From the NCBI GenBank assembly GCA_944381085.1, contig CALWJX010000093.1, forward strand, positions 11,240 through 75,239: a stretch of 64,000 nt of DNA, in the 5' to 3' direction. Of this stretch, positions 1-64,000 are shown one piece after another. The notes under the pieces were generated by a model. It did not search any database, had not been told where the DNA came from, and worked only from the letters and a program-made list of their open reading frames with translations. Within the stretch, counting starts at the first letter, position 1. Each line of letters opens with the position of its first letter. Position numbers and translations under genes: made by a program. This stretch comes from an uncultured Clostridia bacterium. GTDB taxonomy: Bacteria; Bacillota; Clostridia; Oscillospirales; CAG-272.

Positions 1-403
1 ATCCCGGAATGGTCTGCATATGGTTGTCAATGTGCTGATAAAGCGTACCGCCCATAAAAACATTCAGCACCTGTATGCCGCGGCATATTCCGAGTATGGG
101 CTTTTTCGACTCGTATACAGGTCTGAACATGGCAGCCTCAAACGAGTCTCTTTCTTCATCTATCTGAACGCTGTCAAATTGCTTTTCCTCGCCGTAATAC
201 TTTGGATCAATGTCAATTCCTCCGCTGAACAGAAATCCGTCAAACATTCCGACGTATTCGTTTATTTTTTCTTTATCCGTCGTATACGGCAATATAACTC
301 CCAAAGCGTTTCCGCAATCCCACAGCGCATTGAGATATCTCCAGCTTACGCCCATAGCTTCGCCGTATTTTGACGGCATTATACCAATCATAGGTCTTTT
401 CAT
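1..403 (-). CDS. Peptidase C26 / class I glutamine amidotransferase-like protein (gamma-glutamyl-GABA hydrolase family). N-terminal 134 codons only; the C-terminus lies beyond the window start.
   Basis: Absent from the ORF track because it is truncated. Manual reverse translation from ATG 403-401 gives MKRPMIGIMPSKYGEAMGVSWRYLNALWDCGNALGVILPYTTDKEKINEYVGMFDGFLFSGGIDIDPKYYGEE...KKPILGICRGIQVLNVFMGGTLYQH. It contains the GICRG nucleophile motif. An AAAGGA RBS sits 7 nt upstream, and the frame stays open to position 1. Confidence 0.7.
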   Translation of the reverse strand, partial: MKRPMIGIMPSKYGEAMGVSWRYLNALWDCGNALGVILPYTTDKEKINEYVGMFDGFLFSGGIDIDPKYYGEEKQFDSVQIDEERDSFEAAMFRPVYESKKPILGICRGIQVLNVFMGGTLYQHIDNHMQTIPG

Positions 404-463
404 AAAGCATTCCTTTCAGTCGCTTGATAAAATTTCATCCCGGGACGATATTTAAACCGCCGT

Positions 464-1156
464 TCAGTTCATGTATTTGTCACTGCCGTTTATAACGGAA
501 ATAAAATTATCAACAAGATGCAGCATATCCGGCAAAATATAGCAAAGAAAAAGACAAAGGACAACAGCAAATATGAACACACAAACGACAGAAACGACAT
601 TAGCCCCTTTGGCGTCAAATTTAATTTCCGCCGCTATTCTTTTTTCTTCGGGAATATAAAAATGCATGGTGTCGCAGTCGCGTTTGAATTCCGGGGCCTT
701 AAATTTAGGCTTCTTTTTGTCGTTCTCGTGCATCTTTTCAAATTCGGCCTGTTTTCTTTCGATTTCAGCCATAAATTCGTCTTCTTCTTTGCATCTTACC
801 CACCTTGACAAAACAGTACCTCGTTTAATGCTTCCTCTCACCCCCGGATTTTTTGCATATCCGAGGTCATACAGCGTCTGAGCGGAAGAATGATCATAGC
901 ATTCTTCTCTGATAAGCTTTCTGACAAAACCTCCGAGGGCTCTTTTGTCATAAGCGGAAAACGCGGAGGCGATCGCTATGCCCATTGTCACACCTATTAT
1001 TACCAATCTGAGTGATATCAGAGTACCTGTGCCAAAACTGAAATTGTCAAACTCTCCCAAGTCTACGGAGAAATACTTATCGGATATATATTGCCACAGC
1101 TCCGCAAAAAGAGAAGTATCTTCAGATAAAAGAAAATTAAAGTACATATATTTCAA
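464..1156 (-). CDS. Hypothetical membrane protein
   Basis: 230-aa ORF with hydrophobic segments (LISLRLVIIGVTMGIAIASAF; VVSVVCVFIFAVVLCLFLCYIL) and a charged central region. It is co-directional with serS. No family recognised. Confidence 0.55.
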   Translation of the reverse strand: MKYMYFNFLLSEDTSLFAELWQYISDKYFSVDLGEFDNFSFGTGTLISLRLVIIGVTMGIAIASAFSAYDKRALGGFVRKLIREECYDHSSAQTLYDLGYAKNPGVRGSIKRGTVLSRWVRCKEEDEFMAEIERKQAEFEKMHENDKKKPKFKAPEFKRDCDTMHFYIPEEKRIAAEIKFDAKGANVVSVVCVFIFAVVLCLFLCYILPDMLHLVDNFISVINGSDKYMN

Positions 1157-1205
1157 AATTCCTTATATCATAATTTCAGTATTTTCGCGCATAAAGACTG
1201 ATACT

Positions 1206-2486
1206 TTATTTTTTGATTATATCTGTTCCGACATATTTGCGCAGGACTTCAGGAACAGTGACGCTACCGTCCGCATTCTGATTCTGTTCAACAAGCGCCG
1301 GCAATATTCTCGATGTCGCGAGCCCGGACCCGTTTAGCGTATGGACATACTCTATTTTTCCGCTGCCGCGCTTTACTCTCATCATGCCGCGCCTCGCCTG
1401 ATAATCACGGGCGTTAGAAACAGAGCTGACCTCTTTGTATCCGTTCATTGAGGGTATATTAATTTCAATATCGTAAGTCCTTGCCATAGACGCCGAGCAG
1501 TCTTCCGCCGCAAGCTTTACCGTTCTGAAATGGAATCCGAGTCCTTTTACAAGAGCTTCCGCCTTCCCGACCAATTCTTCAAAAGCTTCGTCGGACTTTT
1601 CGGGCAAGGTATATTGAACCATTTCGACCTTATTGAACTGATGACCTCTTACCATTCCCCTTTCATCCGCGCGGTAAGAACCCGCTTCACGTCTGAAACA
1701 AGGCGTATAGCTGATATATTTTCTGGGAAGATCGGACTCGTTAAGCAATTCGTCTCTGTGAAGCGATACCAAAGCGGTCTCAGCGGTCGGGAGCATAAAC
1801 CTGCGGCGTTCATCCTCTGCCGTTTCAAGCCAATATACTTCCTCGCTGAATTTCGGGAATTGTCCCGCGGTCAGACCGCATTCATACCCAAGCATATGAG
1901 GGACAAGCACAAGCTCGTACCCGTCCGCAATATGTGTATCAATAAAGTAATTGAGCAATGCCCACTCAAGCCGCGCTCCCATACCTCTGTATATCCAGAA
2001 TCCGGCTCCCGAGAGCTTGGCTCCGCGCTTATAATCAATAAGTCCGAGATCGGTACAAAGATCCACATGATTTTTGGGTTCAAAATCAAACCTGTGAGGT
2101 TCTCCGTAATATCTCAGCGGTTCGTTGTTTTCCTTTCCACCGGGCTTGAGATCCGGGTCCGGAAGGTTCGGAAGAGCAAGCATTACCGAAGTCAACTGAG
2201 TTTCAACTTCTTTGAGCACTTCCTCGTTTGCCTTTGATTTGGCTCCGAGTTCTTTTGATTTTTCAAAGACAGGAGCGGGATCCTTTCCTTCTTTTTTATA
2301 CTGAGGTATCATTTTGGAAAGCTTATTCTGTTCCGCCTTATATGCTTCGGTCTCCGCTATCAGCGAACGGCGTTTCGCGTCAAGCTCAAGTATTTTCGCG
2401 ATTTCTTCTTTCGCGTCTTTGCCCTTTTTGGCAAGTCTCTCAATCACTTCATCGGGTTTTTCTTTAATATAATTTATGTCAAGCAT
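1206..2486 (-). CDS. serS: Seryl-tRNA synthetase
   Basis: 426 aa. Has the N-terminal coiled-coil arm (MLDINYIKEKPDEV...) and class II aaRS core motifs (TPCFRREAGSY, HTLNGSGLATSR). Confidence 0.95.
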   Translation of the reverse strand: MLDINYIKEKPDEVIERLAKKGKDAKEEIAKILELDAKRRSLIAETEAYKAEQNKLSKMIPQYKKEGKDPAPVFEKSKELGAKSKANEEVLKEVETQLTSVMLALPNLPDPDLKPGGKENNEPLRYYGEPHRFDFEPKNHVDLCTDLGLIDYKRGAKLSGAGFWIYRGMGARLEWALLNYFIDTHIADGYELVLVPHMLGYECGLTAGQFPKFSEEVYWLETAEDERRRFMLPTAETALVSLHRDELLNESDLPRKYISYTPCFRREAGSYRADERGMVRGHQFNKVEMVQYTLPEKSDEAFEELVGKAEALVKGLGFHFRTVKLAAEDCSASMARTYDIEINIPSMNGYKEVSSVSNARDYQARRGMMRVKRGSGKIEYVHTLNGSGLATSRILPALVEQNQNADGSVTVPEVLRKYVGTDIIKK

Positions 2487-2546
2487 ATGCTTTTTTACCT
2501 TTCATGTATTCCGTTTATTTATATATTCTTGCGATTCTGACATTTT

Positions 2547-3428
2547 TTATTCGGCAAATATATCTTTTCCGCAAATCAACGTCAGAAGTTCTTCAAGGTC
2601 GTCGTCATTGTCAAATGAAAGCTCCAGAGTTTTCTTTTTCTGAGATTGATTTATCTTTGCTTTTCGTCCGAGCTTTTCCATAACGCGCTTTTCAAGGTCT
2701 CTCATATAGACACGTCTTTGCGCGTCGGGTTTTTCTTCCGAGTCATCTTCGTCTTTTTGCGCAAGCATATTTTTTACAGCCTTTTCCACTTCTCTGACGG
2801 AAAGATCTTTGTCCACAATCTTCTGCGCGAGCATAATCATGTCATTGTCGTCCTTAAGCCCCAGCAACGCTCTCGCATGTCCGCCGGATATTTTGCCGCC
2901 TTTCAAAAGCTGAAGAACCTCATCCGGCAGGTCAAGAAGTCTGAGCATATTCGCAATTGCCGATCGACTCTTTCCCACCTCTTTGGATATTTGCTCCTGA
3001 GTGAGTGAAAATCTCTCAATCAACGCATTGTATGCCAGCGCTTCTTCCACAGGATTCAGATTTTCCCTCTGTATATTTTCCACCAAGGCAATCTGTGAAA
3101 ATTTCAGATCGTCCCCGTCTATCACGATTACCGGTATTTCGGAAAGCCCCGCCATTTTTGCGGCTCTCCATCTTCTTTCGCCGGCAATGATCTCATAGCT
3201 GCCTTTAAAATCCGAATTTTCTCTGACAATTATGGGTTGAATAACCCCATGTATGGATATAGAATCCGCCAAAGTCTGCAGTCCCTCTTCATCAAAAGAT
3301 TTTCTCGGCTGATCTTTTCTGGGTTCTATGTCCGAAATTTTGAGAGAAGTAACCGAATCTTTTTTCTCTTCTATCATATTATCGTCAAGTATCGAATAAA
3401 AATCTCTTCCGAGTCCGCCCCTTGCCAT
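2547..3428 (-). CDS. spo0J: ParB/Spo0J chromosome partitioning protein
   Basis: 293 aa. Has the ParB box (IIAGERRWRAAKMAG) and an HTH region (LTQEQISKEVGKSRSAIANMLRLL). It lies immediately downstream of soj. Confidence 0.9.
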   Translation of the reverse strand: MARGGLGRDFYSILDDNMIEEKKDSVTSLKISDIEPRKDQPRKSFDEEGLQTLADSISIHGVIQPIIVRENSDFKGSYEIIAGERRWRAAKMAGLSEIPVIVIDGDDLKFSQIALVENIQRENLNPVEEALAYNALIERFSLTQEQISKEVGKSRSAIANMLRLLDLPDEVLQLLKGGKISGGHARALLGLKDDNDMIMLAQKIVDKDLSVREVEKAVKNMLAQKDEDDSEEKPDAQRRVYMRDLEKRVMEKLGRKAKINQSQKKKTLELSFDNDDDLEELLTLICGKDIFAE

Positions 3429-3445
3429 TTCAGTTCCTCCTTATA

Positions 3446-4207
3446 TTATATTCTGCTTGCAAGCTCTTTTGCCACGGAAAGATACTCGACAGCACCTTTT
3501 GATTTTTTATCATGATAATATACAGGCATTCCGAAGCCCGGCGCCTCGGAAACCTTGACTCCTCTTGATATTTTGGTTTCAAACAGCTTGTCCGCATAGT
3601 GTTTGTTCAGCTCGTTAATGACCTGCAGCGAAAGCAGCAACCGATTGTTATACATGGTTATCAATATTCCGGTTATGTTAAGCGCATTGTTGAAATTGGA
3701 TTTTATTTTGTTAATGGTAACCGTCAGTTGGGACAGTCCCTCAAGCGCATAGAATTCACACTGCATAGGTATCACTATTCCGTCGCTGGCAACCATAGAG
3801 TTTACCGTGAGCATACTCAAAGAAGGCGGACAATCTATAATTATGTAGTCATATTTGTCCTTGATAGGAGCAAGCGCCTCTTTCATTATTCTTTCGCTTC
3901 CGCCGTCTTGGTAAAGATTATATTCAGCCCCGGCAAGTGCTATATTGGCCGGTATGATGCTCAGATTGGTATACTCGGTCACTCTTGTCGCGTCTTCGGC
4001 GGAAATTTCGCCCAGCATTACATCATTAATAGTGGCTTTCAAAGCTTTTTTTGATATTCCGACTCCGCTCGTCGCGTTCCCCTGAGGGTCAAGGTCAACA
4101 AGAAGTATCTTATAACCGAGCACGCCGAGAGATGCGGCTATATTTACGGCAGAGGTGGTTTTGCCCACGCCGCCCTTTTGATTCGCGAATGATATTGTTT
4201 TTCCCAA
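3446..4207 (-). CDS. soj: ParA/Soj partitioning ATPase
   Basis: 253 aa with the deviant Walker A motif NQKGGVGKTT. ParA-family sequence throughout. Confidence 0.92.
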   Translation of the reverse strand: MGKTISFANQKGGVGKTTSAVNIAASLGVLGYKILLVDLDPQGNATSGVGISKKALKATINDVMLGEISAEDATRVTEYTNLSIIPANIALAGAEYNLYQDGGSERIMKEALAPIKDKYDYIIIDCPPSLSMLTVNSMVASDGIVIPMQCEFYALEGLSQLTVTINKIKSNFNNALNITGILITMYNNRLLLSLQVINELNKHYADKLFETKISRGVKVSEAPGFGMPVYYHDKKSKGAVEYLSVAKELASRI

Positions 4208-4304
4208 AGTTTCTGCCTCCCGTTTTTTATAAAATAATTATACTATATTTTTATCGTTTTTTCAATAGTAAAATTTATATTATTATGAAATTTTTTGTGT
4301 GCAT

Positions 4305-4320
4305 GGTTTCACGTGAAACA
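4305..4320. promoter_or_regulatory. parS site 1 (GGTTTCACGTGAAACA, 15/16 to consensus)
   Basis: Matches the Firmicute parS consensus TGTTNCACGTGAAACA. Located between soj and rsmG. Confidence 0.8.
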
Positions 4321-4339
4321 ACAGCCATCTCAAAGCAGC

Positions 4340-4355
4340 GGTTTCACGTGAAACA
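4340..4355. promoter_or_regulatory. parS site 2 (GGTTTCACGTGAAACA)
   Basis: Same 16-mer as site 1, 35 bp downstream. Confidence 0.8.
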
Positions 4356-4380
4356 TTTTATTCAAAATAAAACCGGTCAC

Positions 4381-4396
4381 TGTTTCACGTGAAACA
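4381..4396. promoter_or_regulatory. parS site 3 (TGTTTCACGTGAAACA, perfect consensus)
   Basis: Perfect 16-bp palindromic parS, 2 bp from the rsmG stop codon. Confidence 0.85.
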
Positions 4397-4398
4397 AT

Positions 4399-5124
4399 TT
4401 AAAGCGGATTCTTTTTTATCTGATTAAATTTTCTTGGATATTGACCCGGAGTTTTACCCACCTTTTCAAAAATCAGAATTGTTCTGTTCACACGCTCATT
4501 ATTATGCTTGAGCTCATAATTCATGCTTTTCTTAAAAATCCCGCCGAGCTTATCGGTTGCGGGTTTAGACTCTTCAAGCTCTTCGGCTGCTGAAATCGAC
4601 TTCATAGCACAAAACATGCCGTTTTTCTTTATAAGCGGCAAACACAGCTCCGCAAGTATATTAAGCCTTGCCACCGCGCGCGAAACACAGGCATCAAAGC
4701 TTTCCCTCTTTGTTTGTGCATACTCTTCCGCTCTGGCACACACAGTGTCAACATTGTATAGCCCTATCAGCTCGGCAACGCTTTTTACAAAAGATATTTT
4801 CTTTGCGGTGGAATCCAAAGCCGTAATTTTCAAATCAGGGCGCGCAATCGCGAGCGGAATCGACGGGAAACCACCTCCGCAGCCCACGTCTATCAAAACG
4901 GCGTTTTGCGGTATTATGTCGGCAAGTATAATGCAGTCGGCAAAATGTTTCAGAACAATTTCGCCCGGCTCTGTAATAGCGGTTAAATTGGTGTGCGCGT
5001 TTACTTCAATCAGTTTTCGATAAAATAGCGTCAATTTACTCAAACTGTCTTTTCTGAGATGCATCTGCAAATTATTTTCCGTCAAAATTGATTCAAGCAA
5101 GATTTCAAAATCATTTGTATTCAA
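4399..5124 (-). CDS. rsmG: 16S rRNA (guanine527-N7)-methyltransferase RsmG/GidB
   Basis: 241 aa with the SAM-binding motif IDVGCGGGFPSIPLAI. Conserved position between mnmG and soj. Confidence 0.9.
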   Translation of the reverse strand: MNTNDFEILLESILTENNLQMHLRKDSLSKLTLFYRKLIEVNAHTNLTAITEPGEIVLKHFADCIILADIIPQNAVLIDVGCGGGFPSIPLAIARPDLKITALDSTAKKISFVKSVAELIGLYNVDTVCARAEEYAQTKRESFDACVSRAVARLNILAELCLPLIKKNGMFCAMKSISAAEELEESKPATDKLGGIFKKSMNYELKHNNERVNRTILIFEKVGKTPGQYPRKFNQIKKNPL

Positions 5125-5133
5125 AGCATATCC

Positions 5134-7029
5134 TCACTTTATTCCAAAATATATTAAAAGCACGGAAATATCAGCGGGATTCACTCCGCTTATTCTTGAC
5201 GCCTGACCTATGGTAAGAGGCTTTACTTTATTGAGCTTCTGCGCGGCTTCAATTCTGAGTCCCTTTATCTGTTCATAATCGACGTCCGGAGACAATTTCT
5301 TTGCGTCCAACTTTGACTTTCTCGCAACCTCATTGAGCTGTTTTTTTACATATCCCTCATATTTAATATCGGTTTCCACCGTTATAATGACGCCGCGCGG
5401 AAGTTCGGGCCTGTCTTTGTCGAGTTCGGCTGTTTCTTCATAGCTAAAGTCCGGTCTTCTTATCAAATCGGCAAGAGATATTCCCGATTTTGCCGCTTCT
5501 TTTCCGCGACTTTGTAAAAAGTCGCTTGCCTTTTCTTTTGAAATATATGTATTTTCCAGTCTTTCGACTTCCGCAATTTCAAGTTTTCTTTTTTGAGTGT
5601 AATATTCATACTGAGCGTCGCTTACAAGTCCCGCTTCTCTGCCTATCGGAGTCAGACGACAGTCCGCGTTATCCTGGCGCAACAAAAGTCTGTACTCAGA
5701 TCTTGACGTCATCATTCTGTAAGGCTCGCTCGTGCCCTTCGTGGTCAAATCGTCAATCAATGTCCCTATATAACTTTCCGAGCGCTTCAATATCATCGGT
5801 TCCCTGTGTCTGATTTTCAAAACCGCGTTAATTCCGGCGACAAGCCCCTGCGCGGCAGCCTCCTCATATCCCGACGTCCCGTTGAACTGCCCCGCCCCAT
5901 ACAGTCCCGAAATTTTTTTGAATTCAAGCGTGGCAAACAGCTGCAGCGGGTCTGCACAGTCGTATTCAATGGCATACGCATACCTCATTATCTGAGCCCT
6001 TTCAAAACCTTTTAAAGACCTCAGCATTTTATACTGTACGTCCGCGGGCAGTGAGGTTGAAAAACCCTGTATGTACATCTCCTCCGTATTCTCCCCCATA
6101 GGCTCGACAAACAGCTGATGCCTTTCCTTATCCGCGAACCGCACAAGTTTGTCTTCTATAGACGGGCAATATCTGGGACCCGTACCGTGTATTTTGCCGG
6201 AATACATGGCGGAACGACTTATATTTTCTCTTATTATTCTGTGTGTGTTCTCATTGGTATAAACAATATAACACGGAAGTTGTTTTATACTGTTCGCAGT
6301 CTTGGGATCAGTGGCAAAAGAATAAGGTACGATATAGTCTTCGCCCGGTTGTATTTCAAGTTCCGACAGATTTATAGAGCTTTTTTTAACCCGCGCGGGT
6401 GTGCCTGTTTTGAAGCGCATGATTTTTACGCCGTTATCCGCAAGAGATTTTGTAAGCTTCTCCGCGGCGGTCATCCCGTCCGGTCCGGACGGATAATTCA
6501 CATCCCCCACAAATATTCTTCCGGCAAGATAAGTACCCGTGCAGACAATAACCGCTTTGCATTTCCACATCTCGCCAAGATGTGTTATGACGCCCGTTAT
6601 TTTTTTTTCATACCCGTTTTCATTAAAATCTTCAGTCAGAATTTCAGTCACTTCAGACTGTATAAGCCTCAGGTTTTCGGTGTGCTCTATGACTTCTTTC
6701 ATCAGTTGACGGTATTTGATCCTGTCAGCCTGGATTCTTTTTGAATGAACAGCCGCGCCTTTTCCGAGGTTCAAGGTTCTTGACTGAAGAGCGACCTTGT
6801 CAGCCACACGCCCCATCTCACCTCCGAGCGCGTCAATTTCATACACAAGATGACCTTTCGCCGTCCCTCCCACAGACGGATTGCAAGGCATGTTGGCAAT
6901 GCTGTCCAACGAAAGCGTAAAAAGCACTGTATCCAATCCCATCCTTGCGCAAGCCAGAGCCGCCTCTACACCGGCGTGCCCCGCTCCGATCACAATTACA
7001 TCAGTTGTAAGTTCCATTTTCAACTTCAT
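5134..7029 (-). CDS. mnmG: tRNA uridine 5-carboxymethylaminomethyl modification enzyme MnmG/GidA
   Basis: FAD-binding motif DVIVIGAGHAGVEAA and MnmG-like sequence throughout. The ORF-track start (7071) is a TTG that overlaps ahcY. In-frame ATGs at 7029 and 7017 are more plausible, so the exact start is uncertain. Confidence 0.9.
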   Translation of the reverse strand: MKLKMELTTDVIVIGAGHAGVEAALACARMGLDTVLFTLSLDSIANMPCNPSVGGTAKGHLVYEIDALGGEMGRVADKVALQSRTLNLGKGAAVHSKRIQADRIKYRQLMKEVIEHTENLRLIQSEVTEILTEDFNENGYEKKITGVITHLGEMWKCKAVIVCTGTYLAGRIFVGDVNYPSGPDGMTAAEKLTKSLADNGVKIMRFKTGTPARVKKSSINLSELEIQPGEDYIVPYSFATDPKTANSIKQLPCYIVYTNENTHRIIRENISRSAMYSGKIHGTGPRYCPSIEDKLVRFADKERHQLFVEPMGENTEEMYIQGFSTSLPADVQYKMLRSLKGFERAQIMRYAYAIEYDCADPLQLFATLEFKKISGLYGAGQFNGTSGYEEAAAQGLVAGINAVLKIRHREPMILKRSESYIGTLIDDLTTKGTSEPYRMMTSRSEYRLLLRQDNADCRLTPIGREAGLVSDAQYEYYTQKRKLEIAEVERLENTYISKEKASDFLQSRGKEAAKSGISLADLIRRPDFSYEETAELDKDRPELPRGVIITVETDIKYEGYVKKQLNEVARKSKLDAKKLSPDVDYEQIKGLRIEAAQKLNKVKPLTIGQASRISGVNPADISVLLIYFGIK

Positions 7030-7051
7030 TCCTCTAAAAACCGGTTTTAAC

Positions 7052-8296
7052 TCACATGTCCGCGTTTTCAATATACTTTTTTTGTTCTTTTGTGAGAGAA
7101 TCTATTTCCACGCCGAGAGAGCGCAGCTTGATTCGGGCAATTTCATTGTCTATATCCGGCGGAACCGAATACACTTTATTTTCAAGTTTTCCTTTATTGC
7201 GCGCGAGAAATTCAAGCGATTTGGCCTGAATGGCAAAGCTCATGTCCATTATCTCCGCGGGATGTCCGTTTCCCGCGGCAAGATTTACAAGTCTTCCCTC
7301 CGCGAGCAAATTCAGCATTCTTCCGTCACTCAGCTGATAGCCCGTTATGTTCGGCTTTCTTTCAAATATCTTGACCGCGCGGCTCTCAAGATCCTTTTTA
7401 TTTATTTCCACATCGAAATGTCCGCTGTTTGCAAGTAAAACCCCATCTTTCATTTTGTCAAAATGTCTGCCCACAATAACATCAGAACAACCCGTCACAG
7501 TCACAAACAAATCTCCGATTGCCGCGGCGTCATCCATAGGCATCACTCTGTAGCCCTCCATAATCGCCTCAATGGCTTTAACGGGATCTATTTCGGTCAC
7601 AATGACCGAAGCTCCCATCCCCTTGGCTCTCATGGCAAGACCCTTCCCGCACCAGCCAAACCCCGCGATTACCACGGTTTTTCCGGCTATAACCAAGTTA
7701 GTGCTGTTCATGATTCCGTCAAGTGTAGACTGACCGGTACCATAGCGATTATCGAACAATTGTTTGCAATTCGCGTCGTTTACATCTACCATCGGGAAAT
7801 CAAGCTTACCCGCTTTCTCTCTTGCAAAAAGTCTGTGAATGCCCGTGGTAGTCTCTTCGCACCCGCCTGTGAGGTTTTCGGCGTAAAGTCTGCTTTCTCC
7901 GTGCAAAAGGCTGACAAAATCTCCTCCGTCGTCTATTATGAGATCCGGGCGGCACGAGAGAGCCGCCTTGAGGTCGTCCCTGTATTCATTTTCGGTGGCG
8001 CCGTGAACCGCAAACACTTCAAATCCGTCGCTCGCCAGCGCCGCGGCGACGTCGTCCTGAGTTGACAATGGATTGCACCCCGTCGCATAAACCTTTGCTC
8101 CTCCGCTGCGCAGCACGTACGCCAAATTCGCCGTTTTGGCTTCAAGATGTATTGACATCGCAATCTTAAGTCCGGCAAAGGGTTTCGTTGATCTGAATTC
8201 TTCTTCTATAAGGCTGAGTATAGGCATATATGAACGCACCCAGTTTATTTTTTCGCGTCCGGAAGGCGCGAGGTCGATATTTTTTATTCTGCTCAT
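7052..8296 (-). CDS. ahcY: Adenosylhomocysteinase (short, about 415-aa type)
   Basis: 414 aa. Has the NAD-binding motif IAGFGWCGKG, plus CNPLSTQDDVAAAL and DDGGD motifs. ATG at 8296 is preceded by AGGAAG. Confidence 0.88.
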   Translation of the reverse strand: MSRIKNIDLAPSGREKINWVRSYMPILSLIEEEFRSTKPFAGLKIAMSIHLEAKTANLAYVLRSGGAKVYATGCNPLSTQDDVAAALASDGFEVFAVHGATENEYRDDLKAALSCRPDLIIDDGGDFVSLLHGESRLYAENLTGGCEETTTGIHRLFAREKAGKLDFPMVDVNDANCKQLFDNRYGTGQSTLDGIMNSTNLVIAGKTVVIAGFGWCGKGLAMRAKGMGASVIVTEIDPVKAIEAIMEGYRVMPMDDAAAIGDLFVTVTGCSDVIVGRHFDKMKDGVLLANSGHFDVEINKKDLESRAVKIFERKPNITGYQLSDGRMLNLLAEGRLVNLAAGNGHPAEIMDMSFAIQAKSLEFLARNKGKLENKVYSVPPDIDNEIARIKLRSLGVEIDSLTKEQKKYIENADM

Positions 8297-8750
8297 ATTA
8301 ACTTCCTGTTTATTTATATATTTTTAATTTTAAAAAATACAATCAATAAAATGTTGTATCGGTATTATTATTTTATCAGATTGTATGTGTTTCGTCAAGT
8401 GCTTAAACATATTTTTACGCGCCGTTTATAAACTTGTTTTTGAATAGACTATACTAAAATCAGTTATCAGAGATTTTTTCTTCTTCAAAAAGTATAAAAA
8501 CTTCTTTAAAAACACAGAAAATTCACTCAAAAATCAAGTCTTTATTATAGTAAGTTGCATCTGTGTTCATTGCCAGTTTACATTTTAATGATATACTAAC
8601 AAATATATCACTGAAATGACTTCCAATCTTATCAATATATGTTTGTCTCTTCCGCCTCAGTAAAAAAATGATGCGGAATTTACGAATTAATCGGCGAAAA
8701 AACGTAAAAAAGCCCAATGACTTCGGGAAAGGCAAGGTTTATCGGAAAAT

Positions 8751-9851
8751 ATGATAAAAATTGAACACCTTATAAAAAACTACGGCACAAACTGCGCCGT
8801 TGACGATATCAGTTTTGAGGTGGAGCAGGGGGAGACGGTAGGCTTTCTCGGTCCTAACGGCGCGGGCAAGAGCACTACCATGAATATTCTGACGGGATAC
8901 CTGTCCGCCACGTCGGGAAAGGTGACCATTTCCGGCATAGATATTCTCTCAGACCCGCTGGGCGCGAAAAAGCTTATCGGTTATTTGCCGGAGCAGCCTC
9001 CGCTTTATCTTGACATGACGGTTGACGAATATCTTAATTTCAATTACGAACTTAAGGGATGTACTTTGAGCCGCGAGCACCATCTTGCCGAAATCTGCGA
9101 GGTCGTGAAGATAACCGACGTCCGCAAGAGAGTAATACGCAACCTTTCCAAGGGATATCGTCAGCGCGTGGGCATAGCGCAGGCGCTTATAGGAAATCCG
9201 TCCGTTATTATTTTTGACGAACCGACAGTGGGTCTTGACCCCAAACAGATAATAGAAATCAGAAACCTGATAAGAACGCTTGGAAAAGACCACACCGTTA
9301 TACTTTCAACGCATATTCTGCAGGAAGTACAGGCGGTATGCGACAGAATCATAATCATAAACAAGGGCAGGATAGTGGCTGACGAAAAAACCGAAAACAT
9401 CACTCGCGCGGTGGAAAACAACAGACGTTTCAACGCGAAGATATGCGGACCGCAGAAAGATATACTCGCCCTGCTCAAGTCAATGCCCGGAATAATATAT
9501 GCGGAGGCGCTTGCCGAAAAGGACGGCGACGCTTACACCTACATGATAGAGAGCGAATACGGAGTGGATATCCGAAAAAAGTTGTTTTATACCCTTTCGG
9601 AAAAGGGGTGGGCGCTTGTGGGACTTGAGGCTTTGGGAATGAGTCTTGAGGATATATTCATTACGGTGGTAGACAAATCAACTGCTGACGAATCCCGCGT
9701 ATCAAGATACGCGAGAAGGACCGACAGAAAGAAAAAAGCCAGAACAAGGACGTCGCTTGAGACCGATGTTGCTGAATCGTTGGTAGAGGATGCCGAAAAG
9801 AAAAGGGAAGAGGAAGCGGAGCAGTCAGATACCGAGGACGACGAGGATTAG
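8751..9851 (+). CDS. ABC transporter ATP-binding protein (ABC-2/GldA-like) with an acidic/basic C-terminal tail
   Basis: Walker A GPNGAGKST, signature LSKGYRQRV, Walker B IIFDEPTVGLD. Has a roughly 60-aa highly charged tail (..RKKKARTRT..EEEAEQSDTEDDED). Confidence 0.9.
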   Translation: MIKIEHLIKNYGTNCAVDDISFEVEQGETVGFLGPNGAGKSTTMNILTGYLSATSGKVTISGIDILSDPLGAKKLIGYLPEQPPLYLDMTVDEYLNFNYELKGCTLSREHHLAEICEVVKITDVRKRVIRNLSKGYRQRVGIAQALIGNPSVIIFDEPTVGLDPKQIIEIRNLIRTLGKDHTVILSTHILQEVQAVCDRIIIINKGRIVADEKTENITRAVENNRRFNAKICGPQKDILALLKSMPGIIYAEALAEKDGDAYTYMIESEYGVDIRKKLFYTLSEKGWALVGLEALGMSLEDIFITVVDKSTADESRVSRYARRTDRKKKARTRTSLETDVAESLVEDAEKKREEEAEQSDTEDDED

Positions 9852-9927
9852 TATTTTTGCCGCAAACCACCCGACTTCAGACATTTAAATCCCGTTATTG
9901 CGCGGGTTTCACAGAAAGGAAACAAAA

Positions 9928-10674
9928 ATGTTCGCTATATATAAAAAAGAGATGCGTTCTTATTTCATAAATCCCATAGGCTATGTATTTACGGGAATTT
10001 TTCTAGTGTTTGCTTCTCTTATTTGTTGTTATACCACAATACTGTCGGCAAGTTATGACACTTCCTCATATTTTACGCTGATGATTTTTGCGCTGATAGT
10101 GCTTATCCCCTTGCTTACCATGCGATTGTTTGCCGAGGAACGGAAAATGCGCACCGAGCAGCTTCTGCTTACCGCGCCCGTAACGCTTACGGGCATGGTG
10201 GTGGGAAAATTTCTCGCCGCGCTGACAATGTTCGTGGGCTGCGTCGCGGTTTCCTGCATCAATTTTATTCCCCTTTATGTAATAGCCAATGCGGAGAGGG
10301 GAAACACCTCATATGACACTACGCATATAGGACCCGTTAGCTCGCAGATTATAGGCGGGCTTATAGGATTGATTCTTATAGGAGCCGCGTTTATAGCCAT
10401 CGGCACCTTTATTTCGTCAATGACGGAAAACCAGCTCGCGGCGGCGGTTATTACCATTTCGGTAATAATCGTGCTCGTGCTTGTCGGAGTCGTTTCACAG
10501 TTTGTGGACGTTTACTGGGTGCGCGCTGTGCTTGACTGGATATCGGTGCTCAGCAGATTCGGAAACTTCGGCAACGGAATTTTTGATTTTGCGTCACTGT
10601 TTTATTATGCGTCGATTGCTTTTATTTTTCTTTTCCTTACGGTAAGGATTTACGAAAAACGCCGCTGGGGTTGA
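9928..10674 (+). CDS. ABC-2 type permease (GldF-like)
   Basis: Polytopic membrane protein. The start was re-called to ATG 9928 (MFAIYKKEMRSYFINPIGYVF), a typical ABC-2 N-terminus. Confidence 0.85.
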   Translation: MFAIYKKEMRSYFINPIGYVFTGIFLVFASLICCYTTILSASYDTSSYFTLMIFALIVLIPLLTMRLFAEERKMRTEQLLLTAPVTLTGMVVGKFLAALTMFVGCVAVSCINFIPLYVIANAERGNTSYDTTHIGPVSSQIIGGLIGLILIGAAFIAIGTFISSMTENQLAAAVITISVIIVLVLVGVVSQFVDVYWVRAVLDWISVLSRFGNFGNGIFDFASLFYYASIAFIFLFLTVRIYEKRRWG

Positions 10675-10919
10675 TATTGTATTGCAATTAACGGTTGCAA
10701 GGATTTCCGTTATAAAAGCGGAAAACACTAAAAAATCTGCCGGCAGATTGGCGGAATGTTGTAAGTATCATTGAAAACACAGGCAGACGCTTACTCACCG
10801 AAGCAGAGCTATATTAATAAAACTGACTTTCGGGAATGCTTAAATAAAACGCGGCATTCTTTGGATTTTTACGGTGAAATATTATAAATAAGCCGCGGTA
10901 TGCGGCGTGGAGAACATTG

Positions 10920-12473
10920 ATGAGAGGAACAACAAAGAGCCGCCGTATGAAATACGGAAGCGTGAGTGCGGCGCTGACAATTCTGACGGTTGCCGCCGTT
11001 GTAATCGCGAACGTGATATTTACCGCGCTTTGCGGCAGATACGGTTGGTATGTTGATATGTCGTCCGATCTGATGTACAAAGTAACAGAGGATTGCAAAG
11101 AATACCTTGACGAATATGTAATCAGCGAGGTTAAAAAAGCAAACGACTCCGAAGGCGGGAACGAAAAGGTTACAATTCTTTTTTGTGATGACAGAGAAAA
11201 TATAGAAAGCGAAATTACTCAAAATTATATACTGGGTTCAGCCCTTGAAATTCAGGAAATGTTTCCGGATTATGTGGAAATCGATTTTCTCAACATATGG
11301 GAAAATCCCTCGATTGCGAGAAGCTACGGCATAACCGCGTCCACCAATGTGGCTTTTCTGTACAGCGACAGACATGTGGTTCTCAGTCTGGCGGATTTTT
11401 ATATTTTTGAAGCCGCGGACACCGAAACGCCGGTGGCATATAACGGCGAAAAAAGACTGGCTACGGGAATGATGAGGGTAGTTCAGGAAAACACCCCGAT
11501 GTGTTATCTGACCGTTAATCACGGGGAAACCGTGGAAGACTATGAGCTTATGTACATGATAGCCGACGCGGGATACAACTACACTTATCTGGACTTGCTT
11601 AATTATGATATTCCGGAAGACTGTGAGTTGCTGATTACTTTTAACCCGACTCAGGATTTTACGTCTAACGACAATGTATCGTCGGTATCCGAAACCGATA
11701 AGATACGTGAATATATGAACAACGGCGGTAAATATATGGTTTTCGTGTCTGCCGATACATTTGTGTCGGGAGGTCATGAAAATCTTGAAGAACTGCTTGC
11801 CGAATGGGGCGTGCGGTATATGCATTCCACCGGAGAGGACGGAATTGAAAACTGCTACACCATCAAAGATTCCATGCATTCAACCACCACGGACGGATAT
11901 ACAATACTCGCCCAAAATACCCCGTCCGGTTTTGGCGCCGAAATATTGAAAGACATCACAAAGCCAAACGTATTCGGAAATTCTACGTGCATCAGCCCGT
12001 CCGATGGGTTTACTCTTGACTCCGAGGGAAATTATGTCTCCGATGCATACGGAAGCACAAGAACACTTACACCTCTGTTTGTATCCGATACAAGCGCGGA
12101 GGCGTGGGCGTCGGGCAGAGTTGTCGCCAAAGCCACTGATGACCCGTTTGTCCTCATGTCACTTACAAAACAGGAAAACGCGCAGGGAAATACTTCCTAT
12201 CTTCTTGCGAGCGCATCCACCGAATTTGGCTCCGAATCCGCCATGCAGTCGGCCGTTTTCGGCAATTCACAGACCCTGTCTACAATACTGAAGTATATGG
12301 GTAAGGAAAATGTGCCGACAAATCTGACATTTAAGCCCTTCGGAGATACCGATATTGACAGTATAACCACCGCTCAGTCCACAACAATAACTATTGTGCT
12401 TGCCGCAGTTCCGGCGGCGGTGATTCTCGGAACCGGGATAGTAATTCTTGTGAAAAGAAAAAACGCGGTCTGA
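10920..12473 (+). CDS. GldG-like ABC-transport auxiliary protein, paralog 1
   Basis: N-terminal TM (SVSAALTILTVAAVVIANVIF) and C-terminal TM anchor. Shares the motif PVAYNGEKRLATGM with the next gene. ATG 10920 is 7 nt after GGAG. Confidence 0.75.
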   Translation: MRGTTKSRRMKYGSVSAALTILTVAAVVIANVIFTALCGRYGWYVDMSSDLMYKVTEDCKEYLDEYVISEVKKANDSEGGNEKVTILFCDDRENIESEITQNYILGSALEIQEMFPDYVEIDFLNIWENPSIARSYGITASTNVAFLYSDRHVVLSLADFYIFEAADTETPVAYNGEKRLATGMMRVVQENTPMCYLTVNHGETVEDYELMYMIADAGYNYTYLDLLNYDIPEDCELLITFNPTQDFTSNDNVSSVSETDKIREYMNNGGKYMVFVSADTFVSGGHENLEELLAEWGVRYMHSTGEDGIENCYTIKDSMHSTTTDGYTILAQNTPSGFGAEILKDITKPNVFGNSTCISPSDGFTLDSEGNYVSDAYGSTRTLTPLFVSDTSAEAWASGRVVAKATDDPFVLMSLTKQENAQGNTSYLLASASTEFGSESAMQSAVFGNSQTLSTILKYMGKENVPTNLTFKPFGDTDIDSITTAQSTTITIVLAAVPAAVILGTGIVILVKRKNAV

Positions 12474-12665
12474 ATGCTTGAGTATGTAAAACCCGAAGCG
12501 CGGTTGAAATGTTAAAGCCTCAAAAAGCATTCGGCTTCGGGCGCCGGACGTAAAGTTTTACGGCGCGGCACAGACCTATTAAATACTCAGCGCGAAGGCT
12601 CTACGAAAGGAAACGCAAAACCAAATGAATTATATTGTTGCAGAATCGGGAAGGGAGGATAAGAT

Positions 12666-14423
12666 ATGAACGAGCAAAATCATCGGTCGGAAGAAAAGCC
12701 TGAAGAAAACGACACAGTGAAAGAAGATAACTCCCGGTTATACCGCAGGAAAAGCAAAAAACGGATTTTTGCCGTAAGCGCGATCGTAATAGCGGCGGTA
12801 ATAGTTTTAAATGTGGCGTTCAGCGCGCTCACTTCACATGAATTGTGGTTTGCCGATCTGACATATACAAGGTATAAAAGCAATCCCTCGTCCTTTTACC
12901 GGATGACCGACGTTTTCAAGAATCTCATAGAAGACGAGGCAATACCCATGATAGACGGTGTGAATGAGGAGAGAGAGGCGGCGGGAGAGGATCCAATAAA
13001 ACTTAAAATCATTTTCTGCACCGATCCTGACTATGTAAACAACAACACATATCTGCGCTACGTCAATTATACCGCCAAAAGTCTTGAAAAAGAATTTAAC
13101 GACCAGATAGAAGTCGAATATATTAATATATCGAAAAATCCTTCTGCGGTTCAGAAATATAAAATCACATCCGCCGCGTCTATATATTCATCTGACGTTA
13201 TTGTGGAATTCGGTACCGAATATATAGTCAATAATATTCTTTCGTTTTTTACCTCAAACTCGGATTCCGAAGCCCCGTGGGCTTACAACGGGGAAAAGAG
13301 AATGGCTTCCGCTATTCTATCCGTTACCAGAGCGGAGGCTCCTATTTGCTGTATAACCACAAATCACGGAGAACCTTTGTATGACGCGGACGGAAATATT
13401 AATGAGGAGTATACCGCTTTCGCGAAGACCATAGAGGGAGCGGGATATATTCTTCAGCCGCTCGACCTTGAAAATGAGGAAATCCCGGAAAACTGCAGGA
13501 TGATTATCACTTTTAATCCTAAAGAAGATTTCAAAGCGTACGGAAGTCTGGGGGAAAACGGAGTCTCGGAAATAGAAAAACTTGACCGGTATCTTGACAA
13601 CGCGTATACTTTCTTTTACGTTTGCGACAGGACTACCCCTGTGCTTACAAATCTTGAAGAATATCTTCAGGAATGGGGAATCACGGTAAGCCGGGTAAGC
13701 GACTCTGCCGGTACGTACGAGAATTACAGTATAAAAGATACCGCCATGAATGTCGATGCCGGAGTGGGGGACCGGTTGCTCGGCAATTACGCCACAAACG
13801 GCTTGGGAGCTTCACTTACCACCGAGCTTCGTTCACTTGGTTATCCCCCAAGCGTAGTATTCGGTAACAGTACGGCTATCTCGGTAGCGGATAATTACAA
13901 TAAGACATATGTCCAGGCAGACGAGACCGAAGGTACTCAGGCTTACGAATATTACAGTTATGCCAGAAACGGCGTATATAGATATATGTACGATATTTTC
14001 ACCACGTATGATTCGGCAACGGCTCAGATAGGCGGAGAGACATATGAAATGGCAACAAGCGAAAAGCTGTTTAAAATTATGACAATTACACAGGAGTACA
14101 GACAGATACAGGAGGACAATTACAGTACTGTAAATGACGCCTCTTATGTGCTTGCGTTGGCTTCAACCGATTTTGTCTCCAATGAAGTTCTCAACTCCAC
14201 GGCATACGGAAACACAGATGTTTTGCTGTCATGCCTGAGAAGAACAAGCAGAGAGGTAATACCGGTAAATATTGACCTTAAGGCGTTCTATATATATGAT
14301 ATTGATGAAAACTCAATGTCCGACGAAACAAATAAAGCATATACGGTTTGTTTTGCGGTTATACCTGCGCTTATAGTCTTCGCGGTCGGCACGGTGGTGA
14401 TTGTAAAACGAAAGTATATGTGA
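12666..14423 (+). CDS. GldG-like ABC-transport auxiliary protein, paralog 2
   Basis: Same architecture as paralog 1: N- and C-terminal TM anchors, PWAYNGEKRMASAI motif, ITFNP block. GGGAGGA RBS. Confidence 0.75.
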   Translation: MNEQNHRSEEKPEENDTVKEDNSRLYRRKSKKRIFAVSAIVIAAVIVLNVAFSALTSHELWFADLTYTRYKSNPSSFYRMTDVFKNLIEDEAIPMIDGVNEEREAAGEDPIKLKIIFCTDPDYVNNNTYLRYVNYTAKSLEKEFNDQIEVEYINISKNPSAVQKYKITSAASIYSSDVIVEFGTEYIVNNILSFFTSNSDSEAPWAYNGEKRMASAILSVTRAEAPICCITTNHGEPLYDADGNINEEYTAFAKTIEGAGYILQPLDLENEEIPENCRMIITFNPKEDFKAYGSLGENGVSEIEKLDRYLDNAYTFFYVCDRTTPVLTNLEEYLQEWGITVSRVSDSAGTYENYSIKDTAMNVDAGVGDRLLGNYATNGLGASLTTELRSLGYPPSVVFGNSTAISVADNYNKTYVQADETEGTQAYEYYSYARNGVYRYMYDIFTTYDSATAQIGGETYEMATSEKLFKIMTITQEYRQIQEDNYSTVNDASYVLALASTDFVSNEVLNSTAYGNTDVLLSCLRRTSREVIPVNIDLKAFYIYDIDENSMSDETNKAYTVCFAVIPALIVFAVGTVVIVKRKYM

Positions 14424-14461
14424 TTTCGTCTTATATAAACCCATGAAAGGATGTTTATTTT

Positions 14462-17400
14462 ATGCCGATAACGGATGATAATATTATTAATATAATTTTT
14501 AACCCCGGAAAAGGAAGATGCGAGACCCGGACGGTTGAGGCGGAAAAAGGAAAAAGATTTCCGACGCTTCCCAAAGCCAAAAGAGAAGGGTACGAATTCA
14601 AGGGTTGGTATACCTCAAGAGAGGGCGGAACAAGAGTAAGTACGGGAGACATTGTTGAGTTCAATGAAGATACCGTGCTGTATGCCGTATGGGTTAAAGC
14701 CTCCGACAGTGAAGTGATTTTAGACAAAAGAAAAAACCGAACCATGCTGAGAAAGCAAAAGAGGGCAATAGTTATTCTCGTTGCGGCAGTTGTACTGTTG
14801 GCTACACTTCTCGGCGTGGTAAACTATATTATCGATATCTATTTTTACGATGATTTTGACGGTGTAAGATATTATATTAAAAAGAGCGACGGCGTATACG
14901 GGCTTTATAATAAAGACGGCTCTGTTTGCGATATAAATGACGAAGGGTATTATCAGACAAAATTGGGAACGCAGCTTGAAATAGATCCCGAAACCGGAGA
15001 ACATGAAATTTATGCCGTAGTGGACACCGAAGGAACCGAAATGATAGGATATTCCGGCAGAGTGCTCATGTTCAGACAATTGACATACGACGAGTCCTCA
15101 ACTCTTGACCAATCAAGAGTCATCAAATCAATTGAGGTTCACAACGAGTACGGCGGATATACCTTTGAGCGAAACGACGACATGGATTTTGTCATCAAGG
15201 GTAACGAGGATGTGGCATATAATAAAGAAAGCTTTGCAAAACTCGCAGTCGCTTGCGGATATACTTTATCCATGCAGAGGCTTGAAAATCCCAGACGGCT
15301 GTCAGACGGGAGCATTGACCTTGCCGAGTACGGGCTTTGCGACCAGACCAGGACAAAAACGGAAACCGATGAAGACGGAAATGAAGTTACGGTCGAATAT
15401 GAATATTCACCCGCATGGTATGTAATTACCACTATGACAGGGGAACAACACAAGGTAATTATAGGCGACCAGATAGTATCGGGCGCGGGATATTACGCGC
15501 AGTATGAGGGCAGAGACACTATATATATCCTCAATTCAAGCGGATTTTCGGATGTTATGCTGCAGAAGCTTGAGGCTGTCGTTACACCTTTAATCATATA
15601 TCCCATGTCAACCACCACAAACTACAATGTTGCCGATTTCCGTATATATAAGGACATTGATTATAAGGCAATCGAGGAAGAAATTATTGACAAATACGGC
15701 GATTCACTTGCCGACATGGATGAGGAAGAACTGACCAAAATTTATTTTGAAACATTTGAGAAGTACAGCACTTTGATGTGTGATTTCTCATTTCAGGATT
15801 TGGATGAACGCGCCAACAGCATGTACTCGACCCTGCCATACATTTCACATCTTGAGTATTCGGGCGGATATTATATAAACAGCGATAATATCAGCAATAT
15901 GCTGTACTTGCTTGCGAGCATGGAATTTGTCGAGGTTGTAAAGCTCAACCCAACCGATGAGGATTTGGAAGAATACGGACTCGTATATCCGGAATATATT
16001 GTTGACTTTTTATATCACTCGCCCGATGAAGAGGACGAGGAAATATATATAGCAAATCACTTTGAGGTCAGTTCGAAAAACAAAGACGGACAGTATTATG
16101 CCTATTCGGACACATATGACATGATAGTTTGTGTGGACGAAAGCTATTTTACTTACCTTGAATGGGAAGAAGTGGACTGGTATGACCCGGAATATGTGCA
16201 GTTTGATATTTCCTTTATCAAAGATATAATTATAGAGTCGCCAGGGTACAGCACGCATTTCAAATTTGAGAATTCCGCGTCAAAAATCGCCGATTATTTT
16301 TCTCAGATAGGAAACCAATATACCGACAGCGGAAATAATGTTTATAAAATAGAGAAGAGCGAAGACGGCAAATACGTACTCACCCATAACGGGGAACGGG
16401 TAAATCCGATATACCGGGGAGATTATCTTGTAAGCGCGCTGGTATATAATGAAGGAGTAAACGAATATGGAGAATATGCCTTTGTAGAAACCAAAATCGC
16501 GGACTCGAACAACGACGGTACAAACGATACGGTAACTTACTATTATTATTATGTGACAATGGTTGACGGAAAGTATACCATCGCCACCAGAATAGTAACC
16601 ACGGATACGCAAGGCAACAGAATCGCGACTGACCAGACAAGATACGGCACTCCGTATTACACTTCGGATTATTTTGTAACTTCAAACGGATTTTTGTATT
16701 TCACCTCGAAATCCTCGTATATGGGCAAAACGCTTGACGAAAAGTACGGAGCGTATAAAAACGGCGAATGGCACACGGGCAATGTTTTCCTTACGGCGGA
16801 CGGAGCATATGTGCTTGTGGATTCCGAGGACGGTACATGGGCTGAAGTGAAAGGCGTCACAAGCGGACTTTACTTCGGAGACAAGGACGACAGTATGCTT
16901 TCAAAGACAAGCATCCAGACAACGCCGCGCTATAATGAATTCGGAGAACTGACAAGGCCGCCGGAAACCTACTACGCTACAACAACAGAGCAAATAAGAT
17001 ATAATGAATCAACGGGCAAAGTAGAAGTTTATAACAGCACTAAAAAAGAATGGGAAAACGCGACATTTGACGATTGTACCATAGGTCTGTGGAATACCGG
17101 AGCATATTATAAAACCGAGAGCGGGGAATATATTATAATAAACGAGGAAACCGGCGATTGGGGTATAATGACGCTTAGCACCACTAATTCCTCAAACGCC
17201 TATGTCTTTGCCGACGATGTTTTGCTCGACTATATTATAAAAACAACTTCATCGACCGGAAGAGTCCAGGACAGCACCGCGACATATAACTTCAGACAGT
17301 TTTACAAAGCGTTGCTGTACGCCTCACTTGAGGGAATGTCTGACCTCAGCGATGAAGAAATGGCTGCTTTGCGTGAACTTGACGATTTTTCCTCTACGGA

Positions 17401-17668
17401 CCCGAATAATCCTTGTCAATTGAAAATAACGATATATTGCAAGGATAATTCCGGCAATGAAAGAAATCTTGTCTACAGATTTTACAGATATACCGAACGC
17501 AAGTCCTATATAACAATAGAGGTGTTAGATGAAGCGGACAGCTCTAATTCGGACTCAACGAAAGGATACGGTAATTTTTACGTGCTCGGCTCGTTTATTG
17601 ATAAAATTATAAGCGACGCGCAAAAAGTAGTGAACGGCGAAGAAGTAGTATCCACATCAAAATATTAA
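14462..17668 (+). CDS. Giant single-pass membrane protein. An N-terminal Flg_new/InlB-B-type repeat precedes the TM, followed by a roughly 940-aa extracytoplasmic region (DUF4340-like by context).
   Basis: 1068-aa ORF. Has the motif GYEFKGWYTSREGGTRV...VLYAVW, then the TM segment AIVILVAAVVLLATLLGVVNYII. DUF4340 genes typically follow gldG-like genes; this assignment is from memory and no HMM was run. Confidence 0.7.
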   Translation: MPITDDNIINIIFNPGKGRCETRTVEAEKGKRFPTLPKAKREGYEFKGWYTSREGGTRVSTGDIVEFNEDTVLYAVWVKASDSEVILDKRKNRTMLRKQKRAIVILVAAVVLLATLLGVVNYIIDIYFYDDFDGVRYYIKKSDGVYGLYNKDGSVCDINDEGYYQTKLGTQLEIDPETGEHEIYAVVDTEGTEMIGYSGRVLMFRQLTYDESSTLDQSRVIKSIEVHNEYGGYTFERNDDMDFVIKGNEDVAYNKESFAKLAVACGYTLSMQRLENPRRLSDGSIDLAEYGLCDQTRTKTETDEDGNEVTVEYEYSPAWYVITTMTGEQHKVIIGDQIVSGAGYYAQYEGRDTIYILNSSGFSDVMLQKLEAVVTPLIIYPMSTTTNYNVADFRIYKDIDYKAIEEEIIDKYGDSLADMDEEELTKIYFETFEKYSTLMCDFSFQDLDERANSMYSTLPYISHLEYSGGYYINSDNISNMLYLLASMEFVEVVKLNPTDEDLEEYGLVYPEYIVDFLYHSPDEEDEEIYIANHFEVSSKNKDGQYYAYSDTYDMIVCVDESYFTYLEWEEVDWYDPEYVQFDISFIKDIIIESPGYSTHFKFENSASKIADYFSQIGNQYTDSGNNVYKIEKSEDGKYVLTHNGERVNPIYRGDYLVSALVYNEGVNEYGEYAFVETKIADSNNDGTNDTVTYYYYYVTMVDGKYTIATRIVTTDTQGNRIATDQTRYGTPYYTSDYFVTSNGFLYFTSKSSYMGKTLDEKYGAYKNGEWHTGNVFLTADGAYVLVDSEDGTWAEVKGVTSGLYFGDKDDSMLSKTSIQTTPRYNEFGELTRPPETYYATTTEQIRYNESTGKVEVYNSTKKEWENATFDDCTIGLWNTGAYYKTESGEYIIINEETGDWGIMTLSTTNSSNAYVFADDVLLDYIIKTTSSTGRVQDSTATYNFRQFYKALLYASLEGMSDLSDEEMAALRELDDFSSTDPNNPCQLKITIYCKDNSGNERNLVYRFYRYTERKSYITIEVLDEADSSNSDSTKGYGNFYVLGSFIDKIISDAQKVVNGEEVVSTSKY

Positions 17669-17675
17669 AATTATA

Positions 17676-17707
17676 CCGCAGGCATTTCAGAGTGCCTGCG
17701 GATTTTT
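17676..17707 (+). terminator. Rho-independent terminator after the ABC/GldG/DUF4340 cluster
   Basis: CCGCAGGCA-tttcagag-TGCCTGCGG followed by ATTTTT. Confidence 0.8.
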
Positions 17708-17781
17708 AAATCTATTTGATTTCTTTTTACTATCTGTTTTTTCTGTCATTATAATAGACAGGCAAATCGCGGAAATCAATA

Positions 17782-17810
17782 TTGAAATAATTTCATATAA
17801 GTGGTATAAT
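17782..17810 (+). promoter_or_regulatory. SigA-type promoter (TTGAAA-17-TATAAT with TGg extension)
   Basis: The hexamers are TTGAAA (one mismatch to the TTGACA consensus) and a perfect TATAAT, with 17-bp spacing. It lies about 190 nt upstream of the acetyltransferase start. Confidence 0.55.
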
Positions 17811-18003
17811 TGTTAAAAAGAAAGCAATTCTGCTCAATATCTTTTAATAACGGGCAAAGCCCCATCATTAAATGTTTTAGCTTATATCTCATCTCCCTAC
17901 TGAAAAAATCAAGTGACGCCGACTAAGGAGAGTGGACATTTTAAATTTAGTAATATATGACTTAATATGCTTTCTTAATTTACAATTATCGGAGGAAACT
18001 TTT

Positions 18004-18600
18004 ATGTCTGAAAAACCGGAAGTGCCGTTAAATTGTTTTTTTTGCGGAAGCTACAACCCCGTTTATGAAGAGGAGATCAAAAAAGCCAAAGACAAATGTT
18101 ATAAATATAATCAGCTGTCTCCGAATGACAGGGAAGCGCAGAATAAAATACTCTCGGAATTGTTGGGCGGCATGGGAAGTAGTGTCACAATAACTCCCCC
18201 GTTCTGGTGCGATTACGGATACAATATCACTGTAGGCGACTTTTTTTATTCAAATCACAATCTTATAATTACCGACGGGGCGAAAGTAAGCTTTGGCGAC
18301 AACGTCTTTGTAGCGCCTAACTGTTGTTTCACCACAGCGGAGCACGCGATAGACCCGGAATTGCGCAAACGTGGGGTTGAGGTGGCCAAACCCATAAATA
18401 TCGGCAACAATGTATGGATAGGCGCGGGCGCTACAGTCCTTGCCGGAGTAAGTATCGGTGACAACACCGTAATCGGCGCGGGAAGTGTGGTTACAAAATC
18501 CATACCTGACAATGTGGTCGCGGTCGGCGTGCCGTGCAGGATAATAAGGAAAATTTCAGAAGAGGACAGGACACGTTATCCGATGTTTAATATCAATTAA
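18004..18600 (+). CDS. Maltose/galactoside O-acetyltransferase family (hexapeptide repeat)
   Basis: Start re-called to ATG 18004 (GGAGGA RBS). Has the Mac-type N-terminus and left-handed beta-helix repeats (IGNNVWIGAGATVLAGVSIGDNTVIGAGSVV). Confidence 0.85.
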   Translation: MSEKPEVPLNCFFCGSYNPVYEEEIKKAKDKCYKYNQLSPNDREAQNKILSELLGGMGSSVTITPPFWCDYGYNITVGDFFYSNHNLIITDGAKVSFGDNVFVAPNCCFTTAEHAIDPELRKRGVEVAKPINIGNNVWIGAGATVLAGVSIGDNTVIGAGSVVTKSIPDNVVAVGVPCRIIRKISEEDRTRYPMFNIN

Positions 18601-18878
18601 AACCCGGCTTGCGCCGGGTTTCCGGGTGTAGACAAAAGGCGCATCAGATTAAAATCGCGCGAAAGCGTTCATCCGCTTTTTCTTTGAGCGTGTAGGCGCA
18701 AAGGAAAAAAGCCTAGCAAAAAAACGGCATATGGGAATTACGCCACCCGCGTACCCACCGCGCAAACTTTTAAAAAAGTTTAATCAAAACTTTCATCAAA
18801 CTGCCGAAAGCCCTTGCTTCGGTCTACAGTCTGAATTCTGTATCTTATAACGCGACGAATACTCTTACATATCAAGCG

Positions 18879-19403
18879 TCAGGAAAGCTTTTTAATATTT
18901 TTCTCGGCAAAGCTTCTGTCTTTCATGTCCGAATACAGGTCCATATAATCTTCAAAGGTAACGCTTGTGTTTAATGTCATTATTTCCATATCAACCCCGA
19001 AAAGACTTACTTTCAATCCGTTGAGACAAAGACCGCAGCGCTCGTAAAACTGCTTTCTTCTGTTTTGAATTTCTCCGGAGTTATGGTCTTCGATTTCAAG
19101 AAAAATTTTTTTATCGCTGTATTTTTCAGCCAGCAAACCGAGCGACTTTGCGCCCAGACCCTTGGAGCGCATTTCCGGCTTTACCGCAAAATAATCTATA
19201 AGCGCAAAATCTTTATAAAAATACAGATAAAAAAATCCCGAAAATTCGTTTTCATACATGATTTTACACAGCTGCGCCTTACCGCGCTCAAACATGTCGG
19301 TAAGCATTTTGAAGGGCTTTCGTTCCGATTTTGGGAAAGCCGTAATGTACAATTCTTCAATCTCGGGATAATCTATAAGCTCCGCTCTTTTTATTTCCAA
19401 CAT
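18879..19403 (-). CDS. GNAT family N-acetyltransferase
   Basis: 174 aa with an acetyl-CoA binding region (VKPEMRSKGLGAKSL). Confidence 0.8.
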   Translation of the reverse strand: MLEIKRAELIDYPEIEELYITAFPKSERKPFKMLTDMFERGKAQLCKIMYENEFSGFFYLYFYKDFALIDYFAVKPEMRSKGLGAKSLGLLAEKYSDKKIFLEIEDHNSGEIQNRRKQFYERCGLCLNGLKVSLFGVDMEIMTLNTSVTFEDYMDLYSDMKDRSFAEKNIKKLS

Positions 19404-19423
19404 AATATATTGTTTTTTACTCC

Positions 19424-20317
19424 TTAAATTTCAGTATTTCTTATTTTCTTTTTTAAAAATCCCAGCAGAGAGAAAAAGATGAGCGCACATAGATTTACGC
19501 ATACAATACTTGCTCCCACCGGGGTTTCGTACAACACCGCAAGTATAAGCCCCGTAAACGCGCAGAAAACCGAAATCAGCGCCGATGTCAATATAACCGA
19601 GCGGTAGCTTTTACAGATTCTCATAGCCGCCATTGGGGGAAAAATAATCAATGCCGAGATAAGCAACGCTCCGGCGAGCTTCATTCCTACGACAATTACC
19701 GTAGCCGTGATTATCGCGGTAAGCAGATTGTACAAACCGACGTTAATGCCGGTAGCTCCCGCAAAACGCTCGTCAAAGGTCAGTGAAAACATCCTGTTGT
19801 AGCACAGCACAAAGAACAAAATGACCGCCGCGCACAACACAAAGCATAAGTTGACGTCGCTTCTTGAAAGCGTAAGAATGGAGGTTGAACCGAAAAGGGA
19901 AGTGCATACGTCTCCGCTTAAATTGGAAGATGAAGTGTTTGTAATATTAAGCAACAGATATCCCATCGCCAAGGCTCCGGCGGAAAGCATGGCTATAGCC
20001 GCGTCACCCATAATTTTTTTTCTTCCGCCGCTTTTAAGTAAAAAAATAGCCGTAACAACAGTTACCGGAAGCGTTAAAGTCATTCCCGCGACTCCTACAA
20101 CGGCAGAAACCGCGCCGGCTCCGAACGCGACATGCGAAAGACCGTCTCCTATCATTGAATAGCGCTTAAGCACCAAAGAGACTCCCAGAAGCGCCGAACA
20201 CAATGATATGAGAATCGCCACAATAAAAGCGTATCTTACAAATGAGAATGAAAAATATTCCGACAGCTTGGAAAAAACATTTTGCTTAACAGTCAGAAAA
20301 ATAAATAAATTGTTCAT
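19424..20317 (-). CDS. znuB: Metal (zinc/manganese) ABC transporter permease, ABC-3 family
   Basis: 297-aa polytopic membrane protein, downstream of the znuC/znuA-like genes. Confidence 0.8.
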   Translation of the reverse strand: MNNLFIFLTVKQNVFSKLSEYFSFSFVRYAFIVAILISLCSALLGVSLVLKRYSMIGDGLSHVAFGAGAVSAVVGVAGMTLTLPVTVVTAIFLLKSGGRKKIMGDAAIAMLSAGALAMGYLLLNITNTSSSNLSGDVCTSLFGSTSILTLSRSDVNLCFVLCAAVILFFVLCYNRMFSLTFDERFAGATGINVGLYNLLTAIITATVIVVGMKLAGALLISALIIFPPMAAMRICKSYRSVILTSALISVFCAFTGLILAVLYETPVGASIVCVNLCALIFFSLLGFLKKKIRNTEI

Positions 20318-20430
20318 TATTGAATTATCCGTTATACCTTAAAGGTAAGATTTTAATTTATAGTTATAAACGGCGAAACCGAAAGCCCTTTTTGACTCTG
20401 TTTTAACGTCCCGGAATAACATTTGGTCAC

Positions 20431-21324
20431 TCAATTTATGTCAGTCCCGCCGAATTTATATGCGTCGCTGTTTCCGTACAAGGCGTCATCTCCGTATTGC
20501 TTTTCGCACGCCTTATCTCTGTATTTTATGAAATTTTCGACGGGCCCGAAAAAATATTTCGACCTGTCCAAACATAGCACATGCGAGGCATATTTTAGGA
20601 CAGAAGAAATATCGTGTGAGATCATAATAATTGTTATTCCTTCTTTTTTGTTAATATCATGCACAAGCGAATACATATCGGACGCGGCTTTGGGGTCAAG
20701 CCCCGTAACCGGTTCGTCAAGCATGAGAACCCTTGTGGCGGAGCAAAGAGCTCTGGCAAGCAACACTCTTTGCTGCTGACCGCCTGACAGTTCACGGTAA
20801 CTTCTGCTTGACAAAGATGTTATTCCGAGTTTTTCCATGTTTGTGAAGGCAGTCTGCCTGTCGTTTTTGGACAAAAACGGACCTTTGCTGTGCCGTCCGA
20901 TGCAACCGGACATCACAATTTCAAAAACCGTCGCCGGAAAGTCACGCTGTACTTCGGTATGCTGCGGCAAAAAGCCTATGTCGTTTCTTTTCAGACTGTC
21001 AAGCAAATCTATCTTTCCGCAATCGGGCTTTTTTAGTCCGAGAAGCGCGTCCAACAAGGTGGTCTTTCCCGAGCCGTTCTCCCCCACGATGCAGAAATAA
21101 TCGCCCTGATATACCTGAAAAGACAGATTGTTTACAACCGCCTTGTTTTCATATGAAAGACTGATGTTTTCCACATCTATTATTTTGTTTCCAATCTGAT
21201 TCCTGCACTGTTCGGCATTTATTCTCCGGACTTTGGAGTAATTTTTCCATGCGCCCGCGGGATGTATCTTGGTTTCCTTTTCGGTATCCGCGGAAATTTT
21301 TTTGCTTTTGAAAACAAAGGGCAT
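20431..21324 (-). CDS. znuC: Metal ABC transporter ATP-binding protein
   Basis: Walker A GENGSGKTT, signature LSGGQQQRV, Walker B LMLDEPVTGLD. The ATG lies 1 nt after the znuA stop. Confidence 0.85.
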   Translation of the reverse strand: MPFVFKSKKISADTEKETKIHPAGAWKNYSKVRRINAEQCRNQIGNKIIDVENISLSYENKAVVNNLSFQVYQGDYFCIVGENGSGKTTLLDALLGLKKPDCGKIDLLDSLKRNDIGFLPQHTEVQRDFPATVFEIVMSGCIGRHSKGPFLSKNDRQTAFTNMEKLGITSLSSRSYRELSGGQQQRVLLARALCSATRVLMLDEPVTGLDPKAASDMYSLVHDINKKEGITIIMISHDISSVLKYASHVLCLDRSKYFFGPVENFIKYRDKACEKQYGDDALYGNSDAYKFGGTDIN

Positions 21325-21325
21325 T

Positions 21326-22285
21326 TCAGCTCCAAGCCTCCGTTAACGTCTGTAAATTTTTTCTCATAAGCGACAGATAAGATTCTCCGCTGTCAAACTG
21401 TTCATCAGTTATGGATTGGCACGAGTAAAGCGAAAGCACACGCGCGCCGGTATCTTCCGCTATTTTTTGCGCAACCGCCTGATTTGAGTCATCGGTCTGA
21501 AAAATATATTCAGCCTGTAGCTCTTTTGCCTTGTTTATAAGAAAAGTAACCGTTTCAAACGACGCCTCGGTTTCCGCCGAGCAACCGGGAAAAGCGGCAT
21601 AATAATCTATGCCGTATTCCTCTGTAAAATACAGGAAAGGAAATCTGTCCCCGACTATTATAGTCCGGGGGTTTTCACATAATTTTCTGAAATCTTTATC
21701 AAGAGCGTTTAAGCTTTCAATATACTTTTCGGAATTTGCCGTATATTTGTCTTTGTTTTCCGGATCGGCTTGACAAATTATTTCGGTAAGTCCCCGGACA
21801 ATCTTTACGGCGTTTGTTACGGACATCCATACATGCTCGTCGTAAACTTCTCCGCTATGGTCATGCGAGTCTCCCCCATGTTCTGAATATTCCGGAAGCC
21901 TTTCGTATAATAGGTCTACATAATCAAATAAAGAACAGGTTATTATATCGTCGTTTTCCGCGGAACGCAATACGCCGTCCACCCAAGCGTCCGACTGTCC
22001 TCCGGTATATACGAGAATGTCACACCGCGCGATTTCAAGTATATCGCCGGATGTAGGTTCATAGCTGTGCATATCGGTACCGTTTTTCTGCAGAAGCGTC
22101 AGGTTTTCTTCCGTCCCGGTAATTATCCTGCAAAAATCATACTGAGGGAAAATCGAGCATACGATTTTCAAGCCGCTTTCGTTTTCAGACTTATCCGAGC
22201 ATGATGTAAACACGGGTACAGCCGATATTACAATGGCAATCAACAGAGCCGCCGCTGTCTTTTTCAATTTTAAACATCCTTTCAT
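21326..22285 (-). CDS. znuA: Metal ABC substrate-binding lipoprotein (TroA/ZnuA type) with a His/Asp-rich loop
   Basis: Signal peptide plus lipobox (VFTSC). The loop EHGGDSHDHSGEVYDEH is typical of zinc-specific ZnuA. Confidence 0.8.
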   Translation of the reverse strand: MKGCLKLKKTAAALLIAIVISAVPVFTSCSDKSENESGLKIVCSIFPQYDFCRIITGTEENLTLLQKNGTDMHSYEPTSGDILEIARCDILVYTGGQSDAWVDGVLRSAENDDIITCSLFDYVDLLYERLPEYSEHGGDSHDHSGEVYDEHVWMSVTNAVKIVRGLTEIICQADPENKDKYTANSEKYIESLNALDKDFRKLCENPRTIIVGDRFPFLYFTEEYGIDYYAAFPGCSAETEASFETVTFLINKAKELQAEYIFQTDDSNQAVAQKIAEDTGARVLSLYSCQSITDEQFDSGESYLSLMRKNLQTLTEAWS

Positions 22286-22372
22286 TAATATTATTTTACG
22301 CTGTTTAATTTAACGGCAAAAAACTTAATCTTCGGTTTATATGCTTTTTGCATCTCTTTTTGCCTTTTTTAT

Positions 22373-23023
22373 TTATAACTGTTGACGCGGAATTACACTG
22401 TTATCCGCCAGAATATCCGGCTTGTATATCATACTGTCATTTTCGGTTAACTCCCGGATAACCCGGCATGGCACCCCCGCGGCAAAACTGTTTGAGGGAA
22501 TGTCGCGTGTCACGACGCTGCCCGCGCCTATAACGCAGTTGTCGCCTATCGTTACACCGGGACAAACCGTGACGGAAGCGCCAAACCAGCAGTCATTTCC
22601 GATACGCACCGGCTTGGCATAGCAAAAACGCTTTATCTCTCCGGAAGAATTAAGCATGGCGCGCCGTTCATCCGGAAGCATCGGATGCAAAGGAGTGACA
22701 ATTGTAACATTGGGACCGAAATTACAATTGTCTCCGATGACAACTTCCGCGTCGTCCTGTATCGTCAGATTAAAATTTCCGAAAAAGTTTTTGCCTATTT
22801 TGGTGTGCTTACCGTAATGAAAGGATATAGGACCCTGTATAAAGCCACCCTCGCCGAACTTTCCGATAATCTCGGAAAGAATGGCGGCGCGTTTTTCGGT
22901 TTCATCTTCGTGAGTTTGATTATAATCCACATTCAGATTGTGAGTTCTCAGCTTTATCGCCTTCAGTTCCGGGTCGCCGGGGCAGAACAGAATGCCCGCG
23001 CTTATTTTTTCTTCTTCTTTCAC
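22373..23023 (-). CDS. Maltose/galactoside O-acetyltransferase family, second paralog
   Basis: 216 aa with hexapeptide repeats ([31 protein letters not shown]). Has the same fold signature as 18004-18600. Confidence 0.85.
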   Translation of the reverse strand: [216 protein letters not shown]

Positions 23024-23097
23024 CGAGTTTCCCTCCCGACAAGATACTTTTATTAAATATAAAAAAGACAGCCGATTATAAAAAATTTCCGAAAAAA

Positions 23098-23550
23098 TTA
23101 AAAAAAATTGTTATTCGGATAAATTTTTTTTATACCTGTCGATAAATCTTCTTTTAATTTACAGTCAAGACATAGACCGTAAAGAATACTTCTTCCGCAG
23201 TCTACGTCAAAAAAATGACTTTGCAGAATATGGTTTTTGAGCTTATCCCCCATCTCGCACTCAAGATGCATAAGCTTTCCGCAGCCGAGGCATTTCAAAT
23301 GAAAATGTTCATTGCATTCGCTTTTTTCTCCCACATACTGATATACATACGAGCGTTCGTCTTCGCTTCGGAATTTTCGCAAAACTCCCTCCTCGCACAG
23401 CAACGAAATATTTCGGTAAACCGAACTTCTGCGGCTCAGATTTCCGTTAAGCTCCAAACAGATCTGATCGACAGTATAGTGAGCGTCGAGATGAGTTGAC
23501 ATAAATGCTATCAATTTCTGTCTGCCTTCTGTTTTATAACCTTTTGGCAT
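23098..23550 (-). CDS. Fur family transcriptional regulator (Zur-like by context)
   Basis: 150 aa. Has a winged-helix N-terminus and two CxxC pairs (CLGCGKL..., CLDCK). It heads the znuACB-containing gene string. Confidence 0.8.
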   Translation of the reverse strand: MPKGYKTEGRQKLIAFMSTHLDAHYTVDQICLELNGNLSRRSSVYRNISLLCEEGVLRKFRSEDERSYVYQYVGEKSECNEHFHLKCLGCGKLMHLECEMGDKLKNHILQSHFFDVDCGRSILYGLCLDCKLKEDLSTGIKKIYPNNNFF

Positions 23551-23672
23551 TTTTAAACCTCTTTTCGGATTTTAAAAATAACAACCGCTTTTCCGCAATG
23601 TTTAAATGAAAATAACTGTGGGCTTTTGAACATCACAATTATATCATATAATATATTTTTTGTCAAGTATTT

Positions 23673-23687
23673 TGATAATCATTCTCA
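23673..23687. promoter_or_regulatory. Fur/Zur-type 7-1-7 box (TGATAATCATTCTCA)
   Basis: Imperfect inverted repeat that matches TGATAATnATTATCA at 14/15 positions. It lies about 125 bp upstream of the Fur-family gene start. Confidence 0.55.
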
Positions 23688-23768
23688 TTTTTGATTTTTA
23701 AAAAATTTCCGCCGTATGCATTGGATATAATGAAATAAAACGGACATATTTATGTGCCATATTGTATA

Positions 23769-23797
23769 TTTACAACAAATAAAATCTATGATATAAT
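23769..23797 (+). promoter_or_regulatory. SigA-type promoter (TTTACA-17-TATAAT)
   Basis: Near-consensus hexamers with 17-bp spacing. Lies about 310 nt upstream of the XRE-TPR gene. Confidence 0.45.
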
Positions 23798-24109
23798 AGA
23801 ATCATGTAAAATAGTGGATGGTGAAAGTTTCACTTTTTAGCAGCATCAAAGTGCATATGATTTCACGCATAAATTTTCTGAAAAGGCAAACGCTTTTTAC
23901 ATTTCGCTGACAAATTGACACTTTAAATGATGGAAATTTTTTGCCTGCCTTTTTCAAAGGCGAAACAGTCAAGGACAAGAAACCCTCCGAGCGCTTCACG
24001 AAACCGAAAATTTCTTATGTTCTGTTTGCGCAACCTGCGGCGGGATGGGAATTATTATGAAACAAGTATAAATACGATTATTGAATGTGAAACAAAAAAC
24101 GAGGTCATT

Positions 24110-25177
24110 ATGGAACTGAATAACAAACTAAAAGAACTGAGGATATCTCGGAATATGACGCAGGAAGCGGTAGCCGAACATCTGGGGGTATCCTCACAGA
24201 CTGTTTCCAAATGGGAGCGAGGGTTATTATCCCCCGATATAGCCCTTCTGCCCAAAATTGCTTTGCTTTTCAAATGTTCTATAGATTCAATGTTTGATAT
24301 GGAGTCGGCGTGGGGAGATGAACACCGACGCCGTTTTGAAGCAAAAATTCGCGAGCTTTTTGTCAAAAAGGACTATGAAGGCGTATATCGGACATTTTTG
24401 TGTGAAATTGAATTAAATCCGGATAACTATACCTACTATCCTGACGTAATGCTCCATGTACTTCGCAAAAAAATGTATAATAAGGATCATGTTGAAAAAA
24501 TGATCTCGCTTGCCGACCGCGCGGAAAAATACTGTACGGATGATGATATACGAAATGAGATTTATCGCGTTATGATCCAGATCTGTTCCGAGTCGGACGA
24601 TCCGACAATCAAGGATAAAAGTAAGTATTATTATAAAAAACTGCCTAAATTGCGCCATAGCCGCGAGATATATGCAAAGCTTGTTATGGATGGAGAAGAG
24701 TATCGCCTTCAGGTGAAGAAAAACATCATTTATCTGATCGATCTCGCGGAATGCGCGGTCAGACAGCTTATCCTGCCCGACATGCCTCCCGAAGAGATGT
24801 TGTTTTATTATAAAAAGGCGGCGGCGCTTTACGAAACGGTTTTAGACGGTAAATACGCCGGATTTTACGACCCGCCGTTGCTTTACGATTATTATGAAAT
24901 CGCATCAATATATGTTAAACTCGGGAAACCCGAAAAAGCCCGCGATTATATAGACCTTATACTCAAAGCGCTGGAAAAACATATGATCGAAACCGAGAAG
25001 GAAAATAAATCAAGATTGCTGTACTCCGCAACATTGCATAATACTGTTTCGAGCGATGAATTATGTAAAAAATTATTGCAAAATATGCTTAAGGTACCGG
25101 AACTTGAGCAATTCAAGGACGAAATTTTAGATATACAAAAAAGATTCGACGAATATGTTTCTCAGAAAGGAAAATAA
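24110..25177 (+). CDS. XRE-family HTH regulator with a long helical (TPR-like) C-terminal domain
   Basis: Start re-called to ATG 24110 (GAGG RBS). Has the HTH LRISRNMTQEAVAEHLGVSSQTVSKWERG, followed by about 290 aa of helical repeats. Confidence 0.8.
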   Translation: MELNNKLKELRISRNMTQEAVAEHLGVSSQTVSKWERGLLSPDIALLPKIALLFKCSIDSMFDMESAWGDEHRRRFEAKIRELFVKKDYEGVYRTFLCEIELNPDNYTYYPDVMLHVLRKKMYNKDHVEKMISLADRAEKYCTDDDIRNEIYRVMIQICSESDDPTIKDKSKYYYKKLPKLRHSREIYAKLVMDGEEYRLQVKKNIIYLIDLAECAVRQLILPDMPPEEMLFYYKKAAALYETVLDGKYAGFYDPPLLYDYYEIASIYVKLGKPEKARDYIDLILKALEKHMIETEKENKSRLLYSATLHNTVSSDELCKKLLQNMLKVPELEQFKDEILDIQKRFDEYVSQKGK

Positions 25178-25180
25178 GCG

Positions 25181-26488
25181 ATGAAAACTAAATTTACTTT
25201 TTTAGCCGTTCTTTTGTTTGTTACAATCTTACTCGGTTCGTGCACGAAATCGCCCGAGCTTCCGCATAATACCGAGTCTCAAGGTACAGTAAACACACCC
25301 GAGATTCCTACAGATGCACAGGCTGATCCGTTTGAAAACCTCCGTGACAGCAGAGAGGCTTGGTTGACTTATGGTTTGTCCGCATATGAAAGCGATAAAG
25401 AAGTTGATAATTTAAAAGAATTTTTCTCCGATCGCGCAAATATGACATATCTGACGTTGTATGATCACATGTTCGCATTTGATAAAAAAACTTCCGTTGA
25501 GGTTGCCAAAGCACTGTTTTCCTTTATTTATAACGAATACGGTGCGGATGCTCTTCTTGATATAAATAATCGTTGTGAGTACAAAACGGCTTACTTAAAA
25601 TCGCTTGGTTTGGATACGGAATATACTCAGAATCAGAAAGTGGAAACCTTTTTTACCACAATGGAATTTACATCCGACGCGACGTATAAATATATTATAT
25701 CATTTGACAATGTGACCTATTATTTCAAGGATTTCGACGCAGGAAGTATTTCACAGTATAACGGATTTCTTTACTACAGCACCACGGGGCTGTCTGAAAT
25801 GATTAGGTATATGGAAGACAATAATTTGAGTGAAGCGCTTGATACCGAACGAAAGTTTAATTTCTATATGACCTTTGACGGAAGCGGATATTCCAAAACC
25901 GTTTATTCCAACGGAAACATGTATATCAACGATTCCAATTCAACTCTTCACGAAGCTGTACACGCAATGGGCGTGACTAAAAATGAGAACATATGGTTAA
26001 GCGAGGGAATCTGCAACTATTTCGGCAAAGCTCTTGGCTTTAACGATCAAATTGCGGCGTCTTATATTCAAATCCTTACAATGGCTAAGCAAGGCTACTT
26101 TGATGAACGTGCAAACGCCGGTGACAAATCGGCTGTTCTCTATAAAGAGGTATATAAAGCTTATACCGACCGAGGCGGGAAAATTGATTCTGTCGATGCT
26201 TTTGATCTTCGTCTGTATACCGATGTGGCGGCAAAAGTTGAGCTGGATTCGGGCTTGTACACTACGCTTGGGGAAGCGTATAAAATAGTTAATAAAGAAG
26301 ATTGCGAGGCGTTAGGCGATGAGATTTCATACGAGCAAGCCACTTCTCTCATATTATACCTCGCAGATTCATACGGAATAGAAAAGGTGCTTGAAGCATA
26401 TCAAACACAAAATATAGAAACTGTTTTCGGCAAAGACTACGAAGGATTAAAGGCGGATTGGTTAGCATATATTAATAATTTAAGCTGA
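25181..26488 (+). CDS. Secreted lipoprotein with an HExxH motif (putative zinc metallopeptidase)
   Basis: Signal peptide plus lipobox (ILLGSC) and the motif STLHEAVHAMG. Starts 3 nt after the regulator stop. Confidence 0.7.
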   Translation: MKTKFTFLAVLLFVTILLGSCTKSPELPHNTESQGTVNTPEIPTDAQADPFENLRDSREAWLTYGLSAYESDKEVDNLKEFFSDRANMTYLTLYDHMFAFDKKTSVEVAKALFSFIYNEYGADALLDINNRCEYKTAYLKSLGLDTEYTQNQKVETFFTTMEFTSDATYKYIISFDNVTYYFKDFDAGSISQYNGFLYYSTTGLSEMIRYMEDNNLSEALDTERKFNFYMTFDGSGYSKTVYSNGNMYINDSNSTLHEAVHAMGVTKNENIWLSEGICNYFGKALGFNDQIAASYIQILTMAKQGYFDERANAGDKSAVLYKEVYKAYTDRGGKIDSVDAFDLRLYTDVAAKVELDSGLYTTLGEAYKIVNKEDCEALGDEISYEQATSLILYLADSYGIEKVLEAYQTQNIETVFGKDYEGLKADWLAYINNLS

Positions 26489-26544
26489 ATACCGGTATTT
26501 AACATATTGACTATATTTAACTTTTTATTATTTTCATTGGAAAT

Positions 26545-26612
26545 AGCTCCTTTTGAGATTTAATTTAGTTTGGTCACAAATTTTATTTCACAAAAGGAGC
26601 TGTTTTTCTTTT
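26545..26612 (+). terminator. Large-loop hairpin plus T-tract after the lipoprotein gene
   Basis: AGCTCCTTTTG (26545-26555) pairs with CAAAAGGAGCT (26591-26601), followed by GTTTTTCTTTTT. The 35-nt loop is atypical. Confidence 0.4.
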
Positions 26613-26726
26613 TGTTTGTCGCCTGTCAATTGAATTACAACATTTGATAATCAATTTATTTTTTTATGTAAATAATAAATTCTTGAGATAATTTTAAGTT
26701 TACCTTTAAAAATTTGCTAATTGCTA

Positions 26727-26755
26727 TTGCATTTATTTGTTTTTTGTGGTATAAT
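26727..26755 (+). promoter_or_regulatory. Strong SigA-type promoter (TTGCAT-17-TATAAT, TGg-extended) driving the tRNA region
   Basis: Near-consensus -35 hexamer, perfect -10 hexamer, and exact 17-bp spacer. Confidence 0.65.
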
Positions 26756-26892
26756 ATATGAGGTTTGAAAAAACATAGATGCTTCTATAGTGACTGTATT
26801 TTTATACTTAAGCGTAACAGTGTCAGAGTTGAATGCACTTGTTGTTAATTTAGTCGACTCTCAAATGTTTTGTTGCGACTGTAAACCTATAC

Positions 26893-26934
26893 GGAGAGGT
26901 ATCGAAGCGGTCATAACGGGGCTGACTCGAAATC
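26893..26934 (+). pseudogene. tRNA-Ser-like 5' half (acceptor 5' strand, D-arm and anticodon loop CTCGAAA). The 3' half is missing or diverged.
   Basis: 39/42 identity to positions 27073-27114 of the intact tRNA-Ser. After position 26934 the sequence diverges, the anticodon stem no longer pairs, and there is no T-arm or matching 3' acceptor strand. Confidence 0.6.
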
Positions 26935-27072
26935 GTGGTCGCTATCCGGTAGCCTCCGTTGCGAAATCCCTTGATTTTACGGGGTTTTTCGGGTATCTTT
27001 AACTTAATATTTTTGCTTGTTCTCCCCATCAGTTCTCCCCGTTTTCTGAGGTGCTGATGTTGAGATAAATAC

Positions 27073-27161
27073 GGAGACGTATCGAAGTGGTCATAACGGG
27101 ACTGACTCGAAATCAGTTGATCCGCAAGGGTCCGTGGGTTCGAATCCCACCGTCTCCGCCA
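27073..27161 (+). tRNA. tRNA-Ser (anticodon CGA), CCA encoded
   Basis: Manual fold. Acceptor GGAGACG/CGTCTCC, D-arm TCG..CGG, anticodon stem ACTGA/TCAGT with loop CTCGAAA. Long variable arm TGATCCGCAAGGGTCC, T-arm GTGGG-TTCGAAT-CCCAC, discriminator G plus CCA. Confidence 0.9.
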
Positions 27162-27167
27162 TTCAAA

Positions 27168-27199
27168 GCCTGTAAACCTCGTGTTTGCAGGCTTTTTTT
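27168..27199 (+). terminator. Rho-independent terminator after tRNA-Ser
   Basis: GCCTGTAAAC-ctcgt-GTTTGCAGGC followed by TTTTTTT. Confidence 0.75.
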
Positions 27200-27207
27200 C
27201 GCCCTTT

Positions 27208-28443
27208 TCACGCCTCATTCGATCCCTTGCGGGGTTTCCTGTCAGCTTTTTCTGTTCTCCCATAATCGCTGTGGGGAGAACATTGGGGAGAATTGATCCC
27301 CAAACCACTCAGCATCGCGTCAGCCGAAGTCAGCTTCGAGCTATAATCCAGATGCGCGTAGATGTTTGCCGTTGTTGAGAAGTCACTGTGACCAAGCCAT
27401 TCCTGAATCTGCTTCATAGGAACACCATTTGCCAGAAGTAACGAGGCACAGCTATGTCTGAGATCATGATACCTGATATGCCTCATCCCGTTTGCCTTGA
27501 GTAAGTCAGGAAATGCGGTTGTCACATAATGGGGCTTGATCAGATCGCCAATCTCGTTGACACATACATAATCAAGATAGTCCTTGATGTAGCTGCGTCC
27601 GCACAAGCGACGGTTTTCCTTCTGCTCTTCCTTGAGGGCAAGAAGTCTTTCTCTCATGAATGGAACAAGAGGTAGTGTTCTCATACTCGATTTGGTCTTC
27701 GTGGTATCGGCTGCGACCAGGATGCGCTTGCCGTCCAGATCACAAGAAGTAACTGTGTGCCGGATCGTGAGCGTGTTCTGCTCAAAGTCAATTGCATCCC
27801 ATTTCAGTCCGATTGCCTCACTGCGGCGCAGACCGTAAAATGCACCGAACAGAATAGGCAGCTCAAGTTTTGTTCCTTTGGCGGCTTCAAAGAGAGCGTT
27901 GACCTCATCAGCATCGTAGAAGCTGCCGACATACCGGTCTTTCTTCGGACGCTCAACCTTGTCTGCCGGGTTTACATCGATCAGGTCAATCTTCACGGCA
28001 TACTTGAGAGCCTTGTGAATATTGGCATGATAATGAATGACCGAAGAAGCACTGACGCGCTGGAGTTCCTTCAAGTAAAACTCCTGAATGTCCTTTGCTG
28101 TCAGATTCTTGAGTGTGACTTCCTTTTTGCGGAAGTACGGTGCTACGATTTTCTTGACCGTGGTCGAGTAAGAAGCGAATGTCGGAACTGCCACCGAGCT
28201 TTTGATGATCTCAAGCCACTGCTCCATGTAGTCCGCGAACAGAATGTCCCCGTTCATGACCTTTGGCTCTTCGGGGTTGAAATTGCGTCGTGCATCCATC
28301 AGGATTGCTTCGGCGCGTTTTTTATTGCCCTTAACAGTAAGTCCGGTAGAAATCCACTTGGTCTTTCTTTTTCCGAGAGAATCGGTGTAGTTCAACACGG
28401 CGTAGTAATATCCGCTTTTTTCGCGGAGATGTCCTGCTACCAT
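27208..28443 (-). CDS. int: Tyrosine site-specific integrase
   Basis: Catalytic signature GLRRSEA ... HDLRHSCASLLL ... ANIYAHL. Start re-called to MVAGHLREKSGYYY, which is the typical N-terminus. Confidence 0.92.
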   Translation of the reverse strand: MVAGHLREKSGYYYAVLNYTDSLGKRKTKWISTGLTVKGNKKRAEAILMDARRNFNPEEPKVMNGDILFADYMEQWLEIIKSSVAVPTFASYSTTVKKIVAPYFRKKEVTLKNLTAKDIQEFYLKELQRVSASSVIHYHANIHKALKYAVKIDLIDVNPADKVERPKKDRYVGSFYDADEVNALFEAAKGTKLELPILFGAFYGLRRSEAIGLKWDAIDFEQNTLTIRHTVTSCDLDGKRILVAADTTKTKSSMRTLPLVPFMRERLLALKEEQKENRRLCGRSYIKDYLDYVCVNEIGDLIKPHYVTTAFPDLLKANGMRHIRYHDLRHSCASLLLANGVPMKQIQEWLGHSDFSTTANIYAHLDYSSKLTSADAMLSGLGINSPQCSPHSDYGRTEKADRKPRKGSNEA

Positions 28444-28565
28444 AATTATCCTCCTTTTGCGTAGCAGTAACACCTACCTTATACCGGGATCCTATTATAC
28501 CAGAACCGGGTTCGAATTGGAGGACCTTTCTACGCACTTTTTTGTAAATATTTTGAGTCCAAACT

Positions 28566-28805
28566 TTAAGCGGTCACTGCTTCTCCGCATCCAATACAGA
28601 GATAAGTGAAAAGATGAGCCTTCGGAATACGATAGGCTCTGCCGACCTTGAGGCTGAGTATCTTTCCTTCGCGCAGAATACGATAGCCGGTCTTTGTGCT
28701 GATGCTGAGTATTTCGCACATCTGCTCGATACTCATAACATCGGGATAGTCTTTCAACATGAGCTTATAGGCATCGCGCTGAGAAATAGTTGATGCGGTA
28801 TTCAC
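28566..28805 (-). CDS. xis: Excisionase-family HTH DNA-binding protein
   Basis: Start re-called to GTG 28805, preceded by GGAGGTG plus 6 nt. MSIEQMCEILSISTKTGYRILREGKILSLKVGRAYRIPK matches the excisionase/MerR-type HTH. Confidence 0.75.
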   Translation of the reverse strand: MNTASTISQRDAYKLMLKDYPDVMSIEQMCEILSISTKTGYRILREGKILSLKVGRAYRIPKAHLFTYLCIGCGEAVTA

Positions 28806-28831
28806 CCGTCTCACCTCCGTTAGATTTTGAT

Positions 28832-28922
28832 TTTTGCTTATCAGCAAAAGGATAGGCAGCAGTCCTTTTTTGAATAGACTGCTGCCCATAGTTTTTGATG
28901 ATAAAGCCCTTTCGGGCGTTTT
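28832..28922 (-). other. Three tandem stem-loops immediately upstream of xis
   Basis: TTTTGCT-tatc-AGCAAAA (28832-28849). GGCAGCAGTC-12nt-GACTGCTGCC (28855-28886). GCCC-tttc-GGGC with flanking A/T runs (28903-28922). Confidence 0.5.
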
Positions 28923-29298
28923 CACATTGATTATCCTTCCGGCATATTTGCAGCTCGCGCCCCTGCCGAATAGGGAATGCTGCGGACTACCAATGGTCAA
29001 TCGGTATCATGGGACTCTCACCCCTCCGAGGATCGCTCCGAGCCGCCCCTTGTATTGCAAAGAGACAGAAGTATCATTATACCCAACTTCTCCATCATGG
29101 CGATCAGCCGCACCACACGGCTGTTTAGTCTCTCTGTTGATCGCTCGCTCCACAGCAGATGAAACATTTGCATGGAGGTCATGGCGGCAGAAGACAAGTC
29201 GCTTCGAGAAAAGAGGAAAGATCCGCAGCACTGACTATTCAGTTTTCAAGGTACAGTGAAGGAGTTTTGCCCCTTCACTTACCTAAGTGAATCTGAGG

Positions 29299-29748
29299 TC
29301 AGTTTTGTCCCAAGTTTTGATAAATTTCTCGAAGAAATTTTTTGAGGCTCATAGCTCGGTTGCTGACGGTGTTTCTGGGAATACCGTATCGTTCTTCAAT
29401 CTGCCGGGATGTGAGTTCCTTTGTCAGATAATAGCGGATGATGATTCTGTCTCGCTCATCGAAACGAGACAAAATATCCTCAAGCATGATGTTAGACAAA
29501 ATCTCTTCTTCCATGTCATGAGGATCAGGAATCTCATCGCAAAGATCGTAGCTGTCTCCAAGAGGATGACCGTAACAGAGCTTTCTTTTTAAGCTCATAG
29601 TCTCGTCATATCTGTCCTCATTCTCATGGCTCATCAGCTCGTAGTAAACCTCCTTGCTGATTTCCGTGGTGATGCCATTGACCTTCGTATAGTAGGTCCC
29701 GGTAGCCTCATCTCTCCAAAGTGCGTAGTTGAAAACCTTGATTTTCAT
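29299..29748 (-). CDS. Sigma-70 region-4-like HTH protein (Tn916 orf7-like regulator class)
   Basis: Start re-called to ATG 29748 (AAAGGA RBS). The C-terminus RIIIRYYLTKELTSRQIEERYGIPRNTVSNRAMSLKKFL is a sigma region-4 HTH. Confidence 0.7.
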   Translation of the reverse strand: MKIKVFNYALWRDEATGTYYTKVNGITTEISKEVYYELMSHENEDRYDETMSLKRKLCYGHPLGDSYDLCDEIPDPHDMEEEILSNIMLEDILSRFDERDRIIIRYYLTKELTSRQIEERYGIPRNTVSNRAMSLKKFLREIYQNLGQN

Positions 29749-29832
29749 TGTCTTGTCCTTTCCGCTGACGCGGAGCAGCGGAGTGACAAGACAAAAAACG
29801 AGCCGCATGACGGTGAGCTTTGATCCCATGCC

Positions 29833-29859
29833 GATAAAACAGAGTCGTGAAACTCTGTT
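29833..29859 (-). terminator. Hairpin plus T-tract on the minus strand between the Zn-ribbon gene and the sigma-like gene
   Basis: The minus strand reads AACAGAGT-ttcacg-ACTCTGTT-TTAT. This supports the downstream start call for the sigma-like gene. Confidence 0.5.
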
Positions 29860-29937
29860 CATGCGGCATCGGAAGACTCACCAATCAGCGGCTCCATTGC
29901 ACAGCTATAAAAATATTTATTTGTTAAACGCTAACCT

Positions 29938-30189
29938 CTACTTGTGGCTCAAGAGAGGATAGCGAAGTAACCGTCTCATACTAAGAACATCAAATACAGT
30001 CTCGCGCCCGCACTGTTTGCACTTGGCTTGGACATGACCTCTTGTGTCCTCGAACACGGCGATTGAGTTGTGTTTGCAGTATGGGCATTGCACCATACGC
30101 TTCTTCTGCGTCGATATAGCATGACGCGCTCTTTGAATTTTGATCTGCATTTCCGCAGATGGCTCAGTTACACGGATGTTTCTTCTCAT
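29938..30189 (-). CDS. Small zinc-ribbon protein (two CxxC pairs)
   Basis: CPYCKHN...CKQCGRE. ATG 30189 overlaps the ImmA stop codon (ATGA) and is preceded by GGAGGT. Confidence 0.65.
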   Translation of the reverse strand: MRRNIRVTEPSAEMQIKIQRARHAISTQKKRMVQCPYCKHNSIAVFEDTRGHVQAKCKQCGRETVFDVLSMRRLLRYPLLSHK

Positions 30190-30920
30190 GCCCATACCTC
30201 CAACGGATAAGAATACTCAAGGTACGGACGATCTTCAACATATCCGAGATGTCTCAGCCGGATCACAGCAGCGGTTTTGGAAACACCGAGCTGTCCGCAT
30301 ATCAGATTGAGCGTCAAGCGGTCACGGTAAGCAAACCTCCCCTCATAGCTAATCAGGTTTTTATTGCCACCGAAATACCACACGGCGAGATCCATTTCCT
30401 TCTGAGGCATAAGGATCGCCGCCCCTAATACATTTGCTTGCCATTCGTTCCAATCCTCACGGGTTTTGAGATCACGGAGGGAGTATGCTGTTCGTGCAGC
30501 ATATTTCTGGCGGCAAGCTGCCTTCGATTCCTCATCCTCCATCGAATAGAGGATTTGATGAGCGCATTCATGGGCAAGGGTAAATCTGCGCTTGCCACAG
30601 AGTTCCCGAACTTTGCCGGGACGGATAAAGCTCTCGTCCAGCAGGACTTGATTTTGCCTGAGAGGAATGGTGCGCTTGATTCCCATTTCCTCCGTAATGT
30701 ATTCCGTATCTGCGTAAGCTGTCAGCCCACAGATGCTTCCATCGCCGGATAAACGAGCGAAGGACACATCCAGACCGAGATAGTCCTTTGCGAACTGATC
30801 AATCGGTGTGGCACGAGCGATACGAACATCATTAGCCTCTTTACCGAAGAAAAACTCATTGAAGTCTTTGGTAACGGCTGCTGCGATTTCTTCTATTTGC
30901 TTGTGGGTTAAGATCATCAT
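30186..30920 (-). CDS. ImmA/IrrE family metallopeptidase
   Basis: HExxH motif (LAHECAHQIL). Start re-called to ATG 30920 after AAAGGAG. Overlaps the upstream ORF stop. Confidence 0.8.
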   Translation of the reverse strand: MMILTHKQIEEIAAAVTKDFNEFFFGKEANDVRIARATPIDQFAKDYLGLDVSFARLSGDGSICGLTAYADTEYITEEMGIKRTIPLRQNQVLLDESFIRPGKVRELCGKRRFTLAHECAHQILYSMEDEESKAACRQKYAARTAYSLRDLKTREDWNEWQANVLGAAILMPQKEMDLAVWYFGGNKNLISYEGRFAYRDRLTLNLICGQLGVSKTAAVIRLRHLGYVEDRPYLEYSYPLEVWA

Positions 30921-31174
30921 CTGCTCTCCTTTGCTTCTACAAACCATTTATCACCTTCATGAAACAGAAACGACTCCTTTCCTCTGATCATTACGGTGTA
31001 ACGAATACCGCCGCCTCCAACCTTCTTAGAAGATGCGCGGCACTTATACAGAACTTGGTCGATGTTGAAAATCAGACCGTTCTTCCATCGGATAAAACGA
31101 GGATGGAGCGTCCCTTCCTCATCGACATCTACATTAACCGAAACATATGCTTTCCGGCACTGAATACTTTGCAT
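30917..31174 (-). CDS. Hypothetical protein, first gene of the divergent ImmA operon
   Basis: 85-aa ORF translationally coupled to the ImmA gene. No family recognised. Confidence 0.55.
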   Translation of the reverse strand: MQSIQCRKAYVSVNVDVDEEGTLHPRFIRWKNGLIFNIDQVLYKCRASSKKVGGGGIRYTVMIRGKESFLFHEGDKWFVEAKESR

Positions 31175-31208
31175 TTGCTCCCTCCGTTCACAAAAAAGTT
31201 AAAAAGAA

Positions 31209-31351
31209 ACACGAACAAGTTTTCATGTTCCTATTGACACACGAGGTTTCGTGTGGTATCATAATAACGCGAACAGCATTTCGTGTCAGCAACCATAGTA
31301 TAGCACGAACAGAATTTCATGTCAATGGGTTTAGACGAAAAAGTGTTCGTG
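31209..31351. promoter_or_regulatory. Operator cluster in a divergent promoter region: repeated dyad CRCGAA-N6-TTCRTG
   Basis: Full sites: CACGAACAAGTTTTCATG (31210), CGCGAACAGCATTTCGTG (31268), CACGAACAGAATTTCATG (31304). A compact dyad ACACGAggttTCGTGT (31239-31254) lies inside the promoter spacer. An inverted half-site TGTTCGTG is at 31344. Confidence 0.6.
31234..31262 (+). promoter_or_regulatory. Promoter of the XRE repressor operon (TTGACA-17-TATCAT)
   Basis: Consensus -35 hexamer and 17-bp spacer. The spacer contains an operator dyad. Confidence 0.55.
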
Positions 31352-31381
31352 TTCACAAAAAGTTTTAGAAAGAGGTGCCTT

Positions 31382-31798
31382 ATGGTATTCAAAGACAGAC
31401 TGAAAGAAAAGCGAGTGGAGGCTGGACTGACTCAGGCTGAACTCGCAAAGAGAGCTGGCGTTACTGCTCGTACCATCCAGAACTATGAACTCGGTAATAG
31501 AAAACCAGCTAACATGGAAGTTATCCAGAAAATTGCTGACGCGCTGGGAACTACCACGGAGTATCTTCTTGGCAGCAGCGGCACTTATGTTGTTGAAGCT
31601 CATGAGAAGGGCGGCTCTAAGGCAGCGCGCGATATTGATGAGCTTGTCAGCGAAGTAACCGGTATGTTTGCCGGTGGTCAATTGAGCGAGGATGCTCTGG
31701 AAGGAGCAATGAAGGCTCTGAATGATGCGTATTGGATCGCAAAAGAAAAGAATAAGAAGTACGGTAGACGCAAGTCCAAAGAAGTTCCGCAGGAATAA
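31382..31798 (+). CDS. XRE-family HTH repressor (ImmR-like)
   Basis: Start re-called to ATG 31382 (AGAGGTG RBS). HTH: AGLTQAELAKRAGVTARTIQNYELGNRKP. Confidence 0.85.
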   Translation: MVFKDRLKEKRVEAGLTQAELAKRAGVTARTIQNYELGNRKPANMEVIQKIADALGTTTEYLLGSSGTYVVEAHEKGGSKAARDIDELVSEVTGMFAGGQLSEDALEGAMKALNDAYWIAKEKNKKYGRRKSKEVPQE

Positions 31799-31857
31799 GT
31801 CCGTATTTTTGTACTATTGAATTGTTATAATGATTCCCCACGAATGGAGGTGGAGCG

Positions 31858-32367
31858 ATGAGTGCTGAACATCTCTCGAAAGTCGGCAGCAATCTCGTTA
31901 GACGCTGCGGCACACGAGATCCTTTTCGCATAGCGCAAGAGCTTGGCATAGAGGTCTTGTTTTGTGATGACTTCGGTCCTCTCAAGGGTATGTACCGAGT
32001 GATCAAGCGCAATCGTTTCATTTTTATCAATAAGGATTTGAGTTCACGAATGCAGCGTATTGTCTGCGCTCATGAGCTGGGACATGATCAGCTTCATCGG
32101 TATCTGGCAAAAGGAAACGCTTTGCAGGAGTTCATGCTTTACGACATGACCACGAAGCCTGAATATGAGGCGAACATCGTTGCAGCGGAAATCCTTATTG
32201 ATACCGATGAGATACTTGAGTACATATATCAATACGGATATACCACGGAGCAGATCGCACGAGCTATGCACACAGATATTAACTTGGTTGCTTTGAAGAT
32301 CGCACATCTGGCAGAAACCGGATATGACCTTCGCCGGATTGACCATCGAAGCGACTTCTTGAAATGA
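31858..32367 (+). CDS. ImmA/IrrE family metallopeptidase (second copy)
   Basis: HExxH motif (CAHELGHDQLH). Immediately downstream of the XRE repressor, as in ImmR/ImmA modules. Confidence 0.8.
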   Translation: MSAEHLSKVGSNLVRRCGTRDPFRIAQELGIEVLFCDDFGPLKGMYRVIKRNRFIFINKDLSSRMQRIVCAHELGHDQLHRYLAKGNALQEFMLYDMTTKPEYEANIVAAEILIDTDEILEYIYQYGYTTEQIARAMHTDINLVALKIAHLAETGYDLRRIDHRSDFLK

Positions 32368-32377
32368 GGTGGATGCT

Positions 32378-32704
32378 ATGACTAAGACGGAAATAATCAA
32401 GGATTTTCTCAAGAAGGCAGTGCTGCCGGTTGTCGTAGCACTCTTCCTATACTCGATATTCAGCCGTATCTTCGTTGAGGACGGAGTAAAGGATTTCTTC
32501 CTGATATGGCTTGCTTGCGGAGTACCCTTTGGTATCGGCAAGATGTTCACACTGATTCCGATAGGGTTTGGCATTGCCGGAACTGTTGGCGTTGTTGCGC
32601 TCAACATCGTCCTCGGTGGTCTAATCGGAGGCGTGATCTTGATTTGGAAATTAGCAGTGGCAGTTTGGTATTTGCCGCTGACTGTATATAGGCTTGTTGC
32701 CTGA
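32378..32704 (+). CDS. Small membrane protein (3 TM)
   Basis: Start re-called to ATG 32378 after GAGGTG. Hydrophobic throughout. Confidence 0.6.
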   Translation: MTKTEIIKDFLKKAVLPVVVALFLYSIFSRIFVEDGVKDFFLIWLACGVPFGIGKMFTLIPIGFGIAGTVGVVALNIVLGGLIGGVILIWKLAVAVWYLPLTVYRLVA

Positions 32705-32722
32705 GAACAGGAGGCACACAGT

Positions 32723-33760
32723 ATGCCATTACAGATAGTCAGAAATGACATCACAAAAATGAAAGTGGACGCAATCGTCAACGCTGCCAACAGCTCCCTC
32801 CTGGGAGGCGGCGGTGTGGACGGCTGCATCCATCGTGCTGCAGGACCGGAACTGCTTGCCGAGTGCAGGAAGCTCGGCGGCTGTGAAACCGGCAGTGCAA
32901 AGATCACCAGCGCATATAAGCTCCCATGTCGATATGTGATTCATGCCGTCGGTCCGCGCTGGGCGGACGGCAAGCACGGAGAGCGCAAACAGCTTATCTC
33001 CTGCTATCGGACATCTCTTGAGCTGGCAAAGGAAGCAAAGTGTGAGACGGTTGCGTTTCCGCTCATTTCCTCCGGTATCTATGGTTATCCGAAAGATCAG
33101 GCACTCCGAGTTGCCATTGACACGATCAGCGAGTTCCTGCTTGAGAATGACATGACCGTGTTCATTGTTATCTTTGATAAAAAGGCATATCGGATCAGCG
33201 AAAAGCTGTTCTCGGACATCGAAGAATACATAGATGATCGCTATGTGGATGAGCATACCGATAGTCGTTCCGAGCGTCTGCGCAGGATGAACGCCTTCCG
33301 GATGGACGAGCCGATGCCCTGCGAGTCATCCGTTTGCGATGAAGCTATTGAAAAGCTCACAGCTCCTATGGCAGTTAGCTCCAAAAAGGCAGCAACACTC
33401 GACGATGCACTGGGACAGATCGACGAGAGCTTTTCGGAGATGCTGCTGCGGAAGATTGATGAACGCGGCATGACGGACGCACAGTGCTACAAGAAGGCAA
33501 ATATTGACCGGAAACTCTTCTCGAAGATCCGCAGCGACAAGCTGTATAAGCCGTCAAAGCCTACGGTCATTGCATTTGCCATCGCCCTTGAGCTGCCGCT
33601 TGTGGAAATGAAGGATATGCTCATGAAGGCGGGCTTTGCACTCTCCCACTCCAACAAGTTTGACATCATCGTGGAGTATTTCGTGGAGCATGGGAACTAT
33701 AACGTCTTTGAAATCAACGAGGCTCTGTTCGCGTTTGACCAGAGTTTGCTCGGAGCGTAA
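32723..33760 (+). CDS. Macro-domain (ADP-ribose binding/hydrolase) protein with a roughly 120-aa C-terminal helical domain
   Basis: The N-terminus [26 protein letters not shown]...VIHAVGPRW is a canonical macro-domain signature. The C-terminal domain was not assigned. Confidence 0.85.
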
Positions 33761-33795
33761 GATGACAACAAATCGGAATTTGCGGAGGATAAATG

Positions 33796-34419
33796 ATGCA
33801 ATTCACAAAGATTGATATAAATAATTGGACACGAAAAGAGTATTTCGACCACTATTTTGACAATACGCCCTGCACATATAGTATGACGGTAAAACTCGAT
33901 ATTTCTAAGTTGAAAAAGGATGGAAAAAAGTTATACCCAACTCTTTTATATGGAGTTACAACGATCATCAATCGACATGAAGAGTTCAGGACGGCATTAG
34001 ATGAAAACGGACAGGTAGGCGTTTTTTCAGAAATGCTGCCTTGCTACACAATCTTTCATAAGGAAACTGAAACCTTTTCGAGTATTTGGACTGAGTTTAC
34101 AGCAGACTATACTGAGTTTCTTCAGAACTACCAAAAGGATATAGACGCTTTTGGTGAACGAACGGGAATGTCCGCAAAGCCTAATCCTCCGGAAAACACG
34201 TTCCCTGTTTCTATGATACCGTGGACAAGCTTTGAAGGCTTTAACTTAAATCTGAAAAAAGGATATGACTATCTACTGCCGATATTTACGTTTGGGAAGT
34301 ATTATGAGGATGGCGGAAAATACTATATTCCCTTATCGATTCAAGTGCATCATGCCGTTTGTGACGGTTATCATGTTTGTCGTTTTTTAGATGAATTGCA
34401 AGAATTACTGAATAAATAA
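33796..34419 (+). CDS. cat: Type A chloramphenicol O-acetyltransferase
   Basis: Classical CatA sequence (MQFTKIDINNWTRKEYFDHYF...SIQVHHAVCDGYHVCRFLDELQ) with the catalytic His in HHAVCDG. The second ATG was chosen for its RBS spacing (GGAGGA). Confidence 0.93.
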   Translation: MQFTKIDINNWTRKEYFDHYFDNTPCTYSMTVKLDISKLKKDGKKLYPTLLYGVTTIINRHEEFRTALDENGQVGVFSEMLPCYTIFHKETETFSSIWTEFTADYTEFLQNYQKDIDAFGERTGMSAKPNPPENTFPVSMIPWTSFEGFNLNLKKGYDYLLPIFTFGKYYEDGGKYYIPLSIQVHHAVCDGYHVCRFLDELQELLNK

Positions 34420-34477
34420 AATCTCTGTTTGCCGAGCTGATTGCTAACGTGTAAATTAAGGGGGGTGCAACCGGAGC

Positions 34478-35986
34478 ATGAAGCAGAAAACCTATATCGC
34501 AATCGATCTCAAGAGCTTCTACGCTTCGGTTGAATGTCGGGAGCGTGGCTTGGATCCGCTGGACACCAATCTCGTTGTCGCGGATGAGAGCCGGACGGAT
34601 AAGACTATCTGCCTTGCTGTTACACCCTCCCTCAAAAGCTACGGCATCTCCGGACGCGGACGGCTGTTTGAGGTCAAGCAGCGTATCAAGGAAGCAAATG
34701 CCGGACGGCAGCACGACGCGCCGGGGCGAAAGCTGGAAGGCTCATCATATTCGTTTTTCGAGCTACAAGCAAAGCCGGAGCTTGCGATTGACTTTATCAT
34801 CGCCCCTCCGAGAATGGCGTACTACATGGAGTACAGCACCCGCATCTATGAAATCTACATGAAGTATGTCGCACCGGAGGACATCGTGGTGTATTCTATC
34901 GACGAGGTATTCATGGATGTCACTGACTACCTGAACACCTACAAGCTCTCTCCCCATGACCTTGCCATGAAGATCATTCTGGATGTTCTTGAGACAACGG
35001 GCATCACAGCAACAGCCGGTATCGGAACAAATCTGTTTCTCTGCAAAGTTGCAATGGACATTGTAGCAAAGCATATTCCGGCAGACGCAAACGGAGTTCG
35101 TATTGCCGAGCTGGATGAGATGAAATACCGTCGTGAGCTATGGTCACATCAGCCTCTAACCGACTTCTGGCGTGTGGGACGCGGCTATGCAAAGAAGCTC
35201 GAAGAAAACGGGATGTTTACAATGGGCGATGTTGCGCGAATGTCCGAAAAGAATGAAGACTTGCTCTATAAGCTCTTCGGGAAAAACGCAGAACTGCTGA
35301 TCGACCATGCGTGGGGCTGGGAGCCTACTACCATTGAAGCAATCAAGGCATACAGACCGAGTACCAACAGCTTGGGTTCCGGACAAGTGCTGCACTGCCC
35401 CTATGATGCAGACAAAGCGAAGCTCGTCCTCCGTGAAATGGCAGATATGCTCGTGCTGGACTTGGTGGATAAAGGGCTTGTCACAGATCAAATCGTCATC
35501 ACGATTGGCTATGACATTGAAAACCTCACCGATCCGGAGCGAAGCCGAAAGTATCACGGTCCGGTTGTGAAAGACCATTACGGCAGAGCTATCCCGAAAC
35601 ACGCTCACGGTACTGCCAACCTTGACAGCTACACATCATCTACAAGGAAAATAATGTGTGCTGTGTCCGATCTGTTTGACCGGATCGTTGATAAAAACCT
35701 TCTCATCCGAAGGCTTAACATCACGGCAAATCATGTTCTCCCGGAAGCAGACGCGCCAAAGAAGAACGACGGTTTTGAACAGCTTGATCTCTTCACGGAC
35801 TACGCAGCGCGTGACGCAAGGCAGAAGCAGGAACGCGCCGAACTTGAGCGTGAGAAAAAGATGCAGCAAGCCATGTTGACCATCAAAAAGAAGTTTGGCA
35901 AGAACGCTATCCTCAAGGGCATGAACTTGGAGGAAGGCGCGACGGCGAAGGATCGTAACTCACAGATTGGAGGTCACAAGGCTTAG
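34478..35986 (+). CDS. Y-family (translesion) DNA polymerase, UvrX/YqjW-like
   Basis: IAIDLKSFYASVEC, SIDEVFMDVT and the palm/finger/little-finger layout. 502 aa. Confidence 0.88.
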   Translation: MKQKTYIAIDLKSFYASVECRERGLDPLDTNLVVADESRTDKTICLAVTPSLKSYGISGRGRLFEVKQRIKEANAGRQHDAPGRKLEGSSYSFFELQAKPELAIDFIIAPPRMAYYMEYSTRIYEIYMKYVAPEDIVVYSIDEVFMDVTDYLNTYKLSPHDLAMKIILDVLETTGITATAGIGTNLFLCKVAMDIVAKHIPADANGVRIAELDEMKYRRELWSHQPLTDFWRVGRGYAKKLEENGMFTMGDVARMSEKNEDLLYKLFGKNAELLIDHAWGWEPTTIEAIKAYRPSTNSLGSGQVLHCPYDADKAKLVLREMADMLVLDLVDKGLVTDQIVITIGYDIENLTDPERSRKYHGPVVKDHYGRAIPKHAHGTANLDSYTSSTRKIMCAVSDLFDRIVDKNLLIRRLNITANHVLPEADAPKKNDGFEQLDLFTDYAARDARQKQERAELEREKKMQQAMLTIKKKFGKNAILKGMNLEEGATAKDRNSQIGGHKA

Positions 35987-36039
35987 AAAATCTGATTTTA
36001 TTTTTGGTAAAAAATACACACAAGATAGAGGTAAAGAAC

Positions 36040-36849
36040 ATGAATAATTTTGATGGTGTTGCAAATACATTGTTTGTTCCCTTAGTAGCAAGAATCAATA
36101 TTTCAAAGAAATTCCCCGAATATTTTTTAGATGAAAAGGCTTTAGAGATGGAGCAATATCTGCCGGAGGGGGCTGATAAGGGATCGTCCGAATATAGCAA
36201 TATGGCATCTGTTGCTCGTTATTACAATATGGATAAAACGGTGTATGCTTTTGCTACCAAACACAACGAATGCAATGTTGTGTATTTGGGTGCGGGTCTG
36301 GAAACCGCCTATGACCGTCTGCACGAAAAAATCAACAAGAAAACCGTTCATTGGTATGAAGCTGACCTGATGGAAGTAATCGAAGCCAGAAAACAGGTAT
36401 TCGGTCAGCGCGAAAATGAAACGCTTATTGCCGGTGATATGTTTAAGCTGGAGTGGGTGAAAGAGATGGATTGTGCTATCCCTACTCTGCTGGTTGTGTC
36501 TGGCGTGTTTCAGTATTTTCACGAAGAAGAGATCATCGCTTTCATCAAGGGATGTGCAAAGGCACTTCCGCAAGGTGAGATATTGTTTGATGCTACAAGT
36601 GAATCTGGATTGAAGTTTACGAATTGGTTTATCAAGCGCACCGGAAATGCCAGTGCTATTATGTACTTCGGAATTAACGATAGCAAGGAATTTGCGGACA
36701 AATGTGGCATGGAACTGTTAGAAGAGAAAACATTCTTTCCAGATGCATTGAAACTGCTGGGCAAGAAATTAGGCTTTGTCACAAAGGTTTTCATGAAGGT
36801 TGCCGAAAGGAAAAAGCAAGTCTTAATTCTGCATTTAAGGTTGATCTAA
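36040..36849 (+). CDS. Class I SAM-dependent methyltransferase (TcmP/LCMT-like O-methyltransferase family)
   Basis: Start re-called to ATG 36040 (AGAGGT RBS). VVYLGAGLETAYDRL matches the SAM-binding loop of COG3315-type enzymes (from memory). Confidence 0.65.
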   Translation: MNNFDGVANTLFVPLVARINISKKFPEYFLDEKALEMEQYLPEGADKGSSEYSNMASVARYYNMDKTVYAFATKHNECNVVYLGAGLETAYDRLHEKINKKTVHWYEADLMEVIEARKQVFGQRENETLIAGDMFKLEWVKEMDCAIPTLLVVSGVFQYFHEEEIIAFIKGCAKALPQGEILFDATSESGLKFTNWFIKRTGNASAIMYFGINDSKEFADKCGMELLEEKTFFPDALKLLGKKLGFVTKVFMKVAERKKQVLILHLRLI

Positions 36850-36877
36850 TCATGATAGTTCTGAAGGAGGGATTTGT

Positions 36878-37294
36878 GTGTACGAAGATATTCTCAATCT
36901 ACCGCATCATGTTTCAAAGACAAGACCGCAGATGTCTATGCTGGATCGTGCAGCTCAATTCTCTCCCTTCGCTGCTCTCACCGGTTATGATGATGCGATA
37001 AAAGAAACCGGGCGTCTGACTGACGAAAAGATTGAAATGGATGAGGACCGAAAAGCAGCTCTTGATATGAAGCAAGCCTACCTCATCGAGATGATCGACG
37101 AGCAACCTGAAATCTCCATCACCTACTTCCTGCCAGACACGAAGAAGTCAGGCGGCGCGTATGTGACCGTGACCGGAAACCTAAAACGCTTCGACGAATA
37201 CGAACGTTTGCTGATCCTGACTGACGGCAAGAAAATACCGATGTATGACATCGCAGATATTGAAAGCGATCTCTTCCGAGGAATGTTTGAATGA
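36878..37294 (+). CDS. YolD-like protein (partner of Y-family polymerases)
   Basis: GTG start after GAAGGAGG. RPQMSMLDRAAQFSPFAALTGYDDAI is the YolD-like signature. Confidence 0.75.
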   Translation: MYEDILNLPHHVSKTRPQMSMLDRAAQFSPFAALTGYDDAIKETGRLTDEKIEMDEDRKAALDMKQAYLIEMIDEQPEISITYFLPDTKKSGGAYVTVTGNLKRFDEYERLLILTDGKKIPMYDIADIESDLFRGMFE

Positions 37295-37307
37295 AATATA
37301 CACGCTT

Positions 37308-37336
37308 AAAAAGACGCTTTCGAGCGTCTTTTTTTC
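37308..37336 (+). terminator. Rho-independent terminator
   Basis: AAGACGCT-ttcg-AGCGTCTT followed by TTTTTT. Confidence 0.85.
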
Positions 37337-37339
37337 TTT

Positions 37340-37554
37340 GGAAATGGGACAAAGTGCAACAGTGATTCACTTAGTAAAGTGAAGGGGTATTTTACGGGGA
37401 GTACCTACAAGGGAATACGATTTTAGAGAATAGCAAGCACAGCAGGTGTCCGTACACACTGCGATTTTCGATTAAGGAAACCCTCCCCTTAATCTCAAAA
37501 CTGCTTGTTGGGAAGCCTCCCAAACCCTCTATTTTTACGAAAGGACGGATCGCT
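37340..37554 (+). other. Candidate oriT region upstream of mobC/relaxase
   Basis: Non-coding 215 bp with inverted repeats TTCACTT-agtaa-AGTGAA and GATTAAGG-9nt-CCTTAATC. The position is typical for oriT in MobC/relaxase modules. No nic site identified. Confidence 0.3.
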
Positions 37555-37884
37555 ATGGCTAACAGAACAAGACCGATACGCATTGAAATCCGCGTATCTG
37601 AAAATGAGCATCGCTTAATCAAGTCGAAGATGGCGCAGCTCGGTACAAAGAACATGGGAGCGTATCTTCGCAAGATGGCGATTGATGGCTACATAATCAA
37701 GGTGGACTACACGCAGCAGAAAAAACTTGCAGTAGCCGTCAGTCGCATCGCATCGAACATCAATCAGATTTGCCGACGCATCAACTCAACGGGACACTTC
37801 TATGAGGACGATGTAGCCGAGCTGAAAGAGAGGCAGAAAGAGATATGGCAGTTACTAAAATCAAGCCAATCCGTGGAACTGTAA
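37555..37884 (+). CDS. mobC: MobC-family relaxosome accessory protein
   Basis: 109 aa. IRVSENEHRLIKSKMAQLG...YLRKMAIDG and NINQICRRIN motifs are typical of MobC. Confidence 0.85.
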   Translation: MANRTRPIRIEIRVSENEHRLIKSKMAQLGTKNMGAYLRKMAIDGYIIKVDYTQQKKLAVAVSRIASNINQICRRINSTGHFYEDDVAELKERQKEIWQLLKSSQSVEL

Positions 37885-39212
37885 ACAAAGCAATCGCCTA
37901 CATCATCGATCCGAAAAAGACTGATGATGAGCTGCTTGTTTCTTCCTTCGGATGTGCTGCCAACGATTCTGTTGCAAAGGAATTTGAGTGGACGCGCAAT
38001 CTTGCAGCACAGCAAGGAGCGCAGATTCCTACCGTCATCGCTCGTCACCTGATACAGTCTTTTGATGTCGGTGAGGTCACGCCGGAAAAAGCTCATGAGA
38101 TCGGAAAACAGTTCGCAGACGAATGGCTCAAAGGAAAATACGAGTATGTGATCGCCACGCATATTGACAAAGGACACTGCCATAACCACATCATTTTCAA
38201 CGCTGTGAACTTTGTCGATTACCATGCGTACCGGAGTAACAAGAGGACATACCGAGAGCTGAGGCAGCTCAGTGATTCTATCTGCAAAGAGCATGGGCTT
38301 TCTGTTATTCCTCCGTCTCAGAGCAAGGGCATGGACTACAAGGAATACACAGAAGCAAAGCGCGGAACAAGCTGGAAGCAGAAGCTCAAGCAGACTATTG
38401 ACCGTTGTGTCATCACGGCAAAGGACTACGATGAGTTCCTTAAAATGATGCAGGATGCCGGTTACGAAATCAAAACGGGCAAGTACATTTCCTTCCGCGC
38501 CGAAGGTCAGGAGCGTTTCACTCGCGCTAAAACCATCGGAGAAAACTACACCGAAGAGCGCATCAAAGAACGCATTCAGGGACGCAATCCTCGCAAGAGT
38601 CAGATGCAGACCGGGCGCAAAGGTATCTCCCTCATCATCGACATTCAGAACAGCATCAAGGCTCAGGAAAGCAAGGGCTACGAGCACTGGGCGAAGCTCA
38701 ACAACCTCAAGGAAGCTGCGCGTACTCTCAACTTCCTCACCGAGAATAATCTTCTCCACTATGCTGATCTTGAGGCTAAGGTTGATGATATCCACAGCTC
38801 TTTCGCTCGTACCGGCGATGAGCTGAAAAGTGTGGAAGCTCGTCTGCGAGAAGTGCAGCCACTCATAAAAAATAACAGTAACTATCAGAGGCTCAAGCCG
38901 GTCTATGATGCCTTCCAGAAGGCAAAGGACAAGACCGCATTCCGGGCAAAACACGAAGCAGAGCTGGTCATCTTTGAGGCAGCAAAGAGTAACCTTCTTG
39001 CGATGCAAGGAGACGGCAAGTTGCCCAGCTTGAAGTCACTACAAGCCGAGCAGGAACGGCTCTCTCAGGAGCAGCAGAGGCTTTACGATGAACGCGCAAG
39101 CCTCAAGAAACAAGCGAAGCAGATCGACACCATCAAAGCAAATGTTGATGTCTTCCTCAGTCTCGGAAGTGACACGGAGCCTACAAAGGAAAGAACTTCA
39201 CAGCTTGAATAA
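37845..39212 (+). CDS. Relaxase/mobilization nuclease (MobA/VirD2 family)
   Basis: N-terminal relaxase domain with the His triad HIDKGHCHNHIIFN, and a coiled-coil C-terminus. Overlaps the mobC end. Confidence 0.9.
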   Translation: MAVTKIKPIRGTVNKAIAYIIDPKKTDDELLVSSFGCAANDSVAKEFEWTRNLAAQQGAQIPTVIARHLIQSFDVGEVTPEKAHEIGKQFADEWLKGKYEYVIATHIDKGHCHNHIIFNAVNFVDYHAYRSNKRTYRELRQLSDSICKEHGLSVIPPSQSKGMDYKEYTEAKRGTSWKQKLKQTIDRCVITAKDYDEFLKMMQDAGYEIKTGKYISFRAEGQERFTRAKTIGENYTEERIKERIQGRNPRKSQMQTGRKGISLIIDIQNSIKAQESKGYEHWAKLNNLKEAARTLNFLTENNLLHYADLEAKVDDIHSSFARTGDELKSVEARLREVQPLIKNNSNYQRLKPVYDAFQKAKDKTAFRAKHEAELVIFEAAKSNLLAMQGDGKLPSLKSLQAEQERLSQEQQRLYDERASLKKQAKQIDTIKANVDVFLSLGSDTEPTKERTSQLE

Positions 39213-39220
39213 GTGATAAA

Positions 39221-39261
39221 AGAGTCTTAGTAGATTGAATCTGCTCAGGCTCTTTTTATTT
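39221..39261 (+). terminator. Long imperfect hairpin plus T-tract after the relaxase gene
   Basis: AGAGTCTTAGTAGATT-g-AATCTGCTCAGGCTCT followed by TTTTATTT. Confidence 0.7.
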
Positions 39262-39265
39262 CATT

Positions 39266-39293
39266 GTCATGACTTCTCCGTCATAACTTCTCG
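39266..39293 (+). repeat. Tandem 14-bp direct repeat (GTCATGACTTCTCC / GTCATAACTTCTCG)
   Basis: 12/14 identical, directly adjacent, 55 bp upstream of the -35 hexamer of the HTH/BREX promoter. Confidence 0.6.
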
Positions 39294-39347
39294 ACAGGAA
39301 AAAATCGTGCGAAACGGTTGAAAAAGTCTGAACTTACCGAAACCCTC

Positions 39348-39376
39348 TTGAAAAATCGATAAAATTGTGGTATAAT
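39348..39376 (+). promoter_or_regulatory. SigA-type promoter (TTGAAA-17-TATAAT, TGg-extended) heading the HTH plus BREX operon
   Basis: Exact 17-bp spacing and a perfect -10 hexamer. It is the only obvious promoter between the relaxase terminator and the end of the BREX operon. Confidence 0.65.
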
Positions 39377-39408
39377 AATATTTGACATTCTATGCGGAGG
39401 TAAAAATC

Positions 39409-39621
39409 ATGAAGGCAAGTTATAAAAAACTCTGGAAATTGCTCGTAGACAAAGACATGAGTAAAGGTGATTTGCATAAAGCAAGCGGCTTATCATCAAG
39501 CACCATGACGAAACTCAGAAAAGGCGAGGATGTCTCAATGGAGGCTCTTCGCAAAATATGTATTGCCCTGAATTGCAATATTTCTGACATCGTAGAGTTT
39601 GTCTCAGACAGTGACTCCTGA
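39409..39621 (+). CDS. Small XRE/Cro-type HTH protein
   Basis: Start re-called to ATG 39409 (GGAGG plus 8 nt). 70 aa. MSKGDLHKASGLSSSTMTKLRKGEDVSMEALRKICIALNCNISDIV. Confidence 0.8.
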   Translation: MKASYKKLWKLLVDKDMSKGDLHKASGLSSSTMTKLRKGEDVSMEALRKICIALNCNISDIVEFVSDSDS

Positions 39622-39677
39622 TTATGGGACAAGACAGAGTTTAAGATAAACCGAGGTATTGGATTGGAGTCAGAGCG

Positions 39678-40094
39678 ATGGGAATGATTGTAAAACATAA
39701 TATGCTGGCTGCCGACAAGGAAGCATTTCGCCTTCTCATCTACTGCTCGGCGCCACCAAATATAAGAGACAGTGCAGTCTCGATAAACAAGTTGATGGCA
39801 GAAAAATTATTGCAGCTCAAGCCTTCACGAAGAACGATGAGGATTGAAAAGTTATTCAATGAGGTCATTGACTCTCTACCGGAGAGATCAATCATTAAGG
39901 ACATAGATGTTCTATTCAATCCGGCATATAAAATCGATGTATTCAAGATGCTGACAACGGCTTGTAAACGAAAAAAGTTTGACATTATATGGTCAGGAAA
40001 ACTCGACAACAATACACTTGTCTACGGAGAAGAAGGGTTTCCTGACTATCACAAATATGAAATTGAAAACTATGACATCGTGTGTGTCGTATAA
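39678..40094 (+). CDS. Small protein at the BrxF position of a type 3 BREX locus. No intact Walker A visible.
   Basis: 138 aa, ends 14 nt before brxC. Assigned by position only. The region LLIYCSAPPNIRDS lies where a P-loop would be expected. Confidence 0.45.
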   Translation: MGMIVKHNMLAADKEAFRLLIYCSAPPNIRDSAVSINKLMAEKLLQLKPSRRTMRIEKLFNEVIDSLPERSIIKDIDVLFNPAYKIDVFKMLTTACKRKKFDIIWSGKLDNNTLVYGEEGFPDYHKYEIENYDIVCVV

Positions 40095-40108
40095 GCGGGA
40101 GGAACAAA

Positions 40109-43100
40109 ATGAAATACTCAGAATTGATCAGTTTTAATCCGATTGAGGATGTTATTCAGCTTATCACGGCTGACGATGCTGATAAAGCTCGTGAATATGT
40201 GAAGACCTATGTTATGTCTGACGCAATGGCTGATAGCCTTCAAGCTCCCGTTATTGATCAGCTTCAAATGGATGAAGTGGTTGACAACAAGGGTGTGCTT
40301 GTTGTCGGTAACTATGGTACCGGTAAGTCTCACTTGATGTCCGTCATTTCTGCAATAGCAAAAGACGCGGATAACTTGCAGTATCTTCAAAATAAAAAGT
40401 TCGCCAAAAACATGGAACCTATTGCCGGGAAGTTTGAAGTCCTTCGCATTGAAATCGGAGGCGTTACCATGTCGTTGCGTGAGATCCTCTTTGGCTTCAT
40501 TCAAGAGGATTTTGATGCTCGTGGAATTGATTACGATGTTCCCGATTTTGACACAGTAAAGGACAATAAAAAGCTCATCAAGGACATGATGATGGCGTTC
40601 AATGATAAATACCCGGACAAGGGATATTTGATTGTTGTTGACGAGTTTTTGTCTTACCTTACTTCTCGTGATGAGCGTGCTATCGTCCTTGATCTTGAGT
40701 TCTTCCGCGCATTGGGAGAAATGTGTTCAAAGTCTAATCTTCGCGTGATTTTCGGTGTTCAGGAAAAAGTCTTTGACAATCCTCGTTTCAGCTTTGTTTC
40801 TGACACACTCATGCATGTTAAGGATCGTTTCACGCAGATCATCATCACGAAGGAAGCAACATCGTATGTTGTTTCCGAGCGTATCTTGAAGAAGACTCCT
40901 GAGCAGAAAGCACTCATCAGAGCGCACCTTGAGAAGTTCTGTAATCTCTATACCGGTATGTCTTCTAAACTGGATGAGTTCGTTGATCTCTATCCGATCC
41001 ATCCGGCATATATTGATGTCTTCAATAAGATTTACCTGATTGAAAACCGTCATATTTTGAAGAATATCTCCTTGACTATCAAGGGCATATTCAACACCGA
41101 TGTTCCTGAGAATGCTCCCGGTATCATCTCTTTTGATAACTATTGGACTGCTATCAAGTCAAACGGCTTGCTTCGAAGTGATGTTACTATCAGCCGCGTT
41201 GTTAATGCCAGCCAGCAGCTCGAAGGTATCATCAATACATCTTTCCCGAAACCGGCATACAAGCCATTGGCGATCAAGATTATCTACGCATTGAGCGTAC
41301 ATCGTCTCACTACCAATGGTCTTGATGTTCAGTTTGGATTGACTGCTGAAAACCTGAAAGACGATCTCTGTCTGTATCTCATGATGCCTGAGCAGGATGC
41401 GGACTTCCTGCTTGGTGTTGTTAAGGCTACACTTCGCGACATCATGACCACAGTTTCCGGTCAGTTTATTATTTGCAACGAGGCAAACAATCAGTATTAC
41501 ATTGATGTAGATAAAGTTGTTGACTACGATGAGAAGATCAAGCAGAAAGCCTCTTTGATGGCTGACGGTGAACTTAACCGTTATTTCTATCAAGTGGTGT
41601 ATAGCTGCCTTGAGTGGGATAAGAAGCAGTATGTTTCTGGCTTCAATATCTACGAGCATGACCTGAATTGGGATTCTCACAATATCTTCCGTGAAGGTTA
41701 TCTGTTTATGGGGCTTCCCGGGGAAAGAAGCACAGCACAGCCGGAGCGTGATTTCTACCTTCACATTATGCCTCCCTATGGGAACTCCGGTGCATCGAGA
41801 CAGGACCTTGAGGACGAAGTGTACTTTTACTTCAAGTCAAGCAATGAGTTCCATGAGACAATTTCTCTCTATGCAGCTTCTTGCAGCTTGGCAGATATCA
41901 GTGAAGGTAAGGACAAGGATGCTTATCTCGCGAAGGCAAATATTCTCCGTAAAAAGCTGGTCAAGTATCTCAGCGAAAACAAGAATACTTGCTTCGATGT
42001 TGTATATAACAAAGAGCGCAAGCAGCTGATCGAAGTCTTAAAAGGACGATATAACCGCGATCTCACTTTCAATGACACCATTGACCTTGCTGCTTCTATC
42101 TGTCTGGATGGCTACTTCAATAAAATCTATCCGGACTGCCCAGTCATGAAAACAAAGATCACTCGTAAAAATATGGCTGACAACGCCCGTGCTGCTTTCG
42201 ACCATTTTGCCGGAAGAAAGACACAACAGTCCACCGCTATGTTGCAGAGCTTTGGTATTCTCGACGGGGACAAGATCCGTCCCGAAGGCTCTAAATTCGC
42301 TTCATATTATATCGATAAGGTTAAGGCTCTGCCGCAACAAGGTGTTCTCAACTTCTCTGATATGTTTGAGCAGCAAGGTTTGTATTGGCAGATCGACAAG
42401 AAGTTCAAGGTATGGCATATCTTTACGCCTATCATCTTCCTGTCAATGGTTTATGCTGGGTATGCAGTAATCACTTTGAAGAACGGCGAAACGATTACTG
42501 CGTCCTCCCTTGATAAAGTTCCGAAGACAAACGTTATGGACTTGTATGAGTTCAAGTATCTGTCCAAACCAGCACAGATTTCTATGGCTGAACTCAAAAA
42601 GCTGTTTGATGTCCTCGACATCAATCCTGCTCTTCTGGACAATCCGAATGATCGCGAAAAAGGCGTAGAAGCTTTGCTCAAGGCAGCTCAGGAACTTTGC
42701 AACAACTCCGTCCTGCTCGAAAGAAAACTGAATGACGGTTTTGAACTTTGGGGGGAGCCGCTTGCAAATCAGCAGCAGATCCAGATGATGAGAAATGCTT
42801 GCACTGCCGTTAAGAACGAGTTCAGCAATTACGGCGCAAGATTTAACACTCCTGCCAAGTTGAACAATTTCAGCCTGACATCTGAGGAAGTAGATGAACT
42901 TGCAAAGAAAATCGCTCTCTTGAAGCTCATCCCTGAGTATATTACTTTCAAGGCTGAGTGTTCTGCTGTTGTTACCTATATTTCCAGCATAGAGTTTATT
43001 GATCTCGGTGCCGCGCTGAAATCTGAGATTGAAAATGCAAAGGCTTCCTTCCGTTCTATCAGAGATGACATCATGGATGGTGTTACCGGTGAGGCTGCTG

Positions 43101-43801
43101 CGCAGAAGGTTTCCGCTGAGCTTGAGAAAATCAAGGATAAGTACATCGAGATTTACTTTGAGGAACACAAGAAAAAGAGACTGGGCATCGAAGATGCAAA
43201 GCGTAGAGGCAAAGTTCAGGAAAGTCTTGCTCTGAGCAATCTGAGAAAGCTGCGTACTATTGAAATCCTCTCTTCCGCGAAGCTCGGAGAGATCGAGAAT
43301 GACTTGGCATCTTTGAAGGTTTGCTACGATCTTACTCCCAATGAGATGAAGACCAATCCTATTTGTCCTCATTGTCGATACAGCCTTGAGGATAAGGCAA
43401 AGAATGTCTACGGTCAGCTTGATAACCTTGAGGATCGCATTGACGCCCTTGTTGCCGAATGGACAAAGCAGCTCATGGACACCATTACCGATCCAATTGT
43501 TCTAAGCCAGAAAGAGTATCTAAGCGCACAGCAGGCTAAGGTAATTGATGAGTTCATTGCTTCCGGCTCTCTGCCTCAGCGCGTGGATGACTTCTTTGTG
43601 AAGAGCATTCAGGCATTGCTCAAGAACTATGAGCCGGTTGTCATTGAGATTGAAGACCTTGTTCAAAAATTGGATGAGCTGCCGCCGCTGGATGAAATGA
43701 CATTCAAAGCGAAGCTGAACGATATTATCTCTGCCTACACGAAGGGCAAAGATGCTACGACACTGCGTATTGTTGTCAAAAGAAGAGAAAGCGAGGAATA
43801 A
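40109..43801 (+). CDS. brxC: BREX P-loop ATPase BrxC/PglY-like (about 1230 aa)
   Basis: Start re-called to ATG 40109 (GGGAGGA RBS). Walker A VVGNYGTGKSH, Walker B YLIVVDEF. Its size and position before the methyltransferase fit BrxC. Confidence 0.8.
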   Translation: MKYSELISFNPIEDVIQLITADDADKAREYVKTYVMSDAMADSLQAPVIDQLQMDEVVDNKGVLVVGNYGTGKSHLMSVISAIAKDADNLQYLQNKKFAKNMEPIAGKFEVLRIEIGGVTMSLREILFGFIQEDFDARGIDYDVPDFDTVKDNKKLIKDMMMAFNDKYPDKGYLIVVDEFLSYLTSRDERAIVLDLEFFRALGEMCSKSNLRVIFGVQEKVFDNPRFSFVSDTLMHVKDRFTQIIITKEATSYVVSERILKKTPEQKALIRAHLEKFCNLYTGMSSKLDEFVDLYPIHPAYIDVFNKIYLIENRHILKNISLTIKGIFNTDVPENAPGIISFDNYWTAIKSNGLLRSDVTISRVVNASQQLEGIINTSFPKPAYKPLAIKIIYALSVHRLTTNGLDVQFGLTAENLKDDLCLYLMMPEQDADFLLGVVKATLRDIMTTVSGQFIICNEANNQYYIDVDKVVDYDEKIKQKASLMADGELNRYFYQVVYSCLEWDKKQYVSGFNIYEHDLNWDSHNIFREGYLFMGLPGERSTAQPERDFYLHIMPPYGNSGASRQDLEDEVYFYFKSSNEFHETISLYAASCSLADISEGKDKDAYLAKANILRKKLVKYLSENKNTCFDVVYNKERKQLIEVLKGRYNRDLTFNDTIDLAASICLDGYFNKIYPDCPVMKTKITRKNMADNARAAFDHFAGRKTQQSTAMLQSFGILDGDKIRPEGSKFASYYIDKVKALPQQGVLNFSDMFEQQGLYWQIDKKFKVWHIFTPIIFLSMVYAGYAVITLKNGETITASSLDKVPKTNVMDLYEFKYLSKPAQISMAELKKLFDVLDINPALLDNPNDREKGVEALLKAAQELCNNSVLLERKLNDGFELWGEPLANQQQIQMMRNACTAVKNEFSNYGARFNTPAKLNNFSLTSEEVDELAKKIALLKLIPEYITFKAECSAVVTYISSIEFIDLGAALKSEIENAKASFRSIRDDIMDGVTGEAAAQKVSAELEKIKDKYIEIYFEEHKKKRLGIEDAKRRGKVQESLALSNLRKLRTIEILSSAKLGEIENDLASLKVCYDLTPNEMKTNPICPHCRYSLEDKAKNVYGQLDNLEDRIDALVAEWTKQLMDTITDPIVLSQKEYLSAQQAKVIDEFIASGSLPQRVDDFFVKSIQALLKNYEPVVIEIEDLVQKLDELPPLDEMTFKAKLNDIISAYTKGKDATTLRIVVKRRESEE

Positions 43802-43804
43802 TCG

Positions 43805-46396
43805 ATGGAAAAAAGAAAACTGACGAAGGAAGACATCGATAAAGTCCGTCATATAGAAGGATTCCCTATTGGAAGCGATGATGATATCATCGCCTTATCC
43901 GAAGCTCCATACTATACTGCTTGTCCGAATCCTTTTATCAACGAATTTCTTTCTGAATTTGGAAAATCTTATGACGAATCAACAGATGATTATCATAGAG
44001 AACCATTTGCCGCAGATGTAAGCGAAGGCAAAAGTGACATAATATATAATGTCCACAGCTACCACACCAAAGTTCCTCATAAGGCTATCATGCGTTACAT
44101 ACTCCATTACACTCAACCCGGGGATATTGTGTACGATAGCTTTGGTGGTTCTGGAATGACAGGCGTTGCAGCTCAAATGTGTGGTGATAGAGAAACCGTT
44201 ACTTCTCTTTTGAGTTCCTATTCTGACCTCGAAGAGCGTGTAGGGGCGAGAAAAGCAATTATCAGCGATCTTTCTCCCGCTGCAACATTCACCGCGCTTA
44301 ACTATAACTATTCTGTGAACACAAGCGAACTCAGAAACGCATGGGATCGGATTTATAGAAGCGCATTGGAGAATTATGGTTGGATGTTAGAAACCAATCA
44401 TTCGCATAAAGACAATTCTCCGTCATTGTTTTTACATGATCATGTGAAAGGCAGCATAAACTATTCCGTTTGGTCTGATGTCATGATATGTCCTGTGTGC
44501 GGAAAAGAGTTTGTGTTTTGGGACATTGCCGTGGATGAAAGCGCGGGGAAAGTCCGTGACAGAATGTATTGCCCTCACTGCAATGGAGAAATGTCAAAGC
44601 GTGAATGTGAAAAGTCAATGCATACTTATGTTGATGATATAACCGGAGAATTGGTATCTGCAATCAAGCAAGTTCCTGTGTTGATCAACTATACTTGGTG
44701 TGGGAAAAAATTTGATAAGAAACCAAATTCAGAAGATATTGCTCTGATAGAAAAGATAGAAGCACTCAAAGTTCCTTTCTGGTGTCCTTCTGACAGAATG
44801 TGCGAAGGAACAGAAAGTCGTAGAAATGACAAATATGGCATTAAGAATGTTCATCAGTTTTTTACGAAAAGAAACCTGATCCTCCTTGGCTACATTTTGA
44901 ACGAGGCAGATAAGGAGTCGCAACCTATCAAACACAGGATAATGTCAGCTATGAAAAGTTCGTTCTCATATGGAACGAAAATGATCAAAGTGAACATTGG
45001 GCGCTTGTTGAATGGCGGCGGTACTTTTGCTATGGGCGCAGTAAGTGGCACATTGTATATACCAAGCCTTATGGCAGAGCGCAATATTCTTGAAGCTATT
45101 GACAACAAAATTCAAAGTATCATTAAGCTCTACTCAACCGCCCAACTAAGTAAAAATGTATATATCAATACAGGATCCTCTTCCTGTGTGCCAAACATTC
45201 CAGAAAACAGTATCGACTATATCTTTACAGATCCTCCTTTTGGAGATAATTTGAACTACTCCGAATTGAATTTCATTTGGGAAGCATGGGGCAAAGTTTT
45301 CACTAATAACACTTCCGAAGCAATCATGAGTAAAACTCAACGCAAGGGGGTTGTTGAATACCAAGAGCTTATGACACAGTGCTTCTCTGAGAACTTCCGT
45401 ATTTTGAAGCCGGGAAGATGGATGACTGTCGAGTTTCATAACTCTAAGAACAATGTATGGAACGCAATCCAAGAGTCTTTAATGCGTGTAGGCTTCATTA
45501 TTGCAGATGTAAGAACTCTTGACAAAAAGCAAGGTAGTTTCAAACAAGTAACTACAACAACAGCTGTAAAACAAGACCTCGTAATTTCGGCATATAAACC
45601 AAAGGACGAGTTCAGGCAGAGATTCCTGCAAAACGCAGGGACAACAGAGACAGCTTGGGATTTTGTCAGACAACATTTATCGAACATTCCTGTTGTAGTA
45701 AAAAAAGAAGATAAAATCGAGCTTATCTCAGAGCGTCAGGGATTTTTATTGTTTGATAGAATGGTTGCATATCATATTATGCAAGGAATCGCAGTGCCGC
45801 TTGATGCTCCAGATTTCTACAAAGGGCTCGAGGACAGATTCCTAAAGAGAGACAATATGTATTTTTTGCCCGATCAGGTCAACGAATATGACATGGCACG
45901 CGCAACCTGTGATGTAGAGGCAATTCAATTCTCGCTGTTTGTTTCTGATGAAAAGTCTGCGATAGGTTGGTTGTACCAGCAGCTTGACGCAAACAGCGGC
46001 GATGGTCCGCAAACTTATCAGGATTTGATGCCTAAGTTCATGCAGGAATTGAAGGCAGTCGATAAGCGCGAAAAAATGCCTGAGCTTTCTGTCATCCTTG
46101 AAGAAAACTTCCTCAAGGACGAAGACGGTAAATGGTATATCCCGGACCTAACCAAGAGTGGCGATATTGCGAAGCTGCGTGAAAAGAACTTGCTCAAGGA
46201 GTTCCAAGAGTACCTGAATAGCAAGGGTAAGCTCAAGGTTTTCCGTTCCGAAGCAATCCGAGCTGGTTTTGCAAAGCTCTGGAAGGATAAGGACTACGCT
46301 GCCATCGTTGCGCTGGCAAATCGTCTTCCCGAAGAAACAATTCAGGAAGATCAGAACTTGCTCATGTATTACGACATTAGCTTGAGCAGAGTGTAA
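43805..46396 (+). CDS. pglXI: BREX type 3 DNA methyltransferase PglXI-like (N6/N4 amino-MTase)
   Basis: 863 aa. SAM motif VYDSFGGSGMTG (aa 109-120), catalytic DPPF (aa 476-479), and a CxxC...CxxC zinc ribbon (C229/C232/C256/C259) between them. Confidence 0.8.
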   Translation: MEKRKLTKEDIDKVRHIEGFPIGSDDDIIALSEAPYYTACPNPFINEFLSEFGKSYDESTDDYHREPFAADVSEGKSDIIYNVHSYHTKVPHKAIMRYILHYTQPGDIVYDSFGGSGMTGVAAQMCGDRETVTSLLSSYSDLEERVGARKAIISDLSPAATFTALNYNYSVNTSELRNAWDRIYRSALENYGWMLETNHSHKDNSPSLFLHDHVKGSINYSVWSDVMICPVCGKEFVFWDIAVDESAGKVRDRMYCPHCNGEMSKRECEKSMHTYVDDITGELVSAIKQVPVLINYTWCGKKFDKKPNSEDIALIEKIEALKVPFWCPSDRMCEGTESRRNDKYGIKNVHQFFTKRNLILLGYILNEADKESQPIKHRIMSAMKSSFSYGTKMIKVNIGRLLNGGGTFAMGAVSGTLYIPSLMAERNILEAIDNKIQSIIKLYSTAQLSKNVYINTGSSSCVPNIPENSIDYIFTDPPFGDNLNYSELNFIWEAWGKVFTNNTSEAIMSKTQRKGVVEYQELMTQCFSENFRILKPGRWMTVEFHNSKNNVWNAIQESLMRVGFIIADVRTLDKKQGSFKQVTTTTAVKQDLVISAYKPKDEFRQRFLQNAGTTETAWDFVRQHLSNIPVVVKKEDKIELISERQGFLLFDRMVAYHIMQGIAVPLDAPDFYKGLEDRFLKRDNMYFLPDQVNEYDMARATCDVEAIQFSLFVSDEKSAIGWLYQQLDANSGDGPQTYQDLMPKFMQELKAVDKREKMPELSVILEENFLKDEDGKWYIPDLTKSGDIAKLREKNLLKEFQEYLNSKGKLKVFRSEAIRAGFAKLWKDKDYAAIVALANRLPEETIQEDQNLLMYYDISLSRV

Positions 46397-46418
46397 TATA
46401 AGAAAGTGAGGTTATTTT

Positions 46419-47558
46419 ATGTCTGAAGCAAGCATCAAGTGCTACATGGGTAGTGAAGAAAAAGAAATAACGCAGGAAACGCTCCAATCAGAGATGGCAA
46501 AGTATCTACAGATGGATAACCTCAGCTTTTTGGTAGGAGCCGGTTGCTCCAGCAATATTGTTGATAAGAAGGAAACAGGCATCCCGCTTATGAAAGGACT
46601 TTACAATTCCTTTTTTGAAGAAAAGCCTGATTTCGCGGTTGCAGGTGTTAAGTTCAATGGTAAATATGACAGCAATCTTGAGAAAATGCTTGAAGCTATG
46701 GGTGCAATAGCTGTTGCAAATCAAGTCAAAGAGATTGAACCTGATATTGATGCAAAAATCAAAGAGATCAGAGATTTTATACGCGACAAGATTAAGGCTG
46801 GGCTTGAGAGTGAAGAAGTGAAGGAGATTTATAAATCGTTCTATGCAAAAATCACTCAACGCTCAAGAAAGTCTCCGATAAGCATTTTCACAACGAACTA
46901 TGATTTGTTTAACGAGATCGCCTTGGATGAGCTTGGATTTCCATATAACAATGGATTTTCCGGATCGTACAGACGGAAATTTAATCCAATCAGCTACAAC
47001 TATATGTATGTTGAGAACATGAACCTAACCAGGGATGTGTGGGAGCGTGTATCCTCTTTCTTTAACCTTGTAAAGCTCCATGGCTCTATTTCGTGGCTCT
47101 GCAAGGATGACGAGATATGGGAACGACATTATTCGGACATTCACGACAGCGAGACGGTGATGATCTATCCTACTCCGATGAAAGACCGCACGACGCTTAT
47201 GGAGCCATATTCCGATCTGTTTCGTACAATGGAAAACCGTATCGTCCAAAAGAACAGCGTTCTTGTTGTTCTCGGATATAGCTTTGGTGATGACCATATC
47301 AATCGCATCATTTTGAATGGCTTGGCGGTACCGTCCTTCCGTCTGGTTGTTTTCGGCTCTGGTGACAACATAACCAAGCTAACCAAACTTGGAGACTCGC
47401 GCATCACAGTTTACAATTCCGAAGATAAGATTCACTACTTCGGAAACTTTGTCGAAAAAGCTCTGCCTCCCATCCATCCGGATGTAGACGAAGAATTGAA
47501 GCTGAAACCCGTCTCTGCAAGCATAGCAGAATTTGAGGAGATGAAGCTTGATGAATAG
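46419..47558 (+). CDS. SIR2-like (SIR2_2 family) NADase-type defence protein
   Basis: FLVGAGCSS, IFTTNYDLF, VKLHGSISW and VLGYSFGDDHINRII are the hallmark SIR2_2 blocks. Paired with HerA. Confidence 0.85.
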   Translation: MSEASIKCYMGSEEKEITQETLQSEMAKYLQMDNLSFLVGAGCSSNIVDKKETGIPLMKGLYNSFFEEKPDFAVAGVKFNGKYDSNLEKMLEAMGAIAVANQVKEIEPDIDAKIKEIRDFIRDKIKAGLESEEVKEIYKSFYAKITQRSRKSPISIFTTNYDLFNEIALDELGFPYNNGFSGSYRRKFNPISYNYMYVENMNLTRDVWERVSSFFNLVKLHGSISWLCKDDEIWERHYSDIHDSETVMIYPTPMKDRTTLMEPYSDLFRTMENRIVQKNSVLVVLGYSFGDDHINRIILNGLAVPSFRLVVFGSGDNITKLTKLGDSRITVYNSEDKIHYFGNFVEKALPPIHPDVDEELKLKPVSASIAEFEEMKLDE

Positions 47559-49443
47559 CCGAAGCATTGGAAAACTAACATCGGTGAGCCAGCGCGGAAT
47601 CATTGCCGAAATCTACTCTGGATTAGGAAACTACATCAGCACAAATGATGGAGTTCGGTTTGTCGGTGAGGTAGGGTCGTATGTTTCTATCTACGATGTT
47701 AACCGTACTATAATCGGAGAAATAACCGGCGTTGAAGAAAAACCGCAGTTCAAAAACGCCGAACTGAATAAGCCAAACAGCAGCCGCTTGGCAACTATCA
47801 ATCTTGTTGGGGAGATCGTTTCAGAACGGTTTTACTTTGGTGTGTCAAAAATGCCTCTCGTATTTTCTGATGTCAACATCATTTCGCAAAACGACCTTAG
47901 AATAATGCTTGAGGTTACAGACGATGAAACTGTTGTAGATAAGGAGAATGGTAAAACTCGTGCTGAATTGCTGAAGCTTGGCACATCGGTCATTTTCCCT
48001 GATTACTCCGTGAAGGTAAACATAGACAAGTTCTTTGGCTTTCATTTTGCCGTGTTTGGAAACACAGGTGCCGGAAAATCGAATACCATAGCCACAATCA
48101 TGCAGGAGATCTTTCGCAAGAAAGACTATGCAGCTAAAGGTGCTAAATTTGTCTTTATAGATTCCAACGGTGAGTATGCAAAGGCATTTTCGGAGATTTC
48201 GCAAGTAAACGAGACAGTTCAAGCTAAAGAGTTTGTCGCCTCGGATGACGATTTGGTAGATAATCGCCTTCAGATACCCGTGTGGGCATTGAGTGCTGAT
48301 GACTGGGCTATTCTTCTTCACGCATCAGAAAAAACACAAATTCCTATACTTAAGAGGGCAATAGATATAGCAAAGAGTTTCTTTGATGAAACCACAAGCA
48401 ATACTGATGTAAGAAATCATATACTCGCAAGTTCCCTTGTTGGAGTGTTTTGCAGTTCGGATTCGTCCCCGTCCAAGGGAGATAAGCTGATTAGTATTCT
48501 ATCCACCTTTATGACGGATGAAATAAGCCTTGATACGCAAGTCGGAAAGGTACAATATCAAGATGGACGAGAACGAAAAGAAACAGATGGTACATTAAGA
48601 GCTGCCATTAAGGTCGGCTTTGGAAATATGTTGTCGCCTGAAACTGTGATAAAGTATTTGCAAAAGTTTATTAAGTCGGATATTGCTGATAGCCTTTCAA
48701 GCTCAAAAGCTGTCCCTTATTCACTGCAACAGTTTTCAGAGGCAGTGCAGTTTGCGACCTTATATGAAGGGAGTATCAGCTCTCAAAGGATACAAGAGTA
48801 TACCTCAACACTGGTAACTCGGCTTCAGTCCCTTCAAGATGGTATTCAAGGGAAAATACTTGTTAAGACTGAATATGATTCAATAGACAGCTTTATCCAG
48901 AGTGTTCTTGGCATACATCAGATTGTCAATATCGATATTAGCTCTTTAGATGACGCTTCCGCTGAAGTGGTGGCAAAAGTCTTTGCCAAACTTCTCCTTG
49001 ATTATTTGCGAAAACGAGAGAAAAAAGCCGATATGCCAATAAATTTTGTGATTGAGGAGGCTCATCGTTTCATACGCAACGAAACGAATTACGGGCCTCT
49101 CGGATACAACATCTTCGAGAGAATTGCAAAAGAAGGGCGTAAATATGGTTTGCTTTTGGGCATATCATCTCAGCGTCCGAGTGAATTGTCTAAAACTGTA
49201 GTTTCGCAATGCAGTAACTTCATCATTCATAGGGTACAGAACCCAGATGACCTTCAGTATATTTCGAGGATGGTTCCCTATGTCAATCAGGGTATGATAG
49301 ATCGATTAACATACCTTCAGACTGGTCATGCGCTTGTTTTCGGTACGGCGATTAATCTGCCAACGCTTACGAGGTTTGATGAAGCATCGCCTAAACCTGA
49401 TAGTGAAAATGCAAAGATTTCGGAACGATGGTATGTTGAATAA
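47551..49443 (+). CDS. HerA-like (DUF87) hexameric ATPase, partner of SIR2
   Basis: ATG 47551 overlaps the SIR2 stop by 8 nt. Walker A FGNTGAGKSN, Walker B NFVIEEAHRF, and the GISSQRPSELSKTVVSQCSNFIIHRV block. Confidence 0.85.
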   Translation: MNSRSIGKLTSVSQRGIIAEIYSGLGNYISTNDGVRFVGEVGSYVSIYDVNRTIIGEITGVEEKPQFKNAELNKPNSSRLATINLVGEIVSERFYFGVSKMPLVFSDVNIISQNDLRIMLEVTDDETVVDKENGKTRAELLKLGTSVIFPDYSVKVNIDKFFGFHFAVFGNTGAGKSNTIATIMQEIFRKKDYAAKGAKFVFIDSNGEYAKAFSEISQVNETVQAKEFVASDDDLVDNRLQIPVWALSADDWAILLHASEKTQIPILKRAIDIAKSFFDETTSNTDVRNHILASSLVGVFCSSDSSPSKGDKLISILSTFMTDEISLDTQVGKVQYQDGRERKETDGTLRAAIKVGFGNMLSPETVIKYLQKFIKSDIADSLSSSKAVPYSLQQFSEAVQFATLYEGSISSQRIQEYTSTLVTRLQSLQDGIQGKILVKTEYDSIDSFIQSVLGIHQIVNIDISSLDDASAEVVAKVFAKLLLDYLRKREKKADMPINFVIEEAHRFIRNETNYGPLGYNIFERIAKEGRKYGLLLGISSQRPSELSKTVVSQCSNFIIHRVQNPDDLQYISRMVPYVNQGMIDRLTYLQTGHALVFGTAINLPTLTRFDEASPKPDSENAKISERWYVE

Positions 49444-49458
49444 AGGAGTATTTTGATT

Positions 49459-52131
49459 ATGTACAATGTCGGAGATTTGGTGTTTGATACCGCCACCGGT
49501 GCAAGTGTCCAAGTGTTGGAAAAGATTGAAGCATGGGGCTATGTGTCCTATCGCGTCTTCAATCTTGCTACCGGAGCTGTTTATAAGGCAACGGGAGAAC
49601 AACTGAATATGGATGGCGGGACCAATACATACGACGAAAACTATCTCCGGTATGTTACACTCTTATCAAAGATCCGCAACGAGACTGCAGGAGGACTCCT
49701 GTCATCTCTCGCAAGCGGAGTCATTCCGCTTCCTCACCAGCTCCATGTTCTGAATAGGGTAATGGAGAATAACACCATCCGCTACATTCTTGCTGATGAA
49801 GTGGGGCTTGGTAAAACTATCGAAGCCGGAATGGTCATCAAAGAGTTAAAAGCTCGTGGATTGGTAAAGCGTATTCTGGTAGTTTGTCCTACCGGTCTTG
49901 TTACTCAGTGGGCGGCAGAAATGCAGGACAAGTTTCATGAGAAGTTCAATGTAATTCTTCCGTCTGACTATGATACTATTCGCCGTCTGACCGACAACGA
50001 GGATGTCTACGGACAATACGATCAGGTCATATCTCCGATGGACTCTATCAAGCCCATCGAGCGCCACGCCGGTTGGACAGAAGAGCGCGTCGAAAAATAC
50101 AACGAGGAACGAATCTATTCCATTATCAATAGTGGATGGGATTTGATTGTTATTGATGAGGCACACAGAGTTGCCGGATCAACCGGCGAAGTTGCGCGAT
50201 ACAAGTTGGGTTATCTGCTCTCTCAGGCAAGCCCATATCTACTGCTGCTTTCTGCAACGCCCCATAACGGCAAAACTGAGCCTTTCTTGAGGCTTGTTCG
50301 CCTTCTTGACGAAGAAGCCTTCCCTAACACAAAATCAATAGTAAAGGAACAAGTTGCGCCTTACCTGATTCGTACAGAAAAGCGTGAGGCAATAGACAAT
50401 AACGGCAACAAACTTTTCAAAAATAGAATTACGCATCTCGTGGAAATGTCTTGGGACGAGCGTCACACCATGCAGAAGGAACTCTACAAGCTGGTTACAG
50501 CTTATGTCTCGAAGACCTATAACAAAGCGCAACGCAATCGAAAAAAGAATATGTGCTTGATCTTCCTGCTAATCATCATGCAGCGCATGGTAACAAGCAG
50601 CACAACAGCGGTACGCCAAAGCCTTGAAAGAAGACTCGATATTCTCAAGTCTCAAAGTACGCGCATCGGCTCTCTTACCGAAGAAGATTTGGCTGAACTT
50701 GATATTGAGGACGGTGTGGAAGAAGCTCTTGAAGCAATTTCTCTTGATTTGGATGAGGAAATATCAGAGCTTGAGAACATCATTTCCATTGCAAAGCAAG
50801 CTGAGTTTCAGCACCCAGATGTCAAAATTGAACATCTGCTCAATACGATAGATGAAATAATCGGGGAGGACCGCGATCAGAAGATAATCATCTTTACTGA
50901 GTTCGTTGCCACTCAGCAATACCTTGAGCGCATCCTTACAAGTAACGGGTACACTGTATCTACCCTCAATGGCAGTATGACAATCGACGAAAGGAATCTT
51001 GCTCTCAAGGATTTCCGAGATTGCGCTAACATATTTATCTCTACTGATGCCGGTGGAGAAGGCTTGAACTTGCAGTTTTCCAATATTATCATCAATTACG
51101 ATCTTCCATGGAATCCCATGAAGATTGAGCAAAGATGTGGACGAGCTGACCGTATCGGGCAAAAACGCGATGTTCATATTTACAATTTCATCATCGGAGA
51201 TACTGTTGAAAACCGTGTTCGTCAAGTTCTCGAAGAGAAGCTATCCGTTATTTTTAAGGAAATGGGCGTTGACAAATACTCTGATGTTCTGGACAGCGAA
51301 GTTGCAGAATGTGACTTCACGGATGTATATATGCGCTCAATCAGCCATCCAAGCAAGATTGCTGAATCACTTTATCCTGTCGAGGCAGAAATGAAACAGC
51401 AACTTGCTAATGCAAAGAAATATAAGGATGTAATCCGTGAAGAAAAAGACCTAACGACGCTCGTGGGCAGCGAATCTGATTTTGATGTTGAAGAAGCGTT
51501 GCGTATGGTTTTGACATACTATGATCGCTGGCAAGGAGAGCAACTTAGCCTGTTTGATCAAATTGCCATAAATGATGAGAAAGTAACGAAGCACCTGAAT
51601 GTGGACATTATGCAGGATCGCTTCTCGCCAATACTTTCCGTCGGAATAAAGAACTTCCCTAATGAGGCTGGTTATTTTATGCTCTGGGAGCTGTCATTGT
51701 CCGATAATGATGCAGATAAAAGAATCGTTCCTATATTTGTCAACAACAACTTTGTTCTGCGCCCTATGGCTGGAAAACGGATAATGGATGTATTTCTTGA
51801 TCCAAACTCAAAATTGACTGTGGGTAGCAGAGCAAATATCTCAAATGATGAGTATGAGCATCTTGAGAAGATGTGTATGGAGTTCGCATATGACACATTT
51901 GTTGATCTTAAAGAAAAGCAGCTTAAGCGAAATCAGGAAAGCTACGACAAGTATATGTATGCTTTGTGCCTGAGAATAGAAGCGGCACAGCAAATTGGTA
52001 TTGAGAATATACGGAAAGCCCGGTTGAAAAGATTGGACGAGGAAAAGCGTTCTATCGAAGAAACCTATATTAAAGGACAAAAAGTATTTCCTGACTTCCG
52101 CTTAGTTCTTCTTGCTGGATTGGAGGCTTAA
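49459..52131 (+). CDS. brxHII: SNF2-family helicase, BrxHII-like
   Basis: Start re-called to ATG 49459 (AAAGGAG RBS). Has ADEVGLGKTIEAG (motif I), VIDEAHRV (motif II), and a helicase-C region (STDAGGEGLNLQ...QRCGRADRIGQ). Confidence 0.8.
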   Translation: MYNVGDLVFDTATGASVQVLEKIEAWGYVSYRVFNLATGAVYKATGEQLNMDGGTNTYDENYLRYVTLLSKIRNETAGGLLSSLASGVIPLPHQLHVLNRVMENNTIRYILADEVGLGKTIEAGMVIKELKARGLVKRILVVCPTGLVTQWAAEMQDKFHEKFNVILPSDYDTIRRLTDNEDVYGQYDQVISPMDSIKPIERHAGWTEERVEKYNEERIYSIINSGWDLIVIDEAHRVAGSTGEVARYKLGYLLSQASPYLLLLSATPHNGKTEPFLRLVRLLDEEAFPNTKSIVKEQVAPYLIRTEKREAIDNNGNKLFKNRITHLVEMSWDERHTMQKELYKLVTAYVSKTYNKAQRNRKKNMCLIFLLIIMQRMVTSSTTAVRQSLERRLDILKSQSTRIGSLTEEDLAELDIEDGVEEALEAISLDLDEEISELENIISIAKQAEFQHPDVKIEHLLNTIDEIIGEDRDQKIIIFTEFVATQQYLERILTSNGYTVSTLNGSMTIDERNLALKDFRDCANIFISTDAGGEGLNLQFSNIIINYDLPWNPMKIEQRCGRADRIGQKRDVHIYNFIIGDTVENRVRQVLEEKLSVIFKEMGVDKYSDVLDSEVAECDFTDVYMRSISHPSKIAESLYPVEAEMKQQLANAKKYKDVIREEKDLTTLVGSESDFDVEEALRMVLTYYDRWQGEQLSLFDQIAINDEKVTKHLNVDIMQDRFSPILSVGIKNFPNEAGYFMLWELSLSDNDADKRIVPIFVNNNFVLRPMAGKRIMDVFLDPNSKLTVGSRANISNDEYEHLEKMCMEFAYDTFVDLKEKQLKRNQESYDKYMYALCLRIEAAQQIGIENIRKARLKRLDEEKRSIEETYIKGQKVFPDFRLVLLAGLEA

Positions 52132-52133
52132 AA

Positions 52134-53597
52134 ATGTTTGGAAGCTATCTCTATGAGCAGTCAGCAGCTCAGTACACAAATAGAATATTGATTATTGACT
52201 GCGACGGCTTAGGAGATCGCATTCAACTCGAAAAGGTATTTGAGGATCATGGCTTTATAGTGTTACCGTACATTGATGATCTTTATTTCCGCGTTGAGCA
52301 GCATGACAAACTCAGTTGTGAATCAGAGAAATATGCCGTAATTGTCAAACCAAGCCAATACATTCCCTACGACATATATCATGAGTTTACCCCGTTCAAA
52401 CTTACATATGCTAAGTTGTTCCCCAAACTCAGTGCTGCTGTACTGAAAAATCGGAATGATATAAACCTTGATCTGCTGGTCATGGCATACAAAAATTGTT
52501 TTTCTGATTTGTCCGTGAGTCAGTTGACTGAACAGTTTATCCAACGAAAAGTCTATTCACGAGAAAACATTCAAATATATCTTGATATTGCTGTCAAAAA
52601 GCTGTCTGAAAAATGCTCCACGGCAAGCAGTTATCAAGATTGGTTTGCCATCGCAGAAGATAAAGCTGCCATCGATGTCATGGCAACGGAATATGATGTG
52701 TCTGCTGATACAGATCGGTTTCATGCGTTATTTGTTGACTTTATTGAAAGCAATTTCGGAAAATTGTCTTCCAAAATTGATCGTGCTACGCCTGTAACTG
52801 TCAGCAGAGCTATGGAATACATCAAAGATCATAGCGACAAGTTTGTAATTATTGTCATGGACGGTATGTCTGAATTTGATTGGGAAATAATCAGCCGGTC
52901 ATTCAAAGGATTGGTATATGACAAATCCAACATATTTGCAATGATACCTACTACAACATCAATTTCAAGACAATGCTTGCTCTCTAATAAATATCCGAGC
53001 CAGCTTATGGAGCCGTGGAAGCAAAGCAAGGAAAAGCAAGAGTTCTTTGATTGCGCTAACGGTTTAGGTTTTACTAATGAACAGATTGATTATGTTAGAG
53101 GATACGAAGTTAGTTTCAGCTCCTTTGTGAAATGTGGCGCAGTAATTATAAACGATGTTGATGATATGGTTCATGGTCAGCAGCAAGGACGAATTGGAAT
53201 GTTTAATGACATCTCTGTTTTGGCGAAGCAAGGGCAACTTGCAAGTTTGACGAAGCGATTGCTTAACGCTGGTTACGATGTATATATCACAGCAGATCAC
53301 GGAAACACGCCATGTGTTGGAATGGGAAAACTCATGAAAACCGGCGTAGAAATAGAAACCAAGAGCCGCAGAATGCTCGTTCTCAAAGACTTTGCGGATA
53401 AAGATAAGCTGCTTGAACAGTATTCGCTTATTGATTATCCGAAGTATTACTTGAGTAAAGAGTTTGATTACCTCATTTGTGGCGTTGGATGCTCCTTTGA
53501 TGCAAAAGGAGAAGCAGTAATGTCGCATGGTGGCATTACGATAGATGAGGTAATTGTTCCATTCATAAAGGTAAAGGCGGTAGACAATAATGGCTAA
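52134..53597 (+). CDS. pglZ: PglZ-domain (alkaline-phosphatase superfamily) protein, short form (487 aa)
   Basis: FVIIVMDGMSEFDWE, YITADHGNTPC and MSHGGITIDEVIVPFI match the conserved PglZ metal-site blocks. Confidence 0.8.
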   Translation: MFGSYLYEQSAAQYTNRILIIDCDGLGDRIQLEKVFEDHGFIVLPYIDDLYFRVEQHDKLSCESEKYAVIVKPSQYIPYDIYHEFTPFKLTYAKLFPKLSAAVLKNRNDINLDLLVMAYKNCFSDLSVSQLTEQFIQRKVYSRENIQIYLDIAVKKLSEKCSTASSYQDWFAIAEDKAAIDVMATEYDVSADTDRFHALFVDFIESNFGKLSSKIDRATPVTVSRAMEYIKDHSDKFVIIVMDGMSEFDWEIISRSFKGLVYDKSNIFAMIPTTTSISRQCLLSNKYPSQLMEPWKQSKEKQEFFDCANGLGFTNEQIDYVRGYEVSFSSFVKCGAVIINDVDDMVHGQQQGRIGMFNDISVLAKQGQLASLTKRLLNAGYDVYITADHGNTPCVGMGKLMKTGVEIETKSRRMLVLKDFADKDKLLEQYSLIDYPKYYLSKEFDYLICGVGCSFDAKGEAVMSHGGITIDEVIVPFIKVKAVDNNG

Positions 53598-54297
53598 AAC
53601 AGTAGGATTTGCTTGTAGTATAAAGCTACAATGGATAAAAAGAACAATACAACTTCTTGAAGAAGGTCATGACAAAGAGAGCTTCAAAAAAGAGCTAAAT
53701 GATTATTTGAGCTTTGAAATTGAAGGACCGACCAGACTTCGAAAGACAAGAGAAATCTTGATGAATATGTGGTATTACGAGCTGGATGATGTGTCTCCTG
53801 CGCGGAAAGAAGCTCTTTCTTTAATAGAAAAATACCCTGAATATATCGTACCAATAAGCCTATGCATACTCTATTTGGCTTATCCTGTTGTTGCAGATGT
53901 ATGTAAGTTTATGGGCAGAATGTTTGAAGCACATGATGAAATCACAAATGCAATGTTGAAGCAGAAGCTCTTTGATGAATGGGGTGAGCGCGGTACACTG
54001 GAAGCAACCAGCCGTCGCGTAACTCTGACACTCAAAGAACTTGGTCTCATCAAAGATGCTTCTCGTACAAGATACATCTTGACCAAACAGGAAATTACGA
54101 ATACCGAAGTTATCAATTTTGTCATTGCAACGATTATGAAAATTGATGGTGGCAGCTATTACTCCTTTAGTGAGCTTCATGATTTTGTACTTCTATTCCC
54201 GTTTGATTACAAAGTGAGCAAAGAAGAACTTATTACAAACAATCGGTACACCGTAAGCACATTTGGTGGCGAAGTATCAGTTTCCCTCCGCGAATAA
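53590..54297 (+). CDS. BrxA-position protein (DUF1819-like by context)
   Basis: 235 aa. Overlaps the pglZ end by 8 nt and is the terminal gene of the operon, as brxA is in type 3 BREX. The family was not verified. Confidence 0.5.
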   Translation: MAKTVGFACSIKLQWIKRTIQLLEEGHDKESFKKELNDYLSFEIEGPTRLRKTREILMNMWYYELDDVSPARKEALSLIEKYPEYIVPISLCILYLAYPVVADVCKFMGRMFEAHDEITNAMLKQKLFDEWGERGTLEATSRRVTLTLKELGLIKDASRTRYILTKQEITNTEVINFVIATIMKIDGGSYYSFSELHDFVLLFPFDYKVSKEELITNNRYTVSTFGGEVSVSLRE

Positions 54298-54300
54298 AAA

Positions 54301-54343
54301 AGAGCCTCAGCCGACACCCACAATGGGCATCGACTGAGGCTCT
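54301..54343. terminator. Long hairpin between convergent operons. An A-run lies 5' on the plus strand, which gives a T-tract for the minus-strand operon.
   Basis: AGAGCCTCAG(CCGA)...(TCGA)CTGAGGCTCT with an inner CCCA/TGGG pairing, preceded by AAAAA. Confidence 0.65.
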
Positions 54344-54472
54344 TCGCACTTCATAGGGGCTTTAACTTAGTGGCTGAAATCGACACTTATCCGCACAGTA
54401 ACGGAGGAAGACTGCCATATGGGAAAACATACGGGGGTGCTTTCTTGCGCAGCTCCCTGGGCGAAAAAACCG

Positions 54473-54670
54473 TCATTTTCGACCTTTATCCTGACAGTAA
54501 ACCACATCCTCAGACCGCTTTGAGAAATAACGGGAACAGGCAACAACTTCGGTGCGGAAGCTCTGCTTGCAATCATGGATGCAGCGGCGGCACTGGTCGT
54601 TGTACTTTCGTCTTCCGTCCGTGCCTAAGAAGAATGCCCACTCATCCTTCCATTTCCGGCTGCGGCTCAT
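54473..54670 (-). CDS. Small Cys-rich basic protein (65 aa)
   Basis: Its ATG overlaps the stop of the ArdA-fusion gene (TTATGA). Sequence ...CRRCIHDCKQSFRTEVVACSRYFSKRS. Confidence 0.6.
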   Translation of the reverse strand: MSRSRKWKDEWAFFLGTDGRRKYNDQCRRCIHDCKQSFRTEVVACSRYFSKRSEDVVYCQDKGRK

Positions 54671-56424
54671 AATTCCAGATCCCCCTTGCGCTCCTTGTGC
54701 GGCACGGGCTTTTCCTTTGGAGGCTCGGACTTAGATGCTTTAAGCCTGTCCATGATGGAGGACTTTTCGCCTTTCTCAGCGGACTTGTCCTCTTTGGGAC
54801 CGTTGTTGATAATTCCATCAATCATGCCGTAGTCATCCTCCATAGACATCTCGGCTGCCTTCAGCGGATTCTCTCGTTCCAGAGCGGCAATCCATTCGAC
54901 CTTTTCAACGCCGAAAATGCCGCCCTGAGCTGTATGAGCTTTGAGTTCGCTGGCATCCATGACCATGCCCTCCGTGTCATCGCCGTAAAGACGATAGACG
55001 GTGCAGGACTGCATGACCTTGGCAGCAGCTTCCTCTCTCATTGGCAGCATACCGCCCCACGAATAACCATACTCCTTCATCTCATCAACAGAGATGCTGT
55101 CATCCGGCATCCGATCAACAGGCATGACCTCCTGATGAAGCAGATCAACGGTATGCTCGTCAAAGCCGTCGTAGACATCAGGGATTGCCAGCTTGCCGTA
55201 ATTATCGACGATGATACAAGCAGCTTCATCACCGTAGGTGTCATGCTCCATGAGCCAAAAGGAGTGACCGTCAACCTCCATGTGGTCAATCGTGTGCCAT
55301 GTTCCAATGTGACCGGCAACAGCCAGACCGGAGGTGTCCATATTCATTTCAAAGTCCTTCTGTTCTGCTGCCTGATGCTTCTGCTGCTCTTCGGAAATCA
55401 TCGGAATAGCAACAATCTTATCACCGAGCTTTGCAAACTGTTCAGGCGTTTTGAAGTGATCGGTGAACTGCTGCATCAGCTCAGGTGTCAGAGAGCCGAA
55501 GCTGTCATCGGTCAGACCGACCACCATGAAAGTTCCGGCAACGATGTCATAGATGTCTCCGTCATCATCGCGTAGAGCGCGGTTGAGAGGTAAGCCTTCC
55601 AGCTTTGCCTCTTCGTTGCAGACAATGGCAACCGGCTCTTCAAACGGGTACACTGCCTGAATGTAGCCGCCGATCTCATGCTGCAATGACTCAAGACCGG
55701 AGTCAATCTCTTTGGCATAAGGCTCTTTTCCCGGCTCAACGACGAGGACAGTGATTGTGCTGTCATGCTCAGGCTCACTGCCTGATCCGGTGATACGGTA
55801 CTCATCGGGAATATCCTCCCGTGTTCCGTCAAAGTAGTGATTCCAGCCGTCTCCAGTATTGCGGATGTAGCCTTCGTCGGTGAATTTGCCGCTCTCATCC
55901 ATTGCAATGTCGCGTCCGAAACGCTCATAGTCAATGTAGTTGGCAAGCGGTCCGAGTTCTTTTTCGGAGTAGATACCGGCATCGTGAACATAGTAGTAGC
56001 CGAGATCGGATTCATCGTGAATATCGGGGATGAAGTCATAGCAGTCCAGATTGTAGGTCACGTTAATGAGATCGTCAATGTCACTGACCTCATCGCAGCC
56101 AGCCTCCATGATCGCTACGAACTTTTCCTGTTCCCACTTGTCCATCTCGTCGATACGGGACGCAAGGTAGTTGAGCTTATCGAGGCTTTCATACTCACCG
56201 AGCATATCATAAACGCCGTGTACGGGACATTCGTAGTCGGTGATAAACCATTCCTCATAGACCTGACCGAACTCATCCGTCGAGCCGATACCGATTCGCT
56301 CAAAGACCTTCTGCATTTCCTCTTCGGTAGTCGGGAACTTCACCCATTCACCGACAAGCTGACCTTCGTTGTATTTGCCGAGGTTGGTGACAAACGCTTC
56401 AAAGTTTCCATCTAATACGGGCAT
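54667..56424 (-). CDS. ardA: ArdA antirestriction domain fused to DUF3846-like and further C-terminal domains
   Basis: The N-terminus AFVTNLGKYNEGQLVGEWVKFPTTEEEMQKVFERIGI... is ArdA-like. The middle block VLVVEPGKEPYAKEIDSGLESLQHEIGGYIQAV...CNEEAKLEGLPLNR resembles DUF3846 (from memory). Confidence 0.75.
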   Translation of the reverse strand: MPVLDGNFEAFVTNLGKYNEGQLVGEWVKFPTTEEEMQKVFERIGIGSTDEFGQVYEEWFITDYECPVHGVYDMLGEYESLDKLNYLASRIDEMDKWEQEKFVAIMEAGCDEVSDIDDLINVTYNLDCYDFIPDIHDESDLGYYYVHDAGIYSEKELGPLANYIDYERFGRDIAMDESGKFTDEGYIRNTGDGWNHYFDGTREDIPDEYRITGSGSEPEHDSTITVLVVEPGKEPYAKEIDSGLESLQHEIGGYIQAVYPFEEPVAIVCNEEAKLEGLPLNRALRDDDGDIYDIVAGTFMVVGLTDDSFGSLTPELMQQFTDHFKTPEQFAKLGDKIVAIPMISEEQQKHQAAEQKDFEMNMDTSGLAVAGHIGTWHTIDHMEVDGHSFWLMEHDTYGDEAACIIVDNYGKLAIPDVYDGFDEHTVDLLHQEVMPVDRMPDDSISVDEMKEYGYSWGGMLPMREEAAAKVMQSCTVYRLYGDDTEGMVMDASELKAHTAQGGIFGVEKVEWIAALERENPLKAAEMSMEDDYGMIDGIINNGPKEDKSAEKGEKSSIMDRLKASKSEPPKEKPVPHKERKGDLEL

Positions 56425-56437
56425 TCACATCCTCCTT

Positions 56438-56653
56438 TCAATCCTCAAGCAGACTGTCCGGCACGATGTAATACTCATCGAACTCGGCGTCAGTCATGCT
56501 TTCGAGCTTCTGAACGGTCTTATAAAGCAGCTCTGCCATCTCATTGTCCAGATCATTGAGGGGCAGATTTTTCATTTCAGAGATGAGCTTGCTGCGGCTG
56601 GAAGTGTCGAAGCAGCACATCAGATTGGTTTCTTCCACAGTAAACTTGAACAT
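56438..56653 (-). CDS. Transposon-transfer assisting family protein
   Basis: 71 aa. FTVEETNLMCCFDTSSRSKLISEM...TDAEFDEY matches this small ICE-associated family (from memory). Confidence 0.65.
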   Translation of the reverse strand: MFKFTVEETNLMCCFDTSSRSKLISEMKNLPLNDLDNEMAELLYKTVQKLESMTDAEFDEYYIVPDSLLED

Positions 56654-56654
56654 A

Positions 56655-58226
56655 TTACATCTCCCTTTCGTTGGTTTTAGGTTTCTTTTCCGGCAAAGGC
56701 TTTTGAGCCTCCCTTGCTTTTGCTTCCTTACTGCTTTCCTTGAGCTTGGCGAGAACAGATTTCTTAGGCTGTCTTTCTGCCGCCTGCGCTTTCTTTTCTG
56801 CCAGAAATGCTTTCTTCATTTCAGCAGACTCTTCATGAGAAAAGGGCATCCCGTACATCTCCGAGACTTCCTTGAACTCGCGGATGTTGTCCTGAACGAT
56901 TGGAGGCTGATCAGGCTTGCTGAGATTGACCAGCGTAACAGTATCAGCCGCATAATTGACATCGGTGATCTTGTAGATTTGATCGTTGATGCACCATTCC
57001 AGACCAACGGGAAAATAGTCTTCGCCACGAAGGTCTTTCACTGTCTCCTGAGTTCCATCCTCACCGGTACGGCTCAAAAAGACATCGTTTCCTTTAGACC
57101 ACAGCTTAGATGTAGAAGCAGCCCATTCGTCTTCACGAAAACCGGTTACGAGAACATGACCGCCGCCTTCCAGCTCTTTTTGCAGGAGTTTTGTGCCGAG
57201 GATCGCTGCTGCGGCTTTTGCGTCTTCTCCATAAATCTCAAAGTAGCCATTTTGAGCAAAGCCGACAATGGCATCCGGGTGGGCTTCCTTGATTTCGTTA
57301 TAGACTGTTTGTGCCTCAAGAGGCATGGCTTCCAGCGTCTCCACCTTTTTGTCAGGAAAAGGCACTCCGTTATGCTCGACAAGCTGTCTAAAGTCAGATG
57401 ACAACGCATCCTCAAGATCCTGAGCTGTATCTGCATTGAAAATGACTGCCACCTCATCAATGAGAAACTTGTAAAACTCTGCTCCATGCCATGTGTTGTG
57501 TCCATCCGAGGCAACCAAGCCGTCGGCATCGAAGTCAAGCTCCACATCCTTCATCTTGAGCTGAGACAAGACATCGTAGAGGATTTCCGTCTCACGGTCA
57601 TACACGGGAAGAGTGCTATGCTGCTCTTCAAGACGGTGAATGTGTTCTTCGACGTTTCCGGGCTGCGCATGGAAACTTGTTTTCAAACGCTCCCGTCTCA
57701 GGATCATTTGCAGCTCGCGCTCACTTTCAGGAAGATAGGCAACCGATTTTACTTTGCCGTGTTCCTCCTGCATTGCCTTCATTTCACGCCGATACGACTG
57801 AAACGGGAGATAATAGGTATTCTGATCTTCAAAGGTAACAGCAACCTTGTCTATCGTGACGGTAAGCTGTTTCATACGCTCTACATGGGCATCGTAGTCC
57901 AACTCAATCAGATTACCGACAACCGATCCGTTCTCTGTACCGGTAATTTCAATCGAGTAGGCAAGAATGTCATCGCTCGTTTGATCATGGTAAAACTCCC
58001 AAGCCTTGTTCTCGTAGGTGTCTTCGATATAAACCTCCCGTTCACGCATGACATGAGTTCCGTGAGGACGGGACATCCAGAGAAGATGCTTGTCTTCGGA
58101 GGATTGTGTTGCAGCTAAACTGCGGATGAGCTTCTGATCAAGCTCAAAATCTTCCTTGTAATGCTCGGTGTGGATGTCCATGATTTTTTGAAGTGCATCA
58201 AGCAAGTCTATATTTTCGTATTTCAT
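56655..58226 (-). CDS. Conserved ICE polyvalent-type protein. The C-terminal half contains a MutS domain-I-like segment.
   Basis: Start re-called to ATG 58226 (GGAG plus 8 nt). IVGFAQNGYFEIYGEDAKAAAAILGTKLL resembles the MutS mismatch-binding domain motif GDFYE..DA. The rest is unassigned. Confidence 0.6.
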   Translation of the reverse strand: MKYENIDLLDALQKIMDIHTEHYKEDFELDQKLIRSLAATQSSEDKHLLWMSRPHGTHVMREREVYIEDTYENKAWEFYHDQTSDDILAYSIEITGTENGSVVGNLIELDYDAHVERMKQLTVTIDKVAVTFEDQNTYYLPFQSYRREMKAMQEEHGKVKSVAYLPESERELQMILRRERLKTSFHAQPGNVEEHIHRLEEQHSTLPVYDRETEILYDVLSQLKMKDVELDFDADGLVASDGHNTWHGAEFYKFLIDEVAVIFNADTAQDLEDALSSDFRQLVEHNGVPFPDKKVETLEAMPLEAQTVYNEIKEAHPDAIVGFAQNGYFEIYGEDAKAAAAILGTKLLQKELEGGGHVLVTGFREDEWAASTSKLWSKGNDVFLSRTGEDGTQETVKDLRGEDYFPVGLEWCINDQIYKITDVNYAADTVTLVNLSKPDQPPIVQDNIREFKEVSEMYGMPFSHEESAEMKKAFLAEKKAQAAERQPKKSVLAKLKESSKEAKAREAQKPLPEKKPKTNEREM

Positions 58227-58231
58227 AGGCA

Positions 58232-60052
58232 TCACTCCAATCCCATGTCGTGCTTCTTCGCTCTTGCCGGGGCTTTACGCTCAGGCTGTGCTTTTGCAGC
58301 AGCCTTGAGCTGTTCGCGGATAGAAGGCTTTTCCTGCTTTGCCTCCTGCGCCTTTTCCTGCCTGATGTATTCCAGCGTAGGAGTCAGCTCACGATAGCAG
58401 CCCTGAGTTTTCTTTGCCGAATAGCGGCGATGAATGGCAAACATCGGCTCACCGTTCTGTGTGACCGTGTTTCCTTCAATCTTGATTTTGTGTTGAGCCA
58501 TGAGCTTGTGAGACTGCTCAGAGGCTTTCACCGTTGATCTCATACCGTCGTTGGCATAAGCAATACGAGCCTTGAGCGTGTCCATGACAGCATCCTTGAT
58601 CTGCTTCTCTTCGGGAGTGAGGCGATGCTTTGGCGCAGCAGCCTTTTCAGGATTGGGTGTGGGTATAGACGCAGCTTCAATCTGTTCCTGCGCCTTGTCC
58701 GGCAGCAAATCCTTGAACTGATTGATGAAAAGATTTACCAACCCCGGATGCACCTGACTGACGATAAAGGATTCGCTGTTTTCCTCGCAGACAGAAATCC
58801 TTCCTGCCCAATCCTTATTCTCAGCATGATACCTTCCGTCATGAAGATTGTGCTGTACCGTGTTTGCTAACACATACTGAACACGCTCTTCGGAAAACTG
58901 CTCAAGTACCGTTTCAACCGCAACTCTTGTGGAGAGCCTATAATCGACATAGTTCTCGCTGATCGCCGCTTCAATGGCTTCTTTGCAAGCAATATTCGCG
59001 TCACGGGAGGCACGATAGGTTTCCAGCTCACCGACTTCATAGGCGTAATTTGCCATCTCACGGTAGAGTGGAATGTCGTGATAAGACGGCTGGCTGCTCT
59101 CCGCGACAACTGCCTCCTGAGTGACCTCAGCAGATTGCTCTCTTCGGGCAACAAGCTCTTTGAGCTTTGCGTCAATGCTTTCGATCATCTCCGCAGCAGT
59201 GCTTCGGATCGTCTCAAGAGAATCTTTCAGCTCTTTGGTTTCCTTGTCCGAGGACCAACCGGCAATGTAGCCGAAGGAATAATCAGAGGTTTCAAGCCCA
59301 TATCGCTGACAGACAGTGTAGGCTACGCTCTCTGCCTCAACCTCTTTGGTATGCCGGTCTTTCCGATCTTCGGGCGCGGTCTTTTCATCCGGGGTGGTAG
59401 CATGGAGCTTTGCGTGAGCAATCTCATGGATGAGCGTCTTGATCGTCTGCATTTCGCTCATCCCTTCGTCTATCGCAATGCGCTTATCGACCAAGTGGTA
59501 ATAGCCGTGTGCGCCGCCCTCAATTTTCTCAAGCTCAACGGGAACGGGAGAGATTTCTTTCAGGGCGCGCCAGAAGTCTTCGTACTGCTCAACACTTCCG
59601 GTCAGCTCTCCAACCATAATGTCGGGAAGCTCTTTGCCATCGGTCTGAGAAACATCAAAAACGCTAACCACCTTGAAGGCGGGACGCATGACCTCCACAG
59701 TCTCCGTGACGGGCTTTCCGTCCGCATCCATCACCGGCTTCTGCGTGGCAGGATCAATCTTCTCCATCTCCATTGTTGCCTTATAGGGCGCGGGAGCAAG
59801 GATTTTGATACCTTTCTCGCCTTTCAGGACATGACGGTCAAAATTGCGCTGCCACGAGGTATATCCGGCAATGAGGGTAGCGTCCGGTTTCTGCATGGCG
59901 ATAAGAAGTGTATTGTTGAACGAGTAGTTGTAAAACTTGGACATCGTGCGAAGGTATTCCTTGAAACGCTCGGATTCAAAGAGTTCCTTGATGCCCTGTT
60001 CCAGCTTATCCGTGATTTCACGGACTTGCTGGGCATTTTTGTTTTCAGCCAT
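58232..60052 (-). CDS. ArdC-like protein (N-terminal ssDNA-binding domain plus HExxH metalloprotease) with a long C-terminal extension
   Basis: KFYNYSFNNTLLIAMQKPDATLIAGYTSWQ is the ArdC/DUF1738 N-terminal domain. TLIHEIAHAKLH is the zinc protease motif. Confidence 0.75.
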   Translation of the reverse strand: MAENKNAQQVREITDKLEQGIKELFESERFKEYLRTMSKFYNYSFNNTLLIAMQKPDATLIAGYTSWQRNFDRHVLKGEKGIKILAPAPYKATMEMEKIDPATQKPVMDADGKPVTETVEVMRPAFKVVSVFDVSQTDGKELPDIMVGELTGSVEQYEDFWRALKEISPVPVELEKIEGGAHGYYHLVDKRIAIDEGMSEMQTIKTLIHEIAHAKLHATTPDEKTAPEDRKDRHTKEVEAESVAYTVCQRYGLETSDYSFGYIAGWSSDKETKELKDSLETIRSTAAEMIESIDAKLKELVARREQSAEVTQEAVVAESSQPSYHDIPLYREMANYAYEVGELETYRASRDANIACKEAIEAAISENYVDYRLSTRVAVETVLEQFSEERVQYVLANTVQHNLHDGRYHAENKDWAGRISVCEENSESFIVSQVHPGLVNLFINQFKDLLPDKAQEQIEAASIPTPNPEKAAAPKHRLTPEEKQIKDAVMDTLKARIAYANDGMRSTVKASEQSHKLMAQHKIKIEGNTVTQNGEPMFAIHRRYSAKKTQGCYRELTPTLEYIRQEKAQEAKQEKPSIREQLKAAAKAQPERKAPARAKKHDMGLE

Positions 60053-60063
60053 TTCAGACCTCC

Positions 60064-62133
60064 TTATTTTTCAAACTCCATCTTGAAGCTGACATATTTG
60101 CCGCCGGTATCATCCAGCTTGATGATTGCGTCGTAGAGCTGAGGCTTCTTCGGAGTATAAAGCCCCTTGACTCGACACCATCCCTTGTCAAGCAGCTCGG
60201 TGGCGATCTTCTTTGTCAGCTTCTTTTTCTTGGAGGCAAAGAACTTATTGTCCTCCCACATACAGAAGGAACACTCTTTGCTGGAACAGTAATAGTTGCC
60301 CTTGCCGACATAGACCGGTGATCCGCAGCGAGGGCATTTACCGATGACTTCTTTGCCGGATTCAAAGCGGTTTGCCTCCGCATCTGAGAGGAAGGGGTAT
60401 GCTTTCACGAGATCGCCGGTCATCTGAACAATGCCCTTGAGGAAGGTATCTGCATCCGCATTGCCGCGCTCAATCTGCATCAGGGTGTTTTCCCACTCAG
60501 CAGTCATCGTGGGAGAAGTAATCTGCTCAGGCAGGACGCAGACAAGATTGTTACCATCCTTCGTAGGCACGAGAGACTTGCCTTTGCGCTCGATGAAGCC
60601 GGATTTCACCAGCTTTTCGATGATACCGGCGCGAGTGGCAGGAGTTCCAAGCCCCTTCTTTTCGGTATCATCATCGAACTCATCATTTCCGGCAGTCTCC
60701 ATAGCGGACAGCAAGGTGTCCTCTGTGTACGGCTTCGGAGGCGTAGTGTAATGCTCTGTGACGCTGGCAGAGACGGGACTGAGGATGTCGTTCTCATTGA
60801 CCGCAGGAAGCACCTTTTCAGGATCTTCTTTGTCTTTGGTCTTGAGGGAGTCCTTAAAACGCTGTTTAATGGTTTTCCATCCTTCCTGAACAACGGTTTT
60901 TCCCTTTGTCTTGAAGTCATATCCTTCGCAGGAGAGCGTGACAGAAGTCTCATCGTAGATGTGCTTCTCTCCGGTGGAGGACAGAAGACGCATGGCAACG
61001 AGCCGAATGATTTTCTGCTCGGATTCCGGCAGCTCAGAGATGTCCTGCTTCTCAAGCTGGACAGTGGGAATGATAGCATGGTGGTCAGTGACCTTTGCGT
61101 TGTTGATGATCCGTTTCATATCGGGATCGTGCCGGATGCCGTCGAAAATCGACACCTTCCGACAGATGATGTCAATGACCTGACGGGCAGTGCCTTCCAT
61201 GTCATCTGTGATGAACTGACTGTCGGTACGGGGATAGGTCAGGAGTTTCTTTTCATAGAGAGACTGAACGAGATCAAGCGTCTGCTGCGCAGTGAAGCTG
61301 AAATAGCGGTTAGCCTCACGCTGCAAGGTGGTCAGATCGTAGAGCTTCGGAGGATTGACCGTCTTCGTTTCCTTTCGGACAGAAGAAATGACGGCTTGCT
61401 TTTTATCACAAGCCGCCGCAATGGTTTTCGCCTCTTCTACGGTTTTGATCTTCTCCATGTCTGCTGTCAGACCGTCCTTTTCGACATGGATATTGAAATA
61501 CTTCTCCTTGTGAAAGGTAGTAATCTTTCCCTCACGCTCCACCAACATTGCAAGCGTCGGTGTCTGAACACGCCCAACCACCAGCTTTTTCTTACAGAGC
61601 GTAGTGAACAGCCGGGTGCCGTTGATACCGACAATCCAGTCAGCCTTTGAACGGCTGAGAGCTGCTTCATAGAGCTTATCGTAATCACTGTCGTCACGCA
61701 GATGATTGAAGCCCTCACGGATGGCAGCATCTTCAAGGGAGCTGATCCAGAGACGCTTGAAGGGCTTTGTGCATCCAGCCTTGTGGTAGACAAGACGGAA
61801 GATCAGCTCACCCTCGCGTCCTGCATCGGTGGCGCAGACAAGCTCGGTGACGCGCTTGTCCTTCATGAGATCGCGGAGAATTTTGAATTGCTGTGCCTTA
61901 TCCTTTGGAACTTCAAATAGCCATTCCTCCGGCACGATAGGCAGATCGTCATATCTCCACTTGGCATACCGTTCATCGTAGGAGCTTGCATCAGCAAGCC
62001 CCACGAGATGACCGACACACCATGAGACGATGTAGTTATTTCCTTCGAGGTAGCCGTCCTTGCGAGATGTCGCGCCTAACACCTTCGCAATGGACTGAGC
62101 TACGCTCGGCTTTTCAGCGATGACTAATATCAA
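60064..62133 (-). CDS. topB: DNA topoisomerase III
   Basis: Start re-called to TTG 62133 (AAGGAGG plus 8 nt), giving (M)ILVIAEKPSVAQSIA. Toprim and topoisomerase IA core. C-terminal zinc ribbon CPRCGSPV...CSSKEC. Confidence 0.9.
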   Translation of the reverse strand: MILVIAEKPSVAQSIAKVLGATSRKDGYLEGNNYIVSWCVGHLVGLADASSYDERYAKWRYDDLPIVPEEWLFEVPKDKAQQFKILRDLMKDKRVTELVCATDAGREGELIFRLVYHKAGCTKPFKRLWISSLEDAAIREGFNHLRDDSDYDKLYEAALSRSKADWIVGINGTRLFTTLCKKKLVVGRVQTPTLAMLVEREGKITTFHKEKYFNIHVEKDGLTADMEKIKTVEEAKTIAAACDKKQAVISSVRKETKTVNPPKLYDLTTLQREANRYFSFTAQQTLDLVQSLYEKKLLTYPRTDSQFITDDMEGTARQVIDIICRKVSIFDGIRHDPDMKRIINNAKVTDHHAIIPTVQLEKQDISELPESEQKIIRLVAMRLLSSTGEKHIYDETSVTLSCEGYDFKTKGKTVVQEGWKTIKQRFKDSLKTKDKEDPEKVLPAVNENDILSPVSASVTEHYTTPPKPYTEDTLLSAMETAGNDEFDDDTEKKGLGTPATRAGIIEKLVKSGFIERKGKSLVPTKDGNNLVCVLPEQITSPTMTAEWENTLMQIERGNADADTFLKGIVQMTGDLVKAYPFLSDAEANRFESGKEVIGKCPRCGSPVYVGKGNYYCSSKECSFCMWEDNKFFASKKKKLTKKIATELLDKGWCRVKGLYTPKKPQLYDAIIKLDDTGGKYVSFKMEFEK

Positions 62134-62149
62134 TAAATGTACCTCCTTT

Positions 62150-62226
62150 AGAAAAATGTGTGCTTCCATGTCTGATTGTGTCAGAAAAATGTGCGTGATT
62201 TCTATTGAAAAATTCAGAAAAATGTG
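62150..62226. repeat. Three direct copies of AGAAAAATGTG phased exactly 33 bp apart in the topB/ATPase divergent region
   Basis: Copies at 62150-62160, 62183-62193 and 62216-62226. The third copy lies inside the promoter spacer of the ATPase gene. Confidence 0.7.
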
Positions 62227-62233
62227 TTATACT
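62205..62233 (+). promoter_or_regulatory. Promoter (TTGAAA-17-TATACT, TGt-extended)
   Basis: Hexamers with 17-bp spacing, about 30 nt upstream of the re-called TTG start of the ATPase gene. Confidence 0.5.
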
Positions 62234-62264
62234 ATACTCAACCACGCAGAAGGGAGTGATTTGC

Positions 62265-63557
62265 TTGAAGCGTAACGCAATTCAAGAGCTTATAAAATGG
62301 AAGTCCAGCGAGGATCGCAAGCCGATGGTTATGCGCGGCGCACGACAGGTAGGCAAAACATGGCTGATGAAGGAGTTCGGGCAGAATTACTACGAAAGCT
62401 ATGTCTACTTCAACTTCGACGAGGAAGATGAACTGAAATCCATCTTTGAAGCAAACAAAAATCCTCATCGCATTATCGAGCTGCTGTCCATGATCGCCGG
62501 AGAGAAGATCCTGCCGGAGAAAACACTGGTTATCTTTGATGAGATTCAGGAATGCCCGGAAGCACTCAACACACTCAAGTATTTCAAGGAAAAAGCCAAC
62601 GAATACCATGTCATTGCAGCCGGTAGCTTGCTTGGAACACTGCTTGCAAAACCGAAGTCCTATCCGGTTGGAATGGTCAATCTGCTTGACATCTACCCCT
62701 TGACCTTCGATGAGTTTCTTGATGCAACGGATGCAGCCTTGTTCTCTTACTATGAGAGCATTCAAAAGGAGCAACAGATCGAGGAAATCTTCCATAACCG
62801 TTTACTTGAGGCATATAACAACTACCTCATTATTGGCGGTATGCCTGAGTGCGTGTCCTCTTGGGTAAAATACAAAGATCCTGCAAAGGTTTCGCAGATT
62901 CAGCGCGAGCTGATCGAAATCTATGAAAATGACTTCTCCAAGCACAACGGCAAGGTGAACAGCGGACGCATTCTGATGGTGTTCCGCAGCATCGTTGCCC
63001 AGCTTGCAAAGCCTAACGAAAAGTTCATGTACGGGGCAGTCCGTGAAGGCGGCAGAGCGCGTGACTTTGAAGAGGCTATTGAATGGCTCGTCTCAGCCGG
63101 AATGCTCAACCGTGTCTACAATGTATCTAAGATGGAGCATCCTCTTACAGCGTTTGACAAGCTTGATCAATTTAAGCTCTTTGTATTCGATACCGGACTG
63201 CTCAAGCACATGGCTGGCATTGACAACAGTGCAATCCTCTTGAAGAGCGACTATCAGTTCAAGGGACCGCTGACTGAAAACTATGTTTTGCAGCAGCTTC
63301 GCGGTCAATTTGAGGTTGAGCCGCGCTATTTTGCAGACAAGAACAACGAGATTGACTTTGTTCTGCAATACGGTACTGAAATCATCCCCATTGAGGCTAA
63401 GGGCGGCGAGGATAAATCCGCGCCTTCCTTCAAAAGGTACATTGCAGACCATGAGCCGGATCACGCCATCCGTTTCTCAAAGCGCGGTTATCGCAAGGAC
63501 GGGTATATCACCAACCTTCCTTTGTATCTGGCACGAAAAACGAAAGACCTTCTATGA
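62265..63557 (+). CDS. AAA-family ATPase with a DUF4143-type C-terminus (COG1373-like)
   Basis: Start re-called to TTG 62265 (AGGGAG plus 8 nt), giving (M)KRNAIQELIKW. Walker A GARQVGKTW, Walker B LVIFDEIQ. Confidence 0.8.
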   Translation: MKRNAIQELIKWKSSEDRKPMVMRGARQVGKTWLMKEFGQNYYESYVYFNFDEEDELKSIFEANKNPHRIIELLSMIAGEKILPEKTLVIFDEIQECPEALNTLKYFKEKANEYHVIAAGSLLGTLLAKPKSYPVGMVNLLDIYPLTFDEFLDATDAALFSYYESIQKEQQIEEIFHNRLLEAYNNYLIIGGMPECVSSWVKYKDPAKVSQIQRELIEIYENDFSKHNGKVNSGRILMVFRSIVAQLAKPNEKFMYGAVREGGRARDFEEAIEWLVSAGMLNRVYNVSKMEHPLTAFDKLDQFKLFVFDTGLLKHMAGIDNSAILLKSDYQFKGPLTENYVLQQLRGQFEVEPRYFADKNNEIDFVLQYGTEIIPIEAKGGEDKSAPSFKRYIADHEPDHAIRFSKRGYRKDGYITNLPLYLARKTKDLL

Positions 63558-63560
63558 TGC

Positions 63561-63595
63561 AAGCCCCTCACAACCGTTGTGAGGGGCTTTTCTTA
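63561..63595. terminator. Bidirectional hairpin terminator
   Basis: AAGCCCCTCAC-aaccgtt-GTGAGGGGCTT followed by TTCTT. Lies between convergent genes. Confidence 0.7.
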
Positions 63596-63598
63596 TCG

Positions 63599-64000
63599 TT
63601 ATTCCTCTTCATCCTCCGTTTTCTCATCTTCATCATCCTCAGCGATGTCCGGCTCGGCGTCCTCATTCACATAAGGCTCTTCCTCATAGCCTTCATCGTC
63701 GAAGAAATCAAGGTCTTCGTCCTTCTGCTTCTTGCCGCGCACGAACTTGAAGTAGTAATAAGCCGCGCCGCCGATACCCACAACGGCAATCACGCCGATG
63801 ATCATGCCCATATTGGACTTTTTCTCAGGTTCTTCCGGCTCGATAGGCTCAGTGTCAGGCTCTTCGGCAGGAGACTCAGGAGTAACGCCGGTGCATTCGC
63901 TCATAGTGGTTTTGCAGACCGGGCATTCCACATCAATATCACCGACAACGCATTTATCCTCGCAAACACAAGTGGTCAGCTCTGCAACTGCCTCTTCATC
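63599..64000 (-). CDS. C-terminal part of a membrane-anchored ICE protein (CD1107/DUF4366-like). The N-terminus lies beyond the window end.
   Basis: The frame stays open to position 64000 (..DEEAVAELTTCVCEDKCVVGDIDVECPVCKTTMSECTG..). Followed by a TM segment MGMIIGVIAVVGIGGAAYYYF and an acidic tail. The ORF-track Met at 63931 is internal. Confidence 0.65.
   Translation of the reverse strand, partial: DEEAVAELTTCVCEDKCVVGDIDVECPVCKTTMSECTGVTPESPAEEPDTEPIEPEEPEKKSNMGMIIGVIAVVGIGGAAYYYFKFVRGKKQKDEDLDFFDDEGYEEEPYVNEDAEPDIAEDDEDEKTEDEEE

What the first reader, a model, noticed from the sequence alone, without database searches (positions are those of the whole stretch)
39348..54348. Type 3 BREX operon on an ICE with a SIR2-HerA pair spliced into its middle
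One strong promoter (39348-39376) is followed by nine co-directional genes and a single terminal hairpin (54301-54343). The genes are an XRE HTH, a 138-aa BrxF-position protein, BrxC (Walker A GNYGTGKSH) and PglXI (DSFGGSG / DPPF). Then come SIR2_2, HerA, an SNF2 helicase (VIDEAH), PglZ (DGMSEFDW, ADHGN, SHGGITIDE) and a 235-aa BrxA-position protein. Without the SIR2 and HerA genes, this is exactly the published type 3 BREX order brxF-brxC-pglXI-brxHII-pglZ-brxA. From the BrxF-position gene through the BrxA-position gene, spacings are +14, +3, +22, -8, +15, +2 and -8 nt. I see no room for an internal promoter or terminator. BREX has no known effector step, whereas SIR2-HerA is an NAD-depleting abortive-infection module. 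A gap-free fusion of the two suggests a composite system rather than two neighbours in an island. I am not aware of this architecture having been described, but I cannot check that here.
Basis: partly seen in the sequence, partly recalled or inferred. Interest (0 to 1): 0.88.

Follow-up and report, generated by a model that had tools for sequence, protein, structure and literature searches.

The report
SIR2-HerA cassette inside BREX-3 operon
A type 3 BREX phage-defence operon on a gut-bacterial mobile element carries a second known defence system, SIR2-HerA, at a junction where related operons carry a dozen other interchangeable defence cassettes. This makes it a clear example of the already described "embedded defence" pattern rather than a new fused system.

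Summary
Nine co-directional genes lie at 39409-54297: XRE, BrxF, BrxC, PglXI, SIR2, HerA, BrxHII, PglZ and BrxA. HMMs confirm every assignment.

The interpretation as a dedicated composite is not supported. A relative with 83% identical BrxHII has pglXI and brxHII 21 nt apart with no insert. A SIR2-HerA pair with 70% identical HerA stands alone with its own upstream region.

Of 74 related BREX-3 loci from metagenomes, 42 (57%) carry cargo at exactly this junction, co-directional in 40 and tightly packed in those examined. The cargo includes:
- two CBASS types
- Kiwa and Gabija
- OLD-family and Schlafen-like proteins
- a GmrSD-like protein
- several PADLOC candidate systems (PDC)

SIR2-HerA is one of at least 13 alternative cassettes. 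Relatives with 92% and 89% identical BrxHII, on the same mobile-element backbone, carry Kiwa and Gabija instead.

Embedding of defence systems in BREX is already published (Payne et al. 2024 preprint; NAR 2026 BREX survey). I did not find SIR2-HerA in BREX-3 named in either paper.

Most likely there are two self-sufficient systems on one transcript, with SIR2-HerA acting as a second-line abortive-infection layer.

Novelty: new member of a known kind. Interest: modest.

The parts
39348..39376 (+). Sigma-70-type promoter-like site (TTGAAA, 17 nt, TG-TATAAT) upstream of the operon
   Evidence: 11 of 12 matches with an extended -10 TG, the best hit in 38500-55500. Function is inferred, not shown.
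39409..39621 (+). XRE/Cro-type HTH regulator (70 aa), first gene of the operon
   Evidence: Pfam HTH_26 4e-20. The same gene stands in front of BrxF in relatives.
39678..40094 (+). BrxF (138 aa)
   Evidence: PADLOC BrxF 1.2e-19. NCBIfam BREX_3_BrxF scores 66 bits against a cut-off of 50.
40109..43801 (+). BrxC/PglY ATPase (1230 aa), Walker A GNYGTGKSH
   Evidence: PADLOC BrxC 1338 bits over the full length. Pfam DUF6079/BrxC-PglY 1565 bits. Motif confirmed.
43805..46396 (+). PglXI N6-adenine methyltransferase (863 aa). Its core, about 44184-45200, is a hypervariable target-recognition region.
   Evidence: PADLOC PglXI 1190 bits. DPPF and DSFGGSG are present. The core cannot be aligned between elements that are otherwise 96% identical.
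46398..49469 (+). Inserted cargo cassette relative to empty-site and other-cargo relatives (SIR2 and HerA with their ribosome-binding spacers)
   Evidence: Homology to the Acidaminococcus empty locus and to the Kiwa-, Gabija- and CBASS-bearing loci stops at 46394-46397. It resumes at 49465-49470.
46419..47558 (+). SIR2 NADase-type effector (379 aa) with GAGCS, TTNYD and KLHGS motifs
   Evidence: PADLOC SIR2 1.3e-98. Pfam SIR2_2. PDB SIR2-HerA complexes 8yhx 1.9e-41 and 8j4u 2.3e-23. Motifs confirmed.
47551..49443 (+). HerA ATPase (630 aa), Walker A GNTGAGKS and Walker B IEEAH. It overlaps SIR2 by 8 nt.
   Evidence: PADLOC HerA 3.6e-173. Pfam DUF87. PDB HerA chains of SIR2-HerA and related complexes, 7e-38 to 3e-33.
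49459..52131 (+). BrxHII SNF2 helicase (890 aa)
   Evidence: PADLOC BrxHI|BrxHII 984 bits. Pfam SNF2-rel_dom and Helicase_C. The 890-891 aa length is conserved in 120 close homologues.
52134..53597 (+). PglZ (487 aa, a short form conserved across this clade)
   Evidence: PADLOC PglZ 4e-66. NCBIfam BREX_PglZ_3 scores 264.6 bits against a cut-off of 250, covering profile positions 285-641 only.
53590..54297 (+). BrxA (235 aa)
   Evidence: PADLOC BrxA 8.9e-40 over the full length.
54301..54343 (.). Strong hairpin between the convergent BREX operon and the ArdA-side genes. Its T-run is on the minus strand.
   Evidence: -31.8 kcal/mol, z = -6.4.

Best explanation
This is a canonical type 3 BREX operon (XRE-brxF-brxC-pglXI-brxHII-pglZ-brxA). 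It is carried as cargo on a tRNA-Ser-integrated, relaxase-encoding mobile element of human-gut bacteria. The pglXI-brxHII junction is a recombinational cargo slot, and here it is occupied by a two-gene SIR2-HerA abortive-infection cassette.

Shown:
- the cassette is an exact, gene-boundary insertion
- the same slot is empty or holds other known defence systems in close relatives
- SIR2-HerA relatives exist as free-standing systems
- both modules have intact catalytic motifs

Inferred:
- All nine genes are transcribed from the promoter at 39348, possibly under the XRE regulator, so the embedded system is co-regulated with BREX.
- BREX-3 methylates host DNA through PglXI and blocks replication of unmethylated phage DNA.
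- SIR2-HerA assembles into its own large complex, as the solved homologues do. On sensing infection it depletes NAD+ (with ATPase and DNA-processing activities), killing or arresting cells in which BREX has failed or been inhibited.
- Cassettes are probably exchanged by homologous recombination in the conserved ends of pglXI and brxHII.
For: - HMM assignments for all nine proteins.
- Exact spacing.
- Empty-site relative: the Acidaminococcus provencensis locus has BrxHII 83% identical and pglXI-brxHII 21 nt apart. Its alignment breaks at window 46397 and 49470.
- Free-standing SIR2-HerA with HerA 70% identical in Caproiciproducens. It has a 225-nt upstream region containing a terminator-like hairpin and a TTGACA hexamer.
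- 42 of 74 related loci carry cargo at this junction. None has more than 88 nt at brxHII-pglZ.
- Cargo identified by PADLOC: CBASS cyclase+2TM; CBASS nuclease-SAVED+cyclase+E2; Kiwa; Gabija; OLD; Schlafen-like; PDC-S06; PDC-M36A-like; PDC-M48; HEC-06/GmrSD-like.
- In the 13 cargo-bearing loci examined, the cargo starts 2-25 nt after the pglXI stop. No shared repeat was seen at the boundaries.
- The closest relatives carry different cargo on the same relaxase-BREX-ArdA backbone: Kiwa at 92% BrxHII identity and Gabija at 89%.
- The identical HerA is indexed in 566 sample blocks. All 10 places shown (of 23 contigs read) have the same nested architecture.
- SIR2-HerA homologues act as two-gene systems that form a ~1.1 MDa complex with NADase, ATPase, helicase and nuclease activities (PMC11472057; PMC13434337).
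- Embedding of defence systems in BREX is documented.
Against: - No expression data exist. A single transcript is inferred only from spacing and from the lack of intergenic signals.
- The terminal hairpin lacks a U-tract on the operon strand.
- A second lineage (HerA 74% and BrxHII 86% identical, different flanking genes) has SIR2-HerA in the same slot. This shows the combination is retained or re-acquired, and is compatible with some selective benefit of this particular pairing.
- Independence of the two modules has not been tested here.
Confidence: 0.75

Rival explanations
1. Guard-type coupling. SIR2-HerA is mechanistically autonomous but is wired to BREX. It is held inactive by an intact BREX complex, or triggered by phage anti-BREX proteins or by DNA ends or nicks produced during BREX restriction. 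This would resemble PrrC embedded in EcoprrI, or PARIS embedded in BREX, which fire when the host system is inhibited.
For: - Embedded systems with this logic are documented (Payne et al.; PMC12839542).
- E. coli type III Sir2-HerA is activated by phage SSB and a RecBCD inhibitor, and is gated by end-exposed DNA (PMC13434337).
- Nesting is retained in two diverged lineages.
- Many of the alternative cassettes in the slot belong to the same abortive or second-line class: CBASS, Gabija, OLD, Kiwa.
Against: - A SIR2-HerA pair with HerA 70% identical stands alone.
- The slot accepts mechanistically unrelated cargo, so no specific interface with BREX proteins is required.
- No extra domain or adaptor gene accompanies the nested pair.
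Confidence: 0.15
2. Obligate composite. SIR2-HerA has become the effector arm of this BREX-3 system. BREX recognition of unmethylated DNA is needed to fire the NADase, and BREX alone is not protective.
For: - Gap-free operonic placement.
- Conservation of the nine-gene unit in hundreds of metagenome samples.
Against: - Relatives with 83-92% identical BrxHII have an empty slot or Kiwa, Gabija or CBASS instead.
- All six BREX-3 components are retained intact with their catalytic motifs.
- Homologous SIR2-HerA systems are self-sufficient.
- Tight spacing is a property of the slot, not of this cargo.
Confidence: 0.07
3. Passive hitch-hiker. The cassette landed in the operon by chance recombination and is silent or decaying, or it disrupts BREX expression.
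For: One relative has an IS element in pglXI, which shows that such loci do suffer disruption (L010).
Against: - Both ORFs are full length with intact NAD-binding and catalytic motifs and Walker motifs.
- HerA is 100% identical across many samples.
- Each gene has its own Shine-Dalgarno-like spacer.
- Cargo is co-directional in 40 of the 42 occupied loci; L155 holds only minus-strand ORFs and L119 one.
Confidence: 0.03

Closest known systems
Defence systems embedded in BREX, DISARM, type I RM and Hma ('guilt-by-embedding'; Payne et al., bioRxiv 10.1101/2024.01.29.577857), and 'auxiliary/backup effectors' in BREX loci (PMC12839542)
   Same: - A known defence module is nested between core genes of a modification-based system.
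- It is co-oriented with that system.
- Occupancy varies among relatives.
- Several cassettes seen in this slot (PDC-S02, PDC-S06, PDC-M36, PDC-M48, HEC-06, Gabija, OLD, Schlafen-like) are the very families those studies report as embedded.
   Different: - Neither paper's text, nor the supplements held here, names SIR2 or SIR2-HerA as BREX cargo.
- The concentration of at least 13 cassette types at one junction of one BREX-3 clade on related ICEs is, as far as I could check, not spelled out.
Type 3 BREX (Goldfarb et al. 2015 classification: brxF-brxC-pglXI-brxHII-pglZ-brxA)
   Same: All six components are present, in the same order and orientation, and are HMM-confirmed.
   Different: - Two extra genes lie between pglXI and brxHII.
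- An XRE regulator stands in front.
- PglZ is a short 487-aa form and BrxHII is 890 aa, against about 940 aa in the published description.
SIR2-HerA / Nezha two-gene abortive-infection system (structures 8yhx, 8j4u/8su9, 8w9l; PMC11472057, PMC11514289, PMC13434337)
   Same: - SIR2_2 and HerA genes are adjacent and overlapping.
- GAGxS, TTNYD and KLHGS motifs and Walker A/B motifs are conserved.
- Significant sequence matches to the solved complexes.
   Different: - No promoter region of its own; it is expressed, by inference, from the BREX operon.
- It scores well below NCBIfam's equivalog cut-offs, so it is a divergent subfamily.
BrxU (GmrSD) in the pEFER BREX locus, PARIS in Salmonella and E. 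coli BREX, and PrrC in EcoprrI
   Same: A second-line or complementary system lies inside a modification-based defence operon.
   Different: - Different cargo chemistry (NAD+ depletion) and a different BREX subtype.
- For those systems, complementarity or guard logic was shown experimentally. Here it is only inferred.
BREX-related capture (BRC) systems: HerA/FtsK with BrxC-, PglZ-, BrxA- and BrxB-like proteins (PMC12839542)
   Same: A HerA-family ATPase is encoded together with DUF6079/BrxC, PglZ and a BrxA-like protein.
   Different: - BRC lacks the methyltransferase and BrxHII, and often has GNAT or TGT.
- Its HerA is DndH-like and is a universal core component.
- Here HerA is paired with SIR2, is dispensable in relatives, and the host system is a complete BREX-3.

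Membership tests
Type 3 BREX | PglZ alkaline-phosphatase-family protein of the BREX-3 type | tested here: met
   NCBIfam BREX_PglZ_3 scores 264.6 bits against a cut-off of 250. PADLOC PglZ 4e-66. Only the C-terminal ~355 profile positions are covered.
Type 3 BREX | BrxC/PglY P-loop ATPase | tested here: met
   PADLOC BrxC 1338 bits over the full length. Pfam DUF6079 1565 bits. Walker A is present.
Type 3 BREX | PglXI-type methyltransferase (not PglX) | tested here: met
   PADLOC model PDLC02541 (PglX|PglXI; description PglXI) 1190 bits. N6_N4_Mtase, with the DPPF motif.
Type 3 BREX | BrxHII SNF2-type helicase | tested here: met
   PADLOC model PDLC02500 (BrxHI|BrxHII) 984 bits, covering profile positions 1-673 of 933. 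SNF2-rel_dom and Helicase_C are present. The C-terminal third diverges from the model.
Type 3 BREX | BrxF and BrxA accessory proteins, and the gene order brxF-brxC-pglXI-brxHII-pglZ-brxA | tested here: met
   BrxF scores 66 bits against a cut-off of 50. BrxA 8.9e-40. The order is as published apart from the two inserted genes.
Type 3 BREX | Motif-specific host methylation and exclusion of unmethylated phage | not testable with these tools
   Needs SMRT or nanopore methylome data and phage assays.
SIR2-HerA (Nezha) abortive-infection system | SIR2_2-domain protein with an NAD-binding glycine motif and catalytic Asn/His motifs | tested here: met
   GAGCS at residue 40, TTNYD at 158 and KLHGS at 219. 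These align with the same motifs in 8yhx and 8j4u. PADLOC SIR2 329 bits.
SIR2-HerA (Nezha) abortive-infection system | Adjacent HerA/DUF87 ATPase with Walker A and B motifs | tested here: met
   PADLOC HerA 575 bits. DUF87. GNTGAGKS and IEEAH are present. There is an 8-nt overlap with SIR2.
SIR2-HerA (Nezha) abortive-infection system | Membership of NCBI's curated anti-phage SIR2 and HerA equivalogs | tested here: not met
   126 bits against a cut-off of 500, and 193 against 800. It is homologous, but a divergent subfamily relative to those exemplars.
SIR2-HerA (Nezha) abortive-infection system | Infection-triggered NAD+ depletion and formation of a SIR2-HerA supercomplex | not testable with these tools
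   Inferred from homologues (PMC11472057; PMC13434337).
Embedded defence cassette in a host defence operon (Payne et al. 2024) | Flanked on both sides by core genes of one host system, in the same orientation | tested here: met
   pglXI lies upstream and brxHII downstream, all on the plus strand.
Embedded defence cassette in a host defence operon (Payne et al. 2024) | Host system occurs without the cargo, and cargo occurs without the host | tested here: met
   Empty-site BREX-3. Free-standing SIR2-HerA.
Embedded defence cassette in a host defence operon (Payne et al. 2024) | Alternative cargo at the same position in relatives | tested here: met
   42 of 74 loci are occupied, with at least 13 cassette types.
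BREX-related capture (BRC) system | HerA/FtsK as a universal core with BrxC-, PglZ- and BrxA-like proteins, no BREX methyltransferase or helicase, and often GNAT or TGT | tested here: not met
   PglXI and BrxHII are present. There is no GNAT or TGT gene in the operon. HerA is absent from close relatives.

The most novel reading that the evidence does not exclude
The pglXI-brxHII junction of this ICE-borne BREX-3 clade is a dedicated, operon-internal cargo slot. Promoter-less defence cassettes are swapped in by recombination and placed under the BREX promoter and XRE regulator. The cargo, SIR2-HerA here, is not merely co-expressed. It is functionally licensed by BREX status, for example firing when BREX is inhibited or when BREX-processed phage DNA ends accumulate. 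BREX-3 would then act as a platform sensor for interchangeable abortive effectors.
Probability: 0.15. Interest if true: 0.7.

Novelty: new member of a known kind. Interest (0 to 1): 0.35.

Why it matters
Type 3 BREX is among the least studied BREX subtypes, and how embedded systems cooperate with their hosts is still largely conjecture.

This clade offers a natural, near-isogenic series. The same ICE backbone and the same BREX-3 genes occur with an empty slot or with SIR2-HerA, Kiwa, Gabija, CBASS, OLD and others. That series could be used to test three questions:
- whether embedding gives co-regulation only
- whether it provides back-up when BREX is inhibited
- whether there is true cross-talk

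The element is common in human-gut metagenomes and also carries a chloramphenicol acetyltransferase. The defence load therefore travels with a resistance-bearing mobile element.

As a stand-alone discovery it is incremental, because the principle is already published.

Tried and rejected
1. The genome-contig scan used an alignment of 27 diverse BrxHII sequences. The patterns chosen were generic SNF2 motifs, so most of the 80 loci were unrelated SNF2 helicases. Only about 12 were BREX-3. Those still showed Schlafen-like, OLD/AriA-like and PD-T7-3 genes and a second PglXI embedded in the operon.\n2. A megablast of pglXI-brxHII against PLSDB plasmids found no match.\n3. Literature searches for SIR2-HerA with BREX, for embedding, and for type 3 / type III BREX found no paper that describes this combination. 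The two relevant surveys do not contain the word SIR2 in their text or in the supplements held here.\n4. I looked for att-like or integron-like repeats at the cassette borders. Only the conserved coding ends of pglXI and brxHII are shared.\n5. I considered filing the locus as a BRC (HerA-PglZ capture) system and rejected that. The methyltransferase and BrxHII are present, and HerA is dispensable in relatives.\n6. I considered that the short PglZ (487 aa) is a truncation and rejected that. The same length is found throughout the clade.\n7. Structure prediction was not run. Sequence matches to the solved SIR2-HerA complexes were already decisive.


Full report
**Observation**

The region holds nine co-directional ORFs:

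| Gene | Coordinates |
|---|---|
| XRE | 39409-39621 |
| BrxF | 39678-40094 |
| BrxC | 40109-43801 |
| PglXI | 43805-46396 |
| SIR2 | 46419-47558 |
| HerA | 47551-49443 |
| BrxHII | 49459-52131 |
| PglZ | 52134-53597 |
| BrxA | 53590-54297 |

Every quoted motif is present. The promoter-like site at 39348-39376 (TTGAAA, 17 nt, TG-TATAAT) matches 11 of 12 positions and is the best hit in the region. Overall, promoter-like hits are no more frequent than in shuffled sequence: 32 against 31.8.

The hairpin at 54301-54343 is very stable (-31.8 kcal/mol, z = -6.4). Its T-run lies on the minus strand, and on the operon strand it is followed by CGCACTTCAT. It is formally the terminator of the convergent ArdA-side genes, and only possibly a bidirectional stop.

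**Identity of the genes**

PADLOC models hit all eight defence proteins:

| Protein | PADLOC result |
|---|---|
| BrxF | 1.2e-19 |
| BrxC | 1338 bits |
| PglXI | 1190 bits |
| SIR2 | 1.3e-98 |
| HerA | 3.6e-173 |
| BrxHII | 984 bits |
| PglZ | 4e-66 |
| BrxA | 8.9e-40 |

- Pfam agrees: HTH_26, DUF6079/BrxC, N6_N4_Mtase, SIR2_2, DUF87, SNF2-rel_dom with Helicase_C, and PglZ.
- NCBIfam's BREX-3-specific models for BrxF and PglZ are passed above their curated cut-offs.
- SIR2 and HerA match the chains of solved SIR2-HerA complexes (8yhx, 8j4u/8su9, 8w9l). GAGCS, TTNYD, KLHGS and the Walker A/B motifs are conserved.
- They score far below NCBIfam's equivalog cut-offs, so they form a divergent subfamily.

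**Context**

A tRNA-Ser gene (27073-27161) abuts a tyrosine integrase (27208-28473, minus strand) at a G+C step. Downstream of these come a chloramphenicol acetyltransferase, a macro-domain protein, an ImpB-type polymerase, NikA/MobC and a relaxase (37845-39212). The BREX operon follows. Convergent with it are an ArdA polyprotein, an ArdC-like protein and topoisomerase III.

This is an integrative mobile element. No type IV secretion genes turned up among the ORFs I scanned (27208-63557), so 'ICE' is plausible but not shown.

**Is the pair an insertion?**

Yes.
- An Acidaminococcus provencensis genome and three metagenome contigs (BrxHII 83% identical) have XRE-BrxF-BrxC-PglXI-BrxHII-PglZ-BrxA, with pglXI and brxHII 21 nt apart.
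- DNA homology with the window ends at 46397 and resumes at 49470.
- Conversely, a SIR2-HerA pair with HerA 70% identical stands alone in a Caproiciproducens element. It lies behind a 225-nt non-coding region with a terminator-like hairpin and a TTGACA hexamer.

Each module therefore exists without the other in relatives.

**How common is the nested form?**

- The identical HerA is indexed in 566 sample blocks, mostly human-gut metagenomes. All ten places shown (of 23 contigs read) have the same nine-gene arrangement on the same backbone. One of them is 100% identical to the window over 21.9 kb.
- A second lineage (HerA 74% and BrxHII 86% identical) has SIR2-HerA in the same slot but with different flanking genes.

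**The decisive comparison**

A metagenome scan with the window's BrxHII returned 80 loci at 59-99% identity. I mapped the window's proteins onto them and measured the junction gaps.

| Junction | Result |
|---|---|
| pglXI-brxHII (74 loci show both genes) | 42 loci (57%) have more than 300 nt of extra DNA |
| brxHII-pglZ | never more than 88 nt |
| brxC-pglXI | holds a PDC-S02 (PD-DExK) gene in 10 loci |

I clustered the cargo ORFs, scanned representatives with PADLOC and tallied them. Counts are loci that contain the cassette, whether alone or combined with another.

| Cargo at pglXI-brxHII | Loci |
|---|---|
| CBASS cyclase + 2TM effector | 12 |
| Schlafen-like | 6 |
| CBASS nuclease-SAVED + cyclase + E2 | 5 |
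| PDC-S06 | 4 |
| OLD-family nuclease | 4 |
| PDC-M36A-like | 2 |
| PDC-M48 | 2 |
| Kiwa | 2 |
| Gabija | 2 |
| HEC-06/GmrSD-like | 1 |
| SIR2-HerA | 1 |
| Unassigned small cassettes | 4 |

- Three loci carry combinations: Kiwa with Gabija, CBASS with OLD, and the three-gene CBASS with OLD.
- The nearest relatives of the window's BrxHII carry SIR2-HerA (99%), Kiwa (92%), Gabija (89%) and CBASS (85%).
- The Kiwa and Gabija loci share the relaxase-BREX-ArdA backbone.
- In the 13 cargo-bearing loci I examined, the first cargo gene starts 2-25 nt after the pglXI stop codon and the last ends just before the brxHII start. I saw no shared repeat at the borders. Cargo is co-directional in 40 of the 42 occupied loci.
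- Homology between differently loaded loci ends at the gene boundaries.
- More distant BREX-3 loci from genomes show the same habit. Schlafen-like and OLD/AriA-like genes sit between pglXI and brxHII. Schlafen-like genes, PD-T7-3 or a second PglXI sit between brxC and pglXI.

Gap-free, co-directional nesting is a property of the slot, not of SIR2-HerA. It cannot be taken as evidence that these two systems have fused into one mechanism.

The most economical reading is two self-sufficient systems sharing a transcript. BREX-3 is the methylation-based first line. SIR2-HerA is an abortive-infection second line acting through NAD+ depletion, with ATPase and DNA-processing activities. Homologues form a ~1.1 MDa complex (PMC11472057) and are triggered by phage proteins (PMC13434337).

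Co-regulation by the XRE regulator and promoter is inferred. A guard-type link, in which the cargo fires when BREX is inhibited, is plausible by analogy with PrrC in EcoprrI and PARIS in BREX, but it is untested.

The premise that BREX lacks any effector is dated. PglZ of type I BREX has been reported as a metal-dependent nuclease (PMC12205998; PMC12839542).

**Prior art and novelty**

- Payne et al. [quoted passage not shown] They found 17,432 non-redundant embedded genes, 96.7% of them co-oriented, and used this to discover HEC and PDC systems. Several of those systems are the cargo seen here.
- The 2026 NAR survey of BREX (PMC12839542) catalogues auxiliary and backup nuclease effectors inside BREX loci: PARIS/OLD, GmrSD, Shedu, HEPN and Schlafen.
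- Neither paper mentions SIR2, in its text or in the supplements held here. Targeted literature searches found no description of SIR2-HerA inside type 3 BREX.

The specific combination is therefore probably unreported. The kind is known, so I rate it a new member of a known kind.

**Side observations**

- Elements whose flanks are 96% identical, and whose HerA is 100% identical, differ completely in the core of pglXI (window 44184-45200; 20-50% amino-acid identity). This indicates swapping of specificity alleles.
- One relative has an IS element in pglXI.
- PglZ is a 487-aa short form throughout the clade.

**Verdict**

- The BREX-3 and SIR2-HerA assignments are confirmed.
- The 'composite system' reading is not supported.
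- The architecture belongs to the published class of embedded defence cassettes.
- Interest is modest at 0.35. What lifts it slightly is the unusually clean, multi-cassette hotspot on a common gut mobile element, which would make a good experimental series.

Noticed in passing
window 44184-45200 (core of pglXI); L008, L009, L012, L014: Elements that are about 96% identical in the flanks, and carry a 100% identical HerA, have a non-alignable pglXI core (20-50% amino-acid identity, protein lengths 838-863). This looks like swapping of target-recognition alleles, and hence of methylation specificity, between otherwise near-identical BREX-3 operons.
   Followed up: partly
L100-L179, junction between brxC and pglXI: A second, less used cargo position exists. 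Ten related loci carry a ~340-aa PDC-S02 (PD-DExK) gene between brxC and pglXI, often together with cargo at the pglXI-brxHII junction. The brxHII-pglZ and pglZ-brxA junctions are never occupied.
   Followed up: partly
L010 6841-8097: An IS element (rve integrase, opposite strand) splits pglXI in one otherwise identical element. SIR2-HerA and the remaining BREX genes stay intact.
   Followed up: no
window 54301-54343 and 54667-56424 (minus strand): The operon-terminal hairpin has its T-run on the minus strand. It is shared with a convergent gene for an ArdA-DUF3846-LPD18-DUF4316 anti-restriction polyprotein. The element therefore carries an anti-restriction gene back to back with its own BREX system.
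   Followed up: partly
window 27073-28473: A tRNA-Ser (CGA) gene lies directly next to a tyrosine integrase at a G+C step from about 0.37 to 0.47. This is the likely left end of the mobile element.
   Followed up: partly
window 32723-35986: The element carries a macro-domain protein, a chloramphenicol acetyltransferase (CAT, 6e-80) and an ImpB/MucB-type Y-family polymerase upstream of the relaxase.
   Followed up: no
window 52134-53597: PglZ is only 487 aa and matches only positions 285-641 of the BREX-3 PglZ profiles. The same length is found in every relative examined, so this clade has a short PglZ with a different or missing N-terminal region.
   Followed up: partly
P0122 (identical HerA); One public record labels the identical HerA 'Candidatus Colimorpha enterica' (Bacteroidales). 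The related loci that carry organism labels are Bacillota (Acidaminococcus, Clostridia, Caproiciproducens). This is either a binning error for a mobile element or a wide host range.
   Followed up: no
L002-L005 (Acidaminococcus provencensis), both sides of the BREX-3 operon: The empty-slot BREX-3 operon is bracketed by CTD6/MC2/AAA_23-type gene sets in inverted orientation on both sides.
   Followed up: no
window 39409-39621: The XRE regulator at the head of the operon resembles the VanU regulator family (78.6 bits, below the cut-off of 150). The same small HTH gene precedes brxF in the Acidaminococcus relatives and in the second SIR2-HerA lineage.
   Followed up: no

Follow-up and report, generated by a model that had tools for sequence, protein, structure and literature searches.

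The window, a 64,000-nt stretch of a contig from an uncultured Clostridia bacterium, carries a type 3 BREX operon as the cargo of a mobilisable element integrated at tRNA-Ser. Performing PADLOC, Pfam, NCBIfam and PDB searches, we obtained the gene order BrxF, BrxC, PglXI, SIR2, HerA, BrxHII, PglZ and BrxA. The type 3 BREX set (brxF, brxC, pglXI, brxHII, pglZ and brxA) is co-oriented, with 6/6 genes matching their own PADLOC models, and it follows the canonical type 3 order common to about 90 related loci. The features of the operon, in coordinates of the window, are as follows.

39348..39376, plus strand: putative operon promoter, the best sigma-70-like site (TTGAAA-17-TATAAT with an extended TG; 11/12 matches, top-scoring in 37-56 kb)
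39409..39621, plus strand: HTH_26 gene, Cro/C1-type, 70 aa (PF13443, E = 3e-20)
39678..40094, plus strand: brxF (PADLOC BrxF, E = 1e-19)
40082..43801, plus strand: brxC, DUF6079 / BrxC-PglY ATPase (PADLOC 1338 bits; Pfam 1565 bits)
43805..46396, plus strand: pglXI methyltransferase (PADLOC, Pfam)
46397..46418, plus strand: left junction, pglXI/SIR2, 22 nt, containing the Shine-Dalgarno sequence GTGAGG (46406-46411) only
46419..47558, plus strand: SIR2 NADase gene, 379 aa (PADLOC SIR2, E = 1e-98; PF13289; PDB 8yhx, 8j4u, 8w9l)
47551..49443, plus strand: HerA ATPase gene, 630 aa (PADLOC HerA, E = 4e-173; PF01935; PDB SIR2-HerA complexes 8yho, 8j4u)
49444..49458, plus strand: right junction, HerA/brxHII, 15 nt, with the brxHII Shine-Dalgarno sequence AAGGAG (49443-49448) overlapping the HerA stop codon
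49459..52131, plus strand: brxHII, SNF2-type helicase (PADLOC, Pfam)
52134..53597, plus strand: pglZ, 487 aa (PADLOC, Pfam), a short form typical of the lineage and of equal length in all relatives
53590..54297, plus strand: brxA (PADLOC BrxA, E = 9e-40)
54300..54345, no strand assigned: strong terminator-like hairpin with a stem of 20 bp and a T-run after it; the score is for the minus strand

The sigma-70-like site at 39348-39376 lies ahead of the HTH_26 gene and brxF and is likely the operon promoter. The HTH_26 gene is kept upstream of brxF in relatives (loci L024-L031, L115 and L116), and its product is the probable operon regulator. The hairpin is located directly 3′ of brxA, and its palindromic stem could work in both directions. 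PglXI carries an N6_N4_Mtase domain in Pfam, and both methylation and phage exclusion are predicted activities. The centre of pglXI (44184-45210) is hypervariable and was unalignable in every comparison; we presume that it encodes the target-recognition domain (TRD). An Rfam scan returned just one tRNA and a pemK motif, both distant from the SIR2-HerA cassette.

The SIR2 protein keeps intact TTNYD and HGS catalytic motifs, which align to PDB 8yhx. HerA has an intact Walker A (GNTGAGKS), and its EEAH, aligning to the same motif of a solved HerA, is read as Walker B. Both hallmarks of a SIR2-HerA system, the SIR2 motifs and a HerA/FtsK-type ATPase that carries Walker motifs and lies directly beside SIR2 in the same orientation, are therefore found here. 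The solved proteins are only distant relatives of this pair, matching with partial coverage at E = 1e-41 to 1e-20. The scores fall under the NCBIfam equivalog cut-offs (126 versus 500 bits and 193 versus 800 bits), so equivalence to the characterised SIR2-HerA systems is not guaranteed. Compared with the SIR2 gene of locus L001, dN is 0.054 and dS is 0.93, indicating strong purifying selection. The pair is a complete, catalytically intact predicted NAD+-depleting abortive-infection system. Published SIR2-HerA systems confer protection as units of two genes, with phage proteins as the trigger (PMC11472057, PMC13434337).

Stand-alone relatives of the pair occur in loci L003-L021 and L117, with identities of 51-74% in SIR2 and up to 71% in HerA. 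Their neighbours are housekeeping or mobile-element genes across gaps of about 300 nt, and BREX is not nearby. These relatives align full-length to the SIR2-HerA of the window, with domains neither gained nor lost. The embedded SIR2 proteins span 72-100% identity; in a simple neighbour-joining tree without support values, a deep SIR2-HerA clade is restricted to this BREX-3 position. A near-identity DNA search with 46000-50000 against the PLSDB plasmids and complete E. coli genomes gave no match.

At the left border, pglXI stops with TAA at 46394-46396, and GTGAGG ends 7 nt ahead of the SIR2 ATG at 46419. The SIR2 stop codon TAG (47556-47558) and the HerA ATG at 47551 create an 8-nt overlap (ATGAATAG), and the HerA Shine-Dalgarno sequence GAGGAG (47535-47540) lies within the SIR2 coding sequence. 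HerA stops with TAA at 49441-49443, followed by the brxHII ATG at 49459. Thus, each start (SIR2, HerA and brxHII) has a Shine-Dalgarno sequence of its own. We place the brxHII start at ATG 49459 because its homologues are 890 aa long, which matches this codon; TTG 49453 is an alternative in-frame start. The coordinates and sequences agree with an earlier note on this DNA, made from the sequence alone, which had described the 22-nt and 15-nt gaps, the ribosome-binding-site-only spacers and the SIR2/HerA overlap. The note had also called the two genes translationally coupled. The 8-nt overlap permits such coupling, and we infer that HerA is probably translated in this way. The overlap is not a BREX adaptation, since the stand-alone relatives L003 and L006 likewise have SIR2/HerA overlaps of 8-11 nt.

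The cassette had further been described as lacking regulatory signals, repeats and scars, and our scans bore this out. In a consensus scan of 37-56 kb, neither junction showed a promoter- or terminator-like site, with the proviso that the promoter rules of the host may differ and that a scan of this kind may miss an internal promoter in pglXI or in the cassette; the 35 promoter-like matches in this region are at chance level (34.3 expected). RNA folding at the junctions was no better than that of shuffled sequences (z = 0.69, -0.38 and -0.04). The repeats on either side of the cassette are imperfect and short and do not exceed the background. A 19-nt, 84% inverted repeat (46382-46400 / 49651-49669) was considered as a scar and rejected, because the same 4.1 kb holds 47 comparable pairs and its second arm falls 200 nt into brxHII. 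We also ran the GC and codon-usage comparison that the note had suggested and found no discontinuity. The cassette has a GC content of 0.415-0.422 and GC3 of 0.40-0.48, versus 0.386-0.439 and 0.35-0.50 for the BREX genes, and its codon-usage distance to BREX (0.125) is close to that between BrxC and the other BREX genes (0.128). There is no room for a promoter or terminator belonging to the cassette; on the simplest reading, it would be transcribed within the BREX operon.

We surveyed the same junction in related operons, many of them metagenome contigs and some of these (L022, L023) chimeric. Across 72 distinct BrxHII backgrounds, we found an empty pglXI|brxHII junction, 15-42 nt long, in 30 (about 40%) and a filled one in 42. 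About 15 or more different cargos occupy it, one and occasionally two per operon. These include CBASS I and II, Kiwa, Gabija, OLD, a Schlafen-like gene, PDC-S06, PDC-M36, PDC-M48, a GmrSD-like gene, a HEC-06-like gene, a PrrC-like AAA_13 protein and unknowns; four cargos had no match in Pfam, PADLOC or NCBIfam. In PADLOC, one cargo cluster (C3) matches the N-terminal region of a pAgo model and had therefore appeared SIR2-like. This assignment was rejected, because Pfam gives Schlafen/AlbA_2, HATPase_c_4 and wHTH. No transposases or metabolic genes were found as slot cargo; the cargos are defence-type genes only. All 43 distinct cargo arrays (43/43) are co-oriented with the operon, with every cargo gene of at least 90 aa on the plus strand, left gaps of 25 nt or less and a median right gap of 10 nt. 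The L051 cargo looks decayed, its Schlafen-like gene being split, and L079, L101, L110 and L076 hold short remnants of 113-339 nt. The brxF|brxC, brxHII|pglZ and pglZ|brxA junctions are filled in none of the loci (n = 54-87). At the brxC|pglXI position, two of the genes have no Pfam, PADLOC or NCBIfam match. As in embedded systems, the cassette is nested in its host operon and co-oriented with it, and both the host without an insert and the insert without a host exist.

The slot turns over quickly. On the 72-tip BrxHII tree, a simple neighbour-joining tree without support values, cargo state changes at least 32 times, versus about 40 with shuffled labels. BrxHII proteins that are 98-99.7% identical adjoin unrelated cargos, and operons whose DNA, apart from the pglXI 3′ half and the slot, is 95-98% identical contain unrelated cargos. 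We compared one such trio, L001 (SIR2-HerA), L087 (PDC-S06) and L096 (CBASS-II). Identity per 60-nt window is 92-100% over the ~650 nt that lead up to the pglXI stop codon, it resumes at this level from about codon 3 of brxHII, and the rest of the operon is 96-98% identical. The second codon of brxHII differs (ATG-TAC in the window and L001, ATG-TTT in L087), which is too little to call a breakpoint.

In the operon of the window itself, an exchange is directly visible against locus L032.

46295..~50810, plus strand: recombination tract of 4.5 kb, 100% identical to L032 with zero mismatches

The tract begins 100 nt before the end of pglXI, takes in the cassette in full and ends ~1,350 nt into brxHII. 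Outside it, mismatches to L032 number 32-66 per 200 nt on the left (up to 16-33%) and 0-14 per 200 nt on the right (0-6.5%). Accordingly, dS against L032 is 0 for the cassette versus 0.06-0.16 for BrxC, BrxHII, PglZ and BrxA. Against L001, the window shares 90% protein identity in SIR2 versus 43-72% in the BREX proteins. Purifying selection alone was rejected as the cause, because dS is 0.93 for SIR2 and 1.78 for HerA whereas the flanking BREX genes are saturated, and third-position identity is 65% for SIR2 and 52% for HerA versus 37-44% (saturated) for the BREX genes. Part of the SIR2 identity thus reflects a genuinely younger common ancestor.

The tract shared with L032 and the lower cassette dS against L001 together mean that the seamless junctions are a product of homologous recombination between alleles and do not reflect age in this operon. 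The earlier note had concluded from the missing scars that the acquisition was old and operon-integrated. This does not follow: all 43 cargo arrays are equally seamless, turnover is fast, and the absence of scars says nothing about age when alleles are swapped by homologous recombination. The lineage of the cassette has long resided in the BREX-3 slot pool, as the 72-100% identity span of the embedded SIR2 proteins indicates, whereas its stay in the operon of the window may be recent. The SIR2/HerA tree, proposed earlier as a check, does show a deep clade at the BREX-3 slot. Dedicated machinery is not evident either. Across 74 distinct loci, third-codon-position conservation revealed no att-like or conserved DNA signal at the slot borders (0.48-0.49 versus 0.35-0.48 elsewhere, hence not more conserved). 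The slot has neither att/attC-like border repeats nor a dedicated recombinase of the integron kind, and the sole integrase sits at one end of the mobile element, at a distance of 18 kb. Slot alleles seem to have been exchanged by ordinary homologous recombination.

We therefore favor, at a probability of about 75%, an autonomous SIR2-HerA system in a polymorphic BREX slot, co-transcribed with the operon and swapped by homologous recombination. SIR2-HerA (46419-49443) fills a cargo slot between pglXI and brxHII and would have lost its own flanking regulatory DNA, while stand-alone relatives keep their ~300-nt spacers. One long transcript would start at the promoter ahead of the HTH_26 gene and brxF and end at the terminator past brxA. 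Slot alleles would be swapped among related BREX-3 operons via the pglXI 3′ and brxHII 5′ flanks, and the swaps would be scarless. SIR2-HerA would form a second, abortive layer that acts alone while sharing the regulation and mobility of BREX. Judged from the sequences, the pair is one of at least 15 interchangeable cassettes and not a fixed old part of BREX; most likely, it acts independently and is not a BREX subunit. The earlier note had gone further, to stoichiometric co-expression with the neighbouring BREX proteins. Transcription within the operon stands as the simplest reading, but a fixed stoichiometry is not implied, because co-transcription does not fix ratios and the published SIR2-HerA complexes are 12-14:6, not 1:1 (PMC11472057).

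The same note had raised the idea that SIR2-HerA is the killing or abortive arm of BREX, with recognition of unmethylated DNA licensing the NADase through contact with BrxC, PglZ or BrxHII. The cassette does sit tightly in the operon between a methyltransferase and a helicase, its deep clade is found only at this position, and the phage-blocking mechanism of BREX itself is not settled. Such licensing is nevertheless most improbable given that the slot is empty in 30/72 backgrounds and otherwise holds some 15 unrelated self-contained systems. The BREX genes beside SIR2-HerA in L001 are 96-98% identical in DNA to their L087 and L096 counterparts, and near-identical BREX genes beside different cargos leave no co-adaptation visible. 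Moreover, characterised SIR2-HerA senses phage proteins and DNA ends unaided (PMC13434337), and the stand-alone relatives are full-length with no sensor domain missing. At the other extreme, the junction may simply tolerate inserts, a 'genomic sink' as discussed previously (10.1101/2024.01.29.577857), so that cassettes ride a selected mobile BREX operon and their co-expression is useless to the host. The frequently empty slot, the decayed L051 cargo and the 113-339-nt remnants fit this. We consider it very unlikely, as nearly all cargos are intact and co-oriented with spacers cut to ribosome-binding-site size, defence-type genes alone enter the slot, and SIR2 is under the strong purifying selection given above.

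A further possibility is a backup role, with the embedded cassette firing once a phage disables BREX, on the model of PrrC with EcoprrI, or of PARIS or Gabija answering Ocr. Precedent for embedded systems has been published (10.1101/2024.01.29.577857, PMC12707154), many slot cargos are abortive-infection types that sense anti-restriction proteins (Gabija, OLD and PrrC-like AAA_13), and the anti-RecBCD protein Gp5.9 of T7 triggers a SIR2-HerA from E. coli (PMC13434337). Nonetheless, SIR2-HerA has no known anti-BREX trigger, CBASS and Kiwa have no known tie to anti-restriction sensing, and the flanking BREX genes carry no cargo-specific changes. With the embedded GmrSD-like BrxU and Salmonella PARIS also reported as BREX-independent or inactive in the assays used (PMC12707154, PMC11341690), we regard a backup role as unlikely. 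A bolder version, which we hold to be quite unlikely, makes pglXI|brxHII a functional 'socket' and not merely a site that tolerates inserts: abortive modules plugged into it (SIR2-HerA, CBASS, Kiwa, Gabija, OLD and others) would be gated by, or would stand guard over, the BREX machinery, cargo and the adjacent PglXI TRD would be exchanged together as a single diversity module, and the unannotated cargos (245, 261, 100 and 502 aa) would be new defence genes.

Embedded defence systems are known in BREX, DISARM, type I RM and Hma operons (10.1101/2024.01.29.577857, Payne et al.; PMC11341690, Went et al.; PMC12839542, NAR 2026), and the pglX-pglZ interval holds genes in about 7,000 of 9,000 loci (PMC11341690). 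The case here resembles them in being a self-contained system nested co-oriented in a defence operon, with non-embedded homologues elsewhere, and the PDC-S06, PDC-M36, PDC-M48 and HEC-06-like cargos belong to families that the authors of that work defined from embedded genes. Its host differs, being a type 3 BREX that resides on mobile elements in Clostridia of the gut and rumen. The main texts of 10.1101/2024.01.29.577857, PMC11341690 and PMC12839542 make no mention of SIR2-HerA or CBASS as BREX cargo. Our analysis adds the near-exclusive use of one junction, differing cargos in near-identical operons and a directly visible recombination tract.

As in stand-alone SIR2-HerA (Nezha; PDB 8yhx/8yho, 8j4u/8su9), SIR2 precedes HerA, often with an overlap, and domains and motifs are alike (PMC11472057, PMC11514289, PMC13434337); unlike it, the copy in the window is without a promoter or terminator region of its own. 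PARIS in Salmonella type 1 BREX and BrxU in the pEFER BREX are likewise co-oriented second systems, for which layered or complementary immunity has been proposed (PMC11341690, PMC12707154). These differ in lying in type 1 BREX, at a pglX-pglZ or brxC-adjacent position, and in being a tRNA nuclease or type IV restriction versus the NADase here. The slot is also similar to integron cassettes and to the defence hotspots of P2/P4 phages and satellites in its fixed site, its interchangeable, promoter-less, co-oriented cargos and its external promoter. In contrast to integrons, it has no adjoining integrase or attC-like repeats, and synonymous sites are unconserved at its borders. PrrC in the EcoprrI type IC restriction-modification locus offers another parallel, an abortive effector inside a modification-based defence operon. 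EcoprrI keeps PrrC physically in check until the phage peptide Stp frees it, whereas no physical coupling to the host system is suggested for SIR2-HerA here.

Defence cassettes that sit inside BREX without a promoter are thus a documented pattern, and the window holds a clear example of it. The useful part is the population picture, in which a single type 3 BREX junction is a high-turnover slot beside a hypervariable methyltransferase specificity domain. The near-isogenic operons form a natural set for testing the cooperation of embedded systems with BREX, and several unannotated cargo genes of the slot, among them those at L099 6885-7622, L106 1971-2756, L076 954-1256 and L060 8427-9935, are candidate new defence systems. 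The slot suggests a simple design, in which immune modules may be swapped under one regulator.

Inspecting the 39.3 to 54.3 kb region of the window, we found a single densely packed gene array on the + strand. It is a canonical type 3 BREX (BREX-3) operon in which a SIR2-HerA pair (the cassette, 46419-49443) sits between pglXI and brxHII. The genes from brxF to brxA, including the pair, were assigned to families by PADLOC and Pfam.

39348-39376, +, sigma-70-like promoter site (11/12 matches, extended TG)
39409-39621, +, HTH_26 (Cro/C1-type) gene, 70 aa, directly upstream of brxF
39678-40094, +, brxF
40082-43801, +, brxC
43805-46396, +, pglXI
46419-47558, +, SIR2 gene
47551-49443, +, HerA gene
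49459-52131, +, brxHII
52134-53597, +, pglZ
53590-54297, +, brxA
54300-54345, terminator-like hairpin, 20-bp stem

The TTNYD and HGS motifs of SIR2 are intact, as is the Walker A motif (GNTGAGKS) of HerA, which also has an EEAH motif that we read as Walker B. Both proteins hit chains from the solved SIR2-HerA complexes 8yhx/8yho and 8j4u. The HTH_26 gene is conserved upstream of brxF in related BREX-3 loci (L024-L031, L115 and L116), and its product is a candidate BREX-3 regulator, distinct from WYL-type BrxR; in L116, brxA is followed by a WYL gene as well.

The earlier note described a seamless cassette, and its gaps, Shine-Dalgarno-type motifs and overlap were all correct on re-inspection. 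The left gap (pglXI to SIR2) is 22 nt, with GTGAGG placed 7 nt upstream of the SIR2 ATG, and the right gap (HerA to brxHII) is 15 nt and contains AAGGAG. The HerA ATG is located within ATGAATAG, where SIR2 and HerA overlap by 8 nt, and GAGGAG lies upstream of it inside the SIR2 coding sequence. No promoter-like or terminator-like site was found at either junction, and promoter-like matches in the region were at chance level (35 found vs 34.3 expected). Cassette-flanking repeats did not rise above background, and junction RNA folded no better than shuffled sequences. The GC, GC3 and codon usage of the cassette all fall within the spread of the BREX genes; thus, the compositional check proposed in that note shows no discontinuity.

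The pglXI|brxHII junction (the slot) holds different cargo in other BREX-3 operons. Next to an 89%-identical BrxHII homologue, we find a CD-NTase and a Cap15-like effector, and next to an 83%-identical one (Acidaminococcus) the slot is empty, with 21 nt between the pglXI stop and the brxHII start. A metagenome scan added 80 further BREX-3 loci. In 33 loci, 15-42 nt separate the end of PglXI from the BrxHII start; in 50, the distance is 113-4,549 nt, and the inserts represent about 15 families (PADLOC, Pfam).

Type I CBASS (cyclase and 2TM effector), the commonest
Type II CBASS (HNH-SAVED effector, cyclase, E2)
Kiwa
Gabija
OLD nuclease, single gene
Schlafen/AlbA_2-HATPase-wHTH protein
PDC-S06 (AAA_13)
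PDC-M36-like
PDC-M48
GmrSD/HEC-06-like enzyme
SIR2-HerA
Several proteins without a match in any library

Two loci carry double cargo (Kiwa with Gabija; CBASS-II with OLD). All cargo genes of at least 90 aa lie on the operon strand, with left gaps of at most 25 nt and a median right gap of 10 nt. Since the cargos are co-oriented with tiny gaps throughout, seamlessness is the rule for this slot. No filled junction was found at brxF|brxC, brxHII|pglZ or pglZ|brxA (n = 54-87). The brxC|pglXI junction was filled in 12/67 loci, by a YhcG/DUF1016 PD-(D/E)XK nuclease in 10 and by unknown proteins of 239 aa and 154 aa in the other two. It represents a second, rarer slot (cargo at L065 4957-5961, L038 6687-7406 and L041 6978-7442), which is empty in the window (3 nt).

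Searching Pfam, NCBIfam and PADLOC, we obtained nothing for the slot cargos of L099 (6885-7622, 245 aa), L106 (1971-2756, 261 aa), L076 (954-1256, 100 aa) and L101 (5136-5342, 68 aa); that of L060 (8427-9935, 502 aa) gave nothing in Pfam or NCBIfam and only a weak PDC-M36A match in PADLOC. By guilt-by-embedding, these unannotated cargos are candidate new defence genes. The Schlafen-like cargo of L051 (466-1909) is broken into two ORFs (236 and 307 aa) and looks like a decaying cassette, and the 113-339 nt inserts of L079, L101, L110 and L076 may be cassette remnants. Empty slots of 40-42 nt form a sub-clade (L053-L055, L059, L068, L072, L073) with an additional pglXI codon and, between pglXI and brxHII, a small spacer that can form a hairpin (TGCAGT...ACTGCA).

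A neighbour-joining tree built from 72 distinct BrxHII proteins requires at least 32 changes in slot content, compared to about 40 with shuffled labels; unrelated cargos adjoin BrxHII proteins of 98-99.7% identity. In a three-way comparison of L001 (SIR2-HerA), L087 (PDC-S06) and L096 (CBASS-II), identity per 60-nt window was 92-100% across the final ~650 nt of pglXI, up to the stop codon, and returned to this level at about the third brxHII codon. Their brxF-brxC and brxHII-pglZ-brxA regions are 96-98% identical. Not one difference separates the window from L032 between 46295 and about 50810, a tract covering the final 100 nt of pglXI, the entire cassette and 1.35 kb of brxHII. Divergence reaches 16-33% to the left and is mosaic (0-6.5%) to the right, and the dS of the other BREX genes is 0.06-0.16. 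The tract is the footprint of a recent homologous recombination in which the cassette moved with its homology arms. No att-like signal was found at the slot borders, where conservation at synonymous sites does not exceed that elsewhere.

The central ~1 kb of pglXI (44184-45210), directly upstream of the slot, was unalignable in every comparison, presumably owing to target-recognition-domain swapping. L032 too is unalignable there, despite 92-100% identity on both sides. When near-identical operons are compared in pairs, the divergent block extends from this central region through the cargo; therefore, the pglXI 3' half and the slot form one recombination-active diversity region.

Using HerA as the query, a genome scan returned 22 loci. 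L001 has the architecture of the window, and two short contigs fit in part: L002 (SIR2-HerA, then brxHII) and L022, whose joined HerA and BrxHII fragments look chimeric. The examined sequence of 18 other loci contained no BREX genes, and most of these are complete SIR2-HerA pairs; L019 and L020 gave a partial HerA match only. The nearest stand-alone loci have housekeeping or mobile-element genes as neighbours, and their intergenic spacers measure ~300 nt. In stand-alone L003 and L006, SIR2 and HerA overlap by 8 and 11 nt, so the 8-nt overlap was inherited from stand-alone ancestors.

Five SIR2 homologues (92, 82, 78, 78 and 72% identity) all occupy the BREX-3 slot, and a 74%-identical one is stand-alone, adjoining an integrase. 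In a SIR2+HerA tree (neighbour-joining, no support values), a single deep clade unites most embedded pairs, and a second embedded group falls with stand-alone pairs. Thus, the old acquisition claimed earlier stands for the cassette lineage, which has long resided in the slot pool and possibly entered or left it more than once, but not for any single operon, where its presence is labile. Between the window and L001, dS is 0.93 for SIR2 and 1.78 for HerA (third-position identity 65% and 52%), while all BREX genes are saturated (37-44%); therefore, the common ancestor of the cassettes is younger than that of their operons.

The operon is itself carried as cargo on an integrated element, mobilisable or conjugative, of an uncultured Clostridia bacterium; its GC is ~0.42, against ~0.51 for the element. 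The element begins at a tRNA-Ser (27073-27161) and a tyrosine integrase, and its genes also include a relaxase, ArdA- and ArdC-like anti-restriction genes and a topoisomerase. The tRNA-Ser (CGA) and the minus-strand integrase, together at 27073-28473, are likely its left end.

29007-29080, -, Rfam pemK RNA motif
32723-33760, Macro-domain protein (element cargo)
33793-34419, chloramphenicol acetyltransferase (element cargo)
34478-35986, ImpB/UmuC-type polymerase (element cargo)

Immediately downstream of the operon (54667-62169, minus strand) lie an ArdA-DUF3846-LPD18-DUF4316 polyvalent protein and an ArdC-N/DUF3849 protein, followed by a MutS_I-like protein and a topoisomerase; L023 and L024 have the same neighbours. 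In L022 (1-3026) and L023 (1-175), the tRNA/integrase end (window ~27.1-28.9 kb) is joined straight to HerA or pglXI 3' sequence, and in L022 HerA residues 85-293 are also joined to residues 311-731 of BrxHII. These contigs are either chimeric assemblies or element deletion variants.

The earlier note also inferred stoichiometric co-expression, which co-transcription does not entail; the published complex (~1.1 MDa) holds 12-14 SIR2 and 6 HerA subunits (PMC11472057). Its further proposal, a killing arm licensed by BREX, we consider very improbable. SIR2-HerA protects as a two-gene unit in published work, and the direct trigger of an E. coli subtype is phage SSB and Gp5.9 plus DNA ends (PMC13434337). 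That SIR2-HerA guards BREX has a precedent in PrrC and PARIS with their host systems; this is a little easier to entertain, though still unlikely. The embedded copies align with stand-alone relatives over their full length, ~40% of operons have an empty slot, the other cargo types are systems that are unrelated and self-sufficient, and no cargo-specific changes were found in neighbouring BREX genes. Together, these observations point to autonomy. The most economical reading is an autonomous abortive-infection layer that shares the promoter, regulator and mobility of BREX.

The embedding principle is already known. Payne et al. described defence systems nested within BREX, DISARM, type I RM and Hma operons, 96.7% of them in the same orientation, proposed co-regulation, and defined the PDC and HEC families present here (bioRxiv 10.1101/2024.01.29.577857). 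According to Went et al., ~7,000/9,000 loci have genes between pglX and pglZ, with BrxU and PARIS the commonest known systems (PMC11341690), and a 2026 survey described 'backup' nuclease effectors in BREX loci, among them Schlafen, OLD, Gabija and PARIS (PMC12839542). The main texts of these three papers do not mention SIR2-HerA or CBASS as BREX cargo. The cassette follows the same principle, and SIR2-HerA in type 3 BREX adds another case. Our analysis contributes three points: type 3 BREX uses a single junction almost exclusively, cargo turns over extremely fast between near-identical operons, and a recombination tract can be seen directly. The slot polymorphism and the unannotated cargos, as candidate defence genes, matter somewhat more than the cassette finding itself.
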